Origin: Clostridia bacterium
GTDB lineage: Bacteria; Bacillota; Clostridia; Christensenellales; UBA1242
Assembly (NCBI GenBank): GCA_028709705.1
Contig: JAQVWL010000001.1
Location: 96,855-160,854, forward strand
Direction: 5' to 3'
Length of the DNA stretch: 64,000 nt
The notes under the pieces were generated by a model. That model did not search any database. It worked only from the letters and a program-made list of their open reading frames with translations, and was not told the DNA's origin. Below, piece by piece: positions 1 through 64,000 of the stretch. How positions within the stretch are numbered: the first letter of the stretch is position 1; each line of letters begins with the position of its first letter. Both the position numbers and the translations under genes were made by a program.

Positions 1-102
1 TCAAAATTGCGAGAACCCGCCAGCATTATTTGGCATCCTGCTAATTCTGCTTGCATTTTGACATCATATGTGGTAAACAAATTAATAGGAAGGAAAAAAT
101 AA

Positions 103-408
103 ATGGAACAAATAAAATCAGAAGACTTTAAAACAAAAGTATTGCAATCAAAAAAACCAGTTTTGGTTGACTTTTTTGCAACATGGTGCGGACCTTGCCG
201 TATGTTGACTCCAATTTTGGAACAAATAGCAGAAGAAAAAAAGAATGAAGTTGACATTTTCAAAATAGATGTTGATGAATGTGAAGACCTTTCAAGAGAA
301 TTTGGCATTATGAGCATACCAACAATAATGGTTTTCAAAAATGGACAACTTGTAAAAAGAGAAACAGGACTTAGACCAAAGGGTGCAATTTTAGACCTTT
401 TAAAATAA
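103..408 (+). CDS. trxA: thioredoxin
   Basis: 101 aa with the canonical WCGPC active site (FFATWCGPCRM). AGGAAGGA RBS lies upstream of the ATG. Confidence 0.95.
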   Translation: MEQIKSEDFKTKVLQSKKPVLVDFFATWCGPCRMLTPILEQIAEEKKNEVDIFKIDVDECEDLSREFGIMSIPTIMVFKNGQLVKRETGLRPKGAILDLLK

Positions 409-414
409 AAAGCA

Positions 415-470
415 AAAATCGCTATAACTTTTGTTGCTTAATTTGGTTAAGCGATTTTTTATTTTTTTTA
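415..470 (+). terminator. rho-independent terminator after trxA
   Basis: AAAATCGC (415-422) pairs with GCGATTTT (451-458) around a partly paired loop. A long T-run follows. Confidence 0.55.
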
Positions 471-485
471 AAAAAGCAGTCAATA

Positions 486-513
486 TTGACATTTTTAAAT
501 AATGTTGTATAAT
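486..513 (+). promoter_or_regulatory. sigma-A type promoter for nifS-nifU
   Basis: TTGACA (486-491), 16-nt spacer, TATAAT (508-513). It lies inside the longer ORF-track version of nifS, which supports the ATG at 532 as the start. Confidence 0.6.
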
Positions 514-531
514 ACTATCAATGGAGAAATA

Positions 532-1713
532 ATGGAAAAGAGAATTTATTTGGATAATGCCGCAACAACTTATGTATCTGGCGAAGTTTTAAACGAAATG
601 TTGCCTTGTTATAACACAATTTTTGGAAATTCTAGCAGTTTGCATACTTTTGGCAGAGATGCAATGTCTATTGTTGACAGAGCAAAAGATAGAATTGCAA
701 AAGCAATAAATGCAGAAAAACCTTATGAGATATATTTTACAAGTGGTGGAACCGAAGCAAATAATTGGGCGTTAAAAGGTCTTGCGAGGGCGAACAAAGA
801 AAAAGGTAATCACATAATAACAAGTCAAATTGAACACGACAGCGTTCTTGAAAGTTGCAAAACTTTGGAAAAAGAAGGTTTTGAAATAACCTATCTTCCG
901 GTTGACAGCAAAGGTCTTGTTAGCATAACTGATCTTATTCATTATATCAAAAAAGAAACAATTTTGGTTTCTATTATGGCAGTTAACAATGAATTGGGTA
1001 CAATTCAAAACATAAAAACAATTTCAAATATTGTTCACGAAAACAACATTATTTTTCATACCGATGCTGTTCAAGCAATGGGTGCATTAAATATTGATGT
1101 TCAAGATATGGAAATAGATGCAATGTCAATGAGTGCCCACAAAATATATGGGCCCAAAGGTATTGGTGCCTTGTATGTCAAAAATGGTATAAAAATTGAA
1201 AGTCTTATTGATGGCGGAAATCAAGAACGAGGCAAGCGTGGTGGAACAACAAATGTGCCAGCGATTGCAGGTTTTGGGAAAGCAATGGAAATTGCAACAA
1301 GGGATTTGGTTATCAACCAGCAAAAATTAAAAGCAATAAGAAATTATTTTTTGGATAAAGTTTTTGAAAAAATACCTTTTGTTCAACTAAACGGTCACCC
1401 ACAACAAAAAATACAAGGAACGGTAAATCTTAGTTTTGAATTGATAGAAGGCGAGTCAATATTAATGCTTTTAGATTTGGCAGGCATTGCAGTTTCAACA
1501 GGTTCTGCTTGCACATCAGGGTCAACAAAACCATCTCACGTTTTAAAAGCAATTGGATTAAGTGATGAATTTGCACAAGGGTCAATAAGATTTTCTTTTG
1601 GCAAATCCATATCAAAAGAAGAAGTAGATTATGTTATAGAAAAACTTGTGGAAGTAGTTTCAAAACTAAGAGAAATTTCTCCGTTGACAAAGGCGGGCAG
1701 AGCAAAAAAATAA
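532..1713 (+). CDS. nifS: cysteine desulfurase (NifS/IscS type, PLP-dependent)
   Basis: RIYLDNAATT N-terminus, SAHKIYGPKG PLP-lysine motif and GSACTSG catalytic Cys loop. GGAG precedes ATG 532. Followed by a nifU/iscU scaffold gene. Confidence 0.9.
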   Translation: MEKRIYLDNAATTYVSGEVLNEMLPCYNTIFGNSSSLHTFGRDAMSIVDRAKDRIAKAINAEKPYEIYFTSGGTEANNWALKGLARANKEKGNHIITSQIEHDSVLESCKTLEKEGFEITYLPVDSKGLVSITDLIHYIKKETILVSIMAVNNELGTIQNIKTISNIVHENNIIFHTDAVQAMGALNIDVQDMEIDAMSMSAHKIYGPKGIGALYVKNGIKIESLIDGGNQERGKRGGTTNVPAIAGFGKAMEIATRDLVINQQKLKAIRNYFLDKVFEKIPFVQLNGHPQQKIQGTVNLSFELIEGESILMLLDLAGIAVSTGSACTSGSTKPSHVLKAIGLSDEFAQGSIRFSFGKSISKEEVDYVIEKLVEVVSKLREISPLTKAGRAKK

Positions 1714-1724
1714 GGAGGGCAATT

Positions 1725-2096
1725 ATGTACAATGAAAAAGTTTTAAAAAATTTTGCAAATCCACACAATGCTGGGGGGTTGCACAAAGCGAATGCGGTAG
1801 GAAAAATTGGCAATGTTTTGAAAGGTGATATTGTAAAATTTTATTTCAAAATTAATGACGAAACAAAAATAATTGAAGAAGCCCGCTTTAAAACTTTTGG
1901 TTGTACTGCCGCTATTGCTTGCAGTAATATTGCTTGTGATATGGTCAAAGGAAAAACAATTGAAGAAGCCTTACTGGTTTCAAATGGCGACATAATAAAA
2001 GCCCTCGGCGGATTGCCAATGGATAAAATATATTGCGTTACTTCTGTTGAAGGTGCGATAAAAGAAACAGTAAATAATTATAAAAAGAATGAATAA
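1725..2096 (+). CDS. nifU: Fe-S cluster assembly scaffold (NifU/IscU N-terminal type)
   Basis: 123 aa with FKTFGCTAAIACS and other conserved Cys positions. AGGAGG RBS. Sits immediately downstream of nifS. Confidence 0.9.
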   Translation: MYNEKVLKNFANPHNAGGLHKANAVGKIGNVLKGDIVKFYFKINDETKIIEEARFKTFGCTAAIACSNIACDMVKGKTIEEALLVSNGDIIKALGGLPMDKIYCVTSVEGAIKETVNNYKKNE

Positions 2097-2107
2097 ATAT
2101 ACAAAAT

Positions 2108-2142
2108 AAAAAGTAATTAATAAAATTACTTTTTATTTTTTT
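2108..2142. terminator. weak AT-rich hairpin terminator after nifU
   Basis: AAAAGTAAT (2109-2117) pairs with ATTACTTTT (2125-2133), then a T-run. The stem is almost entirely A/T. Confidence 0.4.
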
Positions 2143-2318
2143 AATAAAATATTTTTATTTAAAATCAAAAAAATAAATAATAATTAATTAAAATAATTAT
2201 TTTTTAATTAAAAATAATAAAAAATTAATTAATTTTTGATTAAATAATTATTATTAAATATATAAAATAAAAAACAAATAAAAATAATATATTTGTTTTT
2301 TTATATTTATACATTGTT

Positions 2319-3827
2319 TTAATTTTTTTGATTATAAATTACTATGTTTTCATTTTGTTCAAGTGGTAAAACAACTGATGGATTTTGTGCCAAAATTATG
2401 TTAGGTTGAATTTTTAATTCTTTTGAAATATCCCAAATATTGTCTCCCGTTTTTCCAAAATATATTTCAATGGCGTGTTCCTTTGGAGCAAGTTGTTCAC
2501 CCAAAACAACATCGGTAATAACTGCATCGCTAACTTGGTTAGAGCAAGTTACAAATGTTTTTAGTTTTGCATCAACAAACAATTCACGCCCTCTTCTTGA
2601 AACAATTTCCATATCACACAATTTTGATTGGCAATAAATTTGATTTGTATCTGTGTATGGACATTTTTCAAAAACTGAATATGGTATTTCTTTTTTGATT
2701 GTTGTGATATAACCTAGTTCATCATTTAGATATGCAACATCAAAACTGATGATACCTTCCAAAAACAATTCATTGTCTTTTACAAATTGATTTGTTGGTT
2801 TTAAAACGCCATTGGAAAAACCTATCATTTTGTCAATTCTGGGTTCATTGTCTGAAAGGGTGGTGCTACCTTCAATTTTTTTGTCAAAATAATTACTTTC
2901 CAAAAGCAAAGATTTGCTATAAGAATTTGTTACAATTTCCAAATTGTTTTTCAACGAAAATATATCCACGGCATAAGGCATAACAATGTTTTCAAATGCT
3001 TTAAAGCAAACATTCAATGGTGCGTTAATTTCCACCTTTTTTGTTTCTGGGTCTATTTCAAACTTATAACCATCTCGTTTTATGCAAACAAATGCTTCAA
3101 CTTGTGAATTTTCGGTCAGTCCTTTTACTTCTATTTCTCTTCTAAAAGGTTCAGAAAAACTCGCTTTGTTAACTTTTTCTATTTCATCAGCCGTTACATA
3201 TTGCACTACTGTATTTACTTCGCCTTGAATTGTAAAAAAGTCTTTGTCGGGGATAATTTCTTTTACAACGGGATAAGATGAAACACTTAAAATTCTGCTA
3301 TATTTTTCATTGATTGTATAACTTAATTCTTCATTAAAAGTTATGCAATCATCTTTTATGATATTATAAGACATTATTTCTTCTTCTTTTATGCAAATAT
3401 TTTCATCGCCACCGTTTAAAATTTCTATTTCGGAACAATTATACAAATTTGCTTCCAAGTTGATTAGTGCTTGAATTTTGTCAAAGTTTTCAACATAATT
3501 TGCTTCAACAACCGTTGGAATTATATTGATTTTTGAAGTGGGAAGTATGTTTTCATTTATAAATTTGTTTAAAAAAGGCACAGTATTTTCTGCGGTTTTT
3601 ATCTTGTTTTCACTATCCAAATAAACAACTTCAAAAATCGCTTTGCCCGAATAACTAACTTCCTTTGTAAGTGGTTCAGTAGTATCTATTTGCGGATAAA
3701 CATTTATCCAAAGTATTTTAGACAATTCCCCATTATTATCTAAATTTGTTGCACAATCTAACAGAATTTGTTCATCTTTTAGTTTGTTTTTGTTAATAAA
3801 ATTGCACTTACTTTTTTCAAATGACAT
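2319..3827 (-). CDS. DUF3794/SPOCS-like sporulation-associated protein (tentative)
   Basis: 502-aa uninterrupted ORF with a GGAGGGG RBS. Repeated beta-rich modules and a divergent position next to veg, as seen for DUF3794 proteins of spore formers. Family call is from memory only. Confidence 0.45.
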   Translation of the reverse strand: MSFEKSKCNFINKNKLKDEQILLDCATNLDNNGELSKILWINVYPQIDTTEPLTKEVSYSGKAIFEVVYLDSENKIKTAENTVPFLNKFINENILPTSKINIIPTVVEANYVENFDKIQALINLEANLYNCSEIEILNGGDENICIKEEEIMSYNIIKDDCITFNEELSYTINEKYSRILSVSSYPVVKEIIPDKDFFTIQGEVNTVVQYVTADEIEKVNKASFSEPFRREIEVKGLTENSQVEAFVCIKRDGYKFEIDPETKKVEINAPLNVCFKAFENIVMPYAVDIFSLKNNLEIVTNSYSKSLLLESNYFDKKIEGSTTLSDNEPRIDKMIGFSNGVLKPTNQFVKDNELFLEGIISFDVAYLNDELGYITTIKKEIPYSVFEKCPYTDTNQIYCQSKLCDMEIVSRRGRELFVDAKLKTFVTCSNQVSDAVITDVVLGEQLAPKEHAIEIYFGKTGDNIWDISKELKIQPNIILAQNPSVVLPLEQNENIVIYNQKN

Positions 3828-3926
3828 AAATACCCCTCCAAATTGGTTCTTTATATGATATTATTCGCTTTTTAATTTTATGACTAATAAAATAAAACAG
3901 TGTCAATAATCATAAGCGGGGGTATT

Positions 3927-4166
3927 ATGAAAAAAAATATTTCAGCACTTGAAGATGTAAAAAAAAGAATAACAGAACTTAAAGGTAGTTCTGTTAAAAT
4001 GGAAATAAATAGGGGAAGGAACAAAATAATAAAATTTGATGGCGTTATTGTAAATGTTTATCCAAGCGTTTTTATGGTTGAAGCGTTAGCACAAAAAAAT
4101 TTCAGTTCCAAAACTTTTTCTTATTTTGATGTGCTTTGCGGTGATGTTAAAATAACTTTGGTCTAA
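3927..4166 (+). CDS. veg: Veg (biofilm formation stimulator) family protein
   Basis: 79 aa from ATG 3927 (GGGGG RBS). The ...INRGRNKIIKFDGVIVNVYPSVFMVE...SYFDVL... pattern matches Veg. Confidence 0.8.
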   Translation: MKKNISALEDVKKRITELKGSSVKMEINRGRNKIIKFDGVIVNVYPSVFMVEALAQKNFSSKTFSYFDVLCGDVKITLV

Positions 4167-4672
4167 TAATCTTCGTCTTCGTCGTCTTCATCATCAAAAG
4201 ATTGGTCAAAGTCGTCTTCTTCTTCTAAATCATCTTGTTCAGTGTCTTCATTGTCGTCCATATCTTCGTCAATGTCTTCATCAAGGTCAAAAGTCAAATC
4301 TTCATCTTCCAAATCATTGTCTAACACATCATCATCAATGTCGGTTATGCTTGCCATTTCGCCGGTTTCTTCGTCTTCAAAGGTATAATCATCAACTTCA
4401 TCTCTGTTGATGTATTCATTCCATTCATCTTCCAATTCTTCGTTATCGGCTAATGCTTTTCTTTCATTAAGACAAGTAGAACACATAATTTCATCAGGTT
4501 GGATATAGTTGGTTTTGCAAATTGGGCAAAGTTCCAATTCCAAATCATCAAGAAGGGCTTCTTTATCGCCATTCATTTCTGCTCTGCAAACAGAGCAATA
4601 TTTATCTTTTTTTAAACAATAATTTAGTTCGCATCTAGGGCATCTAATATAAACAGGTTTTTTATCAGCCAT
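4163..4672 (-). CDS. double zinc-ribbon protein with polyacidic C-terminal tail
   Basis: GGAGG RBS before ATG 4672. Two CxxC...CxxC pairs (CPRC..CSVC and CPIC..CSTC), followed by about 90 aa that are mostly D/E. Its stop overlaps the veg stop by 4 nt (convergent). Confidence 0.6.
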   Translation of the reverse strand: MADKKPVYIRCPRCELNYCLKKDKYCSVCRAEMNGDKEALLDDLELELCPICKTNYIQPDEIMCSTCLNERKALADNEELEDEWNEYINRDEVDDYTFEDEETGEMASITDIDDDVLDNDLEDEDLTFDLDEDIDEDMDDNEDTEQDDLEEEDDFDQSFDDEDDEDEDY

Positions 4673-4727
4673 TTTTCCTCCAAAAAAATTATGTGGCATT
4701 TTTGTATATTGTTGTTAAATTTTTATT

Positions 4728-6095
4728 TTATTCGTCCTCATCGGCGGGTTGGTCAGTTGTTTGCAATTGCCCCAACAGTTGCACACTGCAAGATTGACCA
4801 AGTTCTGCATTATTTGTGTCGGCTCGGTGCATATAATACATTCCGGTTGTGTTGTCGGTATTTAGTGCATAAAAGTAAACATAACGCCCATCAAATGATA
4901 TTTTTGTTTCCAAAAAGTTTGTGTTGTCAGAAATTTGTTGTTCTATTTTATCAAGTATTGAAATCCTATAAATACCTGTGCTAGCAACTGAATAATATAC
5001 ATAATCTCCGCTTGTGAACAAAATGGTGCTTGCTTTGTTTATCAAATCGAAACTACTATCAATTGAAGTGTTTCCACTTTGCAAACAAAACGTTTTTGAA
5101 GCAGTCGAATATAAATAATATGTTGTAATCTCTTCTGTTGTGCTACTTATTTGGTTGAGTACATTAAAACTTGTTATTTCAATGTTGTCAACAGGAGGAG
5201 ATATTGCTATTCTTGTTGAAAAGGTTCCTGTTTCATATTTAAAATAATAATTTTTTGAGTCGCTTTCATTCATTTTGAAGTAAAGTTTTCCATCAAATAC
5301 TGATTGCAAGGTAATTGTTTTGTCATTTTGACCAGGTTCATTTATTTGAGTTTGTTCACCAGTAACAATGTCAACTTTTTTCAAATATGTTCCCGTAACG
5401 GTTTCGCCTTGTTTGGTTTGAACTGTGTAATAAGCAAACTTGTCATTTTCTGTATTAAAAGTTTTTGCAAAAATTGCTGATGCAAAATCGCTTGCCAAAA
5501 TTGTTTTTGCTTCAATATTTTCGCCCAATTTGAATTTTATCAAATTTGTGCCATCAACCATAATCAAATAATAATCGTTCCCAATTTTTAGGATAGTTTG
5601 ATTTGTGATGCTAGTGCTTGAAGTGTAAAATTCTTTTAGTCCCGTTCCATCAGTTTTGACTCTAAAATAACTGTTAAGGGTAAAAGTGTCGTTAGAGTTA
5701 ATATCTTTGTGAGTGCTTGGAGAAGCAAAGTATATATATTCGCCAATACTGTAAATAAAACTATTGTTTGACCCAACAACTTTTGATAGCACTTTTTCAA
5801 CATTTTCGGGCAAGTTTGTTTCAGTGTTGTAAGTTATTGCACCTTTTGTTGTTTTTACTCTATAAAGTGATTCAATTCCAACATTTCCTGTGTTGTTTTG
5901 AGTCCCTGACAAAGTTGCACTATCTTTATAAGCATTTGCAAAATAAATGTATTCATCATACACCAAAGTATTGCCTATTACTTGCATATTGCTAGTGGTT
6001 GTGGGGGAGTTTGTAAGTTGAGAATATCCACAACTGCTCAGCACCATAACGCAAGTTATTAGGCACACCAAAAATCCCATAACATATTTTTTCAT
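4728..6095 (-). CDS. lipoprotein, DUF5050-like beta-propeller (tentative)
   Basis: Signal peptide with a lipobox (VLSSCGY). Recurrent YIYF/YVYF/YYL-type blades. GAGG RBS. Confidence 0.55.
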   Translation of the reverse strand: MKKYVMGFLVCLITCVMVLSSCGYSQLTNSPTTTSNMQVIGNTLVYDEYIYFANAYKDSATLSGTQNNTGNVGIESLYRVKTTKGAITYNTETNLPENVEKVLSKVVGSNNSFIYSIGEYIYFASPSTHKDINSNDTFTLNSYFRVKTDGTGLKEFYTSSTSITNQTILKIGNDYYLIMVDGTNLIKFKLGENIEAKTILASDFASAIFAKTFNTENDKFAYYTVQTKQGETVTGTYLKKVDIVTGEQTQINEPGQNDKTITLQSVFDGKLYFKMNESDSKNYYFKYETGTFSTRIAISPPVDNIEITSFNVLNQISSTTEEITTYYLYSTASKTFCLQSGNTSIDSSFDLINKASTILFTSGDYVYYSVASTGIYRISILDKIEQQISDNTNFLETKISFDGRYVYFYALNTDNTTGMYYMHRADTNNAELGQSCSVQLLGQLQTTDQPADEDE

Positions 6096-6198
6096 ATAAA
6101 ACCTCGTTTGTAATGACTTTATAATAATTCATTAAGTATATTTATTTAAACTCCCATAATATATCATTAACAAATATTTATGTCAACTAATTTTTTGT

Positions 6199-6720
6199 CT
6201 AAAAAACAATTCCAAAACTTTTGATTATTTCAATTATTCGGCTTTTGAAAATGCTAACATTCGTGCTTCCGTTTACAAAACACAAAGGTGGATAAACAAC
6301 ACACCACCAATTATCGCCAACTGCTTCTCCAAGTTCCAAAATCAACGCATCATAAAAACCGCTTTCAAGAGTAAGATTTCCATAAGTTCTGGTTGGAAAG
6401 TTTTCATAACTCATTTTTGCATTGCAAGTGTAATTATAATTGTTCAAAATCAACACATTGTTTGCAACATTTTCTATATATTGCAAATTGTTTTCAATTA
6501 TTTGATAAGACTTTTCTTTTGTTTCACATTCGGCAAGAAAAGGTATCATTGCATCAACAACAGCATCTTTTATTTGATATTTTATGTTTTGGTCAACTGT
6601 TTGATTTGAATTTGCACGAATATGTATTCTCAAATATTCGTTGTTTGAATCGTTTGTGCCAAAAAAAACCAAAAAAAATGTTAAAACAGCAATAGATAAA
6701 ACAGAAATAAAAATTCTCAT
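6199..6720 (-). CDS. spoIIR: stage II sporulation protein R
   Basis: N-terminal TM segment followed by LRIHIRANSN...DQNIKYQIKDAVV, characteristic of SpoIIR. C-terminal WWCVVYPPLCF motif. Confidence 0.8.
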   Translation of the reverse strand: MRIFISVLSIAVLTFFLVFFGTNDSNNEYLRIHIRANSNQTVDQNIKYQIKDAVVDAMIPFLAECETKEKSYQIIENNLQYIENVANNVLILNNYNYTCNAKMSYENFPTRTYGNLTLESGFYDALILELGEAVGDNWWCVVYPPLCFVNGSTNVSIFKSRIIEIIKSFGIVF

Positions 6721-6741
6721 AAATAAAACTCCAATGCAACT

Positions 6742-6770
6742 AATTGTTAACGAATTTGAAACTTTTAAGC
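6742..6770 (-). promoter_or_regulatory. candidate forespore (sigma-F-like) promoter of spoIIR
   Basis: On the minus strand, GCTTA followed 14 nt later by GTTAACAATT. This resembles GCATA / GGnRAYAMTW as I remember the consensus. spoIIR is sigma-F dependent in Bacillus. Confidence 0.3.
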
Positions 6771-6792
6771 AAAAACTACAAGTCTTTTTTTA

Positions 6793-6822
6793 GAATAATT
6801 TTGTAAAAAATAAAACATAATA
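6793..6822 (+). promoter_or_regulatory. candidate forespore (sigma-G-like) promoter of sleB-ypeB
   Basis: GAATA (6793-6797), 18-nt spacer, CATAATA (6816-6822). This matches GHATR-N17/18-CATnnTA. sleB-ypeB is sigma-G dependent in Bacillus. Confidence 0.45.
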
Positions 6823-6841
6823 TCAAAATAAGGGGGAAATT

Positions 6842-7510
6842 ATGAAAAAAAACAAAATAATTGCATTAATTTTGGCTGGTTTCACTATTATTATGTTGAT
6901 TTTTTCGTTTTCGGTAATTGCTGAAAATACTTTTAGAAACAACGAAACAGTTGAAACTTTTACCCTTTCCGAAAACAAAGCAATTCAAAGCAGATTAAAA
7001 GATTTGGGTTATTACACAGGACCAATTGATGGTTATCTTGGCGGTTACACAATACCCGCAGTAAAGGCGTTTCAACGAGATTATGGGTTAACGGTTGATG
7101 GCATTGTTGGACCAATGACTTTAAAATCTTTGAAAATAAATGTTGGAAGTTCGCAAAGTAGTTCTGATTTATATTTGCTTGCAAAAGCGGTATATGCAGA
7201 AGCAAGGGGCGAACCATATGTGGGACAAGTTGCAGTTGCCGCTGTTATTTTAAATAGAGTAGAAAGCCCTGATTTTCCGAACACAATAAGCGGTGTTGTG
7301 TATCAACCTTGGGCGTTTACAGCGGTTTATGATGGTCAAATAAGTTTGGAGCCAAACAACACTGCATACCAAGCAGCGCAAGATGCTTTGAATGGTTGGG
7401 ACCCAACTTACGGTTGTTTGTATTATTACAATCCAATAACGGCAACAAGCAAATGGGTATTTCAAAGGCAAACTGTAGTAGAAATAGGCGAACATGTGTT
7501 TGCAATATAG
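6842..7510 (+). CDS. sleB: spore cortex-lytic enzyme SleB
   Basis: Signal/TM segment, PG-binding repeat (LKDLGYYTGPIDGYLG...AVKAFQRDYGLTVDGIVG) and cell-wall hydrolase domain (AVYAEARGEPYVGQVAVAAVILNRV). Followed by ypeB. Confidence 0.85.
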   Translation: MKKNKIIALILAGFTIIMLIFSFSVIAENTFRNNETVETFTLSENKAIQSRLKDLGYYTGPIDGYLGGYTIPAVKAFQRDYGLTVDGIVGPMTLKSLKINVGSSQSSSDLYLLAKAVYAEARGEPYVGQVAVAAVILNRVESPDFPNTISGVVYQPWAFTAVYDGQISLEPNNTAYQAAQDALNGWDPTYGCLYYYNPITATSKWVFQRQTVVEIGEHVFAI

Positions 7511-7519
7511 GGGGTAAAA

Positions 7520-8893
7520 ATGGCAAAGGTTAAAACAGTGCGAACAAAAACAAGAATAAGTGTTGGTTCGGTTGTTGCAATATGTATTTTGGGTGGACTT
7601 TTTTTGGTTGTTTCAATTTTGTATGCAATCACATTGCAAACAGCAAACAATTATGCTTTGTCACTTGAAAATTTATATGAAAAAAATTTTTATGATTTGG
7701 TTGATAACATAAACAACACAGAAACAAAACTTGCAAAAACATTATCGGCAAATGACAAAAATTATCAAGCAAAATTGTTGCTTGAAGTTGCAAAAAATGC
7801 TTATTTGGCACAAGAAAACCTAAACAATTTGCCATATTCACTTAATGGAATTGATGAAAGTGTTGCATTTGTCAATCAAGTTAGTGGTTATAGCGAAACT
7901 TTGCACAAAAGTTTGAATAATGGGAAAGAACTTTCAGCGACCGAATTGAAAACGCTAGAAAATATTTATGATTCTGTTTTGGCAATGAAAGGTTCCTTAA
8001 ACGATATGAGCAAAGACCTTTGGGGTGGTTACAATATTTTAAATGCTTCATCAAAATTGATAGATGAAAAACAAAGCAACAATTTTACAAAACAAATATC
8101 TGCTTTAAAAAGCAATAATGTTGATTATCCTACAATGATTTATGATGGTCCGTTTTCAGATTCGATGGTAAAAAAAGCGGTTAAAGGTCTAAATGAAAAT
8201 GTTGTTGATGAAAACACAGCAAAAGCAAATCTTTTAAAAATATTTAGCGAATACACTGATGATATGGTAGAGTTTAAAAACGAAGGAAAAGGAAATTTTG
8301 AAACCTATAATTTTTCAGTAAATTCAACTGACAAAAAAGACATTGCTTATATTCAAATGACAAAACAAGGCGGAAAACTGCTAACAAGTTCTTCTTATAA
8401 TGATAAAAAAGCCGAAACATTAACGCTAGAAAATGCCAAAGCGGTTGCGCTTGACTTTGCAAAAAGAAACCAATTTGACAATATTCAAGTTGTTTGGGCG
8501 GATATTGTGGGTGGCAATGCGTTTGTTAACCTTGCCCCTGTTGAAAATAATGTAATTTTGTATCCTGATTTAATAAAATTAAAAATTGACCTTTCAAACG
8601 GAGCAGTCTTGGGTTATGAAGCGACAAGTTATTACACAAATCACACAAACAGAACGCTTGGAGTTCCAATCATAAACAAATCCAACGCGAAAGCAAAAGT
8701 AAACAAAAAGTTTGCAATTGTGGAAGAAAATTTGGCACTAATACCTTTGGAATATAACCAAGAAAAATTGTGTTATGAATTTGTTTGCAAATTTGGTGGC
8801 GATGATTATTATGTTTATATCAACGCAGTTACTGGTGTTGAAGAAAATATTTTAAAAGTTATAAAAACCAATAATGGAAATTTGTTAATGTAA
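7520..8893 (+). CDS. ypeB: germination protein YpeB
   Basis: N-terminal TM segment, YpeB-type central region and C-terminal PepSY-like repeats. Sits 9 nt after sleB with a GGGGG RBS. Confidence 0.8.
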   Translation: MAKVKTVRTKTRISVGSVVAICILGGLFLVVSILYAITLQTANNYALSLENLYEKNFYDLVDNINNTETKLAKTLSANDKNYQAKLLLEVAKNAYLAQENLNNLPYSLNGIDESVAFVNQVSGYSETLHKSLNNGKELSATELKTLENIYDSVLAMKGSLNDMSKDLWGGYNILNASSKLIDEKQSNNFTKQISALKSNNVDYPTMIYDGPFSDSMVKKAVKGLNENVVDENTAKANLLKIFSEYTDDMVEFKNEGKGNFETYNFSVNSTDKKDIAYIQMTKQGGKLLTSSSYNDKKAETLTLENAKAVALDFAKRNQFDNIQVVWADIVGGNAFVNLAPVENNVILYPDLIKLKIDLSNGAVLGYEATSYYTNHTNRTLGVPIINKSNAKAKVNKKFAIVEENLALIPLEYNQEKLCYEFVCKFGGDDYYVYINAVTGVEENILKVIKTNNGNLLM

Positions 8894-8982
8894 TTTTGAA
8901 TATTTTAAAATAATTTTATACAAAACGCTTGCCAACTATAAAAAAGTATGCTACTATTTGTCGAAAAAAATATGGAGGCAAA

Positions 8983-10074
8983 GTGGATTTAATAGAAAGA
9001 AGGCAAAAGTTGGAAAGTTTGGGGGTTCACGACTTACGAAATATAGGCAGAATGTGGGGGATACCATCTCCAACAATAATAAAAAAGGCACAACTAATTG
9101 AATCTATTTTGCAAGTTATGTCTGGCGAAAAAAGTTTTAATAATAGGAATAGGGCAGGAAGACCTGTAAAAAATAAATTGATGTCAAAAGGCTTTAAAGA
9201 AAGTTTGTTGCCCAATGATTTGATAAATTTTGCAGATAACAGAAACAAAAATGAATTTTTTGTTGACAGGTTTTTTGCTTTTGAACAAAATATCGAAACA
9301 GAAATCTCTGATGCTTTGGAAAGCAAAGAAGGTTATTTAAACACTCACAACAAAGACTTTTTCTTTTGTTGTTTTGATGATGACAGTTTGACCTATGTCC
9401 CTGATGTTTTGGTTGCTCAATATGCTCTTGAAGTGGGCGACAAAATCAAAGCACATTGTTCCAAAATCAAAGCAAAACCTTATTATATTGCAAGGCAAAT
9501 TTGTCTTATCAACGATATTTGTGCAAAAAATTGTTTAAGAAATTTGGGCTCTATGAAAGATATTGTTCTTCCTGAAAATCTTGTTGCTATTGACAATATT
9601 GTTGAAGGCGAAAAATATCATAGTTTTTATAAAAATCATATTGAATTTATTACCGAAAAACAAAACACGATAAACAAATTTATTGAAAAAGGCTTCAAAA
9701 TTGTTGTTATTGGCGTTGGTCTTCCAGCAGACGGACTTTTAAAAATAAAAAAATATATAGACTGCATTCCATTTGTTAGTTTTTTTGAATTTGAACCGCT
9801 ATATTCTTACGAAACTTTAACAAATGCAGTCAACCATATAACAATAAGGGCAAGAATGGGTGAAAAATTGCTTGTTTTGGCTTTGGATGTTGAAAATATT
9901 TTTACTGAATTGGATTTGTATTTTATGGCAAAAGGCGAACAACGAGATGTTCATACATATAGCACAATAACATTGTTAAGAAAATTGACAGGTATAAACA
10001 GATGCTTGTCAAATGGTGGAAGTATTACACTTTTTACAACAACTTCAGACGAAAAATATAGACAAATGGTGTAG
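8983..10074 (+). CDS. Rho-like protein lacking a P-loop (degenerate Rho paralogue)
   Basis: Start set at GTG 8983 (GGAGG 5 nt upstream). It has a Rho_N-like segment (LESLGVHDLRNIGRMWGI...KKAQLIESIL) and a cold-shock-like segment (EGYLNTHNKDFFFCCF...GDKIKAH). The C-terminal part is colinear with the Rho ATPase tail (KLLVLALDVENI...NGGSITLFTT). No GxxxxGK[ST] motif occurs anywhere. Confidence 0.5.
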   Translation: MDLIERRQKLESLGVHDLRNIGRMWGIPSPTIIKKAQLIESILQVMSGEKSFNNRNRAGRPVKNKLMSKGFKESLLPNDLINFADNRNKNEFFVDRFFAFEQNIETEISDALESKEGYLNTHNKDFFFCCFDDDSLTYVPDVLVAQYALEVGDKIKAHCSKIKAKPYYIARQICLINDICAKNCLRNLGSMKDIVLPENLVAIDNIVEGEKYHSFYKNHIEFITEKQNTINKFIEKGFKIVVIGVGLPADGLLKIKKYIDCIPFVSFFEFEPLYSYETLTNAVNHITIRARMGEKLLVLALDVENIFTELDLYFMAKGEQRDVHTYSTITLLRKLTGINRCLSNGGSITLFTTTSDEKYRQMV

Positions 10075-10095
10075 ATTAAAAAGAGAAAAATTTGA

Positions 10096-10203
10096 GTGCG
10101 AAGCCTCGCACCCAAGATAATGCAATAAATTTTTGCAGATTTATGCAATTCACTGCGTGAATGCCATATGCCAACGCATATGCAATTTGCCTTTCGGCAA
10201 ATT
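10096..10203 (+). other. array of five back-to-back short stem-loops
   Basis: GTGCGA-agcc-TCGCAC (10096-10111). TGCAATAAAT/ATTTATGCA (10121-10147, one bulge). ATTCAC-tgc-GTGAAT (10148-10162). CATATGC-caac-GCATATG (10165-10182). AATTTGCC-tttc-GGCAAATT (10184-10203), which is followed by a T-run and is probably the terminator of the Rho-like gene. Confidence 0.7.
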
Positions 10204-10228
10204 AAGGTTTTTATTTTAAAAATTTATT

Positions 10229-10628
10229 AGTAGTAACGAAGGTAAACGGGGACGCTAGCAACTGACACGAAAGCGTTAGCGGAAGGGTCAGTTGGCTACG
10301 TCCCCTTGACACAGGCAAAAACTTGCCTTTGTGCTTGTTTTTTGTTTCACAAAAAAGCATCGCTTTATCAGGCAAGTTTTTGCTTTTACGGACCAAGCGA
10401 AAACCGCATTTCATTGGCGGTTTTGTCCGTACTTTTTTTTGAAAGCAGATGTTCCAAGAATTATTATCAAATTGTATTACAAAAAACAGGTCAAGGGGAC
10501 GTAGCACCCTTGACCGTTCGCCTACGGCTCCTGTCAATTGCTACGTCCCCGTTGACCTTCGCTCCCGTGTCAGTTACTACCGTCCCCGTTGACCTTCGCT
10601 TCGTGTCAGTTACTACGGACCCGTTGAC
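10229..10628. repeat. composite nested-palindromic repeat element, copy A
   Basis: Left arm: F unit GGTAAACGGGGACGCTAGCAACTGACACG (10241-10269) plus R' unit GGTCAGTTGGCTACGTCCCCTTGAC (10286-10310). Centre: 178 bp. Right arm: F' GGTCAAGGGGACGTAGCAC (10489-10507) plus three tandem R units (10531-10557, 10566-10594, 10602-10628) at a 36-37 bp period. F/R and R'/F' are reverse complements. Confidence 0.9.
10388..10440 (+). terminator. two-tier rho-independent terminator inside element A
   Basis: Outer stem ACGGAC/GTCCGT (10388-93 / 10425-30). Inner stem AAAACCGC/GCGGTTTT (10400-07 / 10417-24). Then T8 (10433-10440). Confidence 0.75.
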
Positions 10629-10659
10629 TTACATTATAAAACGCAAAAAGGCAAAATTC

Positions 10660-10688
10660 AAGGTGAAAAAAATCACCTTTATTTTTTT
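10660..10688 (+). terminator. rho-independent terminator upstream of the giant-gene promoter
   Basis: AAGGTGA (10660-66) pairs with TCACCTT (10673-79), A6 loop, then TTTATTTTTTT. Confidence 0.7.
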
Positions 10689-10730
10689 GCAAAAAAATGT
10701 CTAAAAATAAAAGATTGTGTTCCAATTTGC

Positions 10731-10759
10731 TTGATAATTTGTTGTCAATAAAATATAAT
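10731..10759 (+). promoter_or_regulatory. sigma-A type promoter of the 15.8-kb gene
   Basis: TTGATA (10731-36), 17-nt spacer, TATAAT (10754-59). AGGAG RBS at 10771-75 and GTG start at 10784. Confidence 0.55.
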
Positions 10760-10783
10760 AAGAATATATAAGGAGTTGTTATA

Positions 10784-13700
10784 GTGCCTAATGTAAAACT
10801 AAATTTTTGGACAGTTTTTGTCTTGATTGCAAGTGCATTGATAATGACACTTGGTTTTGGTGTTTATAACAAAGCAATAACCGAAAATGTTTTCGCCGAA
10901 ACAACAACCTTAAACACTCAAACTGAAACAACTTCTTCGAGTACTTTGTCTAACAATACTTTAATAAAAAACGAAAATCCAGACCCTGTTGGTGTTGATA
11001 TAGAAGTTTATCTTAATATAAAATGTGGGGATGGAGGAAGTTATTTTAAGGTCCTATTTGTAAATGTTTATGGAATTGGCACAGAACTGATAAGCACTGG
11101 TGATTGGGCTCAGAGTGGCAGGAGAATTATAATTGACAGTGCTAGTATTTATTTATACTATCCAACTGCCCAAAATGGATATGTTTTTGATAAATTTTTT
11201 GTTGACGAAACAGGCAATAGTAGATATGTCTCCGCCAGCGAAGGCACAACAGTTAGTATAAGTCACTCAGCAAATATTGTTGCATTATTTAAACCTATAA
11301 CTTATAGCATAACCTACGACCTGGACGGCGGTTCGGCAAGTAACCCAACAACATATAATATCACTTCTTCTTTTTCATTAACTGCACCAACAAAAACTGG
11401 TTATACTTTTACAGGTTGGACAGGTTCAAATGGTTTAAGTCCACAGCAAAATGTTTCTATTTCAAGCACAACGGGCGACAAAAATTACACAGCAAATTGG
11501 CAACCAAACACATACAACATTACTTTCAACAAAGGTAGTGGAACAGGTGGAACTTCCTCATCAGTTTTCACTTATGATTCAGAATTGCCAGGTATTACCC
11601 CTCCATCGCAAAGAGGTTTTGATTTTAAGGGTTATTATACTGGTTCAAATGGTAGTGGAACATGTTATTACAACGAATATTGTACTTCCCAAATCACCAA
11701 ATTCACTAGTATCAACGTTTCAAATTTATACGCATATTGGGTGTCAAAATATTACACAGTAACACTAGACAAGCAAGGTGGTTCGGGCGGAACAAGTTCG
11801 GTTCAAGTGCAAAATGGAAGTTCAATGCCTGCAATAATTCCGCCAAGTTGGTTGGGGTATACTTTTGTGGGTTATTTTGCAAATACAAATACAAACAGTA
11901 CAAAATACTATAATTCAAATGGAACGGGAGCAACTACTTGGGATAAAACAGACAATGGCACAATCAATGCAGTTTGGACGCTTAATTCTTGCAGTTTATC
12001 AGTTAGTAAAGACAGCGGAATCACTGCATTCAACTATTATGCGGGCAGTTGGTCGGGCAATGTTGAAAGTGCAAGTCAAAGCAATATAAATGCTTTAAGC
12101 ATTTTAGAATTTAGAGTTTTAGACACTCAAATAAAAACAGGTTATGTGTGGAATTGTTGGCAAATATCAGGAACTGCGGGCGTTGACTATGATTTTTTTG
12201 GCGGAACAAACAGCACAAGTAAACAAATGAGTTTGAAAATTTACAAAAGCATTACCTTAATAGCAACAACCAAAATTGGCGTTTCAATCAGTTGCGTTAA
12301 TAACTCAACAGGGCTTTATACTGCAAATGGAGCGGGCGGTTCAGTCAAAATTGGAAGTGGCGAGTATGTTCCATCAATAACAGAAGGCTTTTTAAGTGGT
12401 GCTTCAACAACTTTAAGCACAAAAGGCAATTTTGCTTACACTTTTTTAGGTTTTTTCACTGCGTTTGATTCAAATGGCGGAATTGGCGAGTCTTTGACAT
12501 ATCAAACATATAATGCGGGAACCGAAAATCAATATTTTTCAGTTAATATTGCCAATATTTTGGCACCACAAAATTATTATGCAGTTTATGAAATTGAATG
12601 TTATGACCTTAATTTGTACGCATTTTCCACACATACAAATCAGTATGAAGAAATTCCCGACTTGTATGGTGGTATTGTAAAAATTGGCAACCAAACAGGC
12701 GGAGCAATTGATTATGGGCATGTGGGCTACACCCTTCAAATAAATATAAATGCAGAAGCAAATGATGGTTATAGATTTATTGGTTGGTATGACACTTATG
12801 AAGACTTGGTTGCCGATGTTGCAAATACCCAAATGATAAGTAACAATGCAAACTATTTCTTTTATATGGAAGATTATGACACTGATTTTTATGCAAAATT
12901 TATAAAAACACACACTGTTACTTTAGTTGCAACAACGGGCATAAGTTCTGTTTCTATTGAAAACAAATCAGGCACAACTGCTGAATATTATTACGGCGAA
13001 AGTATAGGCTTGTTAAGTTGTGTTGTTGATGAAATAAGATACACTTGGAAAAATTGGGAAGTTACAAGCGGAACAGAACCAAGCGGAACAACTATTCAAT
13101 TAAAAGGTCAAGAAATTTCTGGTCTTGTTATGAACGGTTATGATTTTGAATTTACCGCTTACACAACAACCAAAAAATTCGATTTGAATATTTACACAAT
13201 TTACAATGACTCTGGCACTCTTGTTAACAATTACACAAACGGAACAAATTATGGCGGTTTGGTTTCAACAACAAACTTGTCAAACGCAGTTCCTTATTAT
13301 AGTAATATAAAAGTAGAATATAATACTTTTGATGTAAATATGACCGCATTTGTCAATGAAGGTTACACTTTTATGGGCTGGTACAAAGATGTTGATTTTG
13401 TTTCAAATACTTATTCCACACCATACTTGCAAGGCACAACTTCGGGCAGTGCAATCAGCATAGAACCAATGGCAGTCGAAGGCTTGACATATTATGCTAT
13501 TTTCACAAAAAATTATAAAGTTTCTATCTATGGCGATAGCGGAATTTATAGTTTGACATTAACCAATGGCTCACAAGTGCAATACGATACTGACAAATAT
13601 TATTTGGAAGCAATTTATTATTATGGTCAACAAATAGAAAGCATTACCGCAACAATTGGTTTTGGTTTTGATTGGGAAGAATGGGTTTTGGGCGAGTCTA

Positions 13701-16700
13701 GCACTCTTTTGATAAATTTTAACCTTTTAGACAGAGTTCAAACAACAGAAATTTTTATGGGTGCAGGTGATTGCGTTTTGACTGCAAACACCTTTGCAGA
13801 CCAATATCCTTTGCATGTAAAGGCATATTACACTGACAATGGTGTTTATCATTATGGAAACAATGGTGGAAGCATTCAAATTGCAAGCCGTGAAATTGCT
13901 AGCGAAGATGGATTGGACCTTGATTTTCAACAAAAAATTGCAATAACAGCGTATCCCGAAGAGGGTTATTGCTTTGTTGGTTGGTTTAAAACACAAGTGT
14001 TAACTTATCCCAATGAAAATTTATATTCAGGCGATTTGTCAACAATGACTGAACCTATGCAATCAAATGAAAATGGTTTGACATATATTGCAGTTTTTAT
14101 AAAAACATATACTCTTACATTGACAAAATGGGAAGGTATTAACTCTGTTAGCACAACAAAAGAAAGTTATTATTATGGCGAAAGCGTTGGAATTAATGCT
14201 ATTGTTACAAGCGGTTATGAATGGGATAAATGGTTTTTGGTTAATGGACTAGCACCTATTGATTTTGATGAAAATTTGCAACTTCAAACAATAAAAATAC
14301 AAGGCAATGTTGTATTGGCTGCGTCAACAAAATCTCAAAAATATACATTAGATGTCACCGAAATGTATGAATTAACTAATGGTTCATATACAGTTGGCAC
14401 AACGGGCGGAACAGTAAACGATGGTGAAATGTCTTATTTGGCGGACATTGTTTCTATTATTACTGAAAACGAAGGATTTGAATTTGCTGAATATTTTCGT
14501 GATGAAGCACTAACAAATTCTTATGGTGGCGAAGTTATGCCACAAAACGATTTGACTTTGTACGCCAAATTTAAAAGAATTGAATATCAATTAACAACAA
14601 ACAATATTTATACTTCTGCTTTGGATAATCAAACCTTGATTGCAGGAACAACTGGCGGGCAAATTTATTCAAACAACACAATAAAATATGGTTGTCAAAC
14701 AGAGTTAACCGCAGTTGCAAGTGATGGTTTTGCTTTTAGAGGTTTTTATTTTGACAACCTTGGCACATCAGTTTACAAATTGGCAGAAGATTGCAATTTT
14801 GCAAACGGGAATTACACTTCATCAACCGAAGTTATGGGGACTGACGGTTTGATTTATTATGCTATTTTTGAAAGACAAACTTATACAATAGAAACAACAG
14901 GGCAGGGAACAACAATAACTTGCCCAAGCACTGCTTATTTTGGTAAATCAATTTCTTTTCAAGTAGAATATAATGATGCCTATGTTGTTTCAGCAATAAA
15001 TATATATAATGCAGACAATATTTATGAAACAGTAAATTATTCTAACAATCAGTTTGTTATGCCATATTTTGATATTGTTATAGAAACAGTTGCCACCGAA
15101 AAAAATTATCAAATTACTTTTAATCCCAATGGTGGCAGTTTTGATGGTTACACAGGTGTTGATGTTAGCGGAAACATTATAGGAAACACTGCATACTTAA
15201 CAAACAATTATTTGTATTATACAAACGCAGAAAAAACAAATTTTGTTTCAGGCGCACCACTTCCAACAAGAAATGGTTACAAACTTTTGGGCTTTAACAC
15301 TGATGCAAATGCTTTGGGAACTTATTATGTTTCTTACAACAATAGTTTTTCTTATGCAATTTGGAATTTAAGCGAAGATAAAATGCTTTATGCAATTTGG
15401 CAAATACAATCTCCTTTGCTAAATATTGAATATGTTAGCGGAACGCAAACACAATACAATGGTCAATACCAATCAGCATTAAGAGTGTCAGTTCAAAACA
15501 TTGTTCCAAACAAAAATTATATTTTTGAATGGTTTAACAGTGAAGGGCAACTAGTTTCTCAAACAACAACAAATCAAACCTCAAATGTATTGTCTTTAAG
15601 GAATGTAAATCAATCAAGTTTATATTACTGCAAAGTGTCAATAGAAAATGAAAGCGTTTTTACTGAATCTAGTTCATTGTCTTTTTCAATAACCACAATA
15701 GATTTGACAATTGATATTGGCACGCAAACTTACATAGGTTCTTACTTATATTTGCTTTCTAATGAAAATATATCAGGTTTGTTAGAAGGTCACAGATTTG
15801 TTAGCGGTTATTTAAGTTTTAACAGCGGAACCGAAGACATTATATATACTAATATATCAAATATTAACCACCAAGTTATCATTGAAGTTTTTGATGGCGG
15901 TGTTTGGACAAGTCAACAAGGTGGAGACTTGATTGACAATTATAACATTATTTTTGCTAGCACGGTTACAGTAAAACCTATCACTCAATCTATCAAACTC
16001 AATGTTGGCGGATATGAAAGAACGATAGACAGTAACACATATTTAGATGTTTTTTCTGAAAATGTTTTGTCAAACACATTGTTTGATTTTGGTTATGAAG
16101 GCGGTTTTGGGTCTTTTAACACAATTGAAGATAATGGAACAATTTCAAATTATTTTGAATTGGATAACATAAATCAAACTTTGACTATTACTTTTACTCA
16201 AATACCAAATTATTATAAAATTTTTGCATTATATGTAAACAATGTTAGCGTAAATTACACAGTTGACTTATACAACGAAAATATCATTTCCTTTGATTTA
16301 ACAGCAGGTATGTTGTCTTATAACTCTGAAAACGATTTTTGGGACGCTGTTGTCAAAGTTTATTTTACCAATGTTTGCTTGATAGAATACAATTACAATT
16401 TTGAAGTTTTAGAAGTTGAAAACGGCTTTGCAACTTTTGATAACAATTATCAAAAATCAATAATACAAAACGGGCAAAATTTTGTTGCTCCAACAACACC
16501 AACAAAAGTTGGTTTTTGGTTTGATGGCTGGTATTTTGACAACACAACTTTTGCAAATCAAGTTCCAATGGTATGGAACAAAACGGGTAGCACAACCATA
16601 TATGCAAAATGGACCCTTGCTGACCTTACCGCTCAAAATATTTTGGTTGAAGTTTATGACAACAATATTCTTACCGAATTGTTTAACAGGGCATATAACA

Positions 16701-19700
16701 CTAACTCTTTTGAACTAAAATTTGTTTCAACAAATCCAAGTATTACATATCAAGTTGTTTGGTACAAAAACCAAGATGGCTGGAAAGTTATTGAAACTTC
16801 AAAAATTTCAAACATAAAAAATGTGCTTGACGGTGGCGAATACTCTTTAAGTGTTAAAGCGATATACAATAGTCAAACAAAAAATCTTGCTTATGGCGTA
16901 AAAACTATTTTAATTAATATTTCTCCTGTTGAATTGACAATAGATTTTGACATTTCAAAGATTTATGATTCAACAACTCAACTAGGCAATTACAATATTG
17001 ATACCAATATCAATGGCGAACAATTCAATTTGGCTGGGCAATATAGCAGTCCAAATGTAAATTTGGTGGGCGGTGTTCCAAGTCAAGTTGCAATTTCAAA
17101 TTTTGCACTTGTCAGCATAAATGGTTCATTGCCAAGCAATTATAGTTTAACAAATACAAGTTTGTTTGGAACAATTATTCCTTTTGAATATAATATAGTA
17201 AAAAACGAAACAGCGGTTTATAACGGTGCAAGTTTTTCTAAAACTTTTGCACAAAACATAACGCTTCCAAAAGGTTATATTCAGTCAATAAATTACACAA
17301 TCAACACAAGCAGTGCAAATGTTGGAATTTACACTCCAAACGATTTAATAAATAATCTTTATCTTGATTTCAATGCAAGTGCAACAGGCTTGATTGCAGA
17401 CAACTATATTATCACACTTGGAAACGCAAGCAGTGTTGAAATAACAAAAACAAATTTACAAAATATATATTTTTCAGATCAAACAAAAATATATAATGCA
17501 GAATCACAAATGATAACCCTAAAAGATGCCTTTGGCGGAGATTATTCAACAGAAAACTTGCCAGATGGTTCAATAGGATTTGAATTTAAGCAAAATGAAA
17601 ATATTGTTACAGGCTTTACAGACTTTGGAACTTATTTGATAACGGTAATAATTTATGCTGACCAAAACCACAATGATTGGACAGACTCCGCTTCTTTGAC
17701 AATAAACAAAGCGATTATAAGTATTGAGTTTTTGTTCAATGGCGAAGCACTTGCACCAGCATATATTTACAATTCAGAAATTGATATGTATAGCAATTTG
17801 ACAATAAACGCTACCAATGAAAGCGGAACAAACTGCTTGCCAAATGATTTGACCAAAAAAGTTTTTCAAAACGCAATGGAAGTTTTTGAAGTAACAACCC
17901 CTAACGAATATGTTATAAAAGCGGAAAATTACAACACAAACTACCAAATTCAAGGCAATGACTCACAAAGTTTCAAAATTGTTGCAAATCAATATATTGT
18001 AAGTGAAGATATAACTTTTGAAAATGCAAGTTATGTTTTCAATGCAGAAAATCAAGCAAATTATTTTGTAAACCAAAACTTGATACCAAACTTGCCAGAA
18101 GGCATAGAAACTGCAACAACTATTGTTCAACTTTTTGATGGAACAAACTACAACATTGTTGCAACTGCACAAAATGTTGGTGTTTACAAAATAACGGTTG
18201 GCTTGCAATCACAAGACCCAAACATTTGGCAGTTCGACACTTCTTCAATTACTGCTTATTTGACTATCACTCCTTTTAATATAACCAACGAAAACACAAC
18301 AATTTCTGCAAACAAAATTTATAATGGTTTAACAAGTTTGCCAGCAAATGCAAAACTTAACATAACAAGCCTTTCTCTTCAAATTGCTTTTGGCGGTGTT
18401 TTTGCAAGTGCAAATGTTGGAACAGACATTGCAATAAACAACTTAACTATAAGTGATAACAACTTTACAATCAATCCAAGTTTTGTTGCAATGGCAACCA
18501 TAAGCAAAGCAAATTTGACAATAAACTTGTTTGAAAATGGAATTTCAGGAAATTACATACAAAAATCTTACGCAGATTTGGTGCAAATTCAAATAAACAA
18601 AAGCAATGCAAGCAAATATACAGTTGGTTTGCAAAATAACCAATATGCAGTGATTTTGTTTGAAGCGATTGGCATAGGCGGGGGACAATACCCTTTCAGT
18701 GATGAAAATCCAGAAACAAATCATTGTTTAATAAATGGTGCAATCTCTATTTATAATTCTAGCGATACCTTAATACCAAATGGCATAGAAAATTATAATT
18801 TACAAATAAATGGCGGAATTGAATTGCTAATGTTTATTTCTGTTCCCGAATTTTCAAACTTGACAAACTTGGTTTACACAGGGCAAAACTTACCAATTCA
18901 ACTAGTTTTGTCAAAATACAACGAACTAACAGAACAACTTGAAACGTTGACATACACATATGATTATGCAAACGAGTATTTTATTGACGAAAATTTACTT
19001 ATAGTAGATGATTTAGTGTTAACGATTTTAGGAGCGGGCAGTACATTGAAAAATGCGGGCGAATATACTTTGACATTAACAAGTCCAAATTTTTCTTATT
19101 TGTTTGTTTCAGAAGGCGAAAATCAATACACGACAACAGTTATTGTTGAAAAAGCACAAATCACTTTTAATTTAGGCGATAGGTTATTTGTTTATAAAAG
19201 TGTTTTTGCATATTCAAACGACACTGCTTATAGCGGAGTTAATGGCGAAACTTTTTATTGCAATTTTACTTACAATGGCAACACAACAACTTTGCCAGTT
19301 GGCGTTTATCCATTAACAAATTTAACCACAATTTATGAATTTAACACCAGCAAAACCAGCACAGGCGATTTTACAAACTATGATATAACAATAATAGGCA
19401 ATTTGTTTATTTCCGCCAGAACAATAACGATGACGGCAGGATATGATTTGCTTGGTTTAATTTATTCAGCCGAGGACCAAATTTCAAGCGTTAACGCCGT
19501 TATTCTAACATTTTATTACTTTGACAATCCTTACGCAGTTGATGCAAGCGACTACACAAAAAAATATTATTTGGGAGCAAATGAAGTCAGTCAAATCATA
19601 AATGCGGGAACATATACAGTAAAATTTACTTCAACAAATTACAACCTTACAGGCACTACAACTTTTGAATTTACAATTTCACAGAAAGAAATAACAGCAA

Positions 19701-22700
19701 ATTTTAATATAAATGGTGACCTTGTTTACAATGGTGCGCAACAAACACCAATTTATGCAACCTTTGATGGCATTTTGGGGGCAGACATTGCCCAAATGGG
19801 TGCAAAAATAACTTATGATGGCTTTGGCACAACAATAAAAAATGCCGGCATATATAGTGCGATAGTTAGCATAACAAACCAAAATTATTTGCTAACAGGC
19901 ACAACAGTTTTTGATTTTAATTTATTATCTTATTTATATTATGTTCCAACACCAAGTGAAGTGTTGTTTTCAAAAACTTTTGGTGCAGTTGACCCAACAC
20001 TAGAAACAACTTACAATGTTTTGGGCGAAAATGTAAAAATAGTGTTTGGAAGAGAAGCGGGCGAAAATGTTGGCAAATATGCTTTACAAAATCCGCAATT
20101 AAGCACAAACAATTCTATTGCAACTCAAAGCAATTTCTATATTGGATATTTTGAAGAAAACAACCAAGGTTTTGAAATTTTGGCAAAAACAGGCGTTGAA
20201 GGAAGGTTGTTTATTGAACTTTTAGACAACATAGAAGTTGATTACAATGGACAAGAATACTATGAGCTTGAATTACAAGACATTGACCCAAGTTTGTATC
20301 AAATCAAAGATTATTGGGGAGATACTTTAGAGCAAAATGATTACAACCTTGTTGCAAATTTCTTCTTTTATGATTTTGTAAGAAATGTTGGAGAATATTC
20401 AATTTACTTATCTGATTTTTATTCCACAACACACAAAGACATTGTGTCATTGATAGCAAACGGCCAAAAATTTGTTATAAATGCCATAGAATTGACAGTA
20501 AGTCAAACGCCCGACACAACAATATCAAAACAATATGACAAAACAAGCGAAGCAGTTTTGACCGACATTTTGTTTTTGAATGGTGTTATTGGTGGAGATA
20601 ATGTTACATTGGTTGGAAATTACACAACCGATGGAACAAATCAAGTAAATGTAAATGAAAATTACACAATTTTGTTGAATATAAGCGGAACCGATGCTCA
20701 AAATTACATTTTAAGTTATGGCGACTTTTTTGGGGAAATAACACAAAGAGAAATAATAGTAGTTTCTTATGATTTTCAAAACGAAAATCCTTTTGACAAG
20801 CAATATGACAAAAATAGCATAGTAAACATTGACCAATTATATTTAGACAATACAATCTACAATGATAATGTTAGTTTTTCAGGCGTTTATACAACAAATG
20901 GAACTGATGAAATTGCAACTGTTTATTCAAACTGCATTTTGATTTTTACAACAACAAATCCAAATTACAAAATAGTCAAAATTGATGACCAAGAATATTT
21001 TGGCAGTATCACACCAAAAATTTTGACTTTGGCAAATGACTCAATTTTGACAAAGCAATATGACGGAACCGCAAGTTTAAATACTGAAAATTTATCTTTG
21101 CTAGGAGTTGTTTTTGGCGACACTGTTTCAATTTTAAGTGCAAATTTTGCATCAGAAACTGTTGGCACGCACGATTTGGATATAACACTTGGTGGAACTG
21201 ATAGCGAAAATTATATTATTGAAACTTATGAAGGAACAATAACAAACAGAATAATAACAATAAAATATCATTATGGCGATGACCAAGACTATATTTTTGA
21301 TTTTCCAAACGATGAAATCTCTTTGTCTTATACCGAAACAAACACAACTGCTTTTTATAACACAAGCCTTAATAACGCACAAAATGGTGCAAAATCTTTA
21401 CCTTCAATAACAAGAACGGGATATGTTTTTGCTGGTTGGTATACAGATAGCACAACTTTTACAACTCAATTTTATGCAAGCACAATAATTGGAAATGATG
21501 CTTGGTCAAACATTGAAAACTTGGCACCAGATTATGAAATAAACTTGTTTGCAAAATGGATAGTAAATTCTTATCAAATAACTATTGAATTGTTAACAGA
21601 AGAAATCAACACAACAAATTTTGCTTATTCAAATATTGGCGGATATTATGACATTGACAACTCAAACAGTGGTTTGATTCCACCTTATTTTCAAACATAT
21701 TATTACACTTATTATTCAACCCATACCCTAGATATTATTGAAAATGCTGGGTTTAAAATTGAAGAAATAAAAAAGAACGGAACATTTGTTAGCAATGATT
21801 TGGTTTATGAGTTAACAAATATAAATTCAAGTTTTGTTATAACAATAAAATTTGCGCGCGAACTTTATACACTTGCATTAGATGCTAACACAACAGATAA
21901 TATTATAAGTGGTTTTTCTGGTTATACTGTAAGCGGACAACTTGCAACAAAACAAATCAAATATCAAGCACAAATAGAATTGCCAATTTTGACAAGGCAA
22001 GGATATAGTTTCTTGGGGTGGTCATTGGCAGAAAACAGCGAAGTTGTTTTCAGTCAAAGCACAACACTTACTTATCAAAGTACACAAGCAACACAACTTT
22101 TTGCTCAATGGCAAACAAAAACTTTTAATTTGTATTTTGATTACAACAATGGTGTTGAAAGTGTTGGATATACAAGTTTATCAGATGAAAAAGGCAATTA
22201 TATAATTGTTACTTATGAACAAGCAATAGGCGAGTTGCCAATTTTGACAAGAAATGGCTATTTACAAGATATTTGGAATTTGCTTGTCAACAGCGAAATT
22301 GTTGAAACCGATATAACCCCAAGCACAATTTGGTTATATGACAGTGCAAACACTTTTGTTTTAAAGGCAACTTGGCTAGAAACAATAAATTCTATTGAAC
22401 TTGCCCAAAGACTTGACACATCTTTGTATTTAGCCGAATATGAATTGTTTTCTGACAATCCTGTTGCACTTGCATATAAAATAAACAATGGTGAAACAGA
22501 AAATTATAGCGAGCAATTTGAAGTTTATACAAATGACAAAATAAATATTACAGCAACTATGACTCATATATCTTACAAGTTTAGTGGGTGGTATGTTAAC
22601 GGAGTTTTGCTTGCAAGTGGAAGTCAAACTATATATGGAACAACATTTGAAACAAACGGTCAAAACTTGAAAATCACAAATATTATGTGGGGCGAAAATT

Positions 22701-25700
22701 GTCCTTTGATAGAAGCAGTGTATGTTCCTGCAAAAGTTGAAGTGCATTTGACGTTGAATAATTTGAATGGATCAGTTGATTTTGCAGTTGGCGTTTTTGA
22801 AGAAGAAAACAAATATTACACTTTTGCTAGTTCAATAATAGAAGTTGCCTATCAAGTAGATTCGGGCTACAATGTTATAATTGGAGTTAACGGTGGTAAT
22901 AGAGGTTTCAGCCACGGTAATTTGGTAGTAAATCAAATTTTTGAAGATGTTTATATTACTTTCACTTTTGAAATATGTTCATATGCACTGACAGTAACTT
23001 ATTCGGGTTACACAGAAGGTTTGGATAGTTTTGTTTATAATATAAACAATGGAACAAACAACAATTACAATCAAAATATCAACATAAGTACGGGCGATGT
23101 TGTAAACTTTTCCCTTGCAATAAAATATGGTTATCAAGTACTTGCCAATGATTTTCAAATCATAGGTGGCGGTGAAGACACCCTATTGACTGATTTGGCA
23201 ACTTTTGTGCAAGATGACAAAAATATTTATGAAAAATCATTATCACAGTTTACAAGCAGTTTAACTTTAAATATTTATATTTCAAAACTTATCTTCAATG
23301 TTTCTGCCAATGTGGTTATTGACCAAACAGATAACTACGATTTCAGTTCAACAGAAAATAGCGTTGCAATAAAAAATCATGTAAACACCATTATCACCAG
23401 CATTGGTTACAAAGAAATTGCATCTTTTGTTGCCGAAATTCAAACATACACAACAATTTTTGATTTAGTTGTAGAAAAATATGATTTTCTTGGTTGGTAT
23501 TCTTACAAAAATTTGCAATTTAGTTTGTTAAGTGAAAACCTTTCTTATGACAAAGAAATAAGCGAAGACACTCAACTTTTTGCAATGTTTAAACTCAAAA
23601 AGTTTGAAATAACATTTGCCTTAAATAATGCCGAAGAAGGTAGTTTGGTTTCAGGTTATGGCGGAAATCCGGTTAACCCTCAATTTGCAAATTTTGGTTC
23701 GAGTTTGACCAATAGTGTTGTTGCAGTTGCAAAAACAGGTTATTCTTTTGAAAAATGGATTTTATCTTACGATATTACACAAATTGAAAGTCAATTAACA
23801 AGCGAAAGTTTGAGTTCAGCAAATGTCAATAATGTTGTTTGCAATGTCACTTGCACAGCATATTTTGTCAAGTTTGATATCAATGTTTTTGTCAACGCAG
23901 AGTTCGATGACGATACGGAAATTGACATAAGCAAAATAAATATTACACACAATAATCAAACTTCAACAAATCTAAATTTTTCAACCCAAACAAGAACAAA
24001 TATTCAAATTTTTGCAAACACAATCCAAGGATATAGTTTTGCAGGTTGGTTGATTGGTGCTGACAGTCAAAGTTATATTATCACAAGCAGTACTGTGTCA
24101 GTTGACAATTTATTCGCAGAATTGAACATTCAATTTGTTGAGGGAGAAGCAACCTATACAATCACAGCAATTTTTGAAAGAACCTTAAACGAAATAACGG
24201 TGCAACTTGTTTTGGACAATGGCGCAAAACTTGGCGGTGGCGTTGTGACAACTGAACAAAACTACTTTACAGGAGCAACACTTATCACTTACGCAAAAAC
24301 ATTTGACACACTAAAAGTTTTTGTGTATGTGCATTATGGTTACTTTATTGATTTAAATAGGGCAAATTTAGTTTTGTTTGAAGTTGGCAACGGCGAATAT
24401 GTTTTTGAAAGTGCAGAACTAATTGCCGATGCAAGTGCGGTTTACAGTGCAAAATATTTGCTAACAATTAGTTCGTTTGATGAAAATTTGGTTATCAAAG
24501 TTTTTGCTGAACGAAATACAACTACATTACATTTTTATGAACAAAATTTTCAGGCAATAAATCAAAATGAAAAATATAATTTGTCAGAAACGACCGCTAC
24601 AATAAAATATGGTACAACACAAATAAATATAGAAAATTCACTTTTCTTAACACCAAACAATTCAGGTTATACTTTTCAAGGTTGGTCAATCAGCAAATAC
24701 ATTTCAGGTTTGATTATTAACAAATACGGTAACATAAATTCTGAAACTTGGCAAATAAATGCTGAAGATATATATTTATATCCAATTTGGGAGCAAAAAA
24801 AGGTAAAAATTGATATAAAACTTAATCCCGAAAATGCAAAAATTGATAGTTCATATTATGAAGAATTGTTTAACAATTTGACCTTAAACAAACCAATAAA
24901 GGTTGGGTTAAGTTATTATTTCTTTGTTGGCGCAACTTTTGGAATTTCTTTCCCCGAAGTTCACAGCGGATATATTTTTGTTGGTTACAAACTATTAACA
25001 TACAATCAAGACAACACTTTTAGTTGGATTAGTGTTAGTTTAAACAGTTCAGATTTTTTAAGAACACAGTTTTCTATTGAAGATTATGACCATTATGAAT
25101 ATTCTTCTGCAACAAATTTTGCACAATTGGGCGATGTAATTGATGGAACAATGTATATAGAACTTGTTTACAACATAGAAGTTTTTGCGTCATCAGCAAA
25201 TTATTACACAGACAATAGAATTTCTACAATAGGTGGCACTGCAACAATACAAAACATAGGTGAAAGCGGAAATATTTCTTCTGGGCAAGAAATAACTGTT
25301 ATTGCAACTCCGCAAACGGGATATACTTTAAAATATTTGATAATAAATGGCAATATTTTGGAAACTCAAACCTTATACAACACTTTTTCAATTTACGAAC
25401 CAACAAGCATAGTCGCAGTTTTTGTGGGTGATAAAGTAATAGTCAATTTGGGTTTAAGCCTTAATGGAACCGCAAAAGCAATTACAGGTGGCAATTTGGA
25501 AACCATAAATCTAACAAAATATTATCATATTGGCGATATTATAATTTTGGACGCAGAAAGTAATATTGGTTATAATTTTGAAAACAATTGGAATCATTCC
25601 AAAACAGGAGATTTTGTTGGCAGTTCTTATACAATTGTTTTGGGCGATATTGACCCCAATGGCATAACGCTTACCCCAATATTTACTGAAAGAGATTTGC

Positions 25701-26575
25701 TTGTTGAATTTGTTATGATAAACAAGTTTGGAACTATTTCCAAAGAAGGTGTTAGATTTGATATTGTTGATGAAGGAAACAATCAAATTTATAAATTTTA
25801 TTCAAAATATTTTGATGACATAAATGTTCAAATAAGCCCTAAACCAAGACACGTTTTTGAAAAAGTTTTGTTAAAAATTGGCACCACTACAACAAATGTA
25901 ACAAGTTTTACAAGCGGAACAAACCTTATAATTACAAGCAATTATTTTGCAAATGCAAACAAAATTGTTTTTGAAATTTCTTTTACAAACCTTTATTGGT
26001 ACAATATAATGACCGAAAAAAATTATGTAACCGAAACGCAAAATGGTTATGTGTTAAACAGAGATTTGTTTGGCAGTGGAAAGGAAGATGACCCATATAG
26101 AATTGAAAGTATTGATGATTTTACTATTTGGGCTTTTATAATAAATCACAACATTTTGCAAACTAACATTCAAAAATTTGCTTACAATTCTTCAAACACT
26201 CATTATGAAGTTAGCACAGAAATTAGTTTCTTGGCAAGATATTGGACACCTATTGGTACATCCGTAAACCCTTTTAATGCGATTGTGTATTTGTATGAAC
26301 CAAGAAAAGATATTCTCGTTGACCGCACAGATACAAACTATCCGTACTATACTTTGTTTAACAACGAAGTTGTCACATTGTGGAATGGTTTGTTTGGTTA
26401 TTTGAGCGACACTGCACAAATATTTGAAGTTGTAAAAAATTATGATTTTGTTTATTTTGTAATTGGCGGAATTGCAGGCATTGTTGTTATAGCAGTTTTA
26501 ATAATAGTTTTTGTCAACAAAAAACACAAATATCAAATAGAAACTTATGACAAAAACAAAAATCCTTTTGTTTAA
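10784..26575 (+). CDS. giant (5263 aa) tail-anchored surface protein with InlB B-repeat (Flg_new) and MBG-type modules
   Basis: Uninterrupted 15.8-kb ORF in AT-rich DNA. N-terminal hydrophobic signal/anchor (FWTVFVLIASALIMTLGFGV). Dozens of modules with the G(Y/F)xFxGW(Y/F)...Y(A)xW/F signature, and a central block of KxYD(G/K/S)T...NY modules. Near the C-terminus there is a GSGKEDDPYRIES...GLFGYL segment, then a TM helix (FVIGGIAGIVVIAVLIIVFV) and a KKHK tail. No LPXTG. Confidence 0.9.
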   Translation: MPNVKLNFWTVFVLIASALIMTLGFGVYNKAITENVFAETTTLNTQTETTSSSTLSNNTLIKNENPDPVGVDIEVYLNIKCGDGGSYFKVLFVNVYGIGTELISTGDWAQSGRRIIIDSASIYLYYPTAQNGYVFDKFFVDETGNSRYVSASEGTTVSISHSANIVALFKPITYSITYDLDGGSASNPTTYNITSSFSLTAPTKTGYTFTGWTGSNGLSPQQNVSISSTTGDKNYTANWQPNTYNITFNKGSGTGGTSSSVFTYDSELPGITPPSQRGFDFKGYYTGSNGSGTCYYNEYCTSQITKFTSINVSNLYAYWVSKYYTVTLDKQGGSGGTSSVQVQNGSSMPAIIPPSWLGYTFVGYFANTNTNSTKYYNSNGTGATTWDKTDNGTINAVWTLNSCSLSVSKDSGITAFNYYAGSWSGNVESASQSNINALSILEFRVLDTQIKTGYVWNCWQISGTAGVDYDFFGGTNSTSKQMSLKIYKSITLIATTKIGVSISCVNNSTGLYTANGAGGSVKIGSGEYVPSITEGFLSGASTTLSTKGNFAYTFLGFFTAFDSNGGIGESLTYQTYNAGTENQYFSVNIANILAPQNYYAVYEIECYDLNLYAFSTHTNQYEEIPDLYGGIVKIGNQTGGAIDYGHVGYTLQININAEANDGYRFIGWYDTYEDLVADVANTQMISNNANYFFYMEDYDTDFYAKFIKTHTVTLVATTGISSVSIENKSGTTAEYYYGESIGLLSCVVDEIRYTWKNWEVTSGTEPSGTTIQLKGQEISGLVMNGYDFEFTAYTTTKKFDLNIYTIYNDSGTLVNNYTNGTNYGGLVSTTNLSNAVPYYSNIKVEYNTFDVNMTAFVNEGYTFMGWYKDVDFVSNTYSTPYLQGTTSGSAISIEPMAVEGLTYYAIFTKNYKVSIYGDSGIYSLTLTNGSQVQYDTDKYYLEAIYYYGQQIESITATIGFGFDWEEWVLGESSTLLINFNLLDRVQTTEIFMGAGDCVLTANTFADQYPLHVKAYYTDNGVYHYGNNGGSIQIASREIASEDGLDLDFQQKIAITAYPEEGYCFVGWFKTQVLTYPNENLYSGDLSTMTEPMQSNENGLTYIAVFIKTYTLTLTKWEGINSVSTTKESYYYGESVGINAIVTSGYEWDKWFLVNGLAPIDFDENLQLQTIKIQGNVVLAASTKSQKYTLDVTEMYELTNGSYTVGTTGGTVNDGEMSYLADIVSIITENEGFEFAEYFRDEALTNSYGGEVMPQNDLTLYAKFKRIEYQLTTNNIYTSALDNQTLIAGTTGGQIYSNNTIKYGCQTELTAVASDGFAFRGFYFDNLGTSVYKLAEDCNFANGNYTSSTEVMGTDGLIYYAIFERQTYTIETTGQGTTITCPSTAYFGKSISFQVEYNDAYVVSAINIYNADNIYETVNYSNNQFVMPYFDIVIETVATEKNYQITFNPNGGSFDGYTGVDVSGNIIGNTAYLTNNYLYYTNAEKTNFVSGAPLPTRNGYKLLGFNTDANALGTYYVSYNNSFSYAIWNLSEDKMLYAIWQIQSPLLNIEYVSGTQTQYNGQYQSALRVSVQNIVPNKNYIFEWFNSEGQLVSQTTTNQTSNVLSLRNVNQSSLYYCKVSIENESVFTESSSLSFSITTIDLTIDIGTQTYIGSYLYLLSNENISGLLEGHRFVSGYLSFNSGTEDIIYTNISNINHQVIIEVFDGGVWTSQQGGDLIDNYNIIFASTVTVKPITQSIKLNVGGYERTIDSNTYLDVFSENVLSNTLFDFGYEGGFGSFNTIEDNGTISNYFELDNINQTLTITFTQIPNYYKIFALYVNNVSVNYTVDLYNENIISFDLTAGMLSYNSENDFWDAVVKVYFTNVCLIEYNYNFEVLEVENGFATFDNNYQKSIIQNGQNFVAPTTPTKVGFWFDGWYFDNTTFANQVPMVWNKTGSTTIYAKWTLADLTAQNILVEVYDNNILTELFNRAYNTNSFELKFVSTNPSITYQVVWYKNQDGWKVIETSKISNIKNVLDGGEYSLSVKAIYNSQTKNLAYGVKTILINISPVELTIDFDISKIYDSTTQLGNYNIDTNINGEQFNLAGQYSSPNVNLVGGVPSQVAISNFALVSINGSLPSNYSLTNTSLFGTIIPFEYNIVKNETAVYNGASFSKTFAQNITLPKGYIQSINYTINTSSANVGIYTPNDLINNLYLDFNASATGLIADNYIITLGNASSVEITKTNLQNIYFSDQTKIYNAESQMITLKDAFGGDYSTENLPDGSIGFEFKQNENIVTGFTDFGTYLITVIIYADQNHNDWTDSASLTINKAIISIEFLFNGEALAPAYIYNSEIDMYSNLTINATNESGTNCLPNDLTKKVFQNAMEVFEVTTPNEYVIKAENYNTNYQIQGNDSQSFKIVANQYIVSEDITFENASYVFNAENQANYFVNQNLIPNLPEGIETATTIVQLFDGTNYNIVATAQNVGVYKITVGLQSQDPNIWQFDTSSITAYLTITPFNITNENTTISANKIYNGLTSLPANAKLNITSLSLQIAFGGVFASANVGTDIAINNLTISDNNFTINPSFVAMATISKANLTINLFENGISGNYIQKSYADLVQIQINKSNASKYTVGLQNNQYAVILFEAIGIGGGQYPFSDENPETNHCLINGAISIYNSSDTLIPNGIENYNLQINGGIELLMFISVPEFSNLTNLVYTGQNLPIQLVLSKYNELTEQLETLTYTYDYANEYFIDENLLIVDDLVLTILGAGSTLKNAGEYTLTLTSPNFSYLFVSEGENQYTTTVIVEKAQITFNLGDRLFVYKSVFAYSNDTAYSGVNGETFYCNFTYNGNTTTLPVGVYPLTNLTTIYEFNTSKTSTGDFTNYDITIIGNLFISARTITMTAGYDLLGLIYSAEDQISSVNAVILTFYYFDNPYAVDASDYTKKYYLGANEVSQIINAGTYTVKFTSTNYNLTGTTTFEFTISQKEITANFNINGDLVYNGAQQTPIYATFDGILGADIAQMGAKITYDGFGTTIKNAGIYSAIVSITNQNYLLTGTTVFDFNLLSYLYYVPTPSEVLFSKTFGAVDPTLETTYNVLGENVKIVFGREAGENVGKYALQNPQLSTNNSIATQSNFYIGYFEENNQGFEILAKTGVEGRLFIELLDNIEVDYNGQEYYELELQDIDPSLYQIKDYWGDTLEQNDYNLVANFFFYDFVRNVGEYSIYLSDFYSTTHKDIVSLIANGQKFVINAIELTVSQTPDTTISKQYDKTSEAVLTDILFLNGVIGGDNVTLVGNYTTDGTNQVNVNENYTILLNISGTDAQNYILSYGDFFGEITQREIIVVSYDFQNENPFDKQYDKNSIVNIDQLYLDNTIYNDNVSFSGVYTTNGTDEIATVYSNCILIFTTTNPNYKIVKIDDQEYFGSITPKILTLANDSILTKQYDGTASLNTENLSLLGVVFGDTVSILSANFASETVGTHDLDITLGGTDSENYIIETYEGTITNRIITIKYHYGDDQDYIFDFPNDEISLSYTETNTTAFYNTSLNNAQNGAKSLPSITRTGYVFAGWYTDSTTFTTQFYASTIIGNDAWSNIENLAPDYEINLFAKWIVNSYQITIELLTEEINTTNFAYSNIGGYYDIDNSNSGLIPPYFQTYYYTYYSTHTLDIIENAGFKIEEIKKNGTFVSNDLVYELTNINSSFVITIKFARELYTLALDANTTDNIISGFSGYTVSGQLATKQIKYQAQIELPILTRQGYSFLGWSLAENSEVVFSQSTTLTYQSTQATQLFAQWQTKTFNLYFDYNNGVESVGYTSLSDEKGNYIIVTYEQAIGELPILTRNGYLQDIWNLLVNSEIVETDITPSTIWLYDSANTFVLKATWLETINSIELAQRLDTSLYLAEYELFSDNPVALAYKINNGETENYSEQFEVYTNDKINITATMTHISYKFSGWYVNGVLLASGSQTIYGTTFETNGQNLKITNIMWGENCPLIEAVYVPAKVEVHLTLNNLNGSVDFAVGVFEEENKYYTFASSIIEVAYQVDSGYNVIIGVNGGNRGFSHGNLVVNQIFEDVYITFTFEICSYALTVTYSGYTEGLDSFVYNINNGTNNNYNQNINISTGDVVNFSLAIKYGYQVLANDFQIIGGGEDTLLTDLATFVQDDKNIYEKSLSQFTSSLTLNIYISKLIFNVSANVVIDQTDNYDFSSTENSVAIKNHVNTIITSIGYKEIASFVAEIQTYTTIFDLVVEKYDFLGWYSYKNLQFSLLSENLSYDKEISEDTQLFAMFKLKKFEITFALNNAEEGSLVSGYGGNPVNPQFANFGSSLTNSVVAVAKTGYSFEKWILSYDITQIESQLTSESLSSANVNNVVCNVTCTAYFVKFDINVFVNAEFDDDTEIDISKINITHNNQTSTNLNFSTQTRTNIQIFANTIQGYSFAGWLIGADSQSYIITSSTVSVDNLFAELNIQFVEGEATYTITAIFERTLNEITVQLVLDNGAKLGGGVVTTEQNYFTGATLITYAKTFDTLKVFVYVHYGYFIDLNRANLVLFEVGNGEYVFESAELIADASAVYSAKYLLTISSFDENLVIKVFAERNTTTLHFYEQNFQAINQNEKYNLSETTATIKYGTTQINIENSLFLTPNNSGYTFQGWSISKYISGLIINKYGNINSETWQINAEDIYLYPIWEQKKVKIDIKLNPENAKIDSSYYEELFNNLTLNKPIKVGLSYYFFVGATFGISFPEVHSGYIFVGYKLLTYNQDNTFSWISVSLNSSDFLRTQFSIEDYDHYEYSSATNFAQLGDVIDGTMYIELVYNIEVFASSANYYTDNRISTIGGTATIQNIGESGNISSGQEITVIATPQTGYTLKYLIINGNILETQTLYNTFSIYEPTSIVAVFVGDKVIVNLGLSLNGTAKAITGGNLETINLTKYYHIGDIIILDAESNIGYNFENNWNHSKTGDFVGSSYTIVLGDIDPNGITLTPIFTERDLLVEFVMINKFGTISKEGVRFDIVDEGNNQIYKFYSKYFDDINVQISPKPRHVFEKVLLKIGTTTTNVTSFTSGTNLIITSNYFANANKIVFEISFTNLYWYNIMTEKNYVTETQNGYVLNRDLFGSGKEDDPYRIESIDDFTIWAFIINHNILQTNIQKFAYNSSNTHYEVSTEISFLARYWTPIGTSVNPFNAIVYLYEPRKDILVDRTDTNYPYYTLFNNEVVTLWNGLFGYLSDTAQIFEVVKNYDFVYFVIGGIAGIVVIAVLIIVFVNKKHKYQIETYDKNKNPFV
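11297..11989 (+). repeat. three canonical Listeria-Bacteroides (Flg_new) repeats within the giant gene
   Basis: ITYDLDGG...TKTGYTFTGWTGSNG...YTANW; ITFNKGSGTGG...QRGFDFKGYYTGSNG...LYAYW; VTLDKQGGSGG...WLGYTFVGYF...INAVW. Confidence 0.8.
20489..21262 (+). repeat. three tandem ~85-aa MBG-type modules (part of a longer block, approx 15.7-21.3 kb)
   Basis: The same pattern recurs three times: I(S/L)(K/T)KQYD(K/G)T...L(N/L)GV(I/F)GGD.V...G..(T/S)(D/E)..NY...(Y/F)G.IT. Confidence 0.7.
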
Positions 26576-26614
26576 AAAAAACTTTACAGGCAATAATGCT
26601 TGTAGGAGTTTTTT

Positions 26615-27115
26615 ATGTTTGAAGTTAGTTTAATTTTGTTCGGCGTTACAATTTTTTTGAATGGTTTTATTCCAATATACAAATGGGACAAAAGAAATCT
26701 TGGCGTTATAAACACAATAATAGGCATCGTTATTTTGATTTTTAGTATACAAGGAATAATGGTTGCAACAGTTTTGGGTGACAGACTTTTGTATTTTGGA
26801 ACACTGTTATTTGGTCTTACAAATTTATATTTGGCAAGTGGAATTTTTTTGAACATAAATTGTAGGTCTTTTGGCGTTTTTTGTATGTTTTGCTTGATTT
26901 CTGCCTTTTCTTTGAGTTGTTATTATATTTGGAGTGGAGCGACATTGATAGGCACATTATGGCTTATTTGGGCAACACTTTGGGCTTTTGCTTTTATTGG
27001 CTTTACAGCAGACAAAGATTTTATGATTGGCACATATATTATGTTTCTAATACAAGGTGCTTTTGCCTTGTTTGGCATAGGACTTTTGGTTTTGTTTAAA
27101 GTGATTTTGATATAA
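26615..27115 (+). CDS. AmiS/UreI family channel-like membrane protein
   Basis: 166 aa, about 6 TM helices. LILFGVTIFLNGF, LLFGLTNLYLA and LWLIWATLWAFAFIG align by eye with the UreI segments LYVGIVLISNG, LLFGFTYLYAA and IWLAWGVLWLTAFI. AGGAG RBS. Starts 39 nt after the giant gene stop. Confidence 0.6.
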   Translation: MFEVSLILFGVTIFLNGFIPIYKWDKRNLGVINTIIGIVILIFSIQGIMVATVLGDRLLYFGTLLFGLTNLYLASGIFLNINCRSFGVFCMFCLISAFSLSCYYIWSGATLIGTLWLIWATLWAFAFIGFTADKDFMIGTYIMFLIQGAFALFGIGLLVLFKVILI

Positions 27116-27144
27116 AAAAATAGCACAAAAAATGCTATTTTTTA
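27114..27144. terminator. bidirectional terminator shared by the two convergent units
   Basis: A7-ATAGCA-caaaaaa-TGCTAT-T6 (stem 27120-25 / 27133-38), flanked by an A-run and a T-run. Confidence 0.7.
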
Positions 27145-27152
27145 TTGTTTTT

Positions 27153-30100
27153 TTATTTTATTTTCATATTTCTTCTTAACAACACAAAAGTTACAACAAG
27201 TGCCGAAACTGCTAACACACTAAACACTATTATCACAACGGAAAAGGCATTTAATGGCTCTGCTTTCATTACTTTATAACTGTAAAGAACCTTGTCTGAA
27301 TCGGTAACTATTTGAATAAAATATGTTCCCGTTTTGGTAATGTTGTAAGTTTTGTAATAGTCAGTTGTGTTTGTTATGTTATCCAAATAACTTTGATTTA
27401 TTGTTATTATTTGGTCGCCAACCAAAATTTTACATTCGCCCAAATTGTTGAAAACATCATAGGCATTAAAACTAACGGAAATAGTGTTTGTTGTTGAAGA
27501 ACCTTCAACAGTTGAAATTGTTAGAGGAATTGTATTAAGATTTTTGATTTTAAAACCAAAAGTAAACATTTCGTTTTGAATATTGGAATTGGTCTTTATT
27601 GTTATTTGATAATTTCCTTCGCCTGTTATTTCATCATAAAGCGAAATTAAAATATTTTTTAAATATTTTACAGTCGCTGTTCCAACGGTGTAAGTGTTAA
27701 AGTGAAAATAATTGCTATAATCCATTTCAACATTATTTTTTAGCACAGAAACTATCTCATAATTGCTATATTGTGAATATTCAAAAGCCCATCTAAATTC
27801 ATTGTTGTTTATTATTGTAAATTTTGTTATTTGCCTTTTTACATTCATATTGTTGATTTTTGCATCAAAATATACTTCATAATAACCGCTACCAGAAATA
27901 ATATATTCTTTGTTTGCATTGGCAGTTATGGTAATAGGCAAGTTGTTTTTCAAAACAGTGATTTTGGGTTGACTGCCTTTTTCATATAGCGTATTCAAAT
28001 TTTGTGGCAAAGTAATGACGATTGAATTGTTATAAATTCCGTTTTCTATTGGCACATTACCGTTGATATAGAATGAAACGCCGTTGATATAAGTAAGTTT
28101 GTAATTACTTTGGATTATGTTGCTGTTTTTGTCTTGGAATATTTGAACGTTGCCCGCTTGGTCGCTAAAAGATATTGTGTAGTTTCCGCTATGAGTTAAA
28201 ACAACATAAGATTTTGTTGCATCAAATGCAAAAATTTTTGGAGTGTAAACAAATTCTTCATTGTCATCGTAAGTAATGTTTATATTAATAAAGTTTTCAG
28301 GAATGCCATAATAAGTATTAAAAACAACTTTAAGATTTGTAAAAGTTGAATTGTCTGATGTTATAACAATTTGTTTTGAAACATCAGAAAGTGTTGTCTG
28401 CCCAGTGGTTGAAATGCAATAAAAACCATTTTCAGGAAGTAATGTGCTTGTTGAAATATAAGTAACAGCAATATAGTTTGTATAAAATTTTATCATTTTG
28501 TTATTAGAATTGCTATTACTTATTTTATAAAACCTTGTTATTACACCATCAGGTGTGGTATAAGATTGTACAATTTCAGTCAATTCAATTTCTTGTTCTT
28601 CGTTTAATGTAATATTATAATTTTGAGTGTTTACAATATAATGACTTGAATAATATTTGTTGTCATAAGAAAATACTTTTCCCGTACTTTGTTTTGCTTG
28701 CCATTCATTTGTTGTTGAATTGAAAACCATTACATTATAAAAATTGGAACTTGATTCTGAAATTATAAAAGTTTTGACAGAGTATAAATATTGAACATCA
28801 TTGATAACAATATAAGTTTTTAAATAATATGTTCCTGCACTTTCAACACTTGTTCCAGAATTGATTACAATTTCTTCTTCATTGTTAAATTGAATTTTTG
28901 TAATTATAGGGAATACAAAACCATTTACAAAAGTCATTCTTGGTATGTTTATTGTCAATTGACCGGCAAAAATTGCACTGCTGTTTATCAAGTCGGATTT
29001 GTTTGTTCCGTTTTTGTCTATCAAAGAAATGTTAGGGGAAAGGTTGTTTATAAGCACGTAATCTGGGTTTGGTTGGTCTTGAATTGTGTTGCCGTTTATG
29101 TCAACTTTGGTTGGCAACAAGGTTATAATATATCTGGTAATACCGCCCGTAAAGTTTGTTATACCTTGTGTTGAACTTGGTGCAATCAAAACAATTTTGT
29201 TTATTGAATTTGATTTTGTACTTACCGAGCAAGAATAGTATGCGGTTGAAATGCCGGCATAAATTTTTGAACCGTTTGCATTTGTTATTCCTGTTGGTGT
29301 TATTGTATGCCATTCAAACACTGCCAAATCAGTATTAAAAATTAGCACTTGCAAATTGATATATACTTCATAATCAACATTGTTATAGTTGTATTCGACA
29401 TTGCCATAGCCAACAGACCAATTTTGATATCCCAATTCTTCATCACCAATCACAATTTTGTCAACAAATCCCACAATTTTTTCGTTGTCAGGAATTTTGA
29501 TTTCGCCACACGTGTGATAAAAAATGTTTGCGTTGCCAAAATTGTCGATATAAGTATATTTATAGGCAACTCTTGGACTTAAAATAGTAAATGTCCACCT
29601 GTTTGTTGTTGCTGTAAAAGTTACATAATTTGTTGAAGAGAAAGTGTTTGTTCCGTTATATATTTCAACATATCTATCCGTTTCCCAACTGGAAATGGTA
29701 AGCGATTTCAAAAATATTGACAAACCGCTTGCATAAGAATTTCCGTTGATATTTACGCCTTCGCCACTTGAAAGGGGAGTAATAGAAAGTACTTCATTGC
29801 TAACAAAAATATTGAAAGTATAATTTATTGTTTTTGTTGGGTCAACAATAATCAAAGTATGTTTTTGGTTGCTACTGCTCCAATTCATTATTTCTGTAAG
29901 TGTTACAATGTTAGGCAAAATTGAAGTGTTTGACCAATTTGTGATATCATAAAATGTATTGTTTTCAAGTTTAGGTGATTTTTGATACTTTATTCCATCA
30001 ACGCTAAACGTTAACCAAGGATAGTTATAAAGATTTATTTGATTAACATTGAAAAATGATTTTGCATAAATAGTTTGGACCTCTTGCAATTCGCTATATT

Positions 30101-33100
30101 TTATGTTTGTCAAGGTATTATATTGAGTGCTTTCTTTGTCAAAAGTCAAAACTTGCAAATCTGCATTGTTTTGCACAAAATATACAACATAAATTGAAAT
30201 ATTGCCTGCCAAATCTCTTTCAATAACTTCATAGTATTTGTTGACTGAAAGGGTGGAAGTAGAGATTGTAAGGTTGTGAGAAACTCTTGGGTCTTTTGCA
30301 AAGTTTATGCTTGTCATTTCATAAGTGTTTATGTTTTCTATCAATTTAAAATTGTAATAAAAACCATTTTTGTAATACACATCATCTGCATTTTGTGGAT
30401 TGAAATAAGAATTTAAAATCGAACTTGTCAAAGGCAACGCAAACGCATAATAAGCAAAAGCATCTGTGTTTTGTGTTTTTAAAACACTGTATTTTTGCGT
30501 GTTGTCAGCATATTGTCTGGAAAAAGAAGCAACATTTGTTCCTTCAATCAAAGTTTGGGCAATCATTTGCGACAAAACACTTTCAGGGGCAACTCTGTCA
30601 ATATAAAGTATTTTTGTTACACTGCTTGAAGTATTTTGAAGTCCTTCATATTGCATATAAAAATAAAGCACAGTGTTGGTTGGAAATCTGGAAATATCAA
30701 TTATTGCATAATGTTTTCTGCCATCAGTCACAATGTCGGTATTCAAGTTTAAATAATATTTGGTATTTATGTCTGTATAATAATAAATACCTTTTGCATT
30801 TCCATTTTCATTTGTCAAATCAATTTTTGCCATATATTCTTCAATTGGGTCTTCCCATTCAATTTTTATACTGTTTGCGTTAGTATAAGAAACATTGTTT
30901 GCATCGGTATTTAAAATGTCGCCATCTTGATTGTTTTCCAAAACTTCAACAAAGTCAAATGTTGGTTTTTTCTCAGAAATATAAAATATAAAACTAAAAG
31001 TCGAATAAGTGTTAGGGTAGGTAAGTCCATTTATTGCATTTTGTGAAATAGTAACATAATAATAACCTTCTTGTTCCAAACGTATAAGATTAGAAAAATA
31101 GTTTTGTGTTTCATTGGTGTTTTTTGTCATTGTAAGCACAGTTTTTGCACCGCCAATTGTGGAAGAATATTCTAAAACTACGCTCAAATCAAAACTTGGG
31201 TTATTTGTTGAAGTTAAATTAATATTTGAGGCTCCAAAATAAGACCATTCAAAAATTGATGTTACATTATTGCCGGAAAGCGAATATCTGTTTAAAAATG
31301 TTTGGTTGTTGATTGTTGTTGTGGTATAAAATTTTTGCAAAGCATCAAAAAGCGTAAACAACTTATTATTTTCGCTTATATCATAACCATATTTTGAGAT
31401 TGGAACATAAACAACAACGGGTAATTTATTTGTTTCCAAAATAAAAGCATCTGTGTTATAAGCCAATGCTAATTGGGTAAATTGTATGCTATTTTGACTC
31501 CCATCAAGCACATTGACATAAATTTCTTGCCCAATAATGCTAAAAATGTTGCCATTTATATTGGAAGGCAACGAAACAATATTTTCTCTGTCAACAATAA
31601 AACTGCTTTCTCTTGTCATAAAGTCAAAATTACTTACATAATCAGTACTTGAAGCGGTGTATGTTCTAACAACAACATATTTTCCATCAAAAGTTATATT
31701 TTGCCCTGTTGCAGAAGAAAATGCACTATTTAAATTAAAAGCAAAATAATTTGCAAAATCTCCACTTAAAGCAGTGGTCGCATTTATATTGTTTGTCAAA
31801 TCGTAAACAACAGTAGAAACTGCAACATTTGATAATTTGTAAATTCCGTTTTCTATTATAAAAGGAAAATAAAATACTTCAATTTTTTCTACTGCTATAT
31901 AGTCAGAAGGGTTGGGCAAAAAGATATAAGACAACATTTGAACATTGCCATTTACAGTTGCTCCCGTAGCATAATAATATTTTGTCCTTAAATCTGCTTT
32001 TTGATAAATTGGCATATTATTTTCGGCAGTTGTAAAAGAATCCGCAAAACCTGCTTGATTTAGATTTGCCGAATTGTAAGAAATGGCAGAAACATCAGTA
32101 GGATTGGTGGAACTATTGTTCAAAAGAATATTGGCCATTGAAGCGTCAGAAGTTGTTGTGATTTTGTAAGCAAGACTAGCATTTTTTACAAAATCAGATT
32201 GAGAAAGGCTAGATATCAAATTAAAATACGGGTTGCTTTCATCTATAAGATAAAAAACATAAGATATTTCATTTGCAAAAGTTTTGTCGCCTATTGTTTT
32301 TTCAAGATTGATAACATAGTTTTGTAAGTCGGTATTTTTTACAAAAGTGTTACCAATAAGCACATAACTTGTGGGCGATATTTCAGGTGCAAAATAATAT
32401 TTTCCTTCACTTGCAAGAATGTCATTATCCCCAGTTATTTCGTTTAATTTGCTAACAAAGACATCTTTGACCCAAATATCAGTTGTTGTTGCTAATTGAT
32501 TTACTGCTATGTTGGTGTTAATCAATTTAAATTTGCCCCACTGCAATTCAGTGTCTATTGAAACAACATTATAGTTTTGAACAGTCCTATATTCGCCATT
32601 TGAAATTTGACCCATTTTTATTTGTGTTTTATCAATGCAAAAAGTAATATATTGCCAATTTCCTGCCGAATCAGTTAATTTTATAATATAAAAACCTTGA
32701 CTGCTTAAAATACTACCTTCTTGCAAAAGACTGCTATTGCTTGTGTTGTTATATTTTATTGTCGCCAATTCGCTTCCGCCAACATCAAAATTCATAGCAT
32801 AATCAACCGCAATGCCAAAGTCATTTGCAAATTGACTTGCATTTGGAAGGCTGGCACTTGTTTGCACAAAAGGAATGTATTTATAATAAGCAGAACTCGT
32901 TGCACCACTTGCTTTTTCTGCCCATTGAATAGCAACAGATTTGTTAGTAAAAAACACAACAGGATTGCTTGTATTTTTTATGTATTGATTGCTAATAGAA
33001 GTCGAAGTGGTCACATTATAAACTCCAACATTTTGAAAAGAAGTGTTGTCAATAGTAAAGTACGAAGTTTGACTTTTGTTGTTTACATAATTTATAACAA

Positions 33101-34889
33101 CTTTATAGTTTTTGTTATAGGAAACAGTTTGAGATTGAGAAGAAGTGTTGGCTGTAATAGTTGTGCTTGTACTATAAACACTGCTAGTGTACTCTTTGCT
33201 GAATATACTTACGCTAACAGGTGAATTGAAAACACTTTGTCCCGGCAATGTTATTTTTACGCTATTTCTTGTATAAGAGTTTGAACTGATAGTTGTTTCG
33301 GTTGTTGTTTCGCCAACTGTTTCAAGTTTTGCCATAGAAACAGACATTTTGTCATTTGTAATATTAAAATAAAAATATTGAACAAAATAAACATTAGAAG
33401 CGTTATTCCCGTTTGAGTTTAAGTTATTTTGAAAGGTGTAAACAGTTTTCAAAAGATAAGTTCCGGGGTCGGTAAAGGAAGTGTTTAAATAAGTGTTTTT
33501 TATGTAAGTGTCATTAAGTTTTGCCCAATCGTTTGTTTCTTCATCAAGTTTGTAATAATATGAGTTTGCTTGGTTGATGGTCACATTACTATTTGCAAAA
33601 ACTGCGGGTTGGTTTGTGGAAGCAGGAGTTAAACCGCTTATTGCATTAAAAATGGCAGTGTCATCAACAAGTGCAGACAAAGAAACGTTTTTCAAACTTT
33701 CATAATTTAGAGTGTAACTTACATCAGCAGAATTTACTCCGCCAGCAAGTCCGTTTTCAATCAACTTAAATTCTTTTTTTGCTTTTGTAATGCTATCAGA
33801 ATAGTTTAATTGATAACCATAAACATACAACATATCTGCTTTTTTGTTTACATTTGTGATTTCGGGGCTAATCAAAGAGGTATAACTGTTGCCATTGTTG
33901 TCGTAAACAAATTGATAAGTCAATCTATAATCGCCAATATCTTGAAAATAAATAGTAATTTTTTGAGTTTCTTCATCAAAAACAGCATCAACAAAATTTT
34001 GAGTGGAATTTGTTCCCAAAGTTATCAACTTGTTGGTCGTAAATTTACTAATTGTGCAAGTTTCACTTGTTCCTTGAACAGACTTGGTCACGCTAACAAT
34101 AAATTTGCCCGCATCAAATGTCAAACTTGGCAAATAATTGTATGTTGTTGAAGGTTCAATTATGTTCGCATAATTAAAAAAGTAATAATTTTTGTAAGTT
34201 GCTCCAATAGGACTTGCACTTCTAACATTATCAAAATCTAAATTTTGGGTTGTTGCATTATCAGCGGCAAAATAATCGGTTGTGTTAAAAATATAAAAAG
34301 TTGCGCTATAAGATTTTGTTGAGTTTACTTCAAAATCAACACCAGTGTTTTCTTTGTAGTTTTCAAAAGTTATTTCGTATTTGCCAGTAGGGAATAGGGT
34401 TGATTCTTCTAAATCTATTTCAATTGTAAGATATCCAAAACTAGCGTCATAACCGGTTGGGTTTTCGGGATTGTAATTAGGTGCATAAAAATAGGTTATT
34501 CTTTTTATCAAATCGGCATCAAAATAAGGTTGAAGATTTGCAATGTCTAGTCCGTTAATATTAAGTTTAAAACTTCCTATTTCCCAAGATACTGCATATT
34601 CGCCAATTTCTTCCTGACTGCCATAAACTTCATAAGTGTTTTCAATAGCGTTTCCAACGGGTTTGCCAAAATTTATAACAAGTTTTTGTCCATCATCTAA
34701 AAAAACACTTTGACCGCTAGTATAATTTGTGTTGTTTACTTTTGCAGAAAAATAAGAAGGGGCAGTTTGTTCTGCCAACACAAAATTTTTTGGGGCAAAA
34801 TTTGTTGTCAATAAACACAAGCCCATAACAAGCAAACCAAAACTAGTTGCCAAACTCAAAAATATATTTTTATTTTTTTTTGAATACAT
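27153..34889 (-). CDS. giant (2578 aa) tail-anchored surface protein, Ig-like beta-sandwich repeats, no recognisable catalytic domain
   Basis: Start set at ATG 34889 (GAGAGGGAAA RBS). Signal peptide (IFLSLATSFGLLVMGLCLL...VLAEQ). N/T/S/Y-rich sequence with many GxYx(I/L)x(V/I) strand motifs (GDYRLTYQF, GFYIIKLTDSAGN, GNYTISFSDQAGN, GTYFIQIVTD). C-terminal TM helix (FSVVIIVFSVLAVSALVVTFVLL) plus an RRNMKIK tail. No LPXTG. Confidence 0.9.
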   Translation of the reverse strand: MYSKKNKNIFLSLATSFGLLVMGLCLLTTNFAPKNFVLAEQTAPSYFSAKVNNTNYTSGQSVFLDDGQKLVINFGKPVGNAIENTYEVYGSQEEIGEYAVSWEIGSFKLNINGLDIANLQPYFDADLIKRITYFYAPNYNPENPTGYDASFGYLTIEIDLEESTLFPTGKYEITFENYKENTGVDFEVNSTKSYSATFYIFNTTDYFAADNATTQNLDFDNVRSASPIGATYKNYYFFNYANIIEPSTTYNYLPSLTFDAGKFIVSVTKSVQGTSETCTISKFTTNKLITLGTNSTQNFVDAVFDEETQKITIYFQDIGDYRLTYQFVYDNNGNSYTSLISPEITNVNKKADMLYVYGYQLNYSDSITKAKKEFKLIENGLAGGVNSADVSYTLNYESLKNVSLSALVDDTAIFNAISGLTPASTNQPAVFANSNVTINQANSYYYKLDEETNDWAKLNDTYIKNTYLNTSFTDPGTYLLKTVYTFQNNLNSNGNNASNVYFVQYFYFNITNDKMSVSMAKLETVGETTTETTISSNSYTRNSVKITLPGQSVFNSPVSVSIFSKEYTSSVYSTSTTITANTSSQSQTVSYNKNYKVVINYVNNKSQTSYFTIDNTSFQNVGVYNVTTSTSISNQYIKNTSNPVVFFTNKSVAIQWAEKASGATSSAYYKYIPFVQTSASLPNASQFANDFGIAVDYAMNFDVGGSELATIKYNNTSNSSLLQEGSILSSQGFYIIKLTDSAGNWQYITFCIDKTQIKMGQISNGEYRTVQNYNVVSIDTELQWGKFKLINTNIAVNQLATTTDIWVKDVFVSKLNEITGDNDILASEGKYYFAPEISPTSYVLIGNTFVKNTDLQNYVINLEKTIGDKTFANEISYVFYLIDESNPYFNLISSLSQSDFVKNASLAYKITTTSDASMANILLNNSSTNPTDVSAISYNSANLNQAGFADSFTTAENNMPIYQKADLRTKYYYATGATVNGNVQMLSYIFLPNPSDYIAVEKIEVFYFPFIIENGIYKLSNVAVSTVVYDLTNNINATTALSGDFANYFAFNLNSAFSSATGQNITFDGKYVVVRTYTASSTDYVSNFDFMTRESSFIVDRENIVSLPSNINGNIFSIIGQEIYVNVLDGSQNSIQFTQLALAYNTDAFILETNKLPVVVYVPISKYGYDISENNKLFTLFDALQKFYTTTTINNQTFLNRYSLSGNNVTSIFEWSYFGASNINLTSTNNPSFDLSVVLEYSSTIGGAKTVLTMTKNTNETQNYFSNLIRLEQEGYYYVTISQNAINGLTYPNTYSTFSFIFYISEKKPTFDFVEVLENNQDGDILNTDANNVSYTNANSIKIEWEDPIEEYMAKIDLTNENGNAKGIYYYTDINTKYYLNLNTDIVTDGRKHYAIIDISRFPTNTVLYFYMQYEGLQNTSSSVTKILYIDRVAPESVLSQMIAQTLIEGTNVASFSRQYADNTQKYSVLKTQNTDAFAYYAFALPLTSSILNSYFNPQNADDVYYKNGFYYNFKLIENINTYEMTSINFAKDPRVSHNLTISTSTLSVNKYYEVIERDLAGNISIYVVYFVQNNADLQVLTFDKESTQYNTLTNIKYSELQEVQTIYAKSFFNVNQINLYNYPWLTFSVDGIKYQKSPKLENNTFYDITNWSNTSILPNIVTLTEIMNWSSSNQKHTLIIVDPTKTINYTFNIFVSNEVLSITPLSSGEGVNINGNSYASGLSIFLKSLTISSWETDRYVEIYNGTNTFSSTNYVTFTATTNRWTFTILSPRVAYKYTYIDNFGNANIFYHTCGEIKIPDNEKIVGFVDKIVIGDEELGYQNWSVGYGNVEYNYNNVDYEVYINLQVLIFNTDLAVFEWHTITPTGITNANGSKIYAGISTAYYSCSVSTKSNSINKIVLIAPSSTQGITNFTGGITRYIITLLPTKVDINGNTIQDQPNPDYVLINNLSPNISLIDKNGTNKSDLINSSAIFAGQLTINIPRMTFVNGFVFPIITKIQFNNEEEIVINSGTSVESAGTYYLKTYIVINDVQYLYSVKTFIISESSSNFYNVMVFNSTTNEWQAKQSTGKVFSYDNKYYSSHYIVNTQNYNITLNEEQEIELTEIVQSYTTPDGVITRFYKISNSNSNNKMIKFYTNYIAVTYISTSTLLPENGFYCISTTGQTTLSDVSKQIVITSDNSTFTNLKVVFNTYYGIPENFININITYDDNEEFVYTPKIFAFDATKSYVVLTHSGNYTISFSDQAGNVQIFQDKNSNIIQSNYKLTYINGVSFYINGNVPIENGIYNNSIVITLPQNLNTLYEKGSQPKITVLKNNLPITITANANKEYIISGSGYYEVYFDAKINNMNVKRQITKFTIINNNEFRWAFEYSQYSNYEIVSVLKNNVEMDYSNYFHFNTYTVGTATVKYLKNILISLYDEITGEGNYQITIKTNSNIQNEMFTFGFKIKNLNTIPLTISTVEGSSTTNTISVSFNAYDVFNNLGECKILVGDQIITINQSYLDNITNTTDYYKTYNITKTGTYFIQIVTDSDKVLYSYKVMKAEPLNAFSVVIIVFSVLAVSALVVTFVLLRRNMKIK

Positions 34890-34916
34890 TTTCCCTCTCT
34901 CACAACGACAAAAATT

Positions 34917-34943
34917 ATTATAAGTCAATAATTACAAAAGCAA
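34917..34943 (-). promoter_or_regulatory. candidate promoter of the 7.7-kb gene
   Basis: On the minus strand, TTGCTT followed by a 15-nt spacer and TATAAT (the forward-strand ATTATA at 34917-22). The spacer is short, so the -35 assignment is uncertain. Confidence 0.4.
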
Positions 34944-35074
34944 AAAAATATGTAATTAATTTTTTATTCGCAAAAATATTTTATCAAATTTTGTCATTTT
35001 ATGCAACTAAATTTGGTATTAATTATTATTTTATATATTTATAATATAATTATACTTATTATAGAAAAACAAAT

Positions 35075-35145
35075 GGTCAAGAGGAGGAGAGTCAACTGAC
35101 TCTCCGCTCCCGCTCCCGTGTCAGTAACTAGCGTCCCCGTTGACC
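35075..35145 (-). repeat. half copy (left-arm type, minus orientation) of the palindromic repeat family, copy B
   Basis: CGTGTCAGTAACTAGCGTCCCCGTTGACC (35117-35145) is an R unit on the plus strand, equivalent to an F unit on the minus strand. The adjacent diverged R'-like part contains the self-complementary GGAGAGTCAACTGACTCTCC (35086-35105). No partner arm is present. Confidence 0.85.
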
Positions 35146-35164
35146 TTGTTTGATATTTCACAAC

Positions 35165-35192
35165 AAAAAATTCCGCTTTTGCGGAATTTTTT
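35165..35192. terminator. bidirectional terminator directly after the coupling-protein gene
   Basis: AAAAAATTCCGC-tttt-GCGGAATTTTTT. It ends 1 nt before the T4CP stop codon. Confidence 0.85.
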
Positions 35193-35193
35193 G

Positions 35194-37164
35194 TTAAAAC
35201 CCAAACGAATCGAAATCCGGTTTGTTTCGTTTTAGCATTTTTGCGTTTCTTTGTTTGATGTCATAAAATACTTTTTCTTCTTCAAAAGGTTGGCATTTTA
35301 CATATTCATCTTCTGCAACTGTTTTGTCAAATTCAGGTGTTTTGTAGTATGGTGTAAACGCAGTTTTGATAGGATTTGTTTGAAATATTTTTACAATAGC
35401 AGTGCCATAAGGTAGTTGTCCCAACTCGTAAGGTCCAATAAGCGGTCTTGTGACCATTTGTGCGCTTGTTGTGGTTGATGTTCCTGTTTCTTTTTTGTCT
35501 GACTTGCTTGTTGATGTGTTTTTAAGTTCAAGGGAAATATCGCCACACATTTTTGAATATTCTTCTTTTGTTTTTTGGTCTTCTGTTCCCAAATAAATCT
35601 GAATGTTGCAGTTACCCCTAATAGTGTCAGCAGTTTCTTTGCCGTATTTGTTATCAAGTTGACTATATGATTGCACCACAAGTTCAAAAAAGATTTTTCT
35701 TGAACGAGCAACTGTGATAATACTATCCATTTTTTCAATTTTGGGCAAGTTTGCAAACTCATCAAGCAAAAAATAAACAGTTTTTGGCAATTCAAGATTG
35801 GGAGAAACGCTTGCCTTGTCTATCAGTTTTTTATAAATTTGAGAAATACACATAGTCGCCAAACAGTGTCTTGATTCTTTTTCATCTGGCACTTTGATAA
35901 ACAAAACAGTAGGGCGGTCAACAAAGTTATCAAAAATCATATCAGAATGACTTGTTGCATAACAAATACCACTATCTTGAAAAATTGAAATTCTGGAATA
36001 CAAAATACCCATATAACTTTTTGTTGTGCCGGGAGCATTGTTGATAGCGGTTGAAGTCAAAGAAGTAACTTTGCTAAACTTATCTCTACCCGAGCAATAA
36101 TCACGAAGTGTTCCATAAGGATTGTCAGGGTCTGGGTCTCTTGAAGTTGCAATTTTTGCAAGGTTATAGAAGTTATATTTTTCTTTTGTTAAGCCAAGTT
36201 CAGGGATAGCACTGTCTTCAAGCATTGCAAGCATCAAACCATACAAAAGGTCTTGCGCGCCCCTTTCCCAACTTGGGTCATTTTTGTTTTCAATAGGCAC
36301 AATGTTTATGGCAATTTCTCTTAACTCATTTTCTGCAATATCAATCATTTCTTGCTTTTTTGCGCGCAAGTCGTTGGTAAGTTGGGTTTTGTCAGAATAC
36401 GCCATTCCGTTATATTCATACCAAACATTACCAAAATCGTTTGAAGTAAGTTTTAGTTTGTATTGCGATGGTTTTCCACCGTTATGAATTTTTACTTCAT
36501 TTTCCAAATTTTTTGCTCTGTGGTAAGTGTCGTAAGCATTTGCCATTGGGTTCCAACGTGTTGAAGCAAATGGATTTCTTAAATCAAGAACCATCAAGTT
36601 GTAACCAAGATTTTTTAATTGTTTGCTATGTTTGTTATAAAGTTCGCCCTTTGGGTCAGTAACAACAAGGCAAGGCTTTTCAGCGGTGTTGGACAAAATT
36701 CTTATTGCAGGGTCAATAATAAGTGTTGTTTTACCAGAACCTGTTGTTCCAATAACAAGAGTATGTATTGGCTTGAACATATTTATATTCAATTTTCCAT
36801 TTTTTACCAAGTTTCTGATAACTATACCGCTTTTTTTGACCATAGGCAAAGTTTTGTATGTGTTATACATAAAATTTGGATTTGTTTCTAAATCTTTTTC
36901 AGTTACCCATTTTGCATCGTAATATTGTGAAATCTTGTCGCCCGCTTTTGTTGTTCCAACACCTGTTGAGGTGCTTGATTTTGTTTTTGTGTTGCTTGTA
37001 ATGTAAAGCAATGCAATGGCAAGACCTGCAAAACCACCAAAAAGCGCATAAGTGCTTGAAAATAACGAAGCAATGTCAGCAGTTCCTTCTAGATAAGCAG
37101 AAGCACCAACACCAATCAAATAAAATATTAAGGTTGCTATCATAATTTTTGAAAATGATTTCAT
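35194..37164 (-). CDS. type IV secretion coupling protein (VirD4/TraG/TraD family ATPase)
   Basis: 656 aa. Two N-terminal TM helices, YYDAKW motif, Walker A HTLVIGTTGSGKTT, VVTDPKGELY, LDLRNP..STRWNP, Walker B YFLLDEFANLP, SRKIFFELVVQSYSQL and GNCNIQIYLG. GGAGG RBS. Confidence 0.85.
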   Translation of the reverse strand: MKSFSKIMIATLIFYLIGVGASAYLEGTADIASLFSSTYALFGGFAGLAIALLYITSNTKTKSSTSTGVGTTKAGDKISQYYDAKWVTEKDLETNPNFMYNTYKTLPMVKKSGIVIRNLVKNGKLNINMFKPIHTLVIGTTGSGKTTLIIDPAIRILSNTAEKPCLVVTDPKGELYNKHSKQLKNLGYNLMVLDLRNPFASTRWNPMANAYDTYHRAKNLENEVKIHNGGKPSQYKLKLTSNDFGNVWYEYNGMAYSDKTQLTNDLRAKKQEMIDIAENELREIAINIVPIENKNDPSWERGAQDLLYGLMLAMLEDSAIPELGLTKEKYNFYNLAKIATSRDPDPDNPYGTLRDYCSGRDKFSKVTSLTSTAINNAPGTTKSYMGILYSRISIFQDSGICYATSHSDMIFDNFVDRPTVLFIKVPDEKESRHCLATMCISQIYKKLIDKASVSPNLELPKTVYFLLDEFANLPKIEKMDSIITVARSRKIFFELVVQSYSQLDNKYGKETADTIRGNCNIQIYLGTEDQKTKEEYSKMCGDISLELKNTSTSKSDKKETGTSTTTSAQMVTRPLIGPYELGQLPYGTAIVKIFQTNPIKTAFTPYYKTPEFDKTVAEDEYVKCQPFEEEKVFYDIKQRNAKMLKRNKPDFDSFGF

Positions 37165-37352
37165 TAAAAATTATCCTCCAATGTCTATATTTTTTTTAAC
37201 ACAATAAACTTTTAAAGTCAAACAAAATGGCGTTTAATTATAATTAATAATATTTTATATTTTATTAATTCATTTACAAACTTTGATAAAAAAGTTTATT
37301 TTTTTGTGCAAAAAAATTTTTTTAAAAAATTAAAAAATATGTCAAAATTTGT

Positions 37353-37381
37353 TTGGAAATTGAAAAATAATGTGGTATTAT
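37353..37381 (+). promoter_or_regulatory. extended -10 promoter of the small membrane protein gene
   Basis: TTGGAA (37353-58), 17-nt spacer, TGgTATTAT (-10 at 37376-81). Confidence 0.5.
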
Positions 37382-37457
37382 AATTTTGTAAATATATTTG
37401 CGTTGCATAATGACAGATATTTTGCAAAGAATAATAAAAAACGGAGGGTTTTTTGAT

Positions 37458-37784
37458 ATGTACGATTTAGCAATAAGGTTTATGAGCGGGTTGATGTTTG
37501 TTGACACGGGGATTGAAGAAGGTGGAACTTGGGGTTGGGTTAACACTGTTGTTGCAGCAATCCAAGAGATACTTTGGCCTATTTTGATTGTTGTTGGCGC
37601 TGCAGGAATGCTTTATGCTGTTATAATCGGTGTTAATATGGCAAGAGCAGACTCAACAGAAAAAAAAGAAGAAGCCAAAAAAAGATTGATTAATGTTATT
37701 GTTGGTTTGGCAATTATTATTGCACTTATTCTATTCTTCCAATTGTTTATATCTGCAATTTTACCAGCTTTCTTTGGACAATAG
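37458..37784 (+). CDS. 108-aa two-TM membrane protein with VirB2/TrbC pilin-like topology (tentative)
   Basis: GGAGGG lies 9 nt before ATG 37458. Hydrophobic helices ILWPILIVVGAAGMLYAVIIGV and LINVIVGLAIIIALILFFQLFISAIL are separated by the charged loop ARADSTEKKEEAKKR. Divergent from the T4CP gene. The function call rests on size, topology and context only. Confidence 0.35.
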   Translation: MYDLAIRFMSGLMFVDTGIEEGGTWGWVNTVVAAIQEILWPILIVVGAAGMLYAVIIGVNMARADSTEKKEEAKKRLINVIVGLAIIIALILFFQLFISAILPAFFGQ

Positions 37785-37801
37785 AAAATTTTAAATAAAC
37801 C

Positions 37802-37850
37802 AAAAAACTTTTTGTTGCAAATTTTGCAACAAAGGTTTTTTTTATTTTTT
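37802..37850 (+). terminator. rho-independent terminator
   Basis: TTTGTTGC (37811-18) pairs with GCAACAAA (37826-33), then a long T-run. Confidence 0.75.
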
Positions 37851-37866
37851 TTAAAACAATAAGTCC

Positions 37867-37895
37867 TTGCTAAATTATTAAGCAAGTGTTATAAT
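37867..37895 (+). promoter_or_regulatory. extended -10 promoter of nth-obg
   Basis: TTGCTA (37867-72), 17-nt spacer, TGtTATAAT (-10 at 37890-95). The predicted start site falls at or next to the GTG start codon. Confidence 0.55.
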
Positions 37896-37902
37896 TGAAA
37901 AT

Positions 37903-38532
37903 GTGGAAAAAATAAAAGAATATTTCAACAAATTGTTTGAAAATCCTGTTTGCGAATTGAATTTTAAAAATAACTTTGAACTGCTTATTTCCGTTATTTT
38001 ATCCGCACAATGCACCGATAAAAGAGTTAACAAAACAACCAAAAATTTGTTTAAAAAGTATAAAACTCCGCAAGATTTTGCAAAACTAAAACAAGAAGAT
38101 TTAGAAAAAGAAATTTTTTCTTGCGGTTTTTACAAAAACAAGGCAAAAAACATTGTCAAAGCAAGTCAAAGCATTGTAAGCGATTTTGGTGGAACAGTTC
38201 CAAGTGGTTACGATAACCTTATCAAACTTGCAGGCGTTGGCAGAAAAACGGCAAATGTTATGTTGTCAGTTGGTTTTGGTGATGATGCAATAGCGGTTGA
38301 CACACACGTTTTGCGAGTTTCAAATAGGCTTGGTCTTGCAAAAACAAAAGACCCAACAAAATGCGAAATTTCTTTGCAAAAAAATTTTGAAAAAAAAGAT
38401 TGGAGCAAACTACACTATCAAATGGTTTTGTTTGGCAGATATTATTGCAAAGCCAGAAATCCAAAGTGCGAAGAGTGCGAACTAAAAAATCAATGCAATT
38501 ATTATAAAGAAAGGAAAAAATTATGTTTATAG
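37903..38532 (+). CDS. nth: endonuclease III
   Basis: ELNFKNNFELLISVILSAQCTDKRVN, the HhH-GPD region LIKLAGVGRKTANV and the C-terminal 4Fe-4S cluster C..ARNPKCEECELKNQC. Confidence 0.9.
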   Translation: MEKIKEYFNKLFENPVCELNFKNNFELLISVILSAQCTDKRVNKTTKNLFKKYKTPQDFAKLKQEDLEKEIFSCGFYKNKAKNIVKASQSIVSDFGGTVPSGYDNLIKLAGVGRKTANVMLSVGFGDDAIAVDTHVLRVSNRLGLAKTKDPTKCEISLQKNFEKKDWSKLHYQMVLFGRYYCKARNPKCEECELKNQCNYYKERKKLCL

Positions 38533-39827
38533 ACAAAGCAAAAATAACAATTAAGGCGGGCGATGGTGGCAAGGGTGCGGTTTCGTTTTTGCGAAACAAG
38601 CAAACTGCAAATGGCGGGCCAGATGGCGGTGATGGTGGCAAAGGTGGCGACATTATTTTTCGTGCATCAAACAGTCTAAACACGCTTTATGGATTCAAAT
38701 TTAAAAAGAAATTTGTTGCCGAAAATGGCAGTGATGGCGGAAAAACTCGAAAAACTGGCAGTGATGGAAGAGATGTAATTATTGAAGTTCCTTGCGGAAC
38801 TATACTTTATGATGGCGAAACCAACAAAGTTTTTGCAGATTTGCAAAATGATGGCGACCTTTTTACTGCTCTTAAAGGCGGATTGGGTGGAAAGGGCAAC
38901 GAATTTTATAAAACTTCAACAAGGCAATCTCCACGATTTTCTCAAAGTGGCGAAGTGGCAAAAGAACGGGAAGTTATTTTGGAACTAAAAACCCTTGCAG
39001 ATGTTGGACTTGTGGGTTATCCAAATGTTGGCAAAAGCACGCTTTTGTCTGTTATTTCAAACGCAAGACCCAAAATTGCAAACTATGCTTTTACAACTTT
39101 AACCCCAAATTTGGGAGTTGTGCAATACCACGACAACAGTTTTGTTGTTGCCGATATTCCAGGGCTTATTGAAGGTGCAAGTGAGGGTGTTGGGCTTGGG
39201 CATTATTTTTTGAAGCATATTGAAAGGGTGCGTCTGATTTTACATTTGATAGATATTTCTGAAAGCGAAGGAAGAAATGCGGTTGAAGATTTTAAAATTA
39301 TTAACAAGGAACTTGCACATTATAGCGAAAAACTTTCTCAACTTAATCAAATAATAATTTTAACCAAATGCGATTTGGTGGAAGAAAAAGAATTAACTGA
39401 AAAAATTGATAATTTTACAAAAGAAATCAAAAAAATAAAAAGTCAATATTTTTGTTTTAAAACCAATTTTGACATTTTGCCAATATCTTCAATTTCAAAC
39501 AAAAATTTAGAAAAATTGAAAGATTTGGTTTGGACATATTTGGAAAAAACACCAAAGCAACAAGCGGTTATTATTGAAGAAACAGAATTTGACAAAAGAG
39601 ATAAAACAAGCATTGAAATAACAAGGAATGATGATGGAAGTTTTGTCGTTAGTGGCGGTTATGTTGACCAACTTATTCGGGGTATTGTTCTTTCTGATTA
39701 CAACAGTTTTGCATATTTTCAACTTCGTTTAAAACGGGACGGAATTATTGATAAATTGAAAGAAAAAGGACTAAAAGAGGGCGACACGGTCAAAATCAAA
39801 GATATTTCTTTTGAATATGTTGAATAA
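38523..39827 (+). CDS. obg: GTPase Obg/CgtA
   Basis: MFIDKAKITIKAGDGGKGAVSF, glycine-rich Obg fold, G1 GYPNVGKST, G3 DIPGLIEGA, NKCD-like TKCD and a C-terminal OCT-type domain. Confidence 0.95.
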   Translation: MFIDKAKITIKAGDGGKGAVSFLRNKQTANGGPDGGDGGKGGDIIFRASNSLNTLYGFKFKKKFVAENGSDGGKTRKTGSDGRDVIIEVPCGTILYDGETNKVFADLQNDGDLFTALKGGLGGKGNEFYKTSTRQSPRFSQSGEVAKEREVILELKTLADVGLVGYPNVGKSTLLSVISNARPKIANYAFTTLTPNLGVVQYHDNSFVVADIPGLIEGASEGVGLGHYFLKHIERVRLILHLIDISESEGRNAVEDFKIINKELAHYSEKLSQLNQIIILTKCDLVEEKELTEKIDNFTKEIKKIKSQYFCFKTNFDILPISSISNKNLEKLKDLVWTYLEKTPKQQAVIIEETEFDKRDKTSIEITRNDDGSFVVSGGYVDQLIRGIVLSDYNSFAYFQLRLKRDGIIDKLKEKGLKEGDTVKIKDISFEYVE

Positions 39828-39832
39828 AACTT

Positions 39833-40798
39833 TTAGGTAAATATCAAAAGTAAAATAGCACACACACAAACCGAAAATAAAGTGTGTGTTATTTTTTGTT
39901 TCAAAAAAAATCCCATTCTCATTCCAATTTTTTGCAAAAATGCAAACGCTTGGAGCATTGTCGCAACCCCGCCAAACGTGATAATACCACAACAAAGCAG
40001 GGTGCTAGCAAAAGTGTTTTCAACAACATAACAAACATCTAAACAGCCGTGCGTGATTTCCCAAATACCATTCATAACCGACAAAAAAACATTGCTATCA
40101 ATATTTGTTATTTGTCCCAAAAACATTGCAATAGGTTGGAACAAACAAAGGTTATTAAAAATTTCTATAACAACAAAAAAAATGCAAACAAACCCGCCTA
40201 TTACCAAAATAGAAACAACCGAATCCCACATGGACTCGCCAAGCGAAATTTTTTTTTGTGAAAAGTTTTTGTCAATATTTTCAATTTTTATATCAACTTC
40301 TTTGTGATTTCTATACAAAATACCATTCAAAATTGCTCCAATAATATGAGAAAAAAGCAAAACAAGCCCCAAAGTTCTGGAAAAAAGCATACCAATTCCA
40401 ACAGAACCATAAATAAACATAGGTCCAGAATTTGAAGTAAAAGTGCAAATTTTAAACGCATCTTGCTTGCTTATAAGGTTACTCGAAAACAAATCACTTA
40501 CAATTTTTGCTCCAACGGGATAACCCGACATTATGCTTATCATAAAAGCATAAGCACTTATTGGCGGAGTTTTAAAAATTTTTTTTGTAAAAGAAAAGTT
40601 TTTTGCAATAGAGTTTAGAACTCCTAAATCTGTCAAAATTTTGGTAAAAAACAAAAACGGAAATATTGTTGGAAGCAAAACACTTGCCCAAACCAAAACA
40701 CCATTAGAAAATGCCTGCACATAAATAACAGGCGAAATTACCAACGCAACAATAATCAACAAAATCAAAATTGATGTAAAATAATATGTTTTTTTCAT
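39833..40798 (-). CDS. ylbJ: sporulation integral membrane protein YlbJ (nucleoside-recognition domain family)
   Basis: 321 aa, polytopic. N-terminal region SNGVLVWASVLLPTIFPFLFFTKIL is typical of YlbJ/SpmA-like proteins. Confidence 0.65.
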   Translation of the reverse strand: MKKTYYFTSILILLIIVALVISPVIYVQAFSNGVLVWASVLLPTIFPFLFFTKILTDLGVLNSIAKNFSFTKKIFKTPPISAYAFMISIMSGYPVGAKIVSDLFSSNLISKQDAFKICTFTSNSGPMFIYGSVGIGMLFSRTLGLVLLFSHIIGAILNGILYRNHKEVDIKIENIDKNFSQKKISLGESMWDSVVSILVIGGFVCIFFVVIEIFNNLCLFQPIAMFLGQITNIDSNVFLSVMNGIWEITHGCLDVCYVVENTFASTLLCCGIITFGGVATMLQAFAFLQKIGMRMGFFLKQKITHTLFSVCVCAILLLIFT

Positions 40799-40842
40799 TA
40801 AAACTTGACAATATAAGATATAAGGAATATAATCAAAATATT

Positions 40843-41835
40843 ATGAATTTAAAGAAACAAATTTTCAGTATGGCAAAACAAGATGTCAAAAAAATAGTTT
40901 TTCCAGAAGCAAGTTCCAGTGATAAAACAATAGAAGCGGTTCGTTATGTTGTAAGAAAGGGCATAGCGAAAGCGATTTTGATAGGTGATGAAAGTGCCTT
41001 ATATTTGCGTTATAGCAGTTTAGAAAGTGAAAACTTGCAAATCATAAACCCCAAAACAAGCGACCTTAAAAACGATTTTGCAAAAGAAATTTTTGAGTTA
41101 AGAAAAGAAAAGGGAATGACAAAACAACAAGCAGAAGAACTTGCCCAAGACCCTATTTATTTTTCTACTATGCTTGTCAAAAATGGTTATGCAGATGCAA
41201 TGGTATCAGGTGCAGAAAGCAACAGTGCTGACACTTTCAAAGCACCTTTGCAACTTATAAAAGGAAAAGAAAAAGACAGCCTAATCTCTTCAATAATGTT
41301 GTATATGGGCAAAAACCACGCACTTAAAAACAAACCAATTCTTATATCAGATTGTGCATTGGTGGAAAATCCAACAGCAGAAGGCTTGGTGGAAATTGCA
41401 AAAAATTGCGTAGATTTTTGGAAAATGCTTTTTATTGAAGAACCTAAAGTTGCATTTTTGTCTTATTCCACAAATGGCAGTGCAAAAGGCGACAGCATTG
41501 ACAAAGTAAGAAAAGGAGCAGAACTTTTCAAAAAAACTTATCCTTATGTTATTGCTGACGGCGAAATGCAACTTGATTGTGCAATTATGCCAACAAGTCA
41601 AAGCAAAAAAAATCCCGACTGTAAAATAAAAGGTGACGCAAATATTTTTATTGTGCCAGACATAAATTCGGGCAATTTGCTTGGCAAATCTATTCATCAC
41701 ATTGCTGGTTTGACAGGTGTTGGACCAATAACACAAGGTTTTAAACGCCCAATCAGTGATATGACACGAAACAGCACAATAGAAGAAATTGTTTTGCTTA
41801 TAGCAATTACAGCAATTCAAGCACAACTTGATTAA
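40843..41835 (+). CDS. pta: phosphate acetyltransferase
   Basis: KKIVFPEASSSDKTIEA, ADAMVSGAESNSADT and SDCALVENPTAE motifs. About 330 aa, the short Pta form. Start chosen at ATG 40843; ATG 40870 is also possible. Confidence 0.85.
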   Translation: MNLKKQIFSMAKQDVKKIVFPEASSSDKTIEAVRYVVRKGIAKAILIGDESALYLRYSSLESENLQIINPKTSDLKNDFAKEIFELRKEKGMTKQQAEELAQDPIYFSTMLVKNGYADAMVSGAESNSADTFKAPLQLIKGKEKDSLISSIMLYMGKNHALKNKPILISDCALVENPTAEGLVEIAKNCVDFWKMLFIEEPKVAFLSYSTNGSAKGDSIDKVRKGAELFKKTYPYVIADGEMQLDCAIMPTSQSKKNPDCKIKGDANIFIVPDINSGNLLGKSIHHIAGLTGVGPITQGFKRPISDMTRNSTIEEIVLLIAITAIQAQLD

Positions 41836-41922
41836 AAATTGAAAAAATATCTTGACAATACAATTCAATGTGTCTATACTAGCATAGTATTAGAAGCAGA
41901 AAAACATTAGGAGGAGTTAAAA

Positions 41923-42126
41923 ATGGCAGTTCCAAAGGAGAAGGTTTCCAAAGCCAGAAGAAATAAACGAAATTCAGCAAATTTCAAGGCATCAGCACCA
42001 ACATTGGTTGAATGTCCAAATTGCAAAGAACTAAAACAACCACACAAAGTTTGTATGAAATGTGGCTTTTACAAAGGCAAAAAAATTATAGAAACTGAAA
42101 AAAAGAAAAAAGAAGAACAACAATAA
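41923..42126 (+). CDS. rpmF: 50S ribosomal protein L32
   Basis: MAVPKEKVSKARRNKRNS..., zinc-ribbon form (CPNC...CMKC) and a short K/E-rich tail. AGGAGG RBS. Confidence 0.9.
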   Translation: MAVPKEKVSKARRNKRNSANFKASAPTLVECPNCKELKQPHKVCMKCGFYKGKKIIETEKKKKEEQQ

Positions 42127-42152
42127 AAAGGTAATAAATACCTTTTTTTTTA
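42125..42152 (+). terminator. rho-independent terminator after rpmF
   Basis: AGGTA-ataaa-TACCT followed by T9. Confidence 0.65.
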
Positions 42153-42228
42153 TTTAAAAATTACTATCAAATTTGTTTGCTATTTTTTGTCGCTTTTGGT
42201 AAACTAATCAAATGATTTAGGAGAAAAA

Positions 42229-44334
42229 ATGAGCAAAATAGAAGCAATAAAAAAAATGATGTACGCAAAATCAATAGCAGTGATAGGTGCAAGCAACAAA
42301 AAAGGCAGTGTTGGCAACGAACTTATGCAAAGACTTATTGATTTTGGTTATAAGGGCAAAATTTACCCCATAAATTTAAACGATAAGGAAATTGAAGGTA
42401 TTCCCGCATTCAAAAATATTAGCGAAATAAAAGCAGAAGTGGATATGGCAGTTTTGGCTGTGCCAAGCAAAGCAATTTTGGGCGTTATTGATGAATGCCA
42501 CTCTGCAAATATAAGCAATATTATTATAATTTCAGCAGGTTTTAAAGAAATTGGTGGCGAAGGCGTTGTTCTGGAAAATGAAGTTGTAAAGAAAATTTGC
42601 AAATATAAAATGAATATGATAGGTCCAAATTGTTTGGGTATTATAAATTCAAAAACAAAAATGAACGCATCTTTCAATCCAACAAATCCAAATGATGGAA
42701 AAATTGGCTTTGCAACACAATCAGGTGCGATTGCAAGTGGAATAATAAATTTATTGCACAAAAAATCTTTTGGTTTTAGACAAGTTGTAAGTCTTGGCAA
42801 CCAAGCGGACATTGACTTTTTGGATATTATAGAATTTTGGGAAAAAGACGCAGGCGTTGAAATAATAATGCTTTATATTGAAAGCATTCCAAACAGCGAA
42901 AGATTTAGGGAAATTTGCACAAGAGTTAGCAAAGTCAAACCAATAATTTTGCTAAAATCTGGCAGAAGCGAAATGGGTGGAAGAGCGATAGCAAGCCATA
43001 CAGGTTCCCTTGCCGGCGATGATATATCAGTTGATGCTTTGCTAAAAAGTAGCGGTGTGACAAGAGAACTATATTTGCGAGATTTTATAAACACAGCGCA
43101 AATTTTTAACAACTGCAAAATGCCAAATGGCGAAAAATTGGCAATCTTGACAAATGCGGGCGGACCGGGCATTATTTCTGTTGACACAGCAAACGATTAT
43201 GGTATTCAACTTGCAAAATTGACAGAAAACACTATGACAAAGTTAAAGGCAATTTTGCCACCACAAGCAAGTGCAAAAAATCCAGTTGACATAATTGCAA
43301 GTGCTTCACTTGAACAATACACAAATTCGGCAGAAATTTTGTTGAAATCAAAAGAAGTTGATATTCTTTTGGTAATTTATTTGTATATAACTGTCAAAAA
43401 TGATGTAGCATTGATAGAAAATTTGGAAATATTAAAGAAAAAATACCCAAACAAAACCATTTTAACTGTTTTTGAAACTTCAAAAGAATTTTATCAAAAA
43501 TTTGCAGAAATGAACTCAACAATTCCTGTTTATAACTACACGGTTGACGCAATAAGTTCTTTGAAAAGAATGATAGACAGAAAAAAGTTTTTGGAAAAAG
43601 GAACACAAAGCCCAACAAGATTTGATGTTGACAAGAAAAAAGTTGAAGCAATAATTGCCGAAACAAAACAAAACAATGTCAAAACTTTGTCTACTTTTCA
43701 AAGTCTTGAAGTGTTTAATGCTTACAAAATCCCGCTTGCAAAATATAATTTGGCAAACAATTTTGAAGATGCAAAGACCATTGCAAACCAAATAGGTTAC
43801 CCTGTTGTTTTAAAAATTTCTAGCACAAAAATAACGCACAAAACAGATATTGGCGGAGTAATTACCAACATAAAAAATCAAAAAGAATTGCAATACAAGT
43901 GGCAAGAGTTGTTTGATAAATTAGAAAAAAACAATTTGACAAAAAGCATTAATGGCGTTGTTGTTATGCAACAAATTGATGGCACGCAAAGAGAGTTTGT
44001 TGCTGGCGTTGTAAAAAAAGAAAACATAGGCAACTTGGCAATGTTTGGAATGGGCGGAATTTTTATTGAAACCTTAAACGAAGTTGCTTTTAGACCTTGC
44101 CCTTTAAATTTGAATGATGCAGAAGAATTAATAACATCAACAAAAGCATACAAACTTATGGGCAACATAAGGGGATATGCAAAAGCAGACACCGAAAAAA
44201 TGAAAGAAATTTTACTCAAATTAAGTCAACTTGTTGAAGATTTTTTTGAAATTATTGAAATAGATGTCAACCCAATAATGATTGACAAAAGTGGCGAAAT
44301 TTTTGCAGTTGATGCAAGAATAATAATAAAATAA
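42229..44334 (+). CDS. ADP-forming acetyl-CoA synthetase / acetate--CoA ligase family protein (CoA-binding + ATP-grasp)
   Basis: 701 aa. N-terminal CoA-binding domain (SIAVIGASNKKGSVG), succinyl-CoA-ligase-like middle region (GPNCLGIIN, SQSGA) and a C-terminal ATP-grasp domain (GYPVVLKISS...HKTDIGGV). Confidence 0.8.
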   Translation: MSKIEAIKKMMYAKSIAVIGASNKKGSVGNELMQRLIDFGYKGKIYPINLNDKEIEGIPAFKNISEIKAEVDMAVLAVPSKAILGVIDECHSANISNIIIISAGFKEIGGEGVVLENEVVKKICKYKMNMIGPNCLGIINSKTKMNASFNPTNPNDGKIGFATQSGAIASGIINLLHKKSFGFRQVVSLGNQADIDFLDIIEFWEKDAGVEIIMLYIESIPNSERFREICTRVSKVKPIILLKSGRSEMGGRAIASHTGSLAGDDISVDALLKSSGVTRELYLRDFINTAQIFNNCKMPNGEKLAILTNAGGPGIISVDTANDYGIQLAKLTENTMTKLKAILPPQASAKNPVDIIASASLEQYTNSAEILLKSKEVDILLVIYLYITVKNDVALIENLEILKKKYPNKTILTVFETSKEFYQKFAEMNSTIPVYNYTVDAISSLKRMIDRKKFLEKGTQSPTRFDVDKKKVEAIIAETKQNNVKTLSTFQSLEVFNAYKIPLAKYNLANNFEDAKTIANQIGYPVVLKISSTKITHKTDIGGVITNIKNQKELQYKWQELFDKLEKNNLTKSINGVVVMQQIDGTQREFVAGVVKKENIGNLAMFGMGGIFIETLNEVAFRPCPLNLNDAEELITSTKAYKLMGNIRGYAKADTEKMKEILLKLSQLVEDFFEIIEIDVNPIMIDKSGEIFAVDARIIIK

Positions 44335-44338
44335 TAAA

Positions 44339-45400
44339 TTAATTACTATAATTATTAATATATTCAACAATAATTTTATTTGCACTTTTTGTGTTATATT
44401 TATTCATATTTTTTATATAAAAATCTTTATTTTTTAATACATTATTTATTTTATTTATTAACAAATCAATTTCCAAATCTTTTTCTTCAATAATTTGTGC
44501 ATAACCTTCTTTTTTAAAAACCATTGCATTTTCTATTTGGTCGCCTCTTGATTGTTTTTTGGACAAAGGTATCAGTAGCATAGGCTTTTTTATTGTCAAA
44601 AGTTCAAAAATTGAATTTGAACCTGCTCTGCAAATAACCAAATCGCAGTAGGCAAAAAAATCAAAAATATTATCTGCAAATTCAATTTGAAAATAATTAT
44701 CTTGTTTTATATTATTTATATTATTTTTTCCAACAATATGTATTAAATTAAAATCATTAAATTTATTTAAATTATCAAAAATAAATTGATTAATTATTTT
44801 TGAACCCAAACTTCCACCAAAAATTAAAATAATTGGCAAGTTTTCTTTAAAACCACAAATTTTTTTTGCAATATTTTTATTGCCTTTTAAAACCACATCA
44901 CGAATTGGACTGCCCGAATATATACATTTGTTGCCAACACAAGTATCCCTAAAACTTGTAAACATAAACCTACATTTTTTTAAAATAAGTTTGTTTGCAA
45001 GCCCCATAGAATAATCACTTTCGTGTGCCAAAATTGGAACGCCTAATTCTTTTCCCGCATATACCACTGGCAAAGAAACAAACCCGCCCTTTGCAAAAAT
45101 AACACTTGGGTTAATTTGCTTCAAAATTTTTTTGACTATATTTTTGTTTTTTATAAATTTAAAAGGTATAAGAAAATTTTTCAGGGTGAACTTTCTAACA
45201 AATTTTACCGCCGGTATTTCAACAAAAACTATATTTTCAAATTTTGAAATCAAGTTTTGTTCCATACTGTTTTTGTTGCCAAGATAAAAAATTTTGTATT
45301 GTTTGCTCAATTCAGGAATTAAAGCAATGTTGGGAATAATATGCCCGCCAGTGCCACCACCAGTCATAACCAATATTTTTTTTGTGTTGTTGTTTTCCAT
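44339..45400 (-). CDS. murG: undecaprenyldiphospho-muramoylpentapeptide beta-N-acetylglucosaminyltransferase
   Basis: VMTGGGTGGHIIPNIAL N-terminus, FGGSLGS and ICRAGSNSIFEL motifs. 353 aa. Confidence 0.85.
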   Translation of the reverse strand: MENNNTKKILVMTGGGTGGHIIPNIALIPELSKQYKIFYLGNKNSMEQNLISKFENIVFVEIPAVKFVRKFTLKNFLIPFKFIKNKNIVKKILKQINPSVIFAKGGFVSLPVVYAGKELGVPILAHESDYSMGLANKLILKKCRFMFTSFRDTCVGNKCIYSGSPIRDVVLKGNKNIAKKICGFKENLPIILIFGGSLGSKIINQFIFDNLNKFNDFNLIHIVGKNNINNIKQDNYFQIEFADNIFDFFAYCDLVICRAGSNSIFELLTIKKPMLLIPLSKKQSRGDQIENAMVFKKEGYAQIIEEKDLEIDLLINKINNVLKNKDFYIKNMNKYNTKSANKIIVEYINNYSN

Positions 45401-45475
45401 AATTTTATTATATAAAAACCAATAAATTTTATTACAAAATATATTTTATAACAAAAAACTTTGTCAAAAAAGATA

Positions 45476-46228
45476 TTAACCTTCAATAATGTCTTCTGTT
45501 TTCAATTTTTTTGCTTTTTCAACTTTCACTTTTTGTTCTTTGATTATTGGCTTTGTGATTTTTTGAACATAATCAAATCTCGTGTCTTTTTTGGGGAAAA
45601 TATCTTTACAATATTTTTCAAGTATAACCAAAAAGTCTTTAAAATCTTTCAAAAAAGTTTTTTGAGTTGTCAAAACAACACTAAGTTCCTTGTTTTCTCG
45701 CTTTCTTTTTGTAATCAAATTTTTATAAATCAAATTACCAAATTCCAAACCGCACTTAAAGCCATTACCCTTAAACGCTTTATAAACGTTTGCCTGAATG
45801 TCTATAACATATTTGGGAACAAGAGTTTTTATAACAAATTCAAAATCAATAGAAAATTGTGTGGAAAATAAAGAAGTAATGCCATTAATCAAATAAAAAG
45901 CGTGATTTTTGGGTACATCTCTGGCTTCCACCTTGTAAGAAAAAATTTCATTTTGCCTTAATTTAGAAACATTTGGCAAAAAATTTAGTTTTTCGATTTT
46001 AAAAAAATAATCTCCGTTTTCTTGCGTTTTATAAAGCAAAATGCCAGCCTTGGTAAGCAAATTTTCAGGTGTGTCATAATACACTACTGAATATTTTTTC
46101 TTTCCTTCATATTCAAATTTGTCTATATTCAATTTTTTAAATGAAGATAAAATTTTTTGCTCTGCATTATCAGTCAAAATATCATAAATTGCCACATCTT
46201 CTTGTTTGGAATTTGTAATTGTTGCCAT
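45476..46228 (-). CDS. hypothetical protein, possible CYTH-like domain
   Basis: Start set at ATG 46228 (AGGGG RBS). VVYYDTPENLLTKAGILLYKTQENGDYFFKIEKL resembles the CYTH yfDTpd..L...g.aLRiR...lTlK segment, but I could not locate an ExExK motif. Confidence 0.35.
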   Translation of the reverse strand: MATITNSKQEDVAIYDILTDNAEQKILSSFKKLNIDKFEYEGKKKYSVVYYDTPENLLTKAGILLYKTQENGDYFFKIEKLNFLPNVSKLRQNEIFSYKVEARDVPKNHAFYLINGITSLFSTQFSIDFEFVIKTLVPKYVIDIQANVYKAFKGNGFKCGLEFGNLIYKNLITKRKRENKELSVVLTTQKTFLKDFKDFLVILEKYCKDIFPKKDTRFDYVQKITKPIIKEQKVKVEKAKKLKTEDIIEG

Positions 46229-46458
46229 TTTTACCCCTATTTTAAATTTTATATAATTAAGTTTAATAAAACAAACAAAAAAATGCAACTAAAACAAAGT
46301 TTTTTAGAAAAAATTTATTGCTTTATTGAAATATATGTGTTATATTAAAAAAGTCATTCATTGACGAAATTAACACCCGCAAAAAATCACATTGCCTTGC
46401 CTATATGGCCTAAATGTTGAGTTATAAAATTGCGGGGAAGACTAAAAAAGGAGGAAAT

Positions 46459-47370
46459 ATGTCAGTAATTTCAATGAAACAACTTCTAGAAGCGGGGGTG
46501 CATTTTGGTCACCAGTCAAAAAAATGGAACCCAAAAATGAAACAATACATCTTCACCGCTAGGAACAATATTCATATAATAAACTTGGAAGAAACTTCCA
46601 AAAAAATTGATGAAGCTTACAATTTTGTTAGAGAAATCAGTGCCGGAAACAAATCTGTTTTGTTTGTTGGAACAAAAAAACAAGCACAAGAAGCGGTAAA
46701 AGAAGAAGCACAAAGATGCGGTATGTTTTATGTAAACACTCGTTGGCTTGGCGGAACTTTAACCAATTTTAAAACCATTAAACTAAGAATTGAAAGACTT
46801 AACAAACTCAACCAAATGGAAAAAGTTGGCGAGTTTGATTTGCTTCCAAAAAAAGAAGTTATTGGTCTTAAAGCAGAAAGAGATAAATTAGAAAAAAATC
46901 TTGGCGGAATTAAAGAAATGCGAGAAATCCCTGCACTTGTTTTTATTGTTGACCCAACAAGAGAACACATTTGCATAAGAGAAGCAAAAAATTTGGGAAT
47001 TCCTGTTGTTGCAATAGTAGACACAAACAGCGACCCATCATTTGTTGATTATGTTATCCCTGCAAACGATGATGCAATTCGTTCAGTAAAATTGATAACA
47101 AGCGCAATTGCCGATGCCATTATTGAAACAAAAGAAGGCGTTTCAGCAAAACCAGTTGTTGAAGAAGACGAAGTCGTTGATATCAAAACTGCTTTGGTTC
47201 AAGCAGTTCCAACAATGGAACTTGCCGAATCTGTTGAAGAAGATACAAAAAAATTTAAAAGCAGAAAACCAAAATTTAAACCAACAACAAAAAAAGAAAA
47301 AGAACAAAAAACTGAAACAGAAGTAAAACCACAAACAACTGAAAAAACAACAACCAAGGAGGAAAAATAA
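46459..47370 (+). CDS. rpsB: 30S ribosomal protein S2 (with K/E/T-rich C-terminal extension)
   Basis: [27 protein letters not shown]; AAAGGAGG RBS. The last 60 aa or so form a low-complexity lysine-rich tail. Confidence 0.95.
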
Positions 47371-47371
47371 T

Positions 47372-48022
47372 ATGTTTACACCACAAGATGTTGCAAAACT
47401 TCGTGCTATGACAGGTGCGGGTATGATGGATTGCAAAAAAGCATTGACAGAATCTAATGGCGATATGGAAAAAGCAACTATTTGGCTTCGTGAAAAAGGT
47501 ATGTCAGCCGCTGCAAAAAAGGCAGACAGAATTGCCGCCGAAGGTCTTGTTCTTTCATACATTCATATGGGGGGCAAAATTGGCGTGCTTGTCGAAGTTA
47601 ACTGCGAAACTGATTTTGTTGCCAAAAGTGCACAATTTAACCAACTTGTAAAAGATATTGCAATGCAAATTGCAGCATCAAAACCACTTTTTGTTAATAT
47701 TGAAGATGTTGAACCCACCGCTTTGGAAGCTGAAAAAGAAATTTTAAGAAACCAAGCAATCAACGAAGGAAAACCAGCAAATATCATTGAAAGAATGGTA
47801 GAGGGTCGAGTAAAAAAATATTATCAAGATGTTTGTTTAACTGAACAACTTTTTGTAAAAGACACCAGCAAAACCATAAAACAAATTGTAAATGAAGCGA
47901 TTTTAACAATAGGCGAAAAAATTGCAATTCGTAGATTTGTTCGTTTTGAAATGGGTGAAGGCATTGAAAAAAGGTGCGATAATCTTGCAGAAGAAGTTGC
48001 CAAACAAATCGCAGGAAAATAA
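47372..48022 (+). CDS. tsf: elongation factor Ts (short form)
   Basis: [19 protein letters not shown] (UBA-like N-terminus) and [23 protein letters not shown]. Sits 1 nt after rpsB. Confidence 0.95.
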
Positions 48023-48108
48023 AAAACTCTTGCTATGCTTCGTTTTTGTCAAAATTTTTCGGCAGGGCAGTACCAAGAAGTACAGCCCCTACCCAAAAAT
48101 TTTGCCGA

Positions 48109-48131
48109 GCCTTGCCTGGCAAGTTTTTTTA
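48109..48131 (+). terminator. weak terminator after tsf
   Basis: CTTGC-ctg-GCAAG followed by T7. A second hairpin, GGGCAGTAC-caagaa-GTACAGCCC (48065-48088), lies upstream. Confidence 0.45.
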
Positions 48132-48144
48132 TTTCCCTGTATCA

Positions 48145-48364
48145 AGTAGCAAAGGTCAATGGGGACGGTAGTAACTGACACGTAGCGGAGGTCAACGGGG
48201 ACGTTAGCAACTGACACGGAGCAAAGCGGAGGGTAAGTTGGCTACGTCCCCTTGACCTGTTTTCTGTAATACCGCGTTTACGTGTCAAGGGGACGTAGCC
48301 AACATGACTCTAGGGCTTCGCCCTTCGCGTCAGTTGCTAGCGTCCCCGTTCACCCTTGCTACCT
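48145..48364. repeat. composite nested-palindromic repeat element, copy C
   Basis: F units at 48154-48182 and 48190-48218 (36-bp period). R' at 48232-48257, a 26-bp centre, F' at 48284-48303 and R at 48326-48354. The terminal ~38 bp, AGTAGCAAAGGTCAATGGGGACG..., is inverted at the right end (...CGTCCCCGTTCACCCTTGCTACCT). Confidence 0.9.
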
Positions 48365-48414
48365 ATTGACCACTTTCAAAAACAAGCCCTTGTGGTTTGT
48401 TTTTAGTACAACAA

Positions 48415-48456
48415 ACAAAAAACTTCCGTTTAAAATTTTTAACGGAAGTTTTTTTA
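48415..48456. terminator. bidirectional terminator after the U32 peptidase gene
   Basis: A-run, CTTCCGTT (48423-30) pairing with AACGGAAG (48441-48), then a T-run. It abuts the minus-strand stop codon. Confidence 0.8.
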
Positions 48457-49650
48457 AATCTTTTTTCTTAAAATGTCGCCTTGTTTTATTGGCAAGTCGG
48501 TTTCCAAATACAAAATTGACTGCACTTGTTTTGCATCGGTGATTTGTTCGCCGTTCTCATTTTTTATTTCTTTAACCAAAATCTGCATATTAAAAAGGGC
48601 AGAAGGTGAAAGAATTTCAAGCGTGTCGCCAACTTTAAAGCGGTTTCTTTGTTCAATTTTTATGTAACCATCGTTGTAACCTTGAAGCACCAAAGCCATA
48701 AATTCGTGCGTTTGAACGGGCATTGATGTTTCCAAACATTCCTTGTCTTTCGCACCAAAATAAAATCCGGTTGTGTATTGCCTGTGGCTACATTTTTGCA
48801 ATTCTAATTTCAATTCATCAAGTTTATTTTTGTTGTTTAATGCTCTATAATAGGCATTAACAACATTGGCAACATAATATTCGCTTTTCATTCGGCCTTC
48901 AATTTTGAAAGAAGTAACGCCTGCATCTGCAAGTTCCCCCAAATGTTCAATCATACACAAATCTTTTGAATTTAAAATATATGTGCCTTTGTCGTTTTCT
49001 TGAATTTGATATTGCTGACCTTTTCGGCTTTTTTCAGTAATTGTATATTCCCAACGGCACGCTTGAACGCAAGCCCCGCGGTTGCTATCTCGACCTGCAA
49101 GATAGTTGGAAAGCAAACATCTGCCAGAATATGAAATGCACATTGCACCATGCACAAAACATTCCAAATCAATATTGTCAGGGATTTTTGCCCGAATTTG
49201 TTTGATTTCGGCAACAGAAAGTTCACGGGCAAGAATAATGCGTTTAACACCCATTTCTGCCAAAAAGTTTATGGCATAACTGTTCAAAACATTTGCTTGT
49301 GTGCTGATATGTATTTCCATTTTTGGAGCAACTTTTCTTATAACAGAAACAATACCCAAGTCTGCAACAATAACTGCATCAACCTTTGTTTTTTGAAGGT
49401 ATTTAATATATTCTTCCAAGCCATCAAAATCATTTTCGTGTGCCAAAATGTTAATTGTAATATAAACTTTTTTGCGTAGTTTGTGTGCGTATTCCACTGC
49501 GGTTTTGATTTCATCATCATCAAAGTTGCCCGCAAAAGCACGCAACCCAAATTTTTTGCCCGCAAAATAAACCGCATCTGCTCCAAATTGGAATGCGGTT
49601 ACCATTTTTGTGTATGTACCAGCGGGTGCTAATAGTTCTATTTTTTTCAT
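48454..49650 (-). CDS. peptidase U32 family protein (YrrO/TrhP-like)
   Basis: ELLAPAG N-terminus and the U32 signature ECFVHGAMCISYSGRCLLS. 398 aa. Confidence 0.85.
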   Translation of the reverse strand: MKKIELLAPAGTYTKMVTAFQFGADAVYFAGKKFGLRAFAGNFDDDEIKTAVEYAHKLRKKVYITINILAHENDFDGLEEYIKYLQKTKVDAVIVADLGIVSVIRKVAPKMEIHISTQANVLNSYAINFLAEMGVKRIILARELSVAEIKQIRAKIPDNIDLECFVHGAMCISYSGRCLLSNYLAGRDSNRGACVQACRWEYTITEKSRKGQQYQIQENDKGTYILNSKDLCMIEHLGELADAGVTSFKIEGRMKSEYYVANVVNAYYRALNNKNKLDELKLELQKCSHRQYTTGFYFGAKDKECLETSMPVQTHEFMALVLQGYNDGYIKIEQRNRFKVGDTLEILSPSALFNMQILVKEIKNENGEQITDAKQVQSILYLETDLPIKQGDILRKKI

Positions 49651-49662
49651 AATACTTCCTTT

Positions 49663-50397
49663 TTAATCAAAATTAAATGATTTCATAATTTCTGACAAAT
49701 CTTCCTTGGGATTGATTGCTTCTTTCAAATCAAAACCGCTTTCATTGGGAACAGGGAAGATGTCATCATTTCTTTTTTTGGCAAGTCTTTCTGCATAAAC
49801 ATTGTCAATTTTGCTAGTGCTTTCCAAAAATTTATCTGCAATAGTTTCAAAACTTTCATCTTTTTTTAACTCTATTGTTGAAATTGGTTTTATCAAACTA
49901 GGCTTGTCGTAATACACATCATTTTTTGTATCTTTTCGCTTCAAACTAACTTGTTTGATAGTTTCATCTGGTTTTGTTTTTGAATAATTACTCATTTTGT
50001 TAAGCAAAAGTCTAATTGTATCATTTTCTGTTTTGACAGGTGAGTTTATATTTTTTGAAATATCCAACCCAAAACTTGCTTCAACAGTTTTGGAAAATTC
50101 TTCAAATATTTTTCTTATGTCATTAAACTCTGCCAACTGTGGATAAAGTTTAAACAAATTTGAAAAACTTTTTTCCAAATTGTTATACAAAACTACAATT
50201 TTTTGAGTTTTTAGTTTAAATAAATTTGTTGCACTTGATTCAATTTGCTTTGCTTTTTCCAGTGCAGATGCCAAACCCAAATTCAGTTTGTCTTTTTCTT
50301 CATTAGAATGTTTTAAATTTTTTATTTCAAGTAATAAAGAAGCAATTTTCTTGTCAACTTCTGCTTTTTTATAACCATCTTTTTCCATTAAAAACAT
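49663..50397 (-). CDS. DivIVA-domain-like coiled-coil protein (tentative)
   Basis: N-terminal KDGYKKAEVDKKI matches the GY..EVD pattern of DivIVA domains. The rest is predicted coiled coil or low complexity. Confidence 0.35.
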   Translation of the reverse strand: MFLMEKDGYKKAEVDKKIASLLLEIKNLKHSNEEKDKLNLGLASALEKAKQIESSATNLFKLKTQKIVVLYNNLEKSFSNLFKLYPQLAEFNDIRKIFEEFSKTVEASFGLDISKNINSPVKTENDTIRLLLNKMSNYSKTKPDETIKQVSLKRKDTKNDVYYDKPSLIKPISTIELKKDESFETIADKFLESTSKIDNVYAERLAKKRNDDIFPVPNESGFDLKEAINPKEDLSEIMKSFNFD

Positions 50398-50501
50398 ATA
50401 CTCTCCTGCTTAAAAATATAAATTAAGTCAAAATATCAAAAAGCAAATTTGTTATTACTATACAACCAAACAAAACAAAATTCAAGCAAAATAATAAAAA
50501 T

Positions 50502-51296
50502 TTAGCGATTTTTTCGCTCTTGTAAATAAGTTTTTATTTTTGGAATTAAATAAATCAAAACAATACCGATAACGCCTGCCAAGAAAATCAGTGCCGATAA
50601 AGCCTGCGAAACTTTTATGCCTGTGTCAAACAAATAAAGACTTTCGCCCCTAAAAATTTCTATAAAAAATCTGCCAAAACCGTACATTATCATATAAGAA
50701 AAAGTTGCGATACCAACAGATTTTGATTTGTTGAATATCCAAAGTAAAAATGGAAAGCAAAGAAAGCACCAAAAACTTTCATAAAACATTGTTGACAAAT
50801 GCCAAACACCGTTTATTTGCTCGCTGATAGGGAACCATTGCAAAGCGGGGTCGACAGTTTCAATGCCATAACAGCACCCCGCAAAATAGCAACCGATGCG
50901 ACCTATTGCTTGTCCAATAATCAGTGAAGGTGCGGCGATATCCGCAAGTGCCAAAAAACTTTTTTTGTGGATAATTGAATACAACAATATTGCGATTGTT
51001 CCACCGATTACACCGCCAAGAATTGCCAAACCGCCGTTCCAAATTTCAAAAATCTGCCAAAAGGAATAATTGTACCCTGAAAATATGACAAAATATAATC
51101 TTGCACCGATTATTGAAAAAGGAATTACGTACAGTGCAAGTGTAAAAATGTCATCTTTGGAAAAATTTCTTTTCTTTGCTATTCTTGATGCCACAAAAAT
51201 TGCAAAAGTTATTGCCAAAGCAATAATAATGCCATAAAAACTTATTTGAATTCCAAAAATTTGAAAACCATTTTCAATATGAGTGTGTAATAACAT
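50502..51296 (-). CDS. lgt: prolipoprotein diacylglyceryl transferase
   Basis: Polytopic, 264 aa, with GARLYFV, WNGGLAILGGVIGG and GRIGCYFAGCCYG motifs. Confidence 0.85.
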   Translation of the reverse strand: MLLHTHIENGFQIFGIQISFYGIIIALAITFAIFVASRIAKKRNFSKDDIFTLALYVIPFSIIGARLYFVIFSGYNYSFWQIFEIWNGGLAILGGVIGGTIAILLYSIIHKKSFLALADIAAPSLIIGQAIGRIGCYFAGCCYGIETVDPALQWFPISEQINGVWHLSTMFYESFWCFLCFPFLLWIFNKSKSVGIATFSYMIMYGFGRFFIEIFRGESLYLFDTGIKVSQALSALIFLAGVIGIVLIYLIPKIKTYLQERKNR

Positions 51297-51390
51297 AAAA
51301 ACCTCAAAATCATTATCATTTTACTACATTTTTTTTGTATGTCAAATCATTTTCTATTAATAAATCTTTTAAAAATGAATAAAATACAAT

Positions 51391-51951
51391 ATGTTTAAAA
51401 ATTTGACAAAAAAGTCTTTTATTTTTATTGCAACGGGGTTGATTGTGTTTCTTTTAATAATGATTGCAGTACTTTTTTATTTTTTTAAACCATACCCAAT
51501 AAAATTTAAAAACGAAATAATGTATGCAAGTGAAAAATACGATATCCAACCCGCACTAATTGCAAGTATTATAAATGCAGAAAGCAAGTTTAACTCTAAT
51601 TGCACTTCAAGCAAAGGTGCGGTCGGGCTTATGCAAATTATGCCCACAACTGCAAGTTGGCTTGCAAGTTTAATGAGCATAAGTTTTTCAAAAATCCAAC
51701 TTTATGACCCGTTTTACAATGTAAATATGGGCAGTTTTTATCTGTCATATTTATTCAAAAAATTCAACGATATCAACACAGTTTTGGCATCATACAATGC
51801 GGGAGAAGGTAACGTTAGGCTATGGCTTTTAAACAGCAAATATTCAACCAATGGCGAAGTTTTGACAACAACACCATTCAGTCAAACAAATTCTTATATA
51901 GAAAAAGTAAACGATGGGCTTGTTTATTATTATGAAATATTCCAAAACTAA
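51391..51951 (+). CDS. lytic transglycosylase (SLT domain) with N-terminal membrane anchor
   Basis: AESKFN catalytic Glu motif, GAVGLMQIMPTTA and SYNAGEGNV. Confidence 0.8.
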   Translation: MFKNLTKKSFIFIATGLIVFLLIMIAVLFYFFKPYPIKFKNEIMYASEKYDIQPALIASIINAESKFNSNCTSSKGAVGLMQIMPTTASWLASLMSISFSKIQLYDPFYNVNMGSFYLSYLFKKFNDINTVLASYNAGEGNVRLWLLNSKYSTNGEVLTTTPFSQTNSYIEKVNDGLVYYYEIFQN

Positions 51952-51965
51952 CCTGTTATTTGTAA

Positions 51966-51994
51966 TTGACTTTGTTTTTGTTGTGTGTTAAATT
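51966..51994 (+). promoter_or_regulatory. extended -10 promoter of lysS
   Basis: TTGACT (51966-71), 17-nt spacer, TGtTAAATT (-10 at 51989-94). Confidence 0.5.
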
Positions 51995-52016
51995 GTTAGC
52001 ATAACAAAGGGGAATT

Positions 52017-53486
52017 ATGGAAAACAAAACACAAGATTTATCCAATGAAGTGGATATACGACATCAAAAAATAAACGAACTTAAAGCAAGTGGCGAAATT
52101 GTTTTTAAAGAAAAGTTTGACAGAACGCACAAAATAAGCCAAGCAAAATCTTTGGATATTGGCACAAAAGTAAAAATTGCGGGCAGAATTATTTTTAGAA
52201 GAATAATGGGCAAGTTTGGTTTTTGTAAAATACAAGATATTGAAGGTGCAATTCAAATAAGTGTTGGAATAAACGAACTTCAAGAAACTGAATACAATTT
52301 TTATAAAAAAATGATTGATATTGGTGATTTTATTGGCGTTGAAGGGGAACTTTATACAACCCAAACAGGCGAACTTACGATAAAAGCATACAAAATTGTT
52401 TTGCTTTCAAAGGCATTAAGACCATTGCCAGAAAAGTTTCACGGCTTGACTGATATTGAAGCAAGATACCGCCAAAGATATTTGGATTTGATTAGCAATG
52501 AAAAAACAAGAGAAGTTATGCTTGGCAGAAGTAAACTAACTTATTTTATTAGAAATTATTTAACAAACAATGGGTTTTTGGAAGTTGAAACTCCTATTCT
52601 TCAAAGTGCTGTTTGTGGTGCAAGTGCAAAACCTTTTTACACAAAACACAATGCACTTGACAAAATTTGCAATTTAAGAATTGCACCAGAAACTTATCTA
52701 AAACAAGTAATTGCTGGTGGTTTTGACAGGGTTTTTGAACTTGGCAAAGATTTTAGAAATGAAGGAATGGACACACAACATTTGCAAGAGTTTACAATGC
52801 TTGAATGGTATGCTTCTTATTGGAATTTTGAAGATAACATAAAATTTTATAAAAAATTTTTGCAAGATATGCTAATTGAATTTAAAGGTACAACAAAAAT
52901 TGAATATCAAGGTCAAATTTTGGATTTTGACGGCGAATGGCAAAGAATTGACTATGTTGCAGAACTAAGAAAAATTTTGGGCTTCGACTTTTTGGAATAT
53001 GACAAGCGTGATGACTTGGTAAAAAAAGTTTTAGAAACAGGTTTGTTTACCCAAAAAGATTTTTATGGAATCAAAACAGTTGGCGGTATTATTGATTTTA
53101 TTTACAAACGAAAGATAAGAGTTAACATTGTTCAACCAACAATTTTGTTCAATTATCCAACTTGCCTTATTCCACTTGCTCGCAGAAACGACAAAGACAA
53201 CCGCATTATTGATGCGTTCCAAGTTATTGCAGTTGGAAATGAACTTTGCAAAGCATATTCAGAACTTGTTGACCCAATTGTGCAAAGAGAAGCACTTGAA
53301 GAACAAGCACAAGCAAAAATAGATGGCGATGATGAAGCAATGGAACTTGATGAAGATTTTATGCTTGCAATGGAACACGGTATGCCACCAATAAGTGGAT
53401 TAGGTTTTGGAATAGACCGACTTATGACAATACTTTTTGACCAACCAAGCGTCAGAGATGTTGTGTTATTCCCATTAATGAAATAA
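52017..53486 (+). CDS. lysS: lysine--tRNA ligase (class II)
   Basis: OB-fold N-terminal domain (KIAGRIIFRRIMGKFGFCKIQD), RYRQRYLDLI, FLEVETPIL, FRNEG and the C-terminal GLGFGIDRL. Confidence 0.95.
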   Translation: MENKTQDLSNEVDIRHQKINELKASGEIVFKEKFDRTHKISQAKSLDIGTKVKIAGRIIFRRIMGKFGFCKIQDIEGAIQISVGINELQETEYNFYKKMIDIGDFIGVEGELYTTQTGELTIKAYKIVLLSKALRPLPEKFHGLTDIEARYRQRYLDLISNEKTREVMLGRSKLTYFIRNYLTNNGFLEVETPILQSAVCGASAKPFYTKHNALDKICNLRIAPETYLKQVIAGGFDRVFELGKDFRNEGMDTQHLQEFTMLEWYASYWNFEDNIKFYKKFLQDMLIEFKGTTKIEYQGQILDFDGEWQRIDYVAELRKILGFDFLEYDKRDDLVKKVLETGLFTQKDFYGIKTVGGIIDFIYKRKIRVNIVQPTILFNYPTCLIPLARRNDKDNRIIDAFQVIAVGNELCKAYSELVDPIVQREALEEQAQAKIDGDDEAMELDEDFMLAMEHGMPPISGLGFGIDRLMTILFDQPSVRDVVLFPLMK

Positions 53487-53494
53487 AATTTTAT

Positions 53495-53529
53495 AATGTT
53501 AGGTGTTTTGCCTAACATTATTTTTTTTA
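53495..53529 (+). terminator. rho-independent terminator after lysS
   Basis: AATGTTAGG (53495-503) pairs with CCTAACATT (53511-19), followed by T9. Confidence 0.85.
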
Positions 53530-53587
53530 AAAAACAAAAATAACAAACCCCACCAAACACATAATATAATTTTTTTTAAAAAAACAC

Positions 53588-53616
53588 TTGATTTAGCATA
53601 TTTTATGTGGTATTAT
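53588..53616 (+). promoter_or_regulatory. extended -10 promoter of the nusA operon
   Basis: TTGATT (53588-93), 17-nt spacer, TGgTATTAT (-10 at 53611-16). Confidence 0.6.
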
Positions 53617-53628
53617 ATAAACATAAAG

Positions 53629-53651
53629 GAGTGGGCCGAGTAGGTCCACTC
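53629..53651 (+). promoter_or_regulatory. 5'-proximal leader hairpin of nusA mRNA
   Basis: GAGTGGGCC-gagta-GGTCCACTC (9 bp including one G-U), starting about 6 nt after the predicted start site. Followed by the interrupted U-tract TTATTCATA and then the AAGGAG RBS. Confidence 0.5.
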
Positions 53652-53677
53652 TTATTCATAGATAAGGAGTCGCAAAA

Positions 53678-54826
53678 ATGATAAACAAAGATTTTTTTCA
53701 AGCATTAGATGAATTGGAAACAGAGAAAAAAATTAACAAAGAACAATTTATAGAAACATTGGAAGTTGCCTTGGCATCTGCTTATAAAAAAATGTATGGC
53801 GAAGCAAAATCTGCAATGGTAAAACTTAACCCAGAAAAAAACACTATAAGAATTTATAGTTACAAAACCGTTGTGCAAGAAGTGGAAGACGAAGACAAAC
53901 AAATATCTTTGGAAGATGCAAGAGCAATCAAAAAAAGTTATGAGTTGGGGGACACAATTAGTCAAGAAGAGTCAACAAAAGACTTTGGCAGAATTGCCGC
54001 CCAAACTGCACAACAAGTTGTTATGCAAAAACTTAAAGAACTTGAAAGACAAATTGCAGTTAGTGAACTTGCCGAAAAAGAAGACGAACTTTTGACAACA
54101 ATTATCAAAAGAATTGACAATGGCACAGTTTATGTTAGCATTGCAGGTTCGCATACCGAAGGTATTATGCTTGAAAGCGACCAAATTCCCGGCGAAAAAT
54201 ATAACATTGGCGACAGATTGAAAGTATATGTCAAAAAAATCAAAGATAGTTTCACAGGTCCGCAAATTCAAGTTTCAAGAAGCAATATTGGTTTTGTAAG
54301 AAAACTTTTTGAATTGGAAATCCCCGAAGTTCAAAGCGGTGATGTAATCATAAAAAACATTTCTCGTGATGCGGGCAGTCGTTCCAAAGTTGCAGTTTAC
54401 ACTGAAAAACCAAATATTGATGCCTTGGGTACTTGTGTTGGATTTAGGGGTGCAAGAATAAATACAATAAGTGGCGAACTTAACGGCGAAAAAATTGATT
54501 TGGTCCAATATACTGACGACATTTTGGAATATATTGCAAAAGCATTAAGCCCAGCAAATATTTTAAGTGTTGAAACAAACGAAAGTTTAAAAGCATCAAG
54601 AGTTGTTGTTCCAGACGACCAACTTTCTTTGGCAATCGGCAGAGGCGGGCAAAATGTGCGTTTGGCATCAAGATTGACAGGTTGGAAAATAGACATAAAA
54701 TCAGAATCTGATGTTGCAAAAATTATGGGCAACCAAAACTTGCCAGAAACAGAATATGAAATCACGGAACTAAAAGATGAAACTGAACCAATAGACTTTT
54801 CAAATTTTGAAGATATCACAGAATAA
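53678..54826 (+). CDS. nusA: transcription termination/antitermination factor NusA
   Basis: N-terminal domain, S1 domain (GDRLKVYVKKI) and two KH domains (GARINTISGELNGEKIDLV; AIGRGGQNVRLASRLTGWKIDI). Confidence 0.95.
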   Translation: MINKDFFQALDELETEKKINKEQFIETLEVALASAYKKMYGEAKSAMVKLNPEKNTIRIYSYKTVVQEVEDEDKQISLEDARAIKKSYELGDTISQEESTKDFGRIAAQTAQQVVMQKLKELERQIAVSELAEKEDELLTTIIKRIDNGTVYVSIAGSHTEGIMLESDQIPGEKYNIGDRLKVYVKKIKDSFTGPQIQVSRSNIGFVRKLFELEIPEVQSGDVIIKNISRDAGSRSKVAVYTEKPNIDALGTCVGFRGARINTISGELNGEKIDLVQYTDDILEYIAKALSPANILSVETNESLKASRVVVPDDQLSLAIGRGGQNVRLASRLTGWKIDIKSESDVAKIMGNQNLPETEYEITELKDETEPIDFSNFEDITE

Positions 54827-54835
54827 AAGGTTATT

Positions 54836-55105
54836 ATGCAAAGCAAAAAAATTCCATTAAGAATGTGTCTTGTTTGCAGACAGCATTTACCCAAACAAGA
54901 CCTAATAAGAATTGTTAAAAACCAAGAAGGCAAAATTTTTTTGGATTTAACTTTCAAGGCAGATGGGCGAGGTGCTTATGTTTGCAAAAACCAAGAATGC
55001 GTTTCAAAACTAATAAAAAATAGAGGCTTGAATAGGGCTTTCAAATGTGAAGTTCCTAACGAGATATACAACCAAATAAAAGGAGAATTAGAAACTTTTG
55101 ACTAA
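54836..55105 (+). CDS. ylxR: YlxR/RnpM family RNA-binding protein (DUF448)
   Basis: PLRMCLVCRQHLPKQDLIRIV and GRGAYVC motifs. 89 aa, located between nusA and infB. Confidence 0.85.
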   Translation: MQSKKIPLRMCLVCRQHLPKQDLIRIVKNQEGKIFLDLTFKADGRGAYVCKNQECVSKLIKNRGLNRAFKCEVPNEIYNQIKGELETFD

Positions 55106-57896
55106 TCAAACAAAAAACAATAATGTATTAAACAGTTTAAAAACTATCCACAATCTTCACACAAATGGTGATATTATTTCTTTGCTTCGTGGAATAAGGG
55201 AAAACAAATCTCAAATTGATTATTTTTCCAACAACCTAAATGCAAAGTTGAAAGAAATTAACTTAAAAAAAGAAGCAGAGATAGTTGAACAAAAAAAGAC
55301 GGCGGAACTTTTGGCGGAACAAGAAAAAGCAAAAGAATTGGCAAAAACAAAAGTTGCAAAAGTAGAAGCGCCAAAACAAGAACAAAAAGTTGAAACCGCA
55401 AACATTGCAGAACAAAGTGTAAAAACTGAAAGTTTTAGCAAAGCAGAATTTAATTCTCAAAACCCAAAACCAAATTTTGACCAAAAAAAATCTTTTGATA
55501 ATACCCAAAACCGTAATTTTAACAGAGATAACAGAAGTTTTGGCAATCAAAGTCAACGCCCTTATGACAATCAAAGAACTTATGACAATCAAAGAACTTT
55601 TTCTGGCAACCAACGACCAAATACCCAAAACGGATATAACAGCCAAAATTCAAGACCTTTTAACAACCAAGGGCAACGTCCTTTTAACAACCAAAGAACA
55701 TATGACAATCAAAGAAGTTTTTCAGGCAATCAAAGACCTTTTGGAAACAACACACAAGGCAGTTTTAACAACCAAGGGCAAAGACCATTTGGCAACCAAA
55801 GTCAACGCCCTTTTGGCAACACACAGGGGCGACCTTTTGGAAGTAACACGCAAGGCAGTTTCAATCGCAATCAAACTCAATTTTCTTCCACCAAAGGCAA
55901 CAATTTTAAAAATTTTGCATCGGCAGAAAAAAGCACTTTAATTGTTCAACAAGAAAGAAACTTTGCAAACAAAAACAAATCAGCAGTTAGACAACTTGAT
56001 GAGAGAAAACAACAAGTCAACAAAAAATTTATTCAAAGAAAAAATTATATAGATTTAGATGCCGACAATGAAGAAAGAACAAGTTTTAGAAAACTAATAA
56101 AACAAAAGAAAAAAAGTGAAGTTTTTGTTGCTCCTTCAATAACAAATGCAGTTATAAATACAGAAGCGACAACGGTAAAAACATTGTCAGAAAAAATTGG
56201 AAAACCTGTTGCCGATATTATCAAAAAATTGATGTTGTTGGGGATAATGGCTACAATAAATAGCACCTTGGATTTTGCAACAGCAGAACTTGTTGCCAGC
56301 GAATTGGGCGTTGAATTGGAACAAAAAATTGACAAATCTTATGAAGAAAAACTTTTAGATGTTTCAAAACAAAACGAAGAAGATGAAATGGCAATAAAAA
56401 GACCAGCAGTTGTCACTGTTATGGGGCACGTTGACCATGGAAAAACATCACTTCTTGATGCAATCAGAAAAACAAATATAGCAAGTGGCGAAGCGGGTGG
56501 AATAACCCAAAAAATTGGTGCTTATTCTATTTCTGTCAACAAAGAAAAAATAACATTTATAGACACACCGGGGCATGCCGCTTTCACTTCAATGCGTGCA
56601 AGGGGTGCAAAAATTACTGACATTGCTGTTCTTGTTGTTGCCGCCGATGATGGAATAATGCCACAAACAATAGAAGCAATAAATCATATTAAATCAGCAA
56701 ATGTTCCCATTGTTGTTGCAGTAAACAAAATGGATACAGTAGATGCAAACATAGAAAAAGTAAAATCACAATTAGCCGAAAATGGTGTTTTGCCAGAAGA
56801 ATGGGGTGGCGATACTATTATTGTTCCCGTTTCTGCAAAAACAGGCGTTGGCATTGATGAACTTATAAATATGATTTTGCTTGTTGCCGAAATGCAAAAT
56901 CTCAAAGCAAACCCTAACAAAATGGCAACAGGAACAATTATTGAAGCCGAATTGGACAAAAACAGAGGACCGGTTGCAACCGTTTTGGTTCAAAGTGGAA
57001 CTCTTAAAATTGGCGATTCTATTATGTCAGGCATTACATTTGGCAAAATTAGAGCAATGTTTAACGAAAACGGAAAACCAATCAAAGAAGCAACTCCATC
57101 AACCCCTGTTTCTGTTTTAGGTTTTTATGATGTTCCATATTCTGGCGACCAAGTTTTTGTTGTTTCAGAAAAAATTTCAAAACAAGTTATCAATGAAAGA
57201 ATGACAAAAATCAAAGAAGAAAAATCACAGTTAACTTCACAAGTTACGATGGACAATTTCTTAGATAGAGTCAACGAAAACAAGTTGAAAACTTATAACA
57301 TAATAATCAAAGCTGATGTGCAAGGTTCAGTTGAAGCCTTGAAGCAATCTTTAACAGCGATAACAAACGAAGAAGTAAAAGTTGTTTGTATTCACAGCGG
57401 TGTGGGTAATGTGACAGAATCTGATTTGGTTCTTGCCAAAGCATCTTCCGCTTTTATAATAAACTTTAACTTAAAAGTTTTGTCAAAAATACAATCAATG
57501 GCAGACAATATGGGCGTTGAAATAAAACCTTATGCAATTATTTATGAAGTAGTTGAAGAAATTACCGATTCAATCAATGGTATGCTAACAGTAAAATATG
57601 AACAAGTGGTCAAAGGTCACGCAGAAGTAAGAATGGTATTCAAACTTTCTTCAAATGGCTTGATAGCAGGTTCTTATGTAACTGATGGCAAAATTTTGAG
57701 AAATGCGATGGGAAGACTTATCCGCAAAGGCGAAGTTATTGCTGACACTGAAATTGTTGCTTTGAAAATTATAAAAGATGAAAAAGCCGAAGTTGGTTAT
57801 GGTTTTGAATGTGGTATAAAACTAAAAGAAGTGCCAAATATTGAAGTTGGCGACATTATTGAATGTTATGAAAATGTTCCTATAAAACGAAAATAA
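55098..57896 (+). CDS. infB: translation initiation factor IF-2
   Basis: TTG start overlapping the ylxR stop. GTPase G1 [24 protein letters not shown] and the C-terminal domains. The N-terminal third is low complexity. Confidence 0.95.
55539..55883 (+). repeat. degenerate Q/N/R/F-rich tandem repeats in the IF-2 N-terminal region
   Basis: Units such as [14 protein letters not shown](Y/F) and FNNQGQRPF recur. At DNA level TATGACAATCAAAGAA occurs three times and GGCAA(T/C)CAAAGTCAACGCCCTT twice. Confidence 0.8.
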
Positions 57897-57907
57897 AGGG
57901 GATAATA

Positions 57908-58291
57908 ATGAATAATAGAATGTTAAGGGCAGATGCCGAAATACAAAAAGAATTGGCAGAAATAATAAAAAACGATTTAAACGACCCCAGATTTGCAGAC
58001 ATTATTTCAATAACTTGGGTCAAAACAAGTTCTGATTTCAATTTTTGCAAAGTTGGCGTAAGCGTTTTTAATAAAGATATAAAAAAACGAAATGAAACTA
58101 TTAAATTATTAAAAAAATCTTCGGGATATATCAAAAGATTGCTTGCAGATAACTTAAATTTAAGAGCAATTCCAGATTTGGCTTTTGAATTAGATGATGG
58201 TGCGGTTTATGAAGACAAAATTGCAAAAATTTTGGAAACCTTATCAATTCCTAAGGAGAATGCAAATGAAGAAAATAATCCAAAAAATTAA
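57908..58291 (+). CDS. rbfA: ribosome-binding factor A
   Basis: RMLRADAEIQKELAEII...DPRF...ITWVKTSSDFNFCKV is typical of RbfA. Standard operon position after infB. Confidence 0.9.
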   Translation: MNNRMLRADAEIQKELAEIIKNDLNDPRFADIISITWVKTSSDFNFCKVGVSVFNKDIKKRNETIKLLKKSSGYIKRLLADNLNLRAIPDLAFELDDGAVYEDKIAKILETLSIPKENANEENNPKN

Positions 58292-59225
58292 GACCGCAAA
58301 AAGCATAGGTTTGTTTGTTCACACGAAACCCGACCCAGATGCAATAGGTTCAGTTTTTGCTTTGTATTTTGCCTTGAAGCAAAAAAACAAAAAAGTTGAC
58401 ATAATTTTGGAAGAAAAATTGCCAAGCAATTTGCAATTTTTTGAAATTGAAAACATAATTTACAAACTTGAAAAAACCAAATATGACTTGCTTGTTGCTC
58501 TTGATTGCGGAAGCAAAAAATTGTTAAGCAAATATACAAACGCATTTTCAAGTTTTGAAAACACAGTGGCGATTGACCATCACAGAACAAGGGAAGCGGT
58601 TGCCAAATTAGAGTTTGTTAATGCAGAAGCAAGTTCAACAGCCGAAATTTTGTTTTGCTTGTTAAAAGTTTTAAAAACAAAAATTGACAAACAAATAGCA
58701 ACTTGTTTATATGCAGGTTTGGTTGGCGACACAGGCAGATTTTTGCACGATAACACAACCGCAAAAGTTTTTGATATTGCAAGCAATTTGCTAAAATTTG
58801 GTTCTGATATAAACTTGGTTAACACAAAATTGTTTAGAAGTGATTCAACGCAAAAAGTAAAATTGCTTAAAGCAATGCTAAACAATTTGGAAATAAAAAA
58901 CCGCATTGCTATTTCTTGCTTGTCTTTGGAAGATTACAAAAAAGCGGACTGTTCTGTAAGCCAAGGCTATGAATCAATAAACACTTTACAAACAATGGAA
59001 GAAGTTGACATTGCAATTGTTTTAAGTGAAATAAAACCAAACATAACAAATGCAAGTTTTAGAAGCAAACAAGGTTTCAATGTTTCTGTTATTGCACAAA
59101 ATTTTGGTGGTGGCGGGCATACGCAAGCATCAGGATTTAAAGAAGTTGCAGGCAATTTAAAGGATATAAAAACTCAAATTTTAGATTTTATAAAAAAACA
59201 CAAAAAGGAAATAAAAATTGGTTGA
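58266..59225 (+). CDS. nrnA: DHH/DHHA1 phosphoesterase (NrnA-like oligoribonuclease/pAp phosphatase)
   Basis: Start set at ATG 58266 (AAGGAG 7 nt upstream). HTKPDPDAIGS, AIDHHRT, GLVGDTGRF and GGGGHTQASG motifs. Confidence 0.8.
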   Translation: MKKIIQKIKTAKSIGLFVHTKPDPDAIGSVFALYFALKQKNKKVDIILEEKLPSNLQFFEIENIIYKLEKTKYDLLVALDCGSKKLLSKYTNAFSSFENTVAIDHHRTREAVAKLEFVNAEASSTAEILFCLLKVLKTKIDKQIATCLYAGLVGDTGRFLHDNTTAKVFDIASNLLKFGSDINLVNTKLFRSDSTQKVKLLKAMLNNLEIKNRIAISCLSLEDYKKADCSVSQGYESINTLQTMEEVDIAIVLSEIKPNITNASFRSKQGFNVSVIAQNFGGGGHTQASGFKEVAGNLKDIKTQILDFIKKHKKEIKIG

Positions 59226-59889
59226 AGATGGTTTGATTGTTTTGAATAAGCCCAAAGGTATGTCTTCTTTTTTTGCAGTCAAAATTGTAAAAAGGGCATT
59301 AAAGGCGAACAAAGCAGGGCATATGGGAACGCTTGACCCACTTGCGACAGGCGTTCTTGTTATTGGAATTAACAAGGCAACAAAATTGTTTGACAAGTTT
59401 TTAAAAGGCAATAAAGAGTATATAGCGGAATACGAATTTGGTTATGAAACTGACACATTGGATTGTGAAGGAAACATAACAAACAAAAATCAAATTCTTG
59501 TTACAAAAGAAATGTTAGAAAAAATTTTGCCAAAATTTTTGGGCAAGCAGATGCAAGTTCCACCAAATTATTCTGCAAAAAAAATAGATGGAAAAAAAGC
59601 ATACGACCTTGCAAGAATTGGGGTTGAATTTTCTATTCCTCCAAAGCAAGTTGAAGTGTTCGGTTTGGAATTATTAGAACAAATAAAACAAAACACATTT
59701 GCAATCAAAATCAAATGTTCAAGTGGCTTTTACGTTCGCAGTTTGGGCAGAGATTTGGCAAAGGAATTATCAACATATGCTACAACCATCAACATAACAC
59801 GCACAATATGTTGTGGTTTTGGTATTGAAGAAGCACAAAGTTTGGAAGAAATAAAAAGCGGAAATTTCGATTTAAAACCAATAAAATAA
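59218..59889 (+). CDS. truB: tRNA pseudouridine(55) synthase
   Basis: GLIVLNKPKGMSS and GHMGTLDPLATGVLVIG (catalytic Asp motif). TTG start overlaps the upstream stop. Confidence 0.9.
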   Translation: MVEDGLIVLNKPKGMSSFFAVKIVKRALKANKAGHMGTLDPLATGVLVIGINKATKLFDKFLKGNKEYIAEYEFGYETDTLDCEGNITNKNQILVTKEMLEKILPKFLGKQMQVPPNYSAKKIDGKKAYDLARIGVEFSIPPKQVEVFGLELLEQIKQNTFAIKIKCSSGFYVRSLGRDLAKELSTYATTINITRTICCGFGIEEAQSLEEIKSGNFDLKPIK

Positions 59890-59901
59890 AAGGAAAAATA
59901 A

Positions 59902-60780
59902 ATGATAAAATTTGGGCCATCTGGCAACAGTCAATCATTTTTTGATGAAGGAAACAAAACAAGTTTGCAGGCTCCAAAATGGTTAAAAGAAAAAGGACTT
60001 TCGGCATACGAATATTCTTTTGGCAGGGGCTACACAATGAGTTTGGAAACTGCAAAACAACTTGGCGAAGAAGCAAAAATAAATAATATAATGGTAAGTG
60101 TTCACGCCCCATATTTTATCAACCTTGCCAACCCTGATGAAGTTATGAAAGAAAAATCTTTCAATTATATTATCAAGGGTTTTGAATATTTGAAGGCAAT
60201 GCAGGGCGAGCATTTGGTGGTACATATTGGTTCGCAAGGCAAACTTGAAAGAAGCCAAGCAATAAAATTGATTGATGAAAGACTAACCGAATTGCTTGAA
60301 AGACTTGAAAAACTTAACCTAAAAAATATGTATCTTTGCATAGAAACTATGGGCAAAAATATGCAAATAGGAACATACAAAGAAGTGATAAATTTTTGTC
60401 AAAAAAACAAAATGCTTTTGCCAACTTTTGATTTTGGGCATATAAACGCAATCACGCAAGGTGGTTTAAAAACAAAAGAAGATTATCAAAAAATCTTTGA
60501 TTTATGTTTTGAAAAACTGGGTGAGTTTAAAACAAAAAACTGCCATATTCATTTTTCAAAAATCGAATATGGGGCAAAAGGCGAAATCAAACATTTGAAT
60601 TATTCAGACAAAATTTTTGGCCCTGATTTTTTCCCGCTTGCAGAAGTTTTGTGCGACAAAAATTTGACTCCAACCATTATTTGCGAGTCAAAAGTTGTTA
60701 TGGCGGAAGATGCTTTGATTTTAAAAAACATTTATGAAATGACAAAAAATAGTAGACAAAATCAAACAAAAAGGTTATAA
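59902..60780 (+). CDS. TIM-barrel protein, AP endonuclease family 2 / endonuclease IV-like
   Basis: 292 aa. KFGPSGNS N-terminus, VHAPYFINLA, LVVHIGS and FDFGHINA resemble the metal-binding His/Asp pattern of xylose-isomerase-like TIM barrels. Confidence 0.55.
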   Translation: MIKFGPSGNSQSFFDEGNKTSLQAPKWLKEKGLSAYEYSFGRGYTMSLETAKQLGEEAKINNIMVSVHAPYFINLANPDEVMKEKSFNYIIKGFEYLKAMQGEHLVVHIGSQGKLERSQAIKLIDERLTELLERLEKLNLKNMYLCIETMGKNMQIGTYKEVINFCQKNKMLLPTFDFGHINAITQGGLKTKEDYQKIFDLCFEKLGEFKTKNCHIHFSKIEYGAKGEIKHLNYSDKIFGPDFFPLAEVLCDKNLTPTIICESKVVMAEDALILKNIYEMTKNSRQNQTKRL

Positions 60781-60816
60781 TTTTTATTGAATTTTTAAAT
60801 ATTATTAGGGGTGTTT

Positions 60817-61377
60817 ATGATAACAGCAGGAGATTTTAGAAAAGGTGTTACATTTGAAATGGACGGGGCAATTTATGTGGTTGTTGAATTTTTGCACGTT
60901 AAACCGGGTAAAGGTTCTCCTTTCGTTCGAACAAAAATAAAAAATATAATAACAGGACAAGTTCAAGAAAGAACTTTCAATCCAACAGACAAATTTAAAA
61001 TTGCAGTTATAGAAAAAAAAGATATGCAATATCTTTACAACGAAGAAGGTCTTTATTATTTTATGGATATGGAAACTTATGACCAAATTCCACTTAACAA
61101 ATCACAAGTTGAAGATGCTTTAAATTTTATAACCGAAAATATGATGGCTTCAATTCAATTTTATGAAGGCAATGCGTTTTCTGTTGTTCCACCAAATTTT
61201 GTTGACTTGACTATTGTTGAGTGCGAACCGGGTTTGCAAGGCGACACTTCAAAAGCGGGATACAAACCAGCAAAACTTGAAACAGGTTTTGAACTTATGG
61301 TGCCACTTTTTGTCAATCAAGGCGAAAAAATAAAAATTGACACTCGTGATGGCTCTTATATGGAAAGAGTAAAATAA
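60817..61377 (+). CDS. efp: elongation factor P
   Basis: [17 protein letters not shown]...[16 protein letters not shown] (KPGKG loop). AGGGG RBS before ATG 60817. Confidence 0.95.
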
Positions 61378-61603
61378 AAACCTTATGATATAATGTAAAA
61401 AATATTGCAAGCGTAAAAAAACTGACAAATTTTATTGGGTTTGTTATTTTTTTTGCCTATACAAATTTTTTTTTAATTATTTTTTATGACAAATATTTTG
61501 AAATATGATATAATAATAAAGTTAAAAAATTTTTAATAAAAAAAATAATTTATAAAAAATAAAATTAGACAAAAGTAAATCCCGTTTTTTGATGGAGAAA
61601 TAA

Positions 61604-63514
61604 GTGAGCAAAATAATATTTACAGATTGTTTTAATACAATAATATTAAGAAAAGAATCTGACAAAATTGTGACATATAATTGGTGTGAAAAATTGGGTG
61701 AAAAATATGATATTGAACCAGCAGTTATTTATCATTTTGTTTCAAAATACAAATTTTCACTAGCCATAAAAAATTTTTTTAAAATAGGGGATACCGAAAT
61801 AAATTTTGAAAAAGTGATAGCGGAAGTTGCAAATGTTTTGAAAAAAAATATATCCGATTTTGATGTTTGTGCTTTCAAAAAAGATGCTATTGCAACTTAT
61901 ATAGAAGTTGAAAGTTTTAGTCATTATTTAAACAAAAAATTTGTTGAAAAGTTAAAACTTTTTAAAGCACAAGGTGCAAAAATTTATGTTTTATCAGATT
62001 TTTATTGCGGAAAAGAAGTGCTTAAAATATGGTTTAAAAATTTGGGTGTTGCTGATTTGTTTGATGATATTTTTGTTTCATGTGATTATATGGCAACAAA
62101 GCGATCAACAAGACTTTACAAAAAAATTGTTCGACAACTTAATATAAGAAAAAAAGATATAACTATGTTTGGAGACAATAGGCATGCCGATATTTTGTGT
62201 TCCAAACTTGTGGGAATAAAAAGTTTTAGAGTTCAAACCGAGATAAAAAAAGCACCAAAAGATTTCAAAAAAATAATTCAATTTGGTTCTCACTACAAAA
62301 AATATGCAGAAATTTTTGAAAGGTTTGGAAACAATTATAATTACTCAAACCACGCTTTTTCTTTGTTTTTGTTTATAAGAAGATTGTACAACGAACTTAA
62401 AAAAAGTGATGTAAAAAATGTTTTTTTCTTGTCAAGAGAAGGTTTGTTTTTAAAAACTTTGTTTGACAAATACAGCGAAATGCGTGGTGGTATTAAAAGT
62501 CATTATTTAGAAGTTAGCAGAAATGCTTTGTATCGTGTTGTTTTAAAACCACTTGAAGAAGAAGATTTTACATACTTTTTCAAAAAAATACACAAAATTG
62601 ACATTTATAAATTTTTAAATAGTTTGTCATTTTCAGAGCAAGAAATTGAAGAAGTACAAGCAGAGTTAAAAGTAAATATCAAAATCAAAAAAAGAAATTT
62701 AGAAAAAACAGAAACTTTCAAAAACCTAAAAAACTGTTTTGCTTTCAAAAAAATTTATGAAGCAAAAAGAAAAGAACAAGAAGGCGTTTTTGACAAATAT
62801 TTGAAATCGTTTGGTGTTGACTTTTCAAAAGAGGGTATGAATATTGTTGATGTTGGTTGGAGAGGGTCTATGCAAGACTTGCTAACAACATACTTGGGTC
62901 CAAATATTGATGTCAAAGGTTGGTATATTGGTTACTTGAAAATTGCTTTTACAAGAAATTTTATTGACATTAATCAAAAATCAAAAAAGGGACTTTTGTT
63001 TGATATGCGTAAAAACAAACATCTTGGAAACAAATGTTTCGAACCTATGTTTCTTGACTATGAACAAATTTGCAGAGCAAACAGAGGTTCCGTTTATGGT
63101 TATAAAATCAACAATGATAAAGTTTCTGTAATTTATGAAAACAAGATAGATGAAAGCAAGTTGCACAAAAAATATATTTTACCGCTCCAAGACCAAATCG
63201 AAAACAAATTTTCCGACCTTTGTAAACTTGAATTCAAAAATTTGTCTATTATTGAGCCAATTACGGTTTTAAGACATATGGATATTTATAAAAAGTTATC
63301 CCGTAATGATATCAATTTTTATCTTAATGCAATAAACTCACATTTTGACAATTTTATTGCAATTGGAATACCTAAAGGAAGCAATACCTTAAAAAGATTT
63401 GCATTTAATGTGGCAGGGTTTTTGCTTAAAATACGATATCTTAGATTTAGCAAAAAAAGAATTTTCAAAACATTTTACAAGCAAATTGCCGAAGGAAAAC
63501 TTTACGATTTATAA
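61604..63514 (+). CDS. large HAD-superfamily-like hydrolase (COG5610-like, tentative)
   Basis: GTG start after GGAG. The N-terminal 210 aa or so carry HAD-like motifs (IIFTDCFNTI, VLSDFYCGK, MFGDNRHADI), but the second Asp of motif I is not conserved. The C-terminal 420 aa or so are unassigned. Confidence 0.4.
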   Translation: MSKIIFTDCFNTIILRKESDKIVTYNWCEKLGEKYDIEPAVIYHFVSKYKFSLAIKNFFKIGDTEINFEKVIAEVANVLKKNISDFDVCAFKKDAIATYIEVESFSHYLNKKFVEKLKLFKAQGAKIYVLSDFYCGKEVLKIWFKNLGVADLFDDIFVSCDYMATKRSTRLYKKIVRQLNIRKKDITMFGDNRHADILCSKLVGIKSFRVQTEIKKAPKDFKKIIQFGSHYKKYAEIFERFGNNYNYSNHAFSLFLFIRRLYNELKKSDVKNVFFLSREGLFLKTLFDKYSEMRGGIKSHYLEVSRNALYRVVLKPLEEEDFTYFFKKIHKIDIYKFLNSLSFSEQEIEEVQAELKVNIKIKKRNLEKTETFKNLKNCFAFKKIYEAKRKEQEGVFDKYLKSFGVDFSKEGMNIVDVGWRGSMQDLLTTYLGPNIDVKGWYIGYLKIAFTRNFIDINQKSKKGLLFDMRKNKHLGNKCFEPMFLDYEQICRANRGSVYGYKINNDKVSVIYENKIDESKLHKKYILPLQDQIENKFSDLCKLEFKNLSIIEPITVLRHMDIYKKLSRNDINFYLNAINSHFDNFIAIGIPKGSNTLKRFAFNVAGFLLKIRYLRFSKKRIFKTFYKQIAEGKLYDL

Positions 63515-63518
63515 AATT

Positions 63519-63947
63519 TTGGGGGCGATTGACAATGATATCGCCTATTTTGACTTGTTTTTTAGAAAAGTGCCAGACAATGGAAGTTTTGTTATTGCTA
63601 ACGGAGTAAAAAAATGTTTGCAATATTTGGAACAATTTAAGTTTAGTAAAAGTGATATAGAATACTTAAAATCTTTGAAAAAATTAAGCAATGAATATAT
63701 AGAAAAACTAAAAAATATTAAATTTACAGGAGATGTTTGGGCGGTTGAAGATGGAACTGTTGTTTTTCCAAACGAACCCGTTATCACAATTAAAGCACCA
63801 CTTTTGGAAGCACAATTGGTAGAAACTTCACTTTTGCTTTTCCAAATAATTTTTCACACAAAACTTGTACAATCTAATTTTTTATCAGATAAGATAATTT
63901 TGCGACAAATCGTTATCTTATTTTTTCCTAAAACTATTTATAATTGA
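63519..63947 (+). pseudogene. pncB: truncated nicotinate phosphoribosyltransferase (pncB) N-terminal remnant
   Basis: IAYFDLFFRKVPDNGSFVIANG...FTGDVWAVEDGTVVFPNEPVITIKAPLLEAQLVETSLL matches only the NAPRTase N-terminal domain. The usual first ~20 aa are missing and similarity is lost near 63870. The ORF ends after unrelated residues, with a terminator-like hairpin and a new promoter following. Confidence 0.4.
63889..63927 (+). terminator. terminator-like hairpin inside the tail of the pncB remnant
   Basis: ATAAGATAA (63889-97) pairs with TTATCTTAT (63913-21), 15-nt loop, then T6. Confidence 0.45.
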
Positions 63948-63972
63948 CTTTTTATTTGTTGCATGGTAAATT
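63944..63972 (+). promoter_or_regulatory. extended -10 promoter reading out of the window
   Basis: TTGACT (63944-49), 17-nt spacer, TGgTAAATT (-10 at 63967-72). Confidence 0.45.
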
Positions 63973-64000
63973 AATATTGAAAATTAAACAAAATTAAACA

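Follow-up and report, generated by a model that had tools for sequence, protein, structure and literature searches.

A candidate family of extragenic hairpin repeats with a separable central cassette in an uncultured Clostridia bacterium

Results

Three intergenic loci and their gene neighborhood

The stretch of DNA analyzed here, 64 kb in length and called the window throughout, encodes the spore-formation markers YpeB, SpoIIR and SipL, and the host is an uncultured member of the Clostridia that forms spores. In RpsB, the closest sequences show 88–95% identity and are found on contigs no longer than 2 kb; among named relatives, Candidatus Caccopulliclostridium comes closest (78%), and exact look-ups of the EF-Ts and the U32 peptidase encoded in the window returned no match. 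Three intergenic loci of the window, denoted copies A, B and C (Table 1), harbor all of the repeat units described below. Each copy is located between a terminator and the next promoter, and every copy adjoins gene ends or terminators. Copy B immediately follows the terminator of a TraG/VirD4-like gene and precedes the promoter region of a 2591-aa ORF, and copy C is found between the convergent genes tsf and that of the U32 peptidase. Copy A is preceded by a terminator, with no promoter evident just upstream, and on its other side follows a giant gene (5263 aa) with a GTG start codon and an AAGGAG motif ahead of the start, which encodes a surface protein with Listeria-Bacteroides repeats. No orthologues of this gene were found; the matches were to the repeat domains only, the top ones with 35–47% identity. 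The preliminary description of this DNA had placed copy A upstream of the giant gene. This is correct as to position and only as to position, because a terminator-like hairpin and the gene's own promoter-like site (TTGATA-17-TATAAT, 11/12 matches) separate the two.

A Pfam search of ~45 ORFs of the window detected neither a transposase nor a recombinase nor a Y1/HUH protein. Pfam matches were also lacking for the ORFs overlapping the elements (10211–10537 on the minus strand, 10306–10704 and 48282–48542 on the plus strand), and their frames are not kept between the copies, which differ by indels and one inversion; a coding role of the elements was therefore rejected. The idea that copies A and B delimit a genomic island was also considered and was dismissed for want of a compositional signal.

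Table 1. Coordinates of the repeat copies, their parts and the adjoining signals in the window
Feature	Coordinates	Strand	Remarks
Terminator preceding copy A	10184-10215		
Copy A, head GTAGTAACGAAGG and type-1 unit F GGTAAACGGGGACGCTAGCAACTGACACG	10230-10271	+	
Copy A, type-2 unit R' GTCAAGGGGACGTAGCCAACTGACCC	10283-10312	-	forms module M1 with F
Copy A, module M1	10237-10312		DNA fold -18.1 kcal/mol, z -4.4
Copy A, center	10311-10489		34.9% GC
Cassette hairpin 1	10313-10385	+	16-bp outer stem GCAAAAACTTGCCT/AGGCAAGTTTTTGC around a smaller hairpin
Cassette hairpin 2, then T8	10387-10440	+	intrinsic-terminator-like
Promoter-like site TTGAAA-17-TATTAT in cassette	10439-10467		
AT-rich tail TATTACAAAAAACAG	10475-10489	+	abuts type-2 unit
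Copy A, type-2 unit F', beta variant GTCAAGGGGACGTAGCACCCTTGACCG	10490-10518	+	forms M2 with R1
Copy A, module M2	10488-10561		DNA fold -22.8 kcal/mol, z -6.1
Copy A, tandem type-1 units R1, R2, R3	10528-10632	-	R1 10528-10564, R2 10564-10600, R3 10600-10632
Terminator-like hairpin between copy A and giant gene	10660-10679		
Promoter-like site between copy A and giant gene	10731-10759		TTGATA-17-TATAAT
GTG start of giant gene	10784		
Copy B, single module	35056-35152	-	tail, degenerate type-2 arm, loop, type-1 unit 35117-35145, head
Copy B, hairpin core	35075-35145		
Copy C, whole	48146-48362		F, M1, 27 nt, M2
Copy C, tandem type-1 units F1, F2	48146-48218	+	with GTAGC heads
Copy C, type-2 unit R' and tail CTGTTTTCTGTAATA	48229-48271	-	R' 48229-48256, tail 48257-48271
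Copy C, module M2	48284-48362		type-2 F' 48284-48312 (+), loop, type-1 R and head 48324-48362 (-)
Hairpin CAAAAACAAGCCCTTGTGGTTTGTTTTT	48377-48409	+	matches first ~30 nt of the cassette on contig L005, nhmmer E 1.7e-4

One 36-nt unit in two subtypes

With up to 3 mismatches, the consensus GGTCAAYGGGGACGNTAGYAACTGACACG has six matches in the 64-kb window, at 10241(+), 10566(-), 35117(-), 48154(+), 48190(+) and 48326(-), compared to none in 100 dinucleotide shuffles. Two additional copies, at 10530 and 10602, are each shortened by a one-base deletion. A profile search (E ≤1e-4) extended the count to 12 units and one degenerate arm in the window, where none would be expected by chance. In copy A, the start-to-start spacings given by the repeat finder are 36 and 36, and Tandem Repeats Finder reports the region 10527–10628 with period 36, 2.9 copies and 85% matches, so that the ~36-bp period proposed in the preliminary description is borne out, as is the arrangement of one forward unit and three reversed units in tandem. 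The 7-nt linker that had been thought to separate the units is, instead, a part of the unit itself, as became apparent when 21 units, taken from the window and from related contigs, were aligned: the 36-nt unit consists of (GT)AGCAARGG followed by TCAAYGGGGACGNTAGYAACTGACACG. With the head included, copy A spans 10230/10233–10632, rather than 10229–10628 as originally delimited. Its last unit, R3, is degenerate (GGGTCCG).

The same alignment resolves the units into two subtypes, type 1, (GT)AGCAARGG-TCAAYGGGGACGNTAGYAAYTGACACG, and type 2, GGTCAAGGGGACGTAGCCAACTGACCC; the GTAG head was found in only about half of the units. The 16-mer GTCAAGGGGACGTAGC occurs exactly at 10295(-), 10490(+), 48241(-) and 48284(+), that is, four times as against 0.03 expected. 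Thus, the second, inner inverted pair recognized at the outset does exist, but the inner and outer pairs represent two subtypes of one unit. The outer arms of copy A (39 nt) are 87% complementary and the inner arms (37 nt) 73%. The layout F-R'-center-F'-R(n) was correctly described, and the unit number varies as had been proposed, with one F and three R units in copy A, two F and one R in copy C, and one of each in a copy found upstream of ruvC on a metagenomic contig (L001, see below). The contrast of G+C-rich units with AT-rich surroundings was confirmed as well: the modules contain 56.6–58.2% GC, compared to 31.7% for the window and 21.9–29.8% for the flanks.

A single 36-nt unit is not palindromic, and by inspection only a 4-bp stem, GTCA/TGAC, can be drawn. 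The tandem single units at 10562–10632 fold weakly, and stable hairpins are formed by doublets only. A CRISPR-like array was ruled out because the 36-nt units abut directly, without spacers.

An asymmetric hairpin module

The recurrent building block is a G+C-rich, asymmetric, imperfect hairpin module of ~95 bp. It starts with the head GTAGCAARGG and a type-1 unit, continues through a loop that varies from 12 to 30 nt to a type-2 unit in inverse orientation, and closes with the AT-rich tail CTKNNTTTNTGTAATA. In an alignment of eight modules, the head, both units and the tail are conserved. The tail motif TATTAYA is present within ~12 nt of the GTCAAGG end in five of the eight type-2 units (chance ~0.0075 per site), and a sixth, on contig L024, has the near-match TACTATA. 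The common tail adjoins type-2 units in copies A, B and C as well as on the contigs L001, L002 and L024. With the head on one side and the tail motif on the type-2 side, the module thus has two unlike ends.

Folded as single-stranded DNA, the modules reach z-scores of −3.1 to −7.3 relative to shuffled controls. Inverted doublets with spacers of 16–70 nt, the most frequent arrangement, are represented by M1, M2, copy B, L003 and L024. Covariation was observed in only 1 of 18 pairs of the module stems, so the hairpin could merely result from the inversion of two conserved units. Modules are found singly (copy B, L024), in inverted pairs, or accompanied by additional 36-nt units in tandem. Copy A combines M1, a 179-nt center, M2 and two further tandem type-1 units that reach to 10632, and the fold of copy A as a whole is far more stable than that of shuffled sequence (z −9.9). 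In copy C, the type-2 units are separated by 27 nt, the cassette being reduced to the tail and ~12 nt, and this center looks like a cassette that underwent internal deletion. The match of the adjacent hairpin at 48377–48409 to the L005 cassette weakly suggests that it corresponds to the start of that cassette.

A cassette that occurs in either orientation

The center of copy A folds into two hairpins (Table 1). Hairpin 2 together with the T8 run looks like an intrinsic terminator on the plus strand; a simple terminator scanner passed over it, the loop limit of the scanner being 3–8 nt and the loop of hairpin 2 being 9 nt. A promoter-like site is also located in the cassette.

The copy upstream of ruvC (L001) has the same M1-center-M2 layout as copy A. 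Its flanking modules align with those of copy A in the same orientation (69/79 and 75/84 identical, better than crosswise), whereas its center matches that of copy A as the reverse complement, with 148 of 200 positions identical and no meaningful forward alignment. The inversion breakpoints fall in the type-2 cores. The inner ~40 nt of hairpin 1 are identical in the two copies. Furthermore, the type-2 unit that bears the tail lies to the right in copy A and to the left in L001 and copy C, which indicates that the cassette flipped between identical type-2 cores. Because the junctions are identical, an independent assembly at each locus is less likely than a flip, and we think that the opposite orientations arose, on this comparison, when one inherited structure flipped, and not through two assemblies.

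A third cassette copy (L005) lies downstream of tsf on a contig of a related MAG that ends right after the terminator; on its left, the only side visible on this contig, there is no G+C-rich module. Across the three cassette copies (A, L001 and L005), the structure is 93% paired, with five compensatory pairs, of which the outer stem of hairpin 1 accounts for four. This number was reached by 2 of 500 shuffles, and slid controls gave at most one. Two conserved U-G pairs favor the terminator-sense strand. Judged by these alignments, the center is a separable AT-rich cassette of two hairpins that occurs in either orientation.

Copies in relatives and turnover at single sites

In JGI metagenomes, three contigs carry the repeat at other loci, namely upstream of ruvC (L001), downstream of truA (L002) and between convergent genes (L003), in the last case as two type-1 units around a 68-nt AT-rich loop. 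These loci support the earlier proposal of a dispersed family. On L001, ruvC's own promoter (TTGACA-17-TAAAAT) follows the element.

Relatives of the ruvC site were fetched through RuvC and ranked by ruvC nucleotide identity to L001, the reference, which harbors M1, the cassette and M2. At 99.0% identity (L024) the site contains a single module, at 92.3% (L023) two unrelated small palindromes and no module, and at 84.8% (L022) it is empty, with a 115-nt spacer that accommodates a terminator and a promoter; at 84.1% (L020) a module is present again, on a contig that starts inside the module. L001 and L024 are 98% identical from a shared R unit on. This R unit is the breakpoint of the difference between them, which is a complex replacement and not a simple insertion. 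A palindrome beside the L001 element that seemed inverted relative to L024 is uninformative, the palindrome and its AAATTT flank both being self-reverse-complementary. Similarly, two contigs with identical tsf genes (L005 and L021) diverge 16 nt into the cassette, which only L005 possesses. No unit or cassette was detected in ~100 kb of sequence from relatives with ruvC genes 74–80% identical at the nucleotide level (80–85% for the protein).

Altogether, the repeat is known from ~10 loci, three in the 64 kb and about six on short metagenome contigs, and all of these are extragenic. Three of the contigs (L002, L020 and L005) start or end inside units, as is expected of multi-copy repeats. Flanking direct repeats indicative of target-site duplication were not seen at any of six loci, in comparisons that were diverged or rearranged and included no clean pair of an empty and a filled site. 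From the distribution searches and the ruvC and tsf comparisons, the family is narrow in range, present at several loci and different between contigs of the same species; these comparisons show gains, losses and rearrangements of repeat content within species.

Searches for known families

The unit pattern and the cassette pattern each had 0 matches in GTDB representative genomes (185,579 for the unit pattern), a set that does not include the source genome. There were likewise 0 matches in viral contigs, none in a blastn search against plasmids and phages, and none for copy A in blastn against 5,426 E. coli genomes. The Rfam search, which had been proposed as a check, yielded no match in the window at gathering thresholds, and at relaxed thresholds it gave only weak generic matches over the element. 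The hairpin on L003 resembled several long-hairpin models below threshold, among them WsnRNA46 (42.8 bits, threshold 65.3) and several miRNA precursors, and these matches reflect the long perfect stem only, not homology. A full-text literature search for the core 11–13-mers returned unrelated primers and guide sequences only. The initial impression that the sequence was an unrecognized one therefore stands for all the collections searched (Rfam, GTDB representatives, phage, plasmid, viral and E. coli). By these searches the repeat sequence is without a match, and the kind of repeat is a familiar one, not a new kind of system.

Discussion

Comparison with known repeats

The likeness to BOX elements and to BIME/REP clusters that had been noted from the start is apt as an analogy. 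Like REP, BIME and REPIN sequences, the elements are short, G+C-rich and strictly extragenic, and they often lie just past terminators. In BIMEs, Y and Z units alternate in orientation, as do the two unit subtypes described here, and higher-order tandem clusters are found in both. A REPIN is an inverted REP doublet that forms a long hairpin with a variable spacer (PMC3116915), and the present units likewise form inverted doublets that, with their spacers, fold into long hairpins. Further common traits with REP/REPIN sequences are the GTAG with which many of the units begin, the absence of a visible target-site duplication and the narrow lineage. However, the 36-nt unit itself, unlike a REP, proved not to be palindromic when tested, and the module, unlike a REPIN, has unlike ends, a head and an AT-rich tail. 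Also, no sequence is common to the elements and the E. coli genomes searched, and the host is a low-GC Clostridia bacterium, whereas REP, BIME and REPIN sequences belong to Proteobacteria, where RAYT Y1 transposases mobilize them. A REP/REPIN system has a single-copy RAYT gene flanked by its own repeats and tens to hundreds of extragenic copies in each genome. Group 1 RAYTs occur in Clostridia and are only weakly associated with repeats (PMC5581495). No RAYT gene is linked to the repeat here, and the window is devoid of a Y1 transposase by Pfam. Membership in the REP/REPIN family is thus not established.

Pneumococcal BOX elements are modular and intergenic (boxA-boxB(n)-boxC), with a tandem subunit of variable number and ends that pair into a stable stem, and they occur in a low-GC Firmicute. 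In terms of description only, all of these traits recur here: modularity, a variable tandem subunit, pairing ends, intergenic location and a low-GC Firmicute host. In contrast to BOX, a single unit type makes up the inverted ends as well as the tandem part, the G+C-rich units stand in an AT-rich genome, and an extra terminator cassette may be present in the middle. BrickBuilt, a MITE of P. gingivalis, is intergenic and of limited host range, with 23-nt spacerless tandem repeats and a leader and tail that have small inverted ends (PMC4596501). The elements described here are also always intergenic, limited in host range and composed of spacerless tandem repeats (of 36 nt) with distinct leader-like and tail-like parts, but phylum and sequence are different, and inverted hairpin doublets predominate rather than a long tandem tract.

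Origin of the elements

Considering all of these features, we believe that the elements probably constitute a new, lineage-restricted family of non-coding, non-autonomous extragenic repeats of the REP/BIME/BOX/MITE class. The ~95-bp module would be the copied unit, and an enzyme from another part of the genome would move or copy it in trans. For this enzyme, our tentative preference is a single-strand-DNA HUH/Y1 transposase (RAYT or IS200/IS605-like) acting on the hairpin, because the element is a hairpin with unlike ends, many heads begin with GTAG and no target-site duplication was visible at the six loci. By analogy with IS608, the TTAC in the tail and the TCAA in GGTCAA may be candidate motifs for such an enzyme. 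Arrays could grow when a copy inserts beside a unit already present, or through slippage or unequal exchange with a period of 36 nt, and the flip of the cassette would be explained most simply by recombination between the type-2 units in inverse orientation. Consequences for the host are probably incidental, the extra hairpins and the terminator insulating neighboring transcription units.

The main alternative to an HUH/Y1 enzyme, although in our judgment an unlikely one, is a DDE transposase. The elements would then be classical MITEs, internally deleted derivatives of insertion sequences mobilized in a cut-and-paste or copy-and-paste manner by an enzyme that acts on the terminal inverted repeats GTAGCAARGGTCAAYGGGGACG... 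/ ...CGTCCCCRTTGACCYTTGCTAC and leaves a target-site duplication. Terminal inverted repeats of ~30–40 nt around an AT-rich core, as seen in L003 and in copies A and C, would fit such an origin, as would the sizes of 130–400 bp, typical of MITEs, and the likeness of copy C to an internally deleted copy A; BrickBuilt sets a precedent for internal tandem minisatellites (PMC4596501). However, none of the six loci inspected has a flanking direct repeat, a single module has a head at one end and a tail at the other, and neither end had a match among plasmids, phages, E. coli genomes and GTDB representatives. A different kind of explanation dispenses with mobility: the hairpins and the cassette could be terminators, insulators, 3'-end stabilizers or a small RNA gene, kept by selection at certain intergenic sites rather than as selfish mobile DNA. 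The conservation of the cassette, with its compensatory pairs in three sequences and the U-run, argues in this direction, and so do the stable fold of copy A as a whole and the location of every copy beside gene ends or terminators. We nevertheless regard such an explanation as improbable, because presence at a single site varies within species and between close relatives, the orientation of the cassette relative to the neighboring genes is not constant, and native terminators already flank each copy. Moreover, the cassette of copy A has no promoter ahead of it, the stems of the modules do not covary, and no Rfam family was found at threshold.

The orientation of the cassette raises the question of a switch. 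A recombinase acting at the GTCAAGGGGACGTAGC cores (10295–10310 and 10490–10505) would flip the 179-bp cassette, so that its terminator either blocks or permits read-through into the giant gene. In the fullest version, the type-2 cores and the cassette would make up a portable, site-specifically invertible terminator or insulator for phase variation, spread by the modules and gating read-through into the 5263-aa adhesin gene, and the promoter-like site within the cassette might add orientation-dependent transcription. The geometry is similar to that of the cwpV switch of C. difficile, in which 21-bp imperfect inverted repeats surround 195 bp and a terminator forms in the OFF orientation (PMC2784873): here, perfect 16-bp inverted repeats enclose a segment of ~180 bp with a terminator-like hairpin, and a large gene for a surface protein with Listeria-Bacteroides repeats lies downstream, also in a member of the Clostridia. 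The reversed center of L001 between flanks of unchanged orientation, with breakpoints in the type-2 cores, and the joining of the tail-bearing cassette end to the type-2 unit at an identical position in copy A and L001 are what a switch would produce. The strand-specific, terminator-like hairpin with its conserved G-U pairs and compensatory changes can be read in the same way. Nonetheless, we hold this version to be as improbable as selection on the structures, in both its narrow and its full form. Each orientation was observed at a locus and in an organism of its own, no single locus having shown both, and rare recombination between the long inverted modules would yield an identical pattern. 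In a switch of the cwpV/RecV or fim type, the segment either carries the promoter or is placed between it and the gene under control, and neither is the case for copy A and the giant gene: unlike in cwpV/RecV, the promoter-like site of the downstream gene comes after the element, as does the second terminator-like hairpin, and just upstream of copy A there is a terminator and no evident promoter. Downstream of the L001 element, ruvC likewise has a promoter of its own. Again in contrast to cwpV/RecV, the structure recurs at housekeeping loci (ruvC and tsf), in L005 without a type-2 unit on the left of the cassette, and no recombinase is encoded in the window. If the flipped cassette were indeed an invertible terminator, this would be of wider interest; nothing here shows that it is.

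Implications

Most of the well-studied families of this kind of repeat come from Proteobacteria and streptococci. The elements add a well-defined REPIN/BIME/BOX-like family from an uncultured low-GC lineage of the Clostridia, and the defined module, with its head, two unit subtypes and tail, provides a handle for finding the mobilizing enzyme. The units break metagenome assemblies. They also mark intergenic hot spots where small palindromes of several kinds come and go, and they differ between contigs whose neighboring genes are 99–100% identical, so that they could serve as strain markers.

Small palindromes and transcription signals around copy A

A second family of small G+C-rich palindromes, GGGTGCGRGGCTTCGCACCC with AAATTT flanks, is unrelated to the ~95-bp hairpin modules that build copy A, the compound repeat at window positions 10230-10632. 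These palindromes adjoin the modules in the window and are also found 5' of ruvC in several relatives. At the corresponding position of this ruvC-upstream site, the contig L024 carries a module, whereas L023 carries a copy of the palindrome. In a more distant relative, two contigs that encode an identical RuvC protein (L012, 5150-5345, and L007, 10492-10600) differ by a G+C-rich palindromic insert between ruvC and ruvA; this insert, ACGGGGCTTTGG...CCAAAGCCCCGT, is different from the GGGTGCGRGGCTTCGCACCC palindrome. Small palindromic inserts may be a general trait of the clade.

Directly adjoining copy A on its upstream side is a Gut-1-like RNA motif, in which AUGCAAU stands ahead of each of three hairpins and a terminator hairpin (10184-10215) comes after them. 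A promoter-like sequence, TTGAGT-18-GATAAT, is located at 10092-10121, and the motif may represent a small RNA gene. Another promoter-like site lies within the AT-rich cassette at the centre of copy A, directly past the cassette terminator, and is directed into module M2; its counterpart in L001, a relative with the same M1-cassette-M2 arrangement, is poorly conserved.

Large genes and further tandem repeats

No orthologue of the giant gene downstream of copy A, the 5263-aa ORF, came up in a search with the N-terminal 800 aa of its product; the best matches were repeat-domain proteins (35-47% identity, 14-38% query coverage). The 2591-aa ORF has no Pfam match. The neighbouring TraG/VirD4-type and T4SS pilin genes are isolated amid housekeeping genes, and no other conjugation genes are present within the 64-kb window. 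The AT-rich block of tandem repeats lies between a NifU-like gene and a SipL-like gene.

Positions of the features (window coordinates unless a contig is named)
Feature	Position	Strand	Remarks
Overlapping tandem repeats, periods 20-51	2117-2288		Extremely AT-rich, intergenic
GGGTGCGRGGCTTCGCACCC palindrome	10094-10113		
GGGTGCGRGGCTTCGCACCC palindrome	L023 91-111, 134-153		
GGGTGCGRGGCTTCGCACCC palindrome	L024 23-42		
GGGTGCGRGGCTTCGCACCC palindrome	L001 about 18-39		
Gut-1-like motif (RF01706)	10118-10215	+	32.6 bits, under gathering score 50
Promoter-like TTGAAA-17-TATTAT	10439-10467	+	10/12 matches
5263-aa ORF	10784-26575	+	Listeria-Bacteroides (Flg_new/InlB B) repeats, YDG domain
2591-aa ORF	27153-34928	-	Adjoins the next two genes
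TraG/VirD4-type coupling protein gene	35194-37164	-	
T4SS pilin gene	37398-37784	+	
Tandem repeats, 48-nt and 24-nt	55731-55861		Within infB (IF-2) N-terminal region; from tandem-repeat table only

Follow-up and report, generated by a model that had tools for sequence, protein, structure and literature searches.

What is a VirD4-type coupling ATPase doing on a clostridial chromosome, surrounded by housekeeping genes and flanked by genes for giant surface proteins? The question is raised by a block of five genes, flagged earlier, in the 64-kb stretch of DNA that we analysed (referred to below as the window). The first-pass annotation offered two readings of the block: (i) what is left of an integrative conjugative element (ICE) that was stripped but kept its adhesins and its coupling ATPase, and (ii) an apparatus, specific to the lineage, that acts at the surface or in contact. 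All five open reading frames were borne out in position, family and layout. The two readings fared differently.

The locus and its surroundings

The features of the block and its spacers, in order along the window, are as follows.

10236-10640: copies of a GC-rich palindromic interspersed repeat, clustered in the spacer of 700 bp on the left side of giantA
10731-10759: promoter-like site of giantA, TTGATA-17-TATAAT
10784-26575, plus strand: giantA, giant tail-anchored surface protein of 5,263 aa; variable neighbour
26583-26606: terminator-like hairpin between the giantA and AmiS genes
26615-27115, plus strand: AmiS/UreI-family channel protein of 166 aa; seen only in this window
27112-27156: AT-rich hairpin with a weak stem, where the AmiS and giantB genes converge
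27153-34889, minus strand: giantB, giant tail-anchored surface protein of 2,578 aa; core module part
35086-35150: one copy of the GC-rich palindromic interspersed repeat (a genome-wide family), in the spacer between the T4CP gene and giantB
35162-35195, minus strand: terminator-like hairpin right after the stop codon of the T4CP gene (AACAAAAAATTCCGC/GCGGAATTTTTTGTT)
35194-37164, minus strand: VirD4-type type IV coupling protein (T4CP) of 656 aa; core module part
37345-37316, minus strand: candidate promoter of the T4CP gene
37318-37457, plus strand: promoter and leader of the pilin-like gene, conserved across nine or ten aligned loci
37458-37784, plus strand: pilin-like two-TM hairpin protein of 108 aa, with a GGAGG ribosome-binding site; core module part
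37789-37855: terminator-like bidirectional hairpin 3ʹ of the pilin-like gene, before nth

The block is bordered on the left by sipL, spoIIR, sleB, ypeB and a Rho_N-like gene, and on the right by nth, obg and pta. In GC content (0.29-0.37), block and flanks are alike. The other open reading frames of the window are housekeeping genes, except for a few short or unassigned ones without a family match. As the annotation had stated, VirB4, relaxase and integrase genes are absent from the open reading frames of the window, and no tRNA gene lies beside the block; indeed, none was found in the whole 64 kb, and an Rfam search of the same 64 kb returned no match. The further statement that a cell-wall hydrolase is lacking does not hold, since the window encodes SleB (6842-7510) and an SLT protein (51391-51951), both in sporulation or housekeeping contexts.

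Two points of transcriptional layout deserve comment. The giantA and AmiS genes had been taken as a single unit, but the terminator-like hairpin at 26583-26606 separates them. A bidirectional terminator had been placed at the point where the AmiS and giantB genes meet; a hairpin is present there and is a candidate for such a terminator, although its stem is weak and it went unflagged in the terminator scan. The palindromic repeats do occur at the left edge of the block and between giantB and the T4CP gene, as described. However, the family recurs at 48157-48351, outside the block and among housekeeping genes, and hence the repeat marks no border. Two open reading frames of 108 and 132 aa within the repeat cluster at 10236-10640 are probably spurious.

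The T4CP matches the profiles PF02534 (177 bits), PF12696 (119 bits) and PF10412 (102 bits), as well as NF045973, the “CD1115 family” (297.6 bits, cutoff 250). In the PDB it matches TrwB (E=1.6e-11), and there is a weak match to CedB (E=1.4e-4). Two hydrophobic segments, predicted to be TM helices, occupy residues 3-26 and 34-57. The annotation described the ATPase motifs as intact, and we agree: Walker A (GTTGSGKT) and Walker B (LLDEFANL) are invariant in 119 relatives, in which a C-terminal FDxFxF tail is also conserved.

Divergent from the T4CP gene, across a control region at 37165-37457, lies the gene for the 108-aa protein. PF18895 (T4SS_pilin) scores 36.6 bits against a cutoff of 26.6 on the 128-aa open reading frame (37398-37784) that encloses the 108-aa product, and NF045849 (the Mbov_0395 family) scores a borderline 40.2 against a cutoff of 40 on the product itself. 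The designation “pilin-like” is suggested by these two HMMs; a sequence search found no homologue of solved structure. The hydrophobic segments (residues 27-62 and 73-108) are joined by a short charged loop, MARADSTEKxEEAKKRL, which is nearly invariant among relatives. The promoter comprises an A-tract, a -35-like box (TGTTTGGA) and an extended -10, and is followed by a leader of ~65 nt with two TTGCA motifs and the GGAGG site. Promoter and leader are kept even in locus L001, where the gene has moved (alignments A3 and A4).

The open reading frame of giantB spans 27153-34928 on the minus strand, but the true start is probably the ATG at 34889, in which case the product equals NCBI PHQ62_00585. 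The protein has an N-terminal signal peptide, a C-terminal TM helix followed by a basic tail, and an invariant K-x-EPLNA motif just before the anchor. It matches nothing in Pfam or NCBIfam, and has no Flg_new repeats. Full-length orthologues (2,492-2,680 aa) are collinear, with 27-59% pairwise identity, and conservation is even along the whole protein. AlphaFold models are all-beta (pLDDT 72 and 64), and the ectodomain is predicted to consist of tandem Ig/FN3-like beta-sandwiches. Foldseek matches to the models are Ig-domain arrays of a generic sort, among them S-layer proteins, grappling-hook and RTX adhesins, and the Ig-like domains of PrgB (8beg; E=1.8e-7), a match of the kind that any Ig array gives. 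In agreement with the annotation, there is no sortase signal of the LPXTG type in the last 80 residues of giantA or giantB.

Linkage and conservation among relatives

We compared the block with related loci, which throughout come from metagenome-assembled genomes and metagenome contigs. The T4CP and pilin-like genes are adjacent in every related locus with enough flanking sequence, and a giantB orthologue adjoins the pair in 11 of them (10 distinct, two being near-duplicates). The genes occur in four different orders. In the window, L002, L013, L015 and L022/23, the pilin-like gene diverges from a T4CP gene that is followed by giantB. In L001, it is giantB that diverges from the T4CP gene, and the pilin-like gene lies downstream of the latter. 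In L005, L006, L007 and L024, the pilin-like gene and, after it, giantB point away from a T4CP gene that is followed by two genes for TM proteins. Finally, in L016/17, genes for a surface protein, two pilin-like proteins and the T4CP point in the same direction; this surface protein is tail-anchored and encoded within the operon, but is unrelated to giantB.

On the chromosome, the module is found in at least four settings: its neighbour is nth-obg, a glnS-like gene or rpmG-secE-nusG-rplKA, or it has an ABC/FtsX gene on one side and mscL-rsfS on the other. Several genomes carry it in the slot between sipL...ypeB and nth. When the window is compared with its relatives, T4CP identity is 71-75% and pilin-like protein identity 63-77% (73-77% excluding L022/23), compared with 66-71% for Obg, 60-65% for Nth, 66% for SleB and 59-60% for YpeB. 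The T4CP and the pilin-like protein are thus conserved at least as well as Obg and Nth in the same genomes. These sequence comparisons indicate strong purifying selection on the module and conservation of its linkage. By the same evidence, the T4CP, pilin-like and giantB genes appear to form a vertically inherited chromosomal module of uncultured Christensenellales-like gut Clostridia.

The remaining two genes behave differently. The giantA product carries Flg_new InlB B-repeats (PF09479, 96.7 and 69.5 bits), PF18998 and YDG domains (PF18657), with a signal-like segment at the N-terminus and a TM helix at the C-terminus. A homologue at the same site was found only in L015 (33% identity over 2,898 aa), and giantA is absent from L001, L002, L013, L014 and L022. 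The AmiS/UreI protein is a clear family member (PF02293, 67.3 bits against a cutoff of 25, over residues 1-153 of 166) with 5-6 TM segments, but tblastn found no match to it in any related locus, and neither an amidase nor a urease gene accompanies it in the 64-kb window. In L013 and L014, a guanylate cyclase gene fills the chromosomal slot in place of giantA; what lies in the variable spot beside giantB depends on the genome, and can be giantA or a gene for a guanylate cyclase, a GDSL lipase or a methylase. Gene content thus points to giantA and the AmiS/UreI gene as lineage-variable cargo of an adjacent variable spot, outside the machine. The annotation had asked whether all five genes co-occur and keep their order, and they do so only in part: the T4CP, pilin-like and giantB genes stay adjacent but vary in order, giantA is shared with one relative, and the AmiS gene with none.

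Is giantB itself more than a neighbour? The T4CP and pilin-like protein could be a functional pair to which the giant genes are adjacent through inherited synteny, or by lying in a hotspot for surface-protein genes, with no mechanistic coupling. The unrelated surface protein of L016/17, the changing content of the spot beside giantB, and the existence of partial giantB paralogues away from any T4CP are all in keeping with this. However, full-length giantB remains beside the T4CP/pilin pair through three gene orders, in at least three contexts and down to 64% T4CP identity, and even the divergent L016 lineage has a tail-anchored surface protein in the operon. We therefore consider an uncoupled neighbour improbable. 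Because the L016/17 partner is unrelated, the functional link of giantB is nonetheless weaker than that between the T4CP and the pilin-like protein, and the adhesin partner is interchangeable.

The same comparisons bear on the idea that the block is a stripped ICE remnant, either decaying or only recently domesticated. In its favour, the CD1115 T4CP, Mbov_0395 pilin-like and Mbov_0396 TM families are all named after ICE genes, VirB4 and relaxase are missing, and interspersed repeats lie nearby. On the other hand, those repeats also sit in housekeeping spacers; the window lacks an integrase, an att repeat, a tRNA gene and any GC anomaly; the slot is shared by several genomes; and the catalytic motifs are intact in all 119 relatives. 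The T4CP clade is internally at least 60% identical and falls into a single cluster at 50% identity, its sister clusters lying at 42-51%, whereas identity to plasmid T4CPs is 27-31.5% and nowhere higher. This distance, together with conservation of the T4CP and pilin-like protein at or above that of Obg and Nth, excludes a recent ICE remnant; reading (i) is not supported as a recent event, and we regard any such remnant as very improbable. The module is likely to have ancient roots in a conjugative type IV secretion system (T4SS) of the Firmicutes/Mollicutes type.

Membrane partners and the question of VirB4

The T4CP had been called an orphan, and this was an overstatement. In sister lineages, the T4CP gene is followed by two genes for polytopic “conjugal transfer” membrane proteins of the Mbov_0396/MMCAP2_0566 family; such pairs lie beside the T4CP gene in L003, L005, L006, L007, L019 and L024. 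The proteins are 700-800 aa long, with a loop of ~180 aa and a tail of ~300 aa. The genome of the window encodes one as well, PHQ62_02815 (P0178), on another contig (NF045848, 121.1 against a cutoff of 90; NF045889, 79.6 against 70), with at least six hydrophobic segments. Topology and family names suggest that the Mbov_0396-family protein is equivalent to VirB6. The annotation's statement that VirB6 is absent concerned the window; the genome beyond it does have this further part of T4SS type.

On balance, we favour the explanation that the locus encodes a fixed, vertically inherited chromosomal module, derived from a conjugative T4SS of the Gram-positive/Mollicute (MPF-FATA-like) type, that has lost its mobile-element functions and serves as a contact apparatus. 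Reading (ii) of the annotation is thus upheld for the T4CP, the pilin-like protein and giantB, but not for giantA and AmiS. The apparatus would combine four kinds of part. The first is the T4CP, as a hexameric ATPase of VirD4 type in the membrane, and the second consists of one or two of the small pilin-like (VirB2/VirB3-like) hairpin proteins with two TM helices. The third is giantB, a type-I surface protein of ~2,600 aa with Ig-like domains and a C-terminal helix anchor. One or two polytopic Mbov_0396/MMCAP2_0566-family proteins with VirB6-like topology are the fourth. The polytopic and hairpin proteins would build a translocon in the membrane or extend it at the surface. The T4CP would energise the translocon and select the substrate, whether DNA or protein, and its conserved acidic-aromatic C-terminal tail may dock partners. 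The giant Ig-like fibre would make contact with other cells or with surfaces, a role that PrgB-type adhesins have in enterococcal T4SSs. That the parts bind one another, that giantB acts in contact and that DNA or protein is the substrate are inferences, as is any contribution of a VirB4 gene located elsewhere.

VirB4 is considered the one ATPase universal to T4SSs. In the 64-kb window, and in ~10 kb around the T4CP gene of related loci, the T4CP has neither a relaxase nor a VirB4 partner; nor is there a VirB4 gene within ~10 kb of the cluster, or of a solitary Mbov_0396-like gene, at any locus. Altogether, ~20 loci with ~350 kb of flanking sequence, five-gene clusters included, contain no VirB4-like gene, and no VirB1-like hydrolase, VirB3-like or VirB8-like part is linked to the module. 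Since VirB4 was not found near the cluster, the apparatus may be incomplete, or may work unlike a T4SS.

It is conceivable that the locus is one portion of a split canonical monoderm T4SS, relaxase-less or even conjugative, with VirB4 (and VirB3, VirB8 and a hydrolase) encoded elsewhere than the T4CP, pilin-like and VirB6-like genes. Such dispersal has parallels: PHQ62_02815 is already on another contig; in the L022/L018 species, the T4CP and Mbov_0396-like genes lie on ~65-kb contigs more than 10 kb apart; and only 148 of 5,713 t4cp genes in Patescibacteria are near virB4 (PMC12102498). Furthermore, on the plasmid of Spiroplasma citri that carries the closest plasmid relative of our T4CP, a DUF87/VirB4-like gene lies three genes upstream of the T4CP gene. 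The count of zero VirB4-like genes across the ~20 loci weighs against a split system only as an absence of evidence, and we lean against it while giving it appreciable weight. A split system would be a refinement of the favoured explanation rather than an alternative to it.

Relation to known systems

There is precedent for relaxase-less T4SSs of this kind. In Patescibacteria, including Saccharimonadia, chromosomal, lineage-wide T4SSs of monoderm MPF-FATA derivation have PF18895/VirB2-like pilins (sometimes in arrays), VirB6-like and VirD4-like parts, and a t4cp gene that is often unlinked from the other parts and far from virB4 (PMC12102498; review PMC12857230). In these features, the module described here is similar. 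However, the Patescibacteria systems are defined by VirB4 (plus TrsD and VirB3), whereas no part of our module has VirB4 nearby. The hosts also differ, a spore-forming member of the Bacillota with a genome of normal size as opposed to an epibiont, and our module includes a conserved Ig-like surface protein of ~2,600 aa, for which the Patescibacteria clusters have no detected adhesin counterpart (PMC12102498).

A second comparison is the minimal apparatus of Mycoplasma ICEs, which consists of CDS5 (VirD4), CDS17 (VirB4), CDS16 (VirB6-like) and the small TM proteins CDS13 and CDS15 (PMC12857230). Both systems have members of the Mbov_0395/MMCAP2_0565 and Mbov_0396/MMCAP2_0566 families alongside a VirD4-type T4CP, and in neither are VirB1-like or VirB8-like parts linked; the Mbov_0395 and Mbov_0396 families may correspond to CDS15 and CDS16, respectively. 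In contrast to our core-chromosomal module, which has no recombinase and no nearby VirB4, the Mycoplasma genes are mobile, with a DDE recombinase and VirB4, and their polytopic proteins are less than half as long as those found here. Plasmid and ICE T4CPs of the CD1115 family in Firmicutes and Mollicutes (Spiroplasma citri pSci; 68-kb Bacillus thuringiensis plasmids) share NCBIfam family and domain set with our T4CP, but the plasmid copies adjoin a VirB4-like (DUF87) gene and are only 27-31.5% identical to it. Lastly, PrgB of the enterococcal pCF10-like T4SS is, like giantB, a large Ig-stalk surface protein with a C-terminal anchor that is encoded with T4SS genes. The two have no sequence homology, giantB is anchored by a TM helix rather than LPXTG, and it is five times longer than the matched PrgB Ig-domain fragment.

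A single ATPase is also a feature of archaeal Ced (CedA, CedA1/A2 and CedB), a chromosomal, non-conjugative system for DNA import with VirB2-like and VirB6-like proteins and no giant adhesin. The Ced ATPase is VirB4/HerA-like, whereas the ATPase of the otherwise comparable chromosomal minimal set described here is VirD4-like. Ced is mentioned in the Patescibacteria study (PMC12102498). With Ced and gonococcal DNA release in mind, the ATPase and its membrane partners could be a pathway for export or anchoring of giantB, or a device for DNA uptake or release with no role in contact. T4CPs are substrate receptors and translocases, the protein set and the weak CedB match recall Ced, and the pre-anchor motif and basic tail of giantB are conserved. 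Nonetheless, the classical N-terminal signal peptide of giantB means that Sec export suffices, the Ced ATPase is of the wrong type, and no DNA-processing gene is linked to the module. Together, these points make both forms of the idea quite improbable.

Within the favoured explanation of a fixed contact module, a bolder version is that the locus encodes a core-genome machine that is independent of VirB4. The VirD4-type ATPase would be the sole motor, VirB2-like and extended VirB6-like proteins would build a translocon or short filament, and the ~2,600-aa Ig-like protein would be the contact fibre. We offer this tentatively, and consider it rather unlikely as it stands. If true, these uncultured Clostridia would have a machine with which to contact other cells, such as syntrophic partners. 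It would represent a new architectural class of T4SS-derived apparatus and, among classical Gram-positive phyla, the first VirB2-like system not carried by a mobile element.

Five genes among sporulation and housekeeping genes

An ORF map and family scans confirmed all five genes singled out in the first-pass annotation:

10784–26575, plus strand: giantA, an InlB-repeat surface protein of 5,263 aa with Flg_new/InlB B-repeats, Flg_new_2 and YDG domains
26615–27115, plus strand: AmiS/UreI protein, 166 aa (PF02293, 67 bits)
27153–34928, minus strand: ORF of giantB, likely start ATG at 34889, with a GAGAGAGGG ribosome-binding site upstream
35194–37164, minus strand: VirD4-type type IV coupling protein (T4CP), 656 aa, matching PF02534, PF12696 and PF10412
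37458–37784, plus strand: pilin-like gene, 108-aa product with a GGAGG site; a longer ORF runs from 37398

Read from the ATG at 34889, giantB is a tail-anchored surface protein of 2,578 aa, the NCBI protein PHQ62_00585, for which the family scans returned no Pfam or NCBIfam match. Both giants have an N-terminal signal-like segment and, at the C-terminus, a single transmembrane segment (TM) with a basic tail behind it. Two TMs lie at the N-terminus of the T4CP, which scores 297.6 bits against NF045973, “VirD4-like, CD1115 family” (cutoff 250). The pilin-like protein is a two-helix hairpin; PF18895 scores 36.6 on the 128-aa ORF (cutoff 26.6), and NF045849 scores 40.2 on the 108-aa product (cutoff 40).

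By the same map and scans, the remaining genes of the window are sporulation and housekeeping genes, among them iscS/nifU, sipL, spoIIR, sleB, ypeB, nth, obg, pta, rpsB, tsf, lgt, lysS, nusA, infB, rbfA, truB and efp. GC content is even throughout. Family scans found no VirB4, relaxase or integrase within the 64-kb window, tRNA and Rfam scans of the whole window gave no match, and neither giant has an LPXTG motif; the earlier statement that relaxase, VirB4, integrase, tRNA and sortase signal are missing thus holds. The only VirB1-like fold in the window belongs to an SLT-domain lytic transglycosylase (51391–51951, 186 aa) encoded between lgt and lysS, 14 kb from the T4CP and its partners, and probably a housekeeping gene. 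A 381-aa protein at 8929–10074 has only a weak Rho_N domain match, without the Rho ATPase domain, and is 55–56% identical in two related loci (L013 and L014), where it occupies the equivalent place beside ypeB.

Hairpins are found 3ʹ of the T4CP gene, 3ʹ of the pilin-like gene and between the convergent genes. The T4CP gene has a terminator of its own, and giantB has its own AT-rich upstream region. A GC-rich palindromic repeat with the core CAACGGGGACGNTAGNNACTGACACG occurs six times in the window, where none would be expected by chance. The repeats, ~70 nt long and REP/MITE-like, lie in AT-rich intergenic spacers (10236–10640, 35086–35150 and 48157–48351). We considered them as island borders. 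Three of the six copies, however, lie at 48157–48351, outside the block in the housekeeping spacer that separates tsf from a U32 peptidase gene; the family is therefore spread genome-wide and marks no border. Two ORFs of 108 and 132 aa at 10211–10704 overlap the repeats and are probably spurious.

Conserved linkage of the T4CP, pilin-like and giantB genes

The T4CP has thousands of close relatives in metagenomes, and relatives that are 64–75% identical occur in MAGs labelled Christensenella, Catabacter or Clostridia; a T4CP scan of metagenome contigs yielded three loci only. Assemblies with the module include the PHQ62 MAG, GCA_028708805.1, GCA_902495165.1 and Christensenella sp. UBA5489. Wherever a locus has enough flank, a PF18895 pilin-like gene adjoins the T4CP gene. 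A full-length and collinear giantB orthologue (2,492–2,680 aa, pairwise identity 27–59%) is also adjacent in 11 related loci, or 10 if the near-duplicates L022 and L023 are counted once. The genes occur in four orders.

Gene orders in the window and in related loci (L numbers); TM, gene for a polytopic membrane protein
pilin← →T4CP →giantB: window, L002, L013, L015, L022/23; partial in L004 and L014
giantB← →T4CP →pilin: L001
giantB← pilin← →T4CP →TM →TM: L005, L006, L007, L024; partial in L003 and L019
surface protein→ pilin→ pilin→ T4CP: L016/17

The third, five-gene version may also be present in cultured Christensenella or Catabacter strains, as L003, L019 and L024 suggest. The surface protein of the fourth order is an 832-aa, tail-anchored, Flg_new_2 protein unrelated to giantB, in a very prevalent lineage with contigs up to 823 kb. 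After the T4CP gene, L016 (12004–12804) and L017 encode a 266-aa protein that has no family match and no counterpart in the window. Genomic contexts also differ: the module may adjoin nth(-obg) or a glnS-like gene; in L024 it lies immediately beside rpmG-secE-nusG-rplKA and the S10 operon; and in a further context it is flanked by an ABC/FtsX gene on one side and mscL-rsfS-ksgA on the other. Linkage maintained through such rearrangement is a classical signature of a functional unit.

The five-gene block does not form a single unit. The T4CP, pilin-like and giantB genes recur together, but giantA recurs only in L015, and no AmiS homologue was found in any related locus. In L013 and L014 the slot is the one seen in the window, bounded by sipL-spoIIR-sleB-ypeB and the Rho_N-like gene at one end and by nth at the other, and in place of giantA and AmiS it holds a guanylate cyclase gene plus two small ones. 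The equivalent position holds a GDSL lipase gene in L002 and a methylase gene in L022; a convergent Flg_new giant occupies it in L015 alone (7,242 aa, with 33% identity to giantA across 2,898 aa). Hence, giantB has a variable spot at its 3ʹ end, and we regard giantA and AmiS as the cargo of that spot.

An alternative explanation for the module is that it serves as a sporulation channel, as suggested by its neighbours sipL, spoIIR, sleB and ypeB, and by giantB paralogues beside spoIIE. We reject this role as unsupported because the module lies in non-sporulation contexts in other lineages. The paralogues in question are partial (2,753 and 3,194 aa) and are encoded directly downstream of spoIIE, without a T4CP, in two genomes (L008/L009, 7601–18262; L010/L011). 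More generally, distant giantB relatives (16–24% coverage) show no T4CP linkage, and we treated them as paralogues rather than module members.

The block had also been read as the stripped remnant of an integrative conjugative element (ICE). The degree of conservation bears directly on this possibility.

Identity between proteins of the window and those of related loci
T4CP: 71–75%
pilin-like protein: 73–77% (63% in L022/23)
Obg: 66–71%
Nth: 60–65%
SleB: 66%
YpeB: 59–60%
SpoIIR: 61–63%
SipL: 51%
giantB: 38–46%

The value for giantB is as expected for a protein predicted to be exposed. The Walker A and Walker B motifs of the T4CP are conserved in 119 relatives, as is an F-D-x-F-x-F tail at the extreme C-terminus (35197–35214); this acidic-aromatic tail recalls those with which other coupling proteins dock their partners. 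The T4CP clade at ≥60% identity collapses into one 50%-identity cluster, followed by about ten full-length sister clusters at 42–51% identity. The best plasmid T4CPs, from Spiroplasma citri, Bacillus thuringiensis and Exiguobacterium, are 27–31.5% identical, and that of S. citri has a DUF87/VirB4-like gene three genes away. With the T4CP and pilin-like protein conserved as well as or better than the products of flanking genes, the Walker motifs kept and plasmid T4CPs so distant, we reject a recent ICE remnant. Neither protein evolves faster than the essential GTPase Obg, and one version of the module lies beside ribosomal-protein operons, which implies an important cellular role other than mobile-element conjugation.

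Properties of the module proteins and of associated membrane proteins

Conservation of the sequence 5ʹ of the pilin-like gene (37318–37457) extends to every subclade, and even to L001, where the gene sits downstream of the T4CP gene. In this region, an A-tract, TGTTTGGA and an extended −10 are followed by a ~65-nt leader that contains two TTGCA motifs ~21 nt apart. An alignment of nine loci (A4: L001, L002, L005, L007, L013, L015, L020, L022 and L024) indicates that promoter and leader travel with the gene and are kept across deeply diverged genomes. RNAalifold gave no convincing consensus structure for the conserved leader, in which individual hairpins are AT-rich and out of register between sequences. 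The two TTGCA motifs could serve as an operator or form a hairpin in the leader. Neither the pilin profile nor AmiS gave a meaningful match in PDB sequence searches.

Conservation of giantB is even over its full length. AlphaFold models of residues 40–1230 (mean pLDDT 64) and 1370–2558 (mean pLDDT 72) are almost wholly β-strand. Foldseek searches of the PDB with these two halves matched only generic arrays of Ig/FN3-like domains (among them the GhpA grappling hook, the EA1 S-layer protein, an RTX adhesin and the Ig-like domains of PrgB) and found no enzymatic or catalytic, NTF2/VirB8-like or hydrolase domain. In the giantB C-terminus (27153–27290), an invariant K-x-EPLNA motif, which is not LPXTG, directly precedes the anchor helix and could act as a signal for processing or sorting. 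The tail, LLRKRMKIK, varies very little.

In L003, L005, L006, L007, L019 and L024, the T4CP gene is followed by genes for two paralogous polytopic proteins of 708–794 aa that score 114–126 bits against NF045848 (MMCAP2_0566-family conjugal transfer protein; cutoff 90) and 74–89 bits against NF045889 (Mbov_0396-family ICE transmembrane protein; cutoff 70). There is no gene of this type in the window. The same genome encodes one on another contig: PHQ62_02815, 800 aa, with 121.1 and 79.6 bits, respectively. With six or more hydrophobic segments, a ~180-aa loop and an A/K-rich tail of ~300 aa, this protein resembles “extended” VirB6 proteins in topology (PMC12857230); it had no match among plasmids. 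Its orthologue in L018 is solitary among tsaD/tsaE and genes for a Mur ligase, an SPFH protein and Ddl. An SPFH/Band_7_1 gene lies beside or near the Mbov_0396-like gene in two lineages (L018, 10179–11492; L007, 18784–20133), and its product could be a further conserved partner. No VirB4 gene was found beside any T4CP or polytopic gene in the neighbourhoods examined. The pilin-like proteins (L016, 8810–9877; window, 37458–37784) weakly match the Mbov_0396/MMCAP2_0566 profiles at positions ~55–125 (E about 3e-4 to 9e-3), which suggests a relationship between the small protein and the hairpin at the N-terminus of the large polytopic one.

A putative contact and translocation apparatus

The three recognisable families are those of Firmicutes and Mollicutes conjugative elements; here they are core-chromosomal and strongly constrained, without relaxase or integrase. 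Together with parallels in Patescibacteria and Mycoplasma, this leads us to lean towards reading the module as a contact and translocation apparatus co-opted from a type IV secretion system (T4SS). The Mbov_0396-like protein or proteins and the hairpin protein would form the translocon, the T4CP would act as motor and substrate receptor, and giantB, or another tail-anchored protein in L016, would provide the contact fibre. The first-pass suggestion of a lineage-specific surface or contact apparatus is thereby supported for the T4CP, pilin-like and giantB genes by their conserved linkage, but not for giantA or AmiS.

The closest described situation is the T4SS of Patescibacteria, which is chromosomal, relaxase-less and derived from MPF-FATA, with arrays of PF18895 pilins and t4cp genes that are mostly unlinked (PMC12102498). 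By sequence family, the closest relative is the Mycoplasma ICE machinery, with VirD4, VirB4, an 8-TM VirB6-like protein and small VirB3-like proteins. According to a 2025 review, VirB2-type subunits are absent from Gram-positive T4SSs, with Patescibacteria the single exception (PMC12857230). That exception is prized as chromosomal, relaxase-less and essential; the module would be a second, independent case of VirB2-type (pilin-like) subunits, in ordinary Bacillota. We found no description of it in the literature searched (Christensenellaceae T4SS/VirD4, NCBIfam seed loci and PF18895).

Annotators should not take the label [quoted passage not shown] as a sign of a mobile element when they meet it in these genomes. 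If VirB4 is absent from these genomes, it could no longer be called the universal T4SS motor without qualification. Among gut bacteria, Christensenellales are prevalent and host-heritable, and their cultured members form aggregates with methanogens. A conserved contact apparatus that includes a giant adhesin is thus a concrete candidate for mediating interactions such as methanogen aggregation.

Follow-up and report, generated by a model that had tools for sequence, protein, structure and literature searches.

The tsf-U32 peptidase intergenic region

The window, i.e., the entire 64-kb stretch of DNA analysed here, has a GC content of 31.7% and carries a gene set of spore-forming Clostridia, with SpoIIR, YpeB and SipL domains, followed by rpsB-tsf, nusA-infB, truB and efp. 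Among 185,579 GTDB species genomes, the closest EF-Ts sequences, with 70% identity to that of the window, come from MAGs of uncultured Clostridia and Christensenellaceae. The repeat element that is the subject of this work, hereinafter copy C, lies within the 431-bp gap that separates tsf from the gene for a U32 peptidase, and its immediate surroundings are the following.

47372-48022, + strand: tsf, the gene to the left of copy C
48111-48133, + strand: native intrinsic terminator of tsf, CTTGCCTGGCAAG followed by a T-run; part of the flank, outside the element
48377-48404, + strand: hairpin hp1, CAAAAACAAGCCCTTGTGGTTTGTTTTT; native right flank, homologous to positions 903-948 of contig L097 from a relative and to the first hairpin of module T (see below)
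48454-49650, - strand: U32 peptidase gene, convergent with tsf, to the right of copy C

The sole ORF that overlaps copy C (48282-48542, 86 amino acids) extends beyond the element and continues antisense to the U32 peptidase gene. Copy C has a GC content of 55%, the window as a whole 32% and its non-ORF sequence 28.5%. Across the whole window, no Rfam family reached its gathering score, and an Rfam scan by E-value of positions 48000-48470 yielded only sub-threshold matches to miRNAs and sRNAs.

Anatomy of copy C

Copy C consists of five copies of one core motif of ~29 nt, GGTCAA[C]GGGGACG[n]TAGyAACTGAC, arranged on the + strand as O> O> <I [27-nt loop] I> <O. Alignment of all units separates two subtypes of this motif, namely, the outer subtype O, AGGTCAACGGGGACGnTAGyAACTGACACG, and the inner subtype I, rGGTCAA-GGGGACG-TAGCCAACTGAC. 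The F units, the R units and the inner inverted repeats, which the earlier note treated as separate modules, are, as judged from this alignment, variants of a single motif in two subtypes. The element is built as follows.

48143-48178, + strand: O unit 1, the terminal 36-nt unit on the multi-unit side; core 48153-48182; nhmmer E = 8e-7
48179-48214, + strand: O unit 2, a tandem copy of unit 1 at an offset of 36 bp; nhmmer E = 1e-7
48215-48230: linker 1, joining O unit 2 to the reverse I unit; its sequence differs among copies
48231-48258, - strand: reverse I unit, the core motif less two bases; nhmmer E = 2e-6
48257-48283: loop, 27 nt
48282-48309, + strand: forward I unit; nhmmer E = 9e-4
48310-48326: linker 2, which holds a small local hairpin, GGGC-TTC-GCCC, at 48313-48323
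48327-48363, - strand: reverse O unit 3, terminal, on the single-unit side, ending in ...CCCTTGCTAC(C); nhmmer E = 1e-5

O units 1 and 2 share 83% identity; the spacing of exactly 36 bp between their cores (48154 and 48190) is as had been noted, and the one inverted unit of this type has its core at 48341-48354 on the minus strand. The inner inverted repeat also stands, with 20 of 20 positions paired (48237-48256 against 48284-48303), the spacing being 27 nt rather than the 26 given originally. The inverted termini proposed earlier are borne out as well: two 40-nt segments (48146-48185 and 48323-48362) are 83% complementary and provide the element with the MITE-like outline ascribed to it. The span itself had to be revised, from 48145-48364 to 48143-48363 (or 48140-48362), on the basis of unit homology and comparison with relatives. 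The loop segment 48258-48273 (on the minus strand, GTATTACAGAAAACAG) is homologous to the end of the centre of copy A and to the left edge of copy B, the two other members of this family in the window. The motif GGTCAAYGGGGACG, with up to two mismatches, occurs seven times in the window against 0.05 occurrences expected, and an nhmmer profile of the core detected 14 units, 12 of these in the window, at three loci only, and the rest in the contigs L081 and L082 that are discussed below.

As RNA, copy C is predicted to fold with a minimum free energy of -125 kcal/mol on the + strand (z = -11.2) and of -120.8 kcal/mol on the - strand (z = -10.6), and none of 200 shuffled sequences folded as well. 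Lone 36-nt units have no palindromic fold of their own (z = 0.5 and 0.06 against shuffles); each O/I pair of ~70 nt, modelled as single-stranded DNA, forms a bulged hairpin of ~25 bp with -18 to -23 kcal/mol (z = -4 to -6). According to these models, copy C can adopt either one long hairpin, in which O unit 2 pairs with the reverse O unit, or three shorter ones. The hairpin that the earlier note expected upon transcription, with ~90 bp, would have a length of ~85 bp if read-through reaches the element.

Two further copies in the window

The core motif is found at two other loci in the window, so that copy C belongs to the same family as these copies, as originally suggested, and the accessory block is not the only place where the family is found.

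10228-10634, + strand: copy A, with O> (10230-10269), <I (10284-10312), module T (10313-10462), I> (~10478-10516) and <O <O <O' (10530-10634)
35075-35152, + strand: copy B, right half only, with the loop edge, a degenerate I> and one <O (core 35117-35146); orientation as in copy A

On the + strand, copy A thus reads O> <I [172 nt] I> <O <O <O'. Its best alignment with copy C is antiparallel, A 10474-10605 against the reverse complement of C 48143-48272, with 84% identity over 134 nt, so copy C is inverted relative to copy A; the remaining halves of the two copies are ~78% identical. When A and C are oriented alike, each has a lone O unit on one end and several O units in tandem on the opposite end. 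The bases that border the loop are likewise asymmetric, with CTTGACAC on one side and CAGGTCAAG on the other, and are the same in both copies. Because the asymmetric order, the ends and the loop-proximal bases all agree, the comparison points to a common ancestor element of A and C rather than to independent local hairpins. The number of O units on the multi-unit side varies, with two in C, three in A and one in B, and the internal units of copy A have GGAG or GAAG in place of GTAG. Copy B begins in the loop (TATTATAGAAAAACAAATG, then I>) and, being a right half that starts there, is a truncated copy.

The block between complete copy A and half-copy B (10784-37164) contains two convergent giant ORFs, of 5263 and 2591 amino acids, the latter without a Pfam domain, as well as a small AmiS/UreI-like gene and a lone gene for a TraG/VirD4 coupling protein (35194-37164); a membrane ORF of 128 amino acids comes next (37398-37784). 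Since A and B have the same orientation, they are not the two ends of a composite transposon. The Gut-1 RNA model (RF01706) gives a sub-threshold match over its full length at 10118-10191 (E = 2e-4; score 32.6 bits, gathering score 50), immediately ahead of the terminator preceding copy A. In contig L091 (1-7362), where EF-Ts is 81% identical, another giant ORF, with more than 2453 amino acids, is found ~1.2 kb upstream of rpsB-tsf, so that giant genes recur near rpsB-tsf in this clade.

Presence and absence of the element in other genomes

A conspecific strain is represented by Logan contig L082 (SRR28867354), in which the U32 peptidase is 99% identical to that of the window. Here the same site is occupied, with the same right flank, and the contig ends 43 nt into the element, the sequence up to that point, including O unit 3, being identical. 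The element is present in this strain and broke its assembly; a short-read contig that ends inside the element is what would be expected of a repeat that breaks assemblies.

Relatives with EF-Ts sequences 83-90% identical to that of the window (L084, with 90% identity, L085, L086-L090 and L097) keep the tsf stop region and the terminator, GCCGAGCCTTGCCTrGCAAGTTTTTTTATTT, and the element is absent after tsf in all of them. The bases of the right flank, CTATTnAC.CAC, are kept in L085 and L097, and the downstream hairpin in L097. The empty-site junction in L085/L097 reads ...GCAAGTTTTTTTATTTTCCTG joined to CTATTACACAC..., and on to the hairpin, or, in the longer reading, ...ATTTTCCTG joined to CTATTACACAC..., continuing to the hairpin GCAAAAACAAGTCCTTGTGGCTTGTTTTT. 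The corresponding filled site in the window is ...GCAAGTTTTTTTATTTCCCTG, then 221-223 bp, then CTATTGACCAC..., and on to hp1; in the longer reading, it is ...ATTTCCCTG, the element TATCAAGTAGC...CCCTTGCTAC, and CTATTGACCAC..., followed by CAAAAACAAGCCCTTGTGGTTTGTTTTT at 48377-48404. Because homologous sequence brackets copy C on both sides in relatives that are devoid of it, copy C is an insertion, and the empty-site comparison that the earlier note had called for, with the terminator kept and the element missing, favours this reading.

The empty site is not perfectly clean, with ~38 nt between the junction and hp1 in L085/L097 that are missing in the window. The gene that follows tsf in these two contigs is not the U32 peptidase gene, and tsf-U32 synteny is not kept beyond the species, the place being taken in relatives by a pyrH-like gene, def, an ORF of 255 amino acids or another gene; the comparison of filled and empty sites rests on ~150 nt of conserved intergenic flanks and not on both genes. 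Between the tsf stop codon and the terminator, the window has a hairpin with 18-nt arms that are 89% complementary (48046-48105); its counterpart in L084 (880-945) and L085 (1030-1090) is a different hairpin, GACAGTCATTTAGG...AACTAAACTCCTGC. This stretch is a replaced segment between otherwise conserved flanks.

A contig from a JGI metagenome, L081 (sample 3300014203, the same sample as L084), starts inside an O unit at a different locus, the neighbouring ORFs of which we take, by eye only, to be truA- and PFOR-like. Hence one O unit at another locus in a related organism can be added as a copy beyond the window, of the kind that the earlier note had sought.

Termini and target site

The multi-unit end of copy C is placed at 48143, where CAAG stands in place of the CACG of internal unit boundaries, and the other end at 48362/48363. 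On the two sides, there are trinucleotides that bear on the mode of insertion.

48140-48142: left TAT, which may be the left member of a 3-bp target duplication or else the initial bases of the element
48364-48366: right TAT, found once at the matching place in L085/L097 (CCTG-C-TAT-TAC)

TAT is present on both sides of copy A, too (10225-10227 and 10635-10637). Both complete copies, A and C, have GTAG/CTAC at their ends, and the distance from TAT to GTAG...CTAC varies between 1 and 3 nt in these two copies. TATCAA is common to the ends of C and B and so may belong to the element. An insertion between G and C, without duplication, aligns to L085/L097 without any indel. With two complete copies to compare, a TAT duplication and a duplication-free insertion would fit the sequences equally well.

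The tsf terminator, hairpin hp1 and module T

In the earlier note, the similarity between copies A and C was extended upstream, so as to include the terminator-like hairpin and its T-run. This part of the claim has to be abandoned: the terminator is kept in relatives that lack the element and is therefore the native terminator of tsf. The similarity between A and C upstream is weak, amounting to 71% over 83 nt, partly inside the units, and it is not homology of the elements because the left end of C corresponds to the right end of A, so that non-equivalent ends are being compared.

Nor is copy C a compact version of copy A, given that the extra 150 nt of A are a separate repeat, module T.

Module T, ~150 nt: window 10313-10462; L084 1001-1150; L089 1986-2116; L097 608-759

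Downstream of tsf in L084, L089 and L097, module T is found free of O and I units, in two positions relative to the terminator, and it is present in L089 and missing in L086-L088 and L090, all of which encode identical EF-Ts. The loop of C, read on the minus strand, is ACGTAAACGCG followed by GTATTACAGAAAACAG, and the centre of A is AC, module T and ...GTATTACAAAAAACAG. Because module T is a separate, polymorphic repeat, copy A is an element of the C type whose loop has received module T as an insertion.

Module T comprises two hairpin domains, five pairs that show compensatory changes and, at its 3' side, a terminator-like hairpin with ACTTTT behind it. No Rfam family matches module T, which may represent a mobile gene for a small RNA or a terminator cassette. 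Its first hairpin (GCAAAAACAAGyCCTTGTGGyTTGTTTTT) is also found alone downstream of the tsf terminator, in the window and in L097, where it may be either a native target or the left end of module T. In L084, ~65 nt of hairpin plus terminator after tsf (897-960) recur as a direct repeat beyond module T (1205-1267), at the contig end; module T may thus be flanked by a true duplication, or the repeat may have arisen in assembly.

Searches for the family elsewhere

An exact search with a degenerate 26-nt pattern gave no matches in 185,579 GTDB species genomes and one, L081, in JGI metagenomes. Three patterns had no match in viral contigs, and blastn with the element found nothing in plasmids and a single meaningless 34-nt match in phages. 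The core profile detected no units in ~57 kb from relatives with 79-81% tsf identity and none in 80 GTDB loci. By these searches, the repeat family is apparently lineage-restricted and matches no known sequence family among those searched. No transposase or recombinase gene was detected among the scanned ORFs of the window, a set from which the 5263-aa ORF and short ORFs were left out, and no autonomous parent with these ends was present in this set.

Several other identities were considered and rejected. The segment GGGGACGTTA of the motif resembles the 5' end of Bacillus tmRNA; the likeness stops after 10 nt, and ARAGORN finds no tmRNA or tRNA in the window. For attC, the TTAC/TCAA ends of IS608 and CS-6 of ssoA, the needed positions or arrangement of the consensus do not fit. 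The arrangement is not that of a CRISPR array, the two 36-nt units abutting without a spacer and the other units being inverted. It is not an inverton either, which would have an invertible segment of ~100 bp or more between its inverted repeats: the inner repeats of C are 27 nt apart, and no recombinase is found among the scanned ORFs of the window.

Comparison with known repeats and mobile elements

The family described here is new, is of a known kind, that of small palindromic interspersed repeats, and belongs to none of the named families; it does not constitute a new kind of system. In transposons such as IS21, Tn7, Mu and Tn402, the ends contain unequal numbers of subterminal transposase-binding repeats. 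These ends, and those of the plant MITE Emigrant (PMC1636448), appear to resemble the present element in the use of one site of ~30 nt in unequal numbers at the two ends, here one unit versus two or three, but are not known to have the additional inward-facing inverted pair of the same site that is seen here.

In architecture, and in architecture only, the closest counterparts are the BOX elements of Streptococcus pneumoniae, boxA-boxB(n)-boxC. The BrickBuilt type of MITEs is also close, and both are modular repeats with variable numbers of tandem internal units and MITE features (PMC3049150, PMC4596501). Like the present element, BOX is small, modular and intergenic, has end modules that pair into a stem-loop, and is of narrow host range (PMC3049150); it also shares an internal module of ~36-45 nt in a variable number of tandem copies, here two, three and one O units in C, A and B. 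However, BOX is composed of three unrelated boxes, whereas here one motif forms the tandem module, both ends and the inner repeat; furthermore, the tandem array is terminal and forms part of the stem, and the host is a Clostridia MAG and not a Streptococcus, so that we do not assign the element to BOX.

With MITEs (Correia, RUP, Nezha, BrickBuilt), the family shares terminal inverted repeats, a size of ~220 bp (here 221 bp), a lack of coding capacity, strong base-pairing and the presence of multiple dispersed copies, as well as the absence from the matching site in relatives; BrickBuilt, in particular, has tandem units without spacers between small inverted ends (PMC4596501). By contrast, classic MITEs are AT-rich (PMC3049150), and the present element, with 55% GC in a genome of 32% GC, is not; in addition, there is neither an established fixed target duplication nor a known parent insertion sequence with matching ends.

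REP sequences, BIMEs and REPINs are comparable in that they are GC-rich extragenic palindromic units, the inverted doublets of which form a long hairpin (PMC3337134, PMC3116915), with GTAG/CTAC ends and, possibly, no target duplication. The inverted doublet typical of REPINs is found in copy C, where O>/<I and I>/<O are reverse complements around the 27-nt loop. Unlike REPs, however, the units do not form palindromes on their own, the hairpins have about three times the size, the host belongs to a different phylum, and no RAYT gene is found among the scanned ORFs of the window.

Possible origin and mode of spread

Considering these observations together, we find it reasonably probable that copy C is a member of a lineage-restricted family of small, non-coding, GC-rich interspersed repeats of nested palindromic structure that are mobilised non-autonomously; the evidence base comprises three loci in the window and one outside it. 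Under this scenario, copy C would have been inserted between the tsf terminator and the pre-existing downstream hairpin, most likely by non-autonomous transposition, with mobility supplied by an enzyme acting in trans. The core motif would serve as the putative binding site for a transposase or recombinase whose gene lies elsewhere in the genome, and slippage would lengthen or shorten the tandem array of outer units, in the same manner as for the boxB modules of pneumococcal BOX elements. The class of the enzyme would depend on the target site: a TAT duplication would point to a DDE transposase, and the lack of a duplication to an HUH/RAYT-like enzyme with the bulged hairpins as its substrate. 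We infer no host function for copy C.

The second of these possibilities can be developed into a distinct scenario, which we consider unlikely, in which the element is REP/BIME/REPIN-like and is mobilised as single-stranded DNA by an HUH tyrosine transposase (RAYT or a TnpA of the IS200/IS605 type) that recognises the bulged O/I hairpins and inserts without duplication. The O/I pairs indeed fold as bulged single-stranded hairpins of ~25 bp, and the two hairpins are inverted as in a REP doublet, in accord with the definition of REPINs (PMC3337134); moreover, they are GC-rich and located outside genes in an AT-rich genome, A and C have GTAG/CTAC at their ends, and the L085/L097 junction is compatible with an insertion between G and C that left no duplication. 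Yet a single 36-nt unit is not palindromic, the hairpins, at ~70 nt, are much larger than REPs, and GTAG is not kept in the internal units of copy A, where GGAG or GAAG is found instead. The scanned ORFs of the window include no Y1 transposase. The REPIN/RAYT systems have been described mainly in Proteobacteria, which also weighs against this scenario.

It is improbable, in our assessment, that the element serves the host as a structured RNA, the transcribed double-stranded hairpin being a terminator, an insulator, a 3' stabiliser or a target of RNase III, and that it spread by recombination and not by transposition. Such roles are known for ERIC, Correia and BOX elements (PMC3049150), both strands are predicted to form very stable folds, and all copies lie within ~10-25 nt of intrinsic terminator hairpins. 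Nevertheless, little transcription is expected at C because there is a good tsf terminator upstream and the genes are convergent; the relatives manage without the element at the tsf site; no Rfam family matches; and covariation cannot be demonstrated in this case because the arms are near-identical copies of one motif. A similarly improbable proposal is that a hairpin-dependent recombinase not yet described, of the HUH type or otherwise, recognises the 29-nt motif in this uncultured lineage of Clostridia, making the family a REPIN-like replicator outside Proteobacteria, with the loop as a landing pad for other DNA; if that were true, module T in copy A and the 24-kb block of giant genes and TraG that abuts the loop edge of copy B would be examples.

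Very improbable is the proposal that the motifs are an array of binding or recombination sites used by a site-specific recombinase or a regulator, such as an invertible switch ahead of the two giant genes at A and B, with C as a bystander or a decayed copy. This proposal draws on the position of A and B immediately upstream of the 5263-aa and 2591-aa ORFs and on the perfect 16-bp inverted repeats in A, which flank a 172-bp segment with a promoter-like site and a terminator-like hairpin. The 172-bp segment, however, is explained as the inserted module T, the inner repeats of C are only 27 nt apart, too close for inversion, with no gene there to regulate, and no recombinase gene is found among the scanned ORFs of the window. 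Finally, a locally evolved palindrome or chance similarity, which could be entertained on account of only three visible loci, is effectively refuted by the occurrence of the motif seven times against 0.05 expected, by the alignments of 77-84% over more than 100 nt between loci, by the absence of the element at the matching site in relatives and by the copy at another locus in another organism.

Implications

The significance of the family is chiefly practical. It breaks short-read assemblies of an uncultured lineage of Clostridia, with two public contigs ending inside it, and the element marks differences at the level of strains or species in otherwise conserved core regions. The correct anatomy, namely, one nested motif, a terminator outside the element and copy A as a nested insertion, guards against mistaking these loci for a regulatory RNA or a switch. 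If the mobilising enzyme is found, a GC-rich, multi-site palindromic repeat from Firmicutes would join a catalogue that is mostly proteobacterial and streptococcal.
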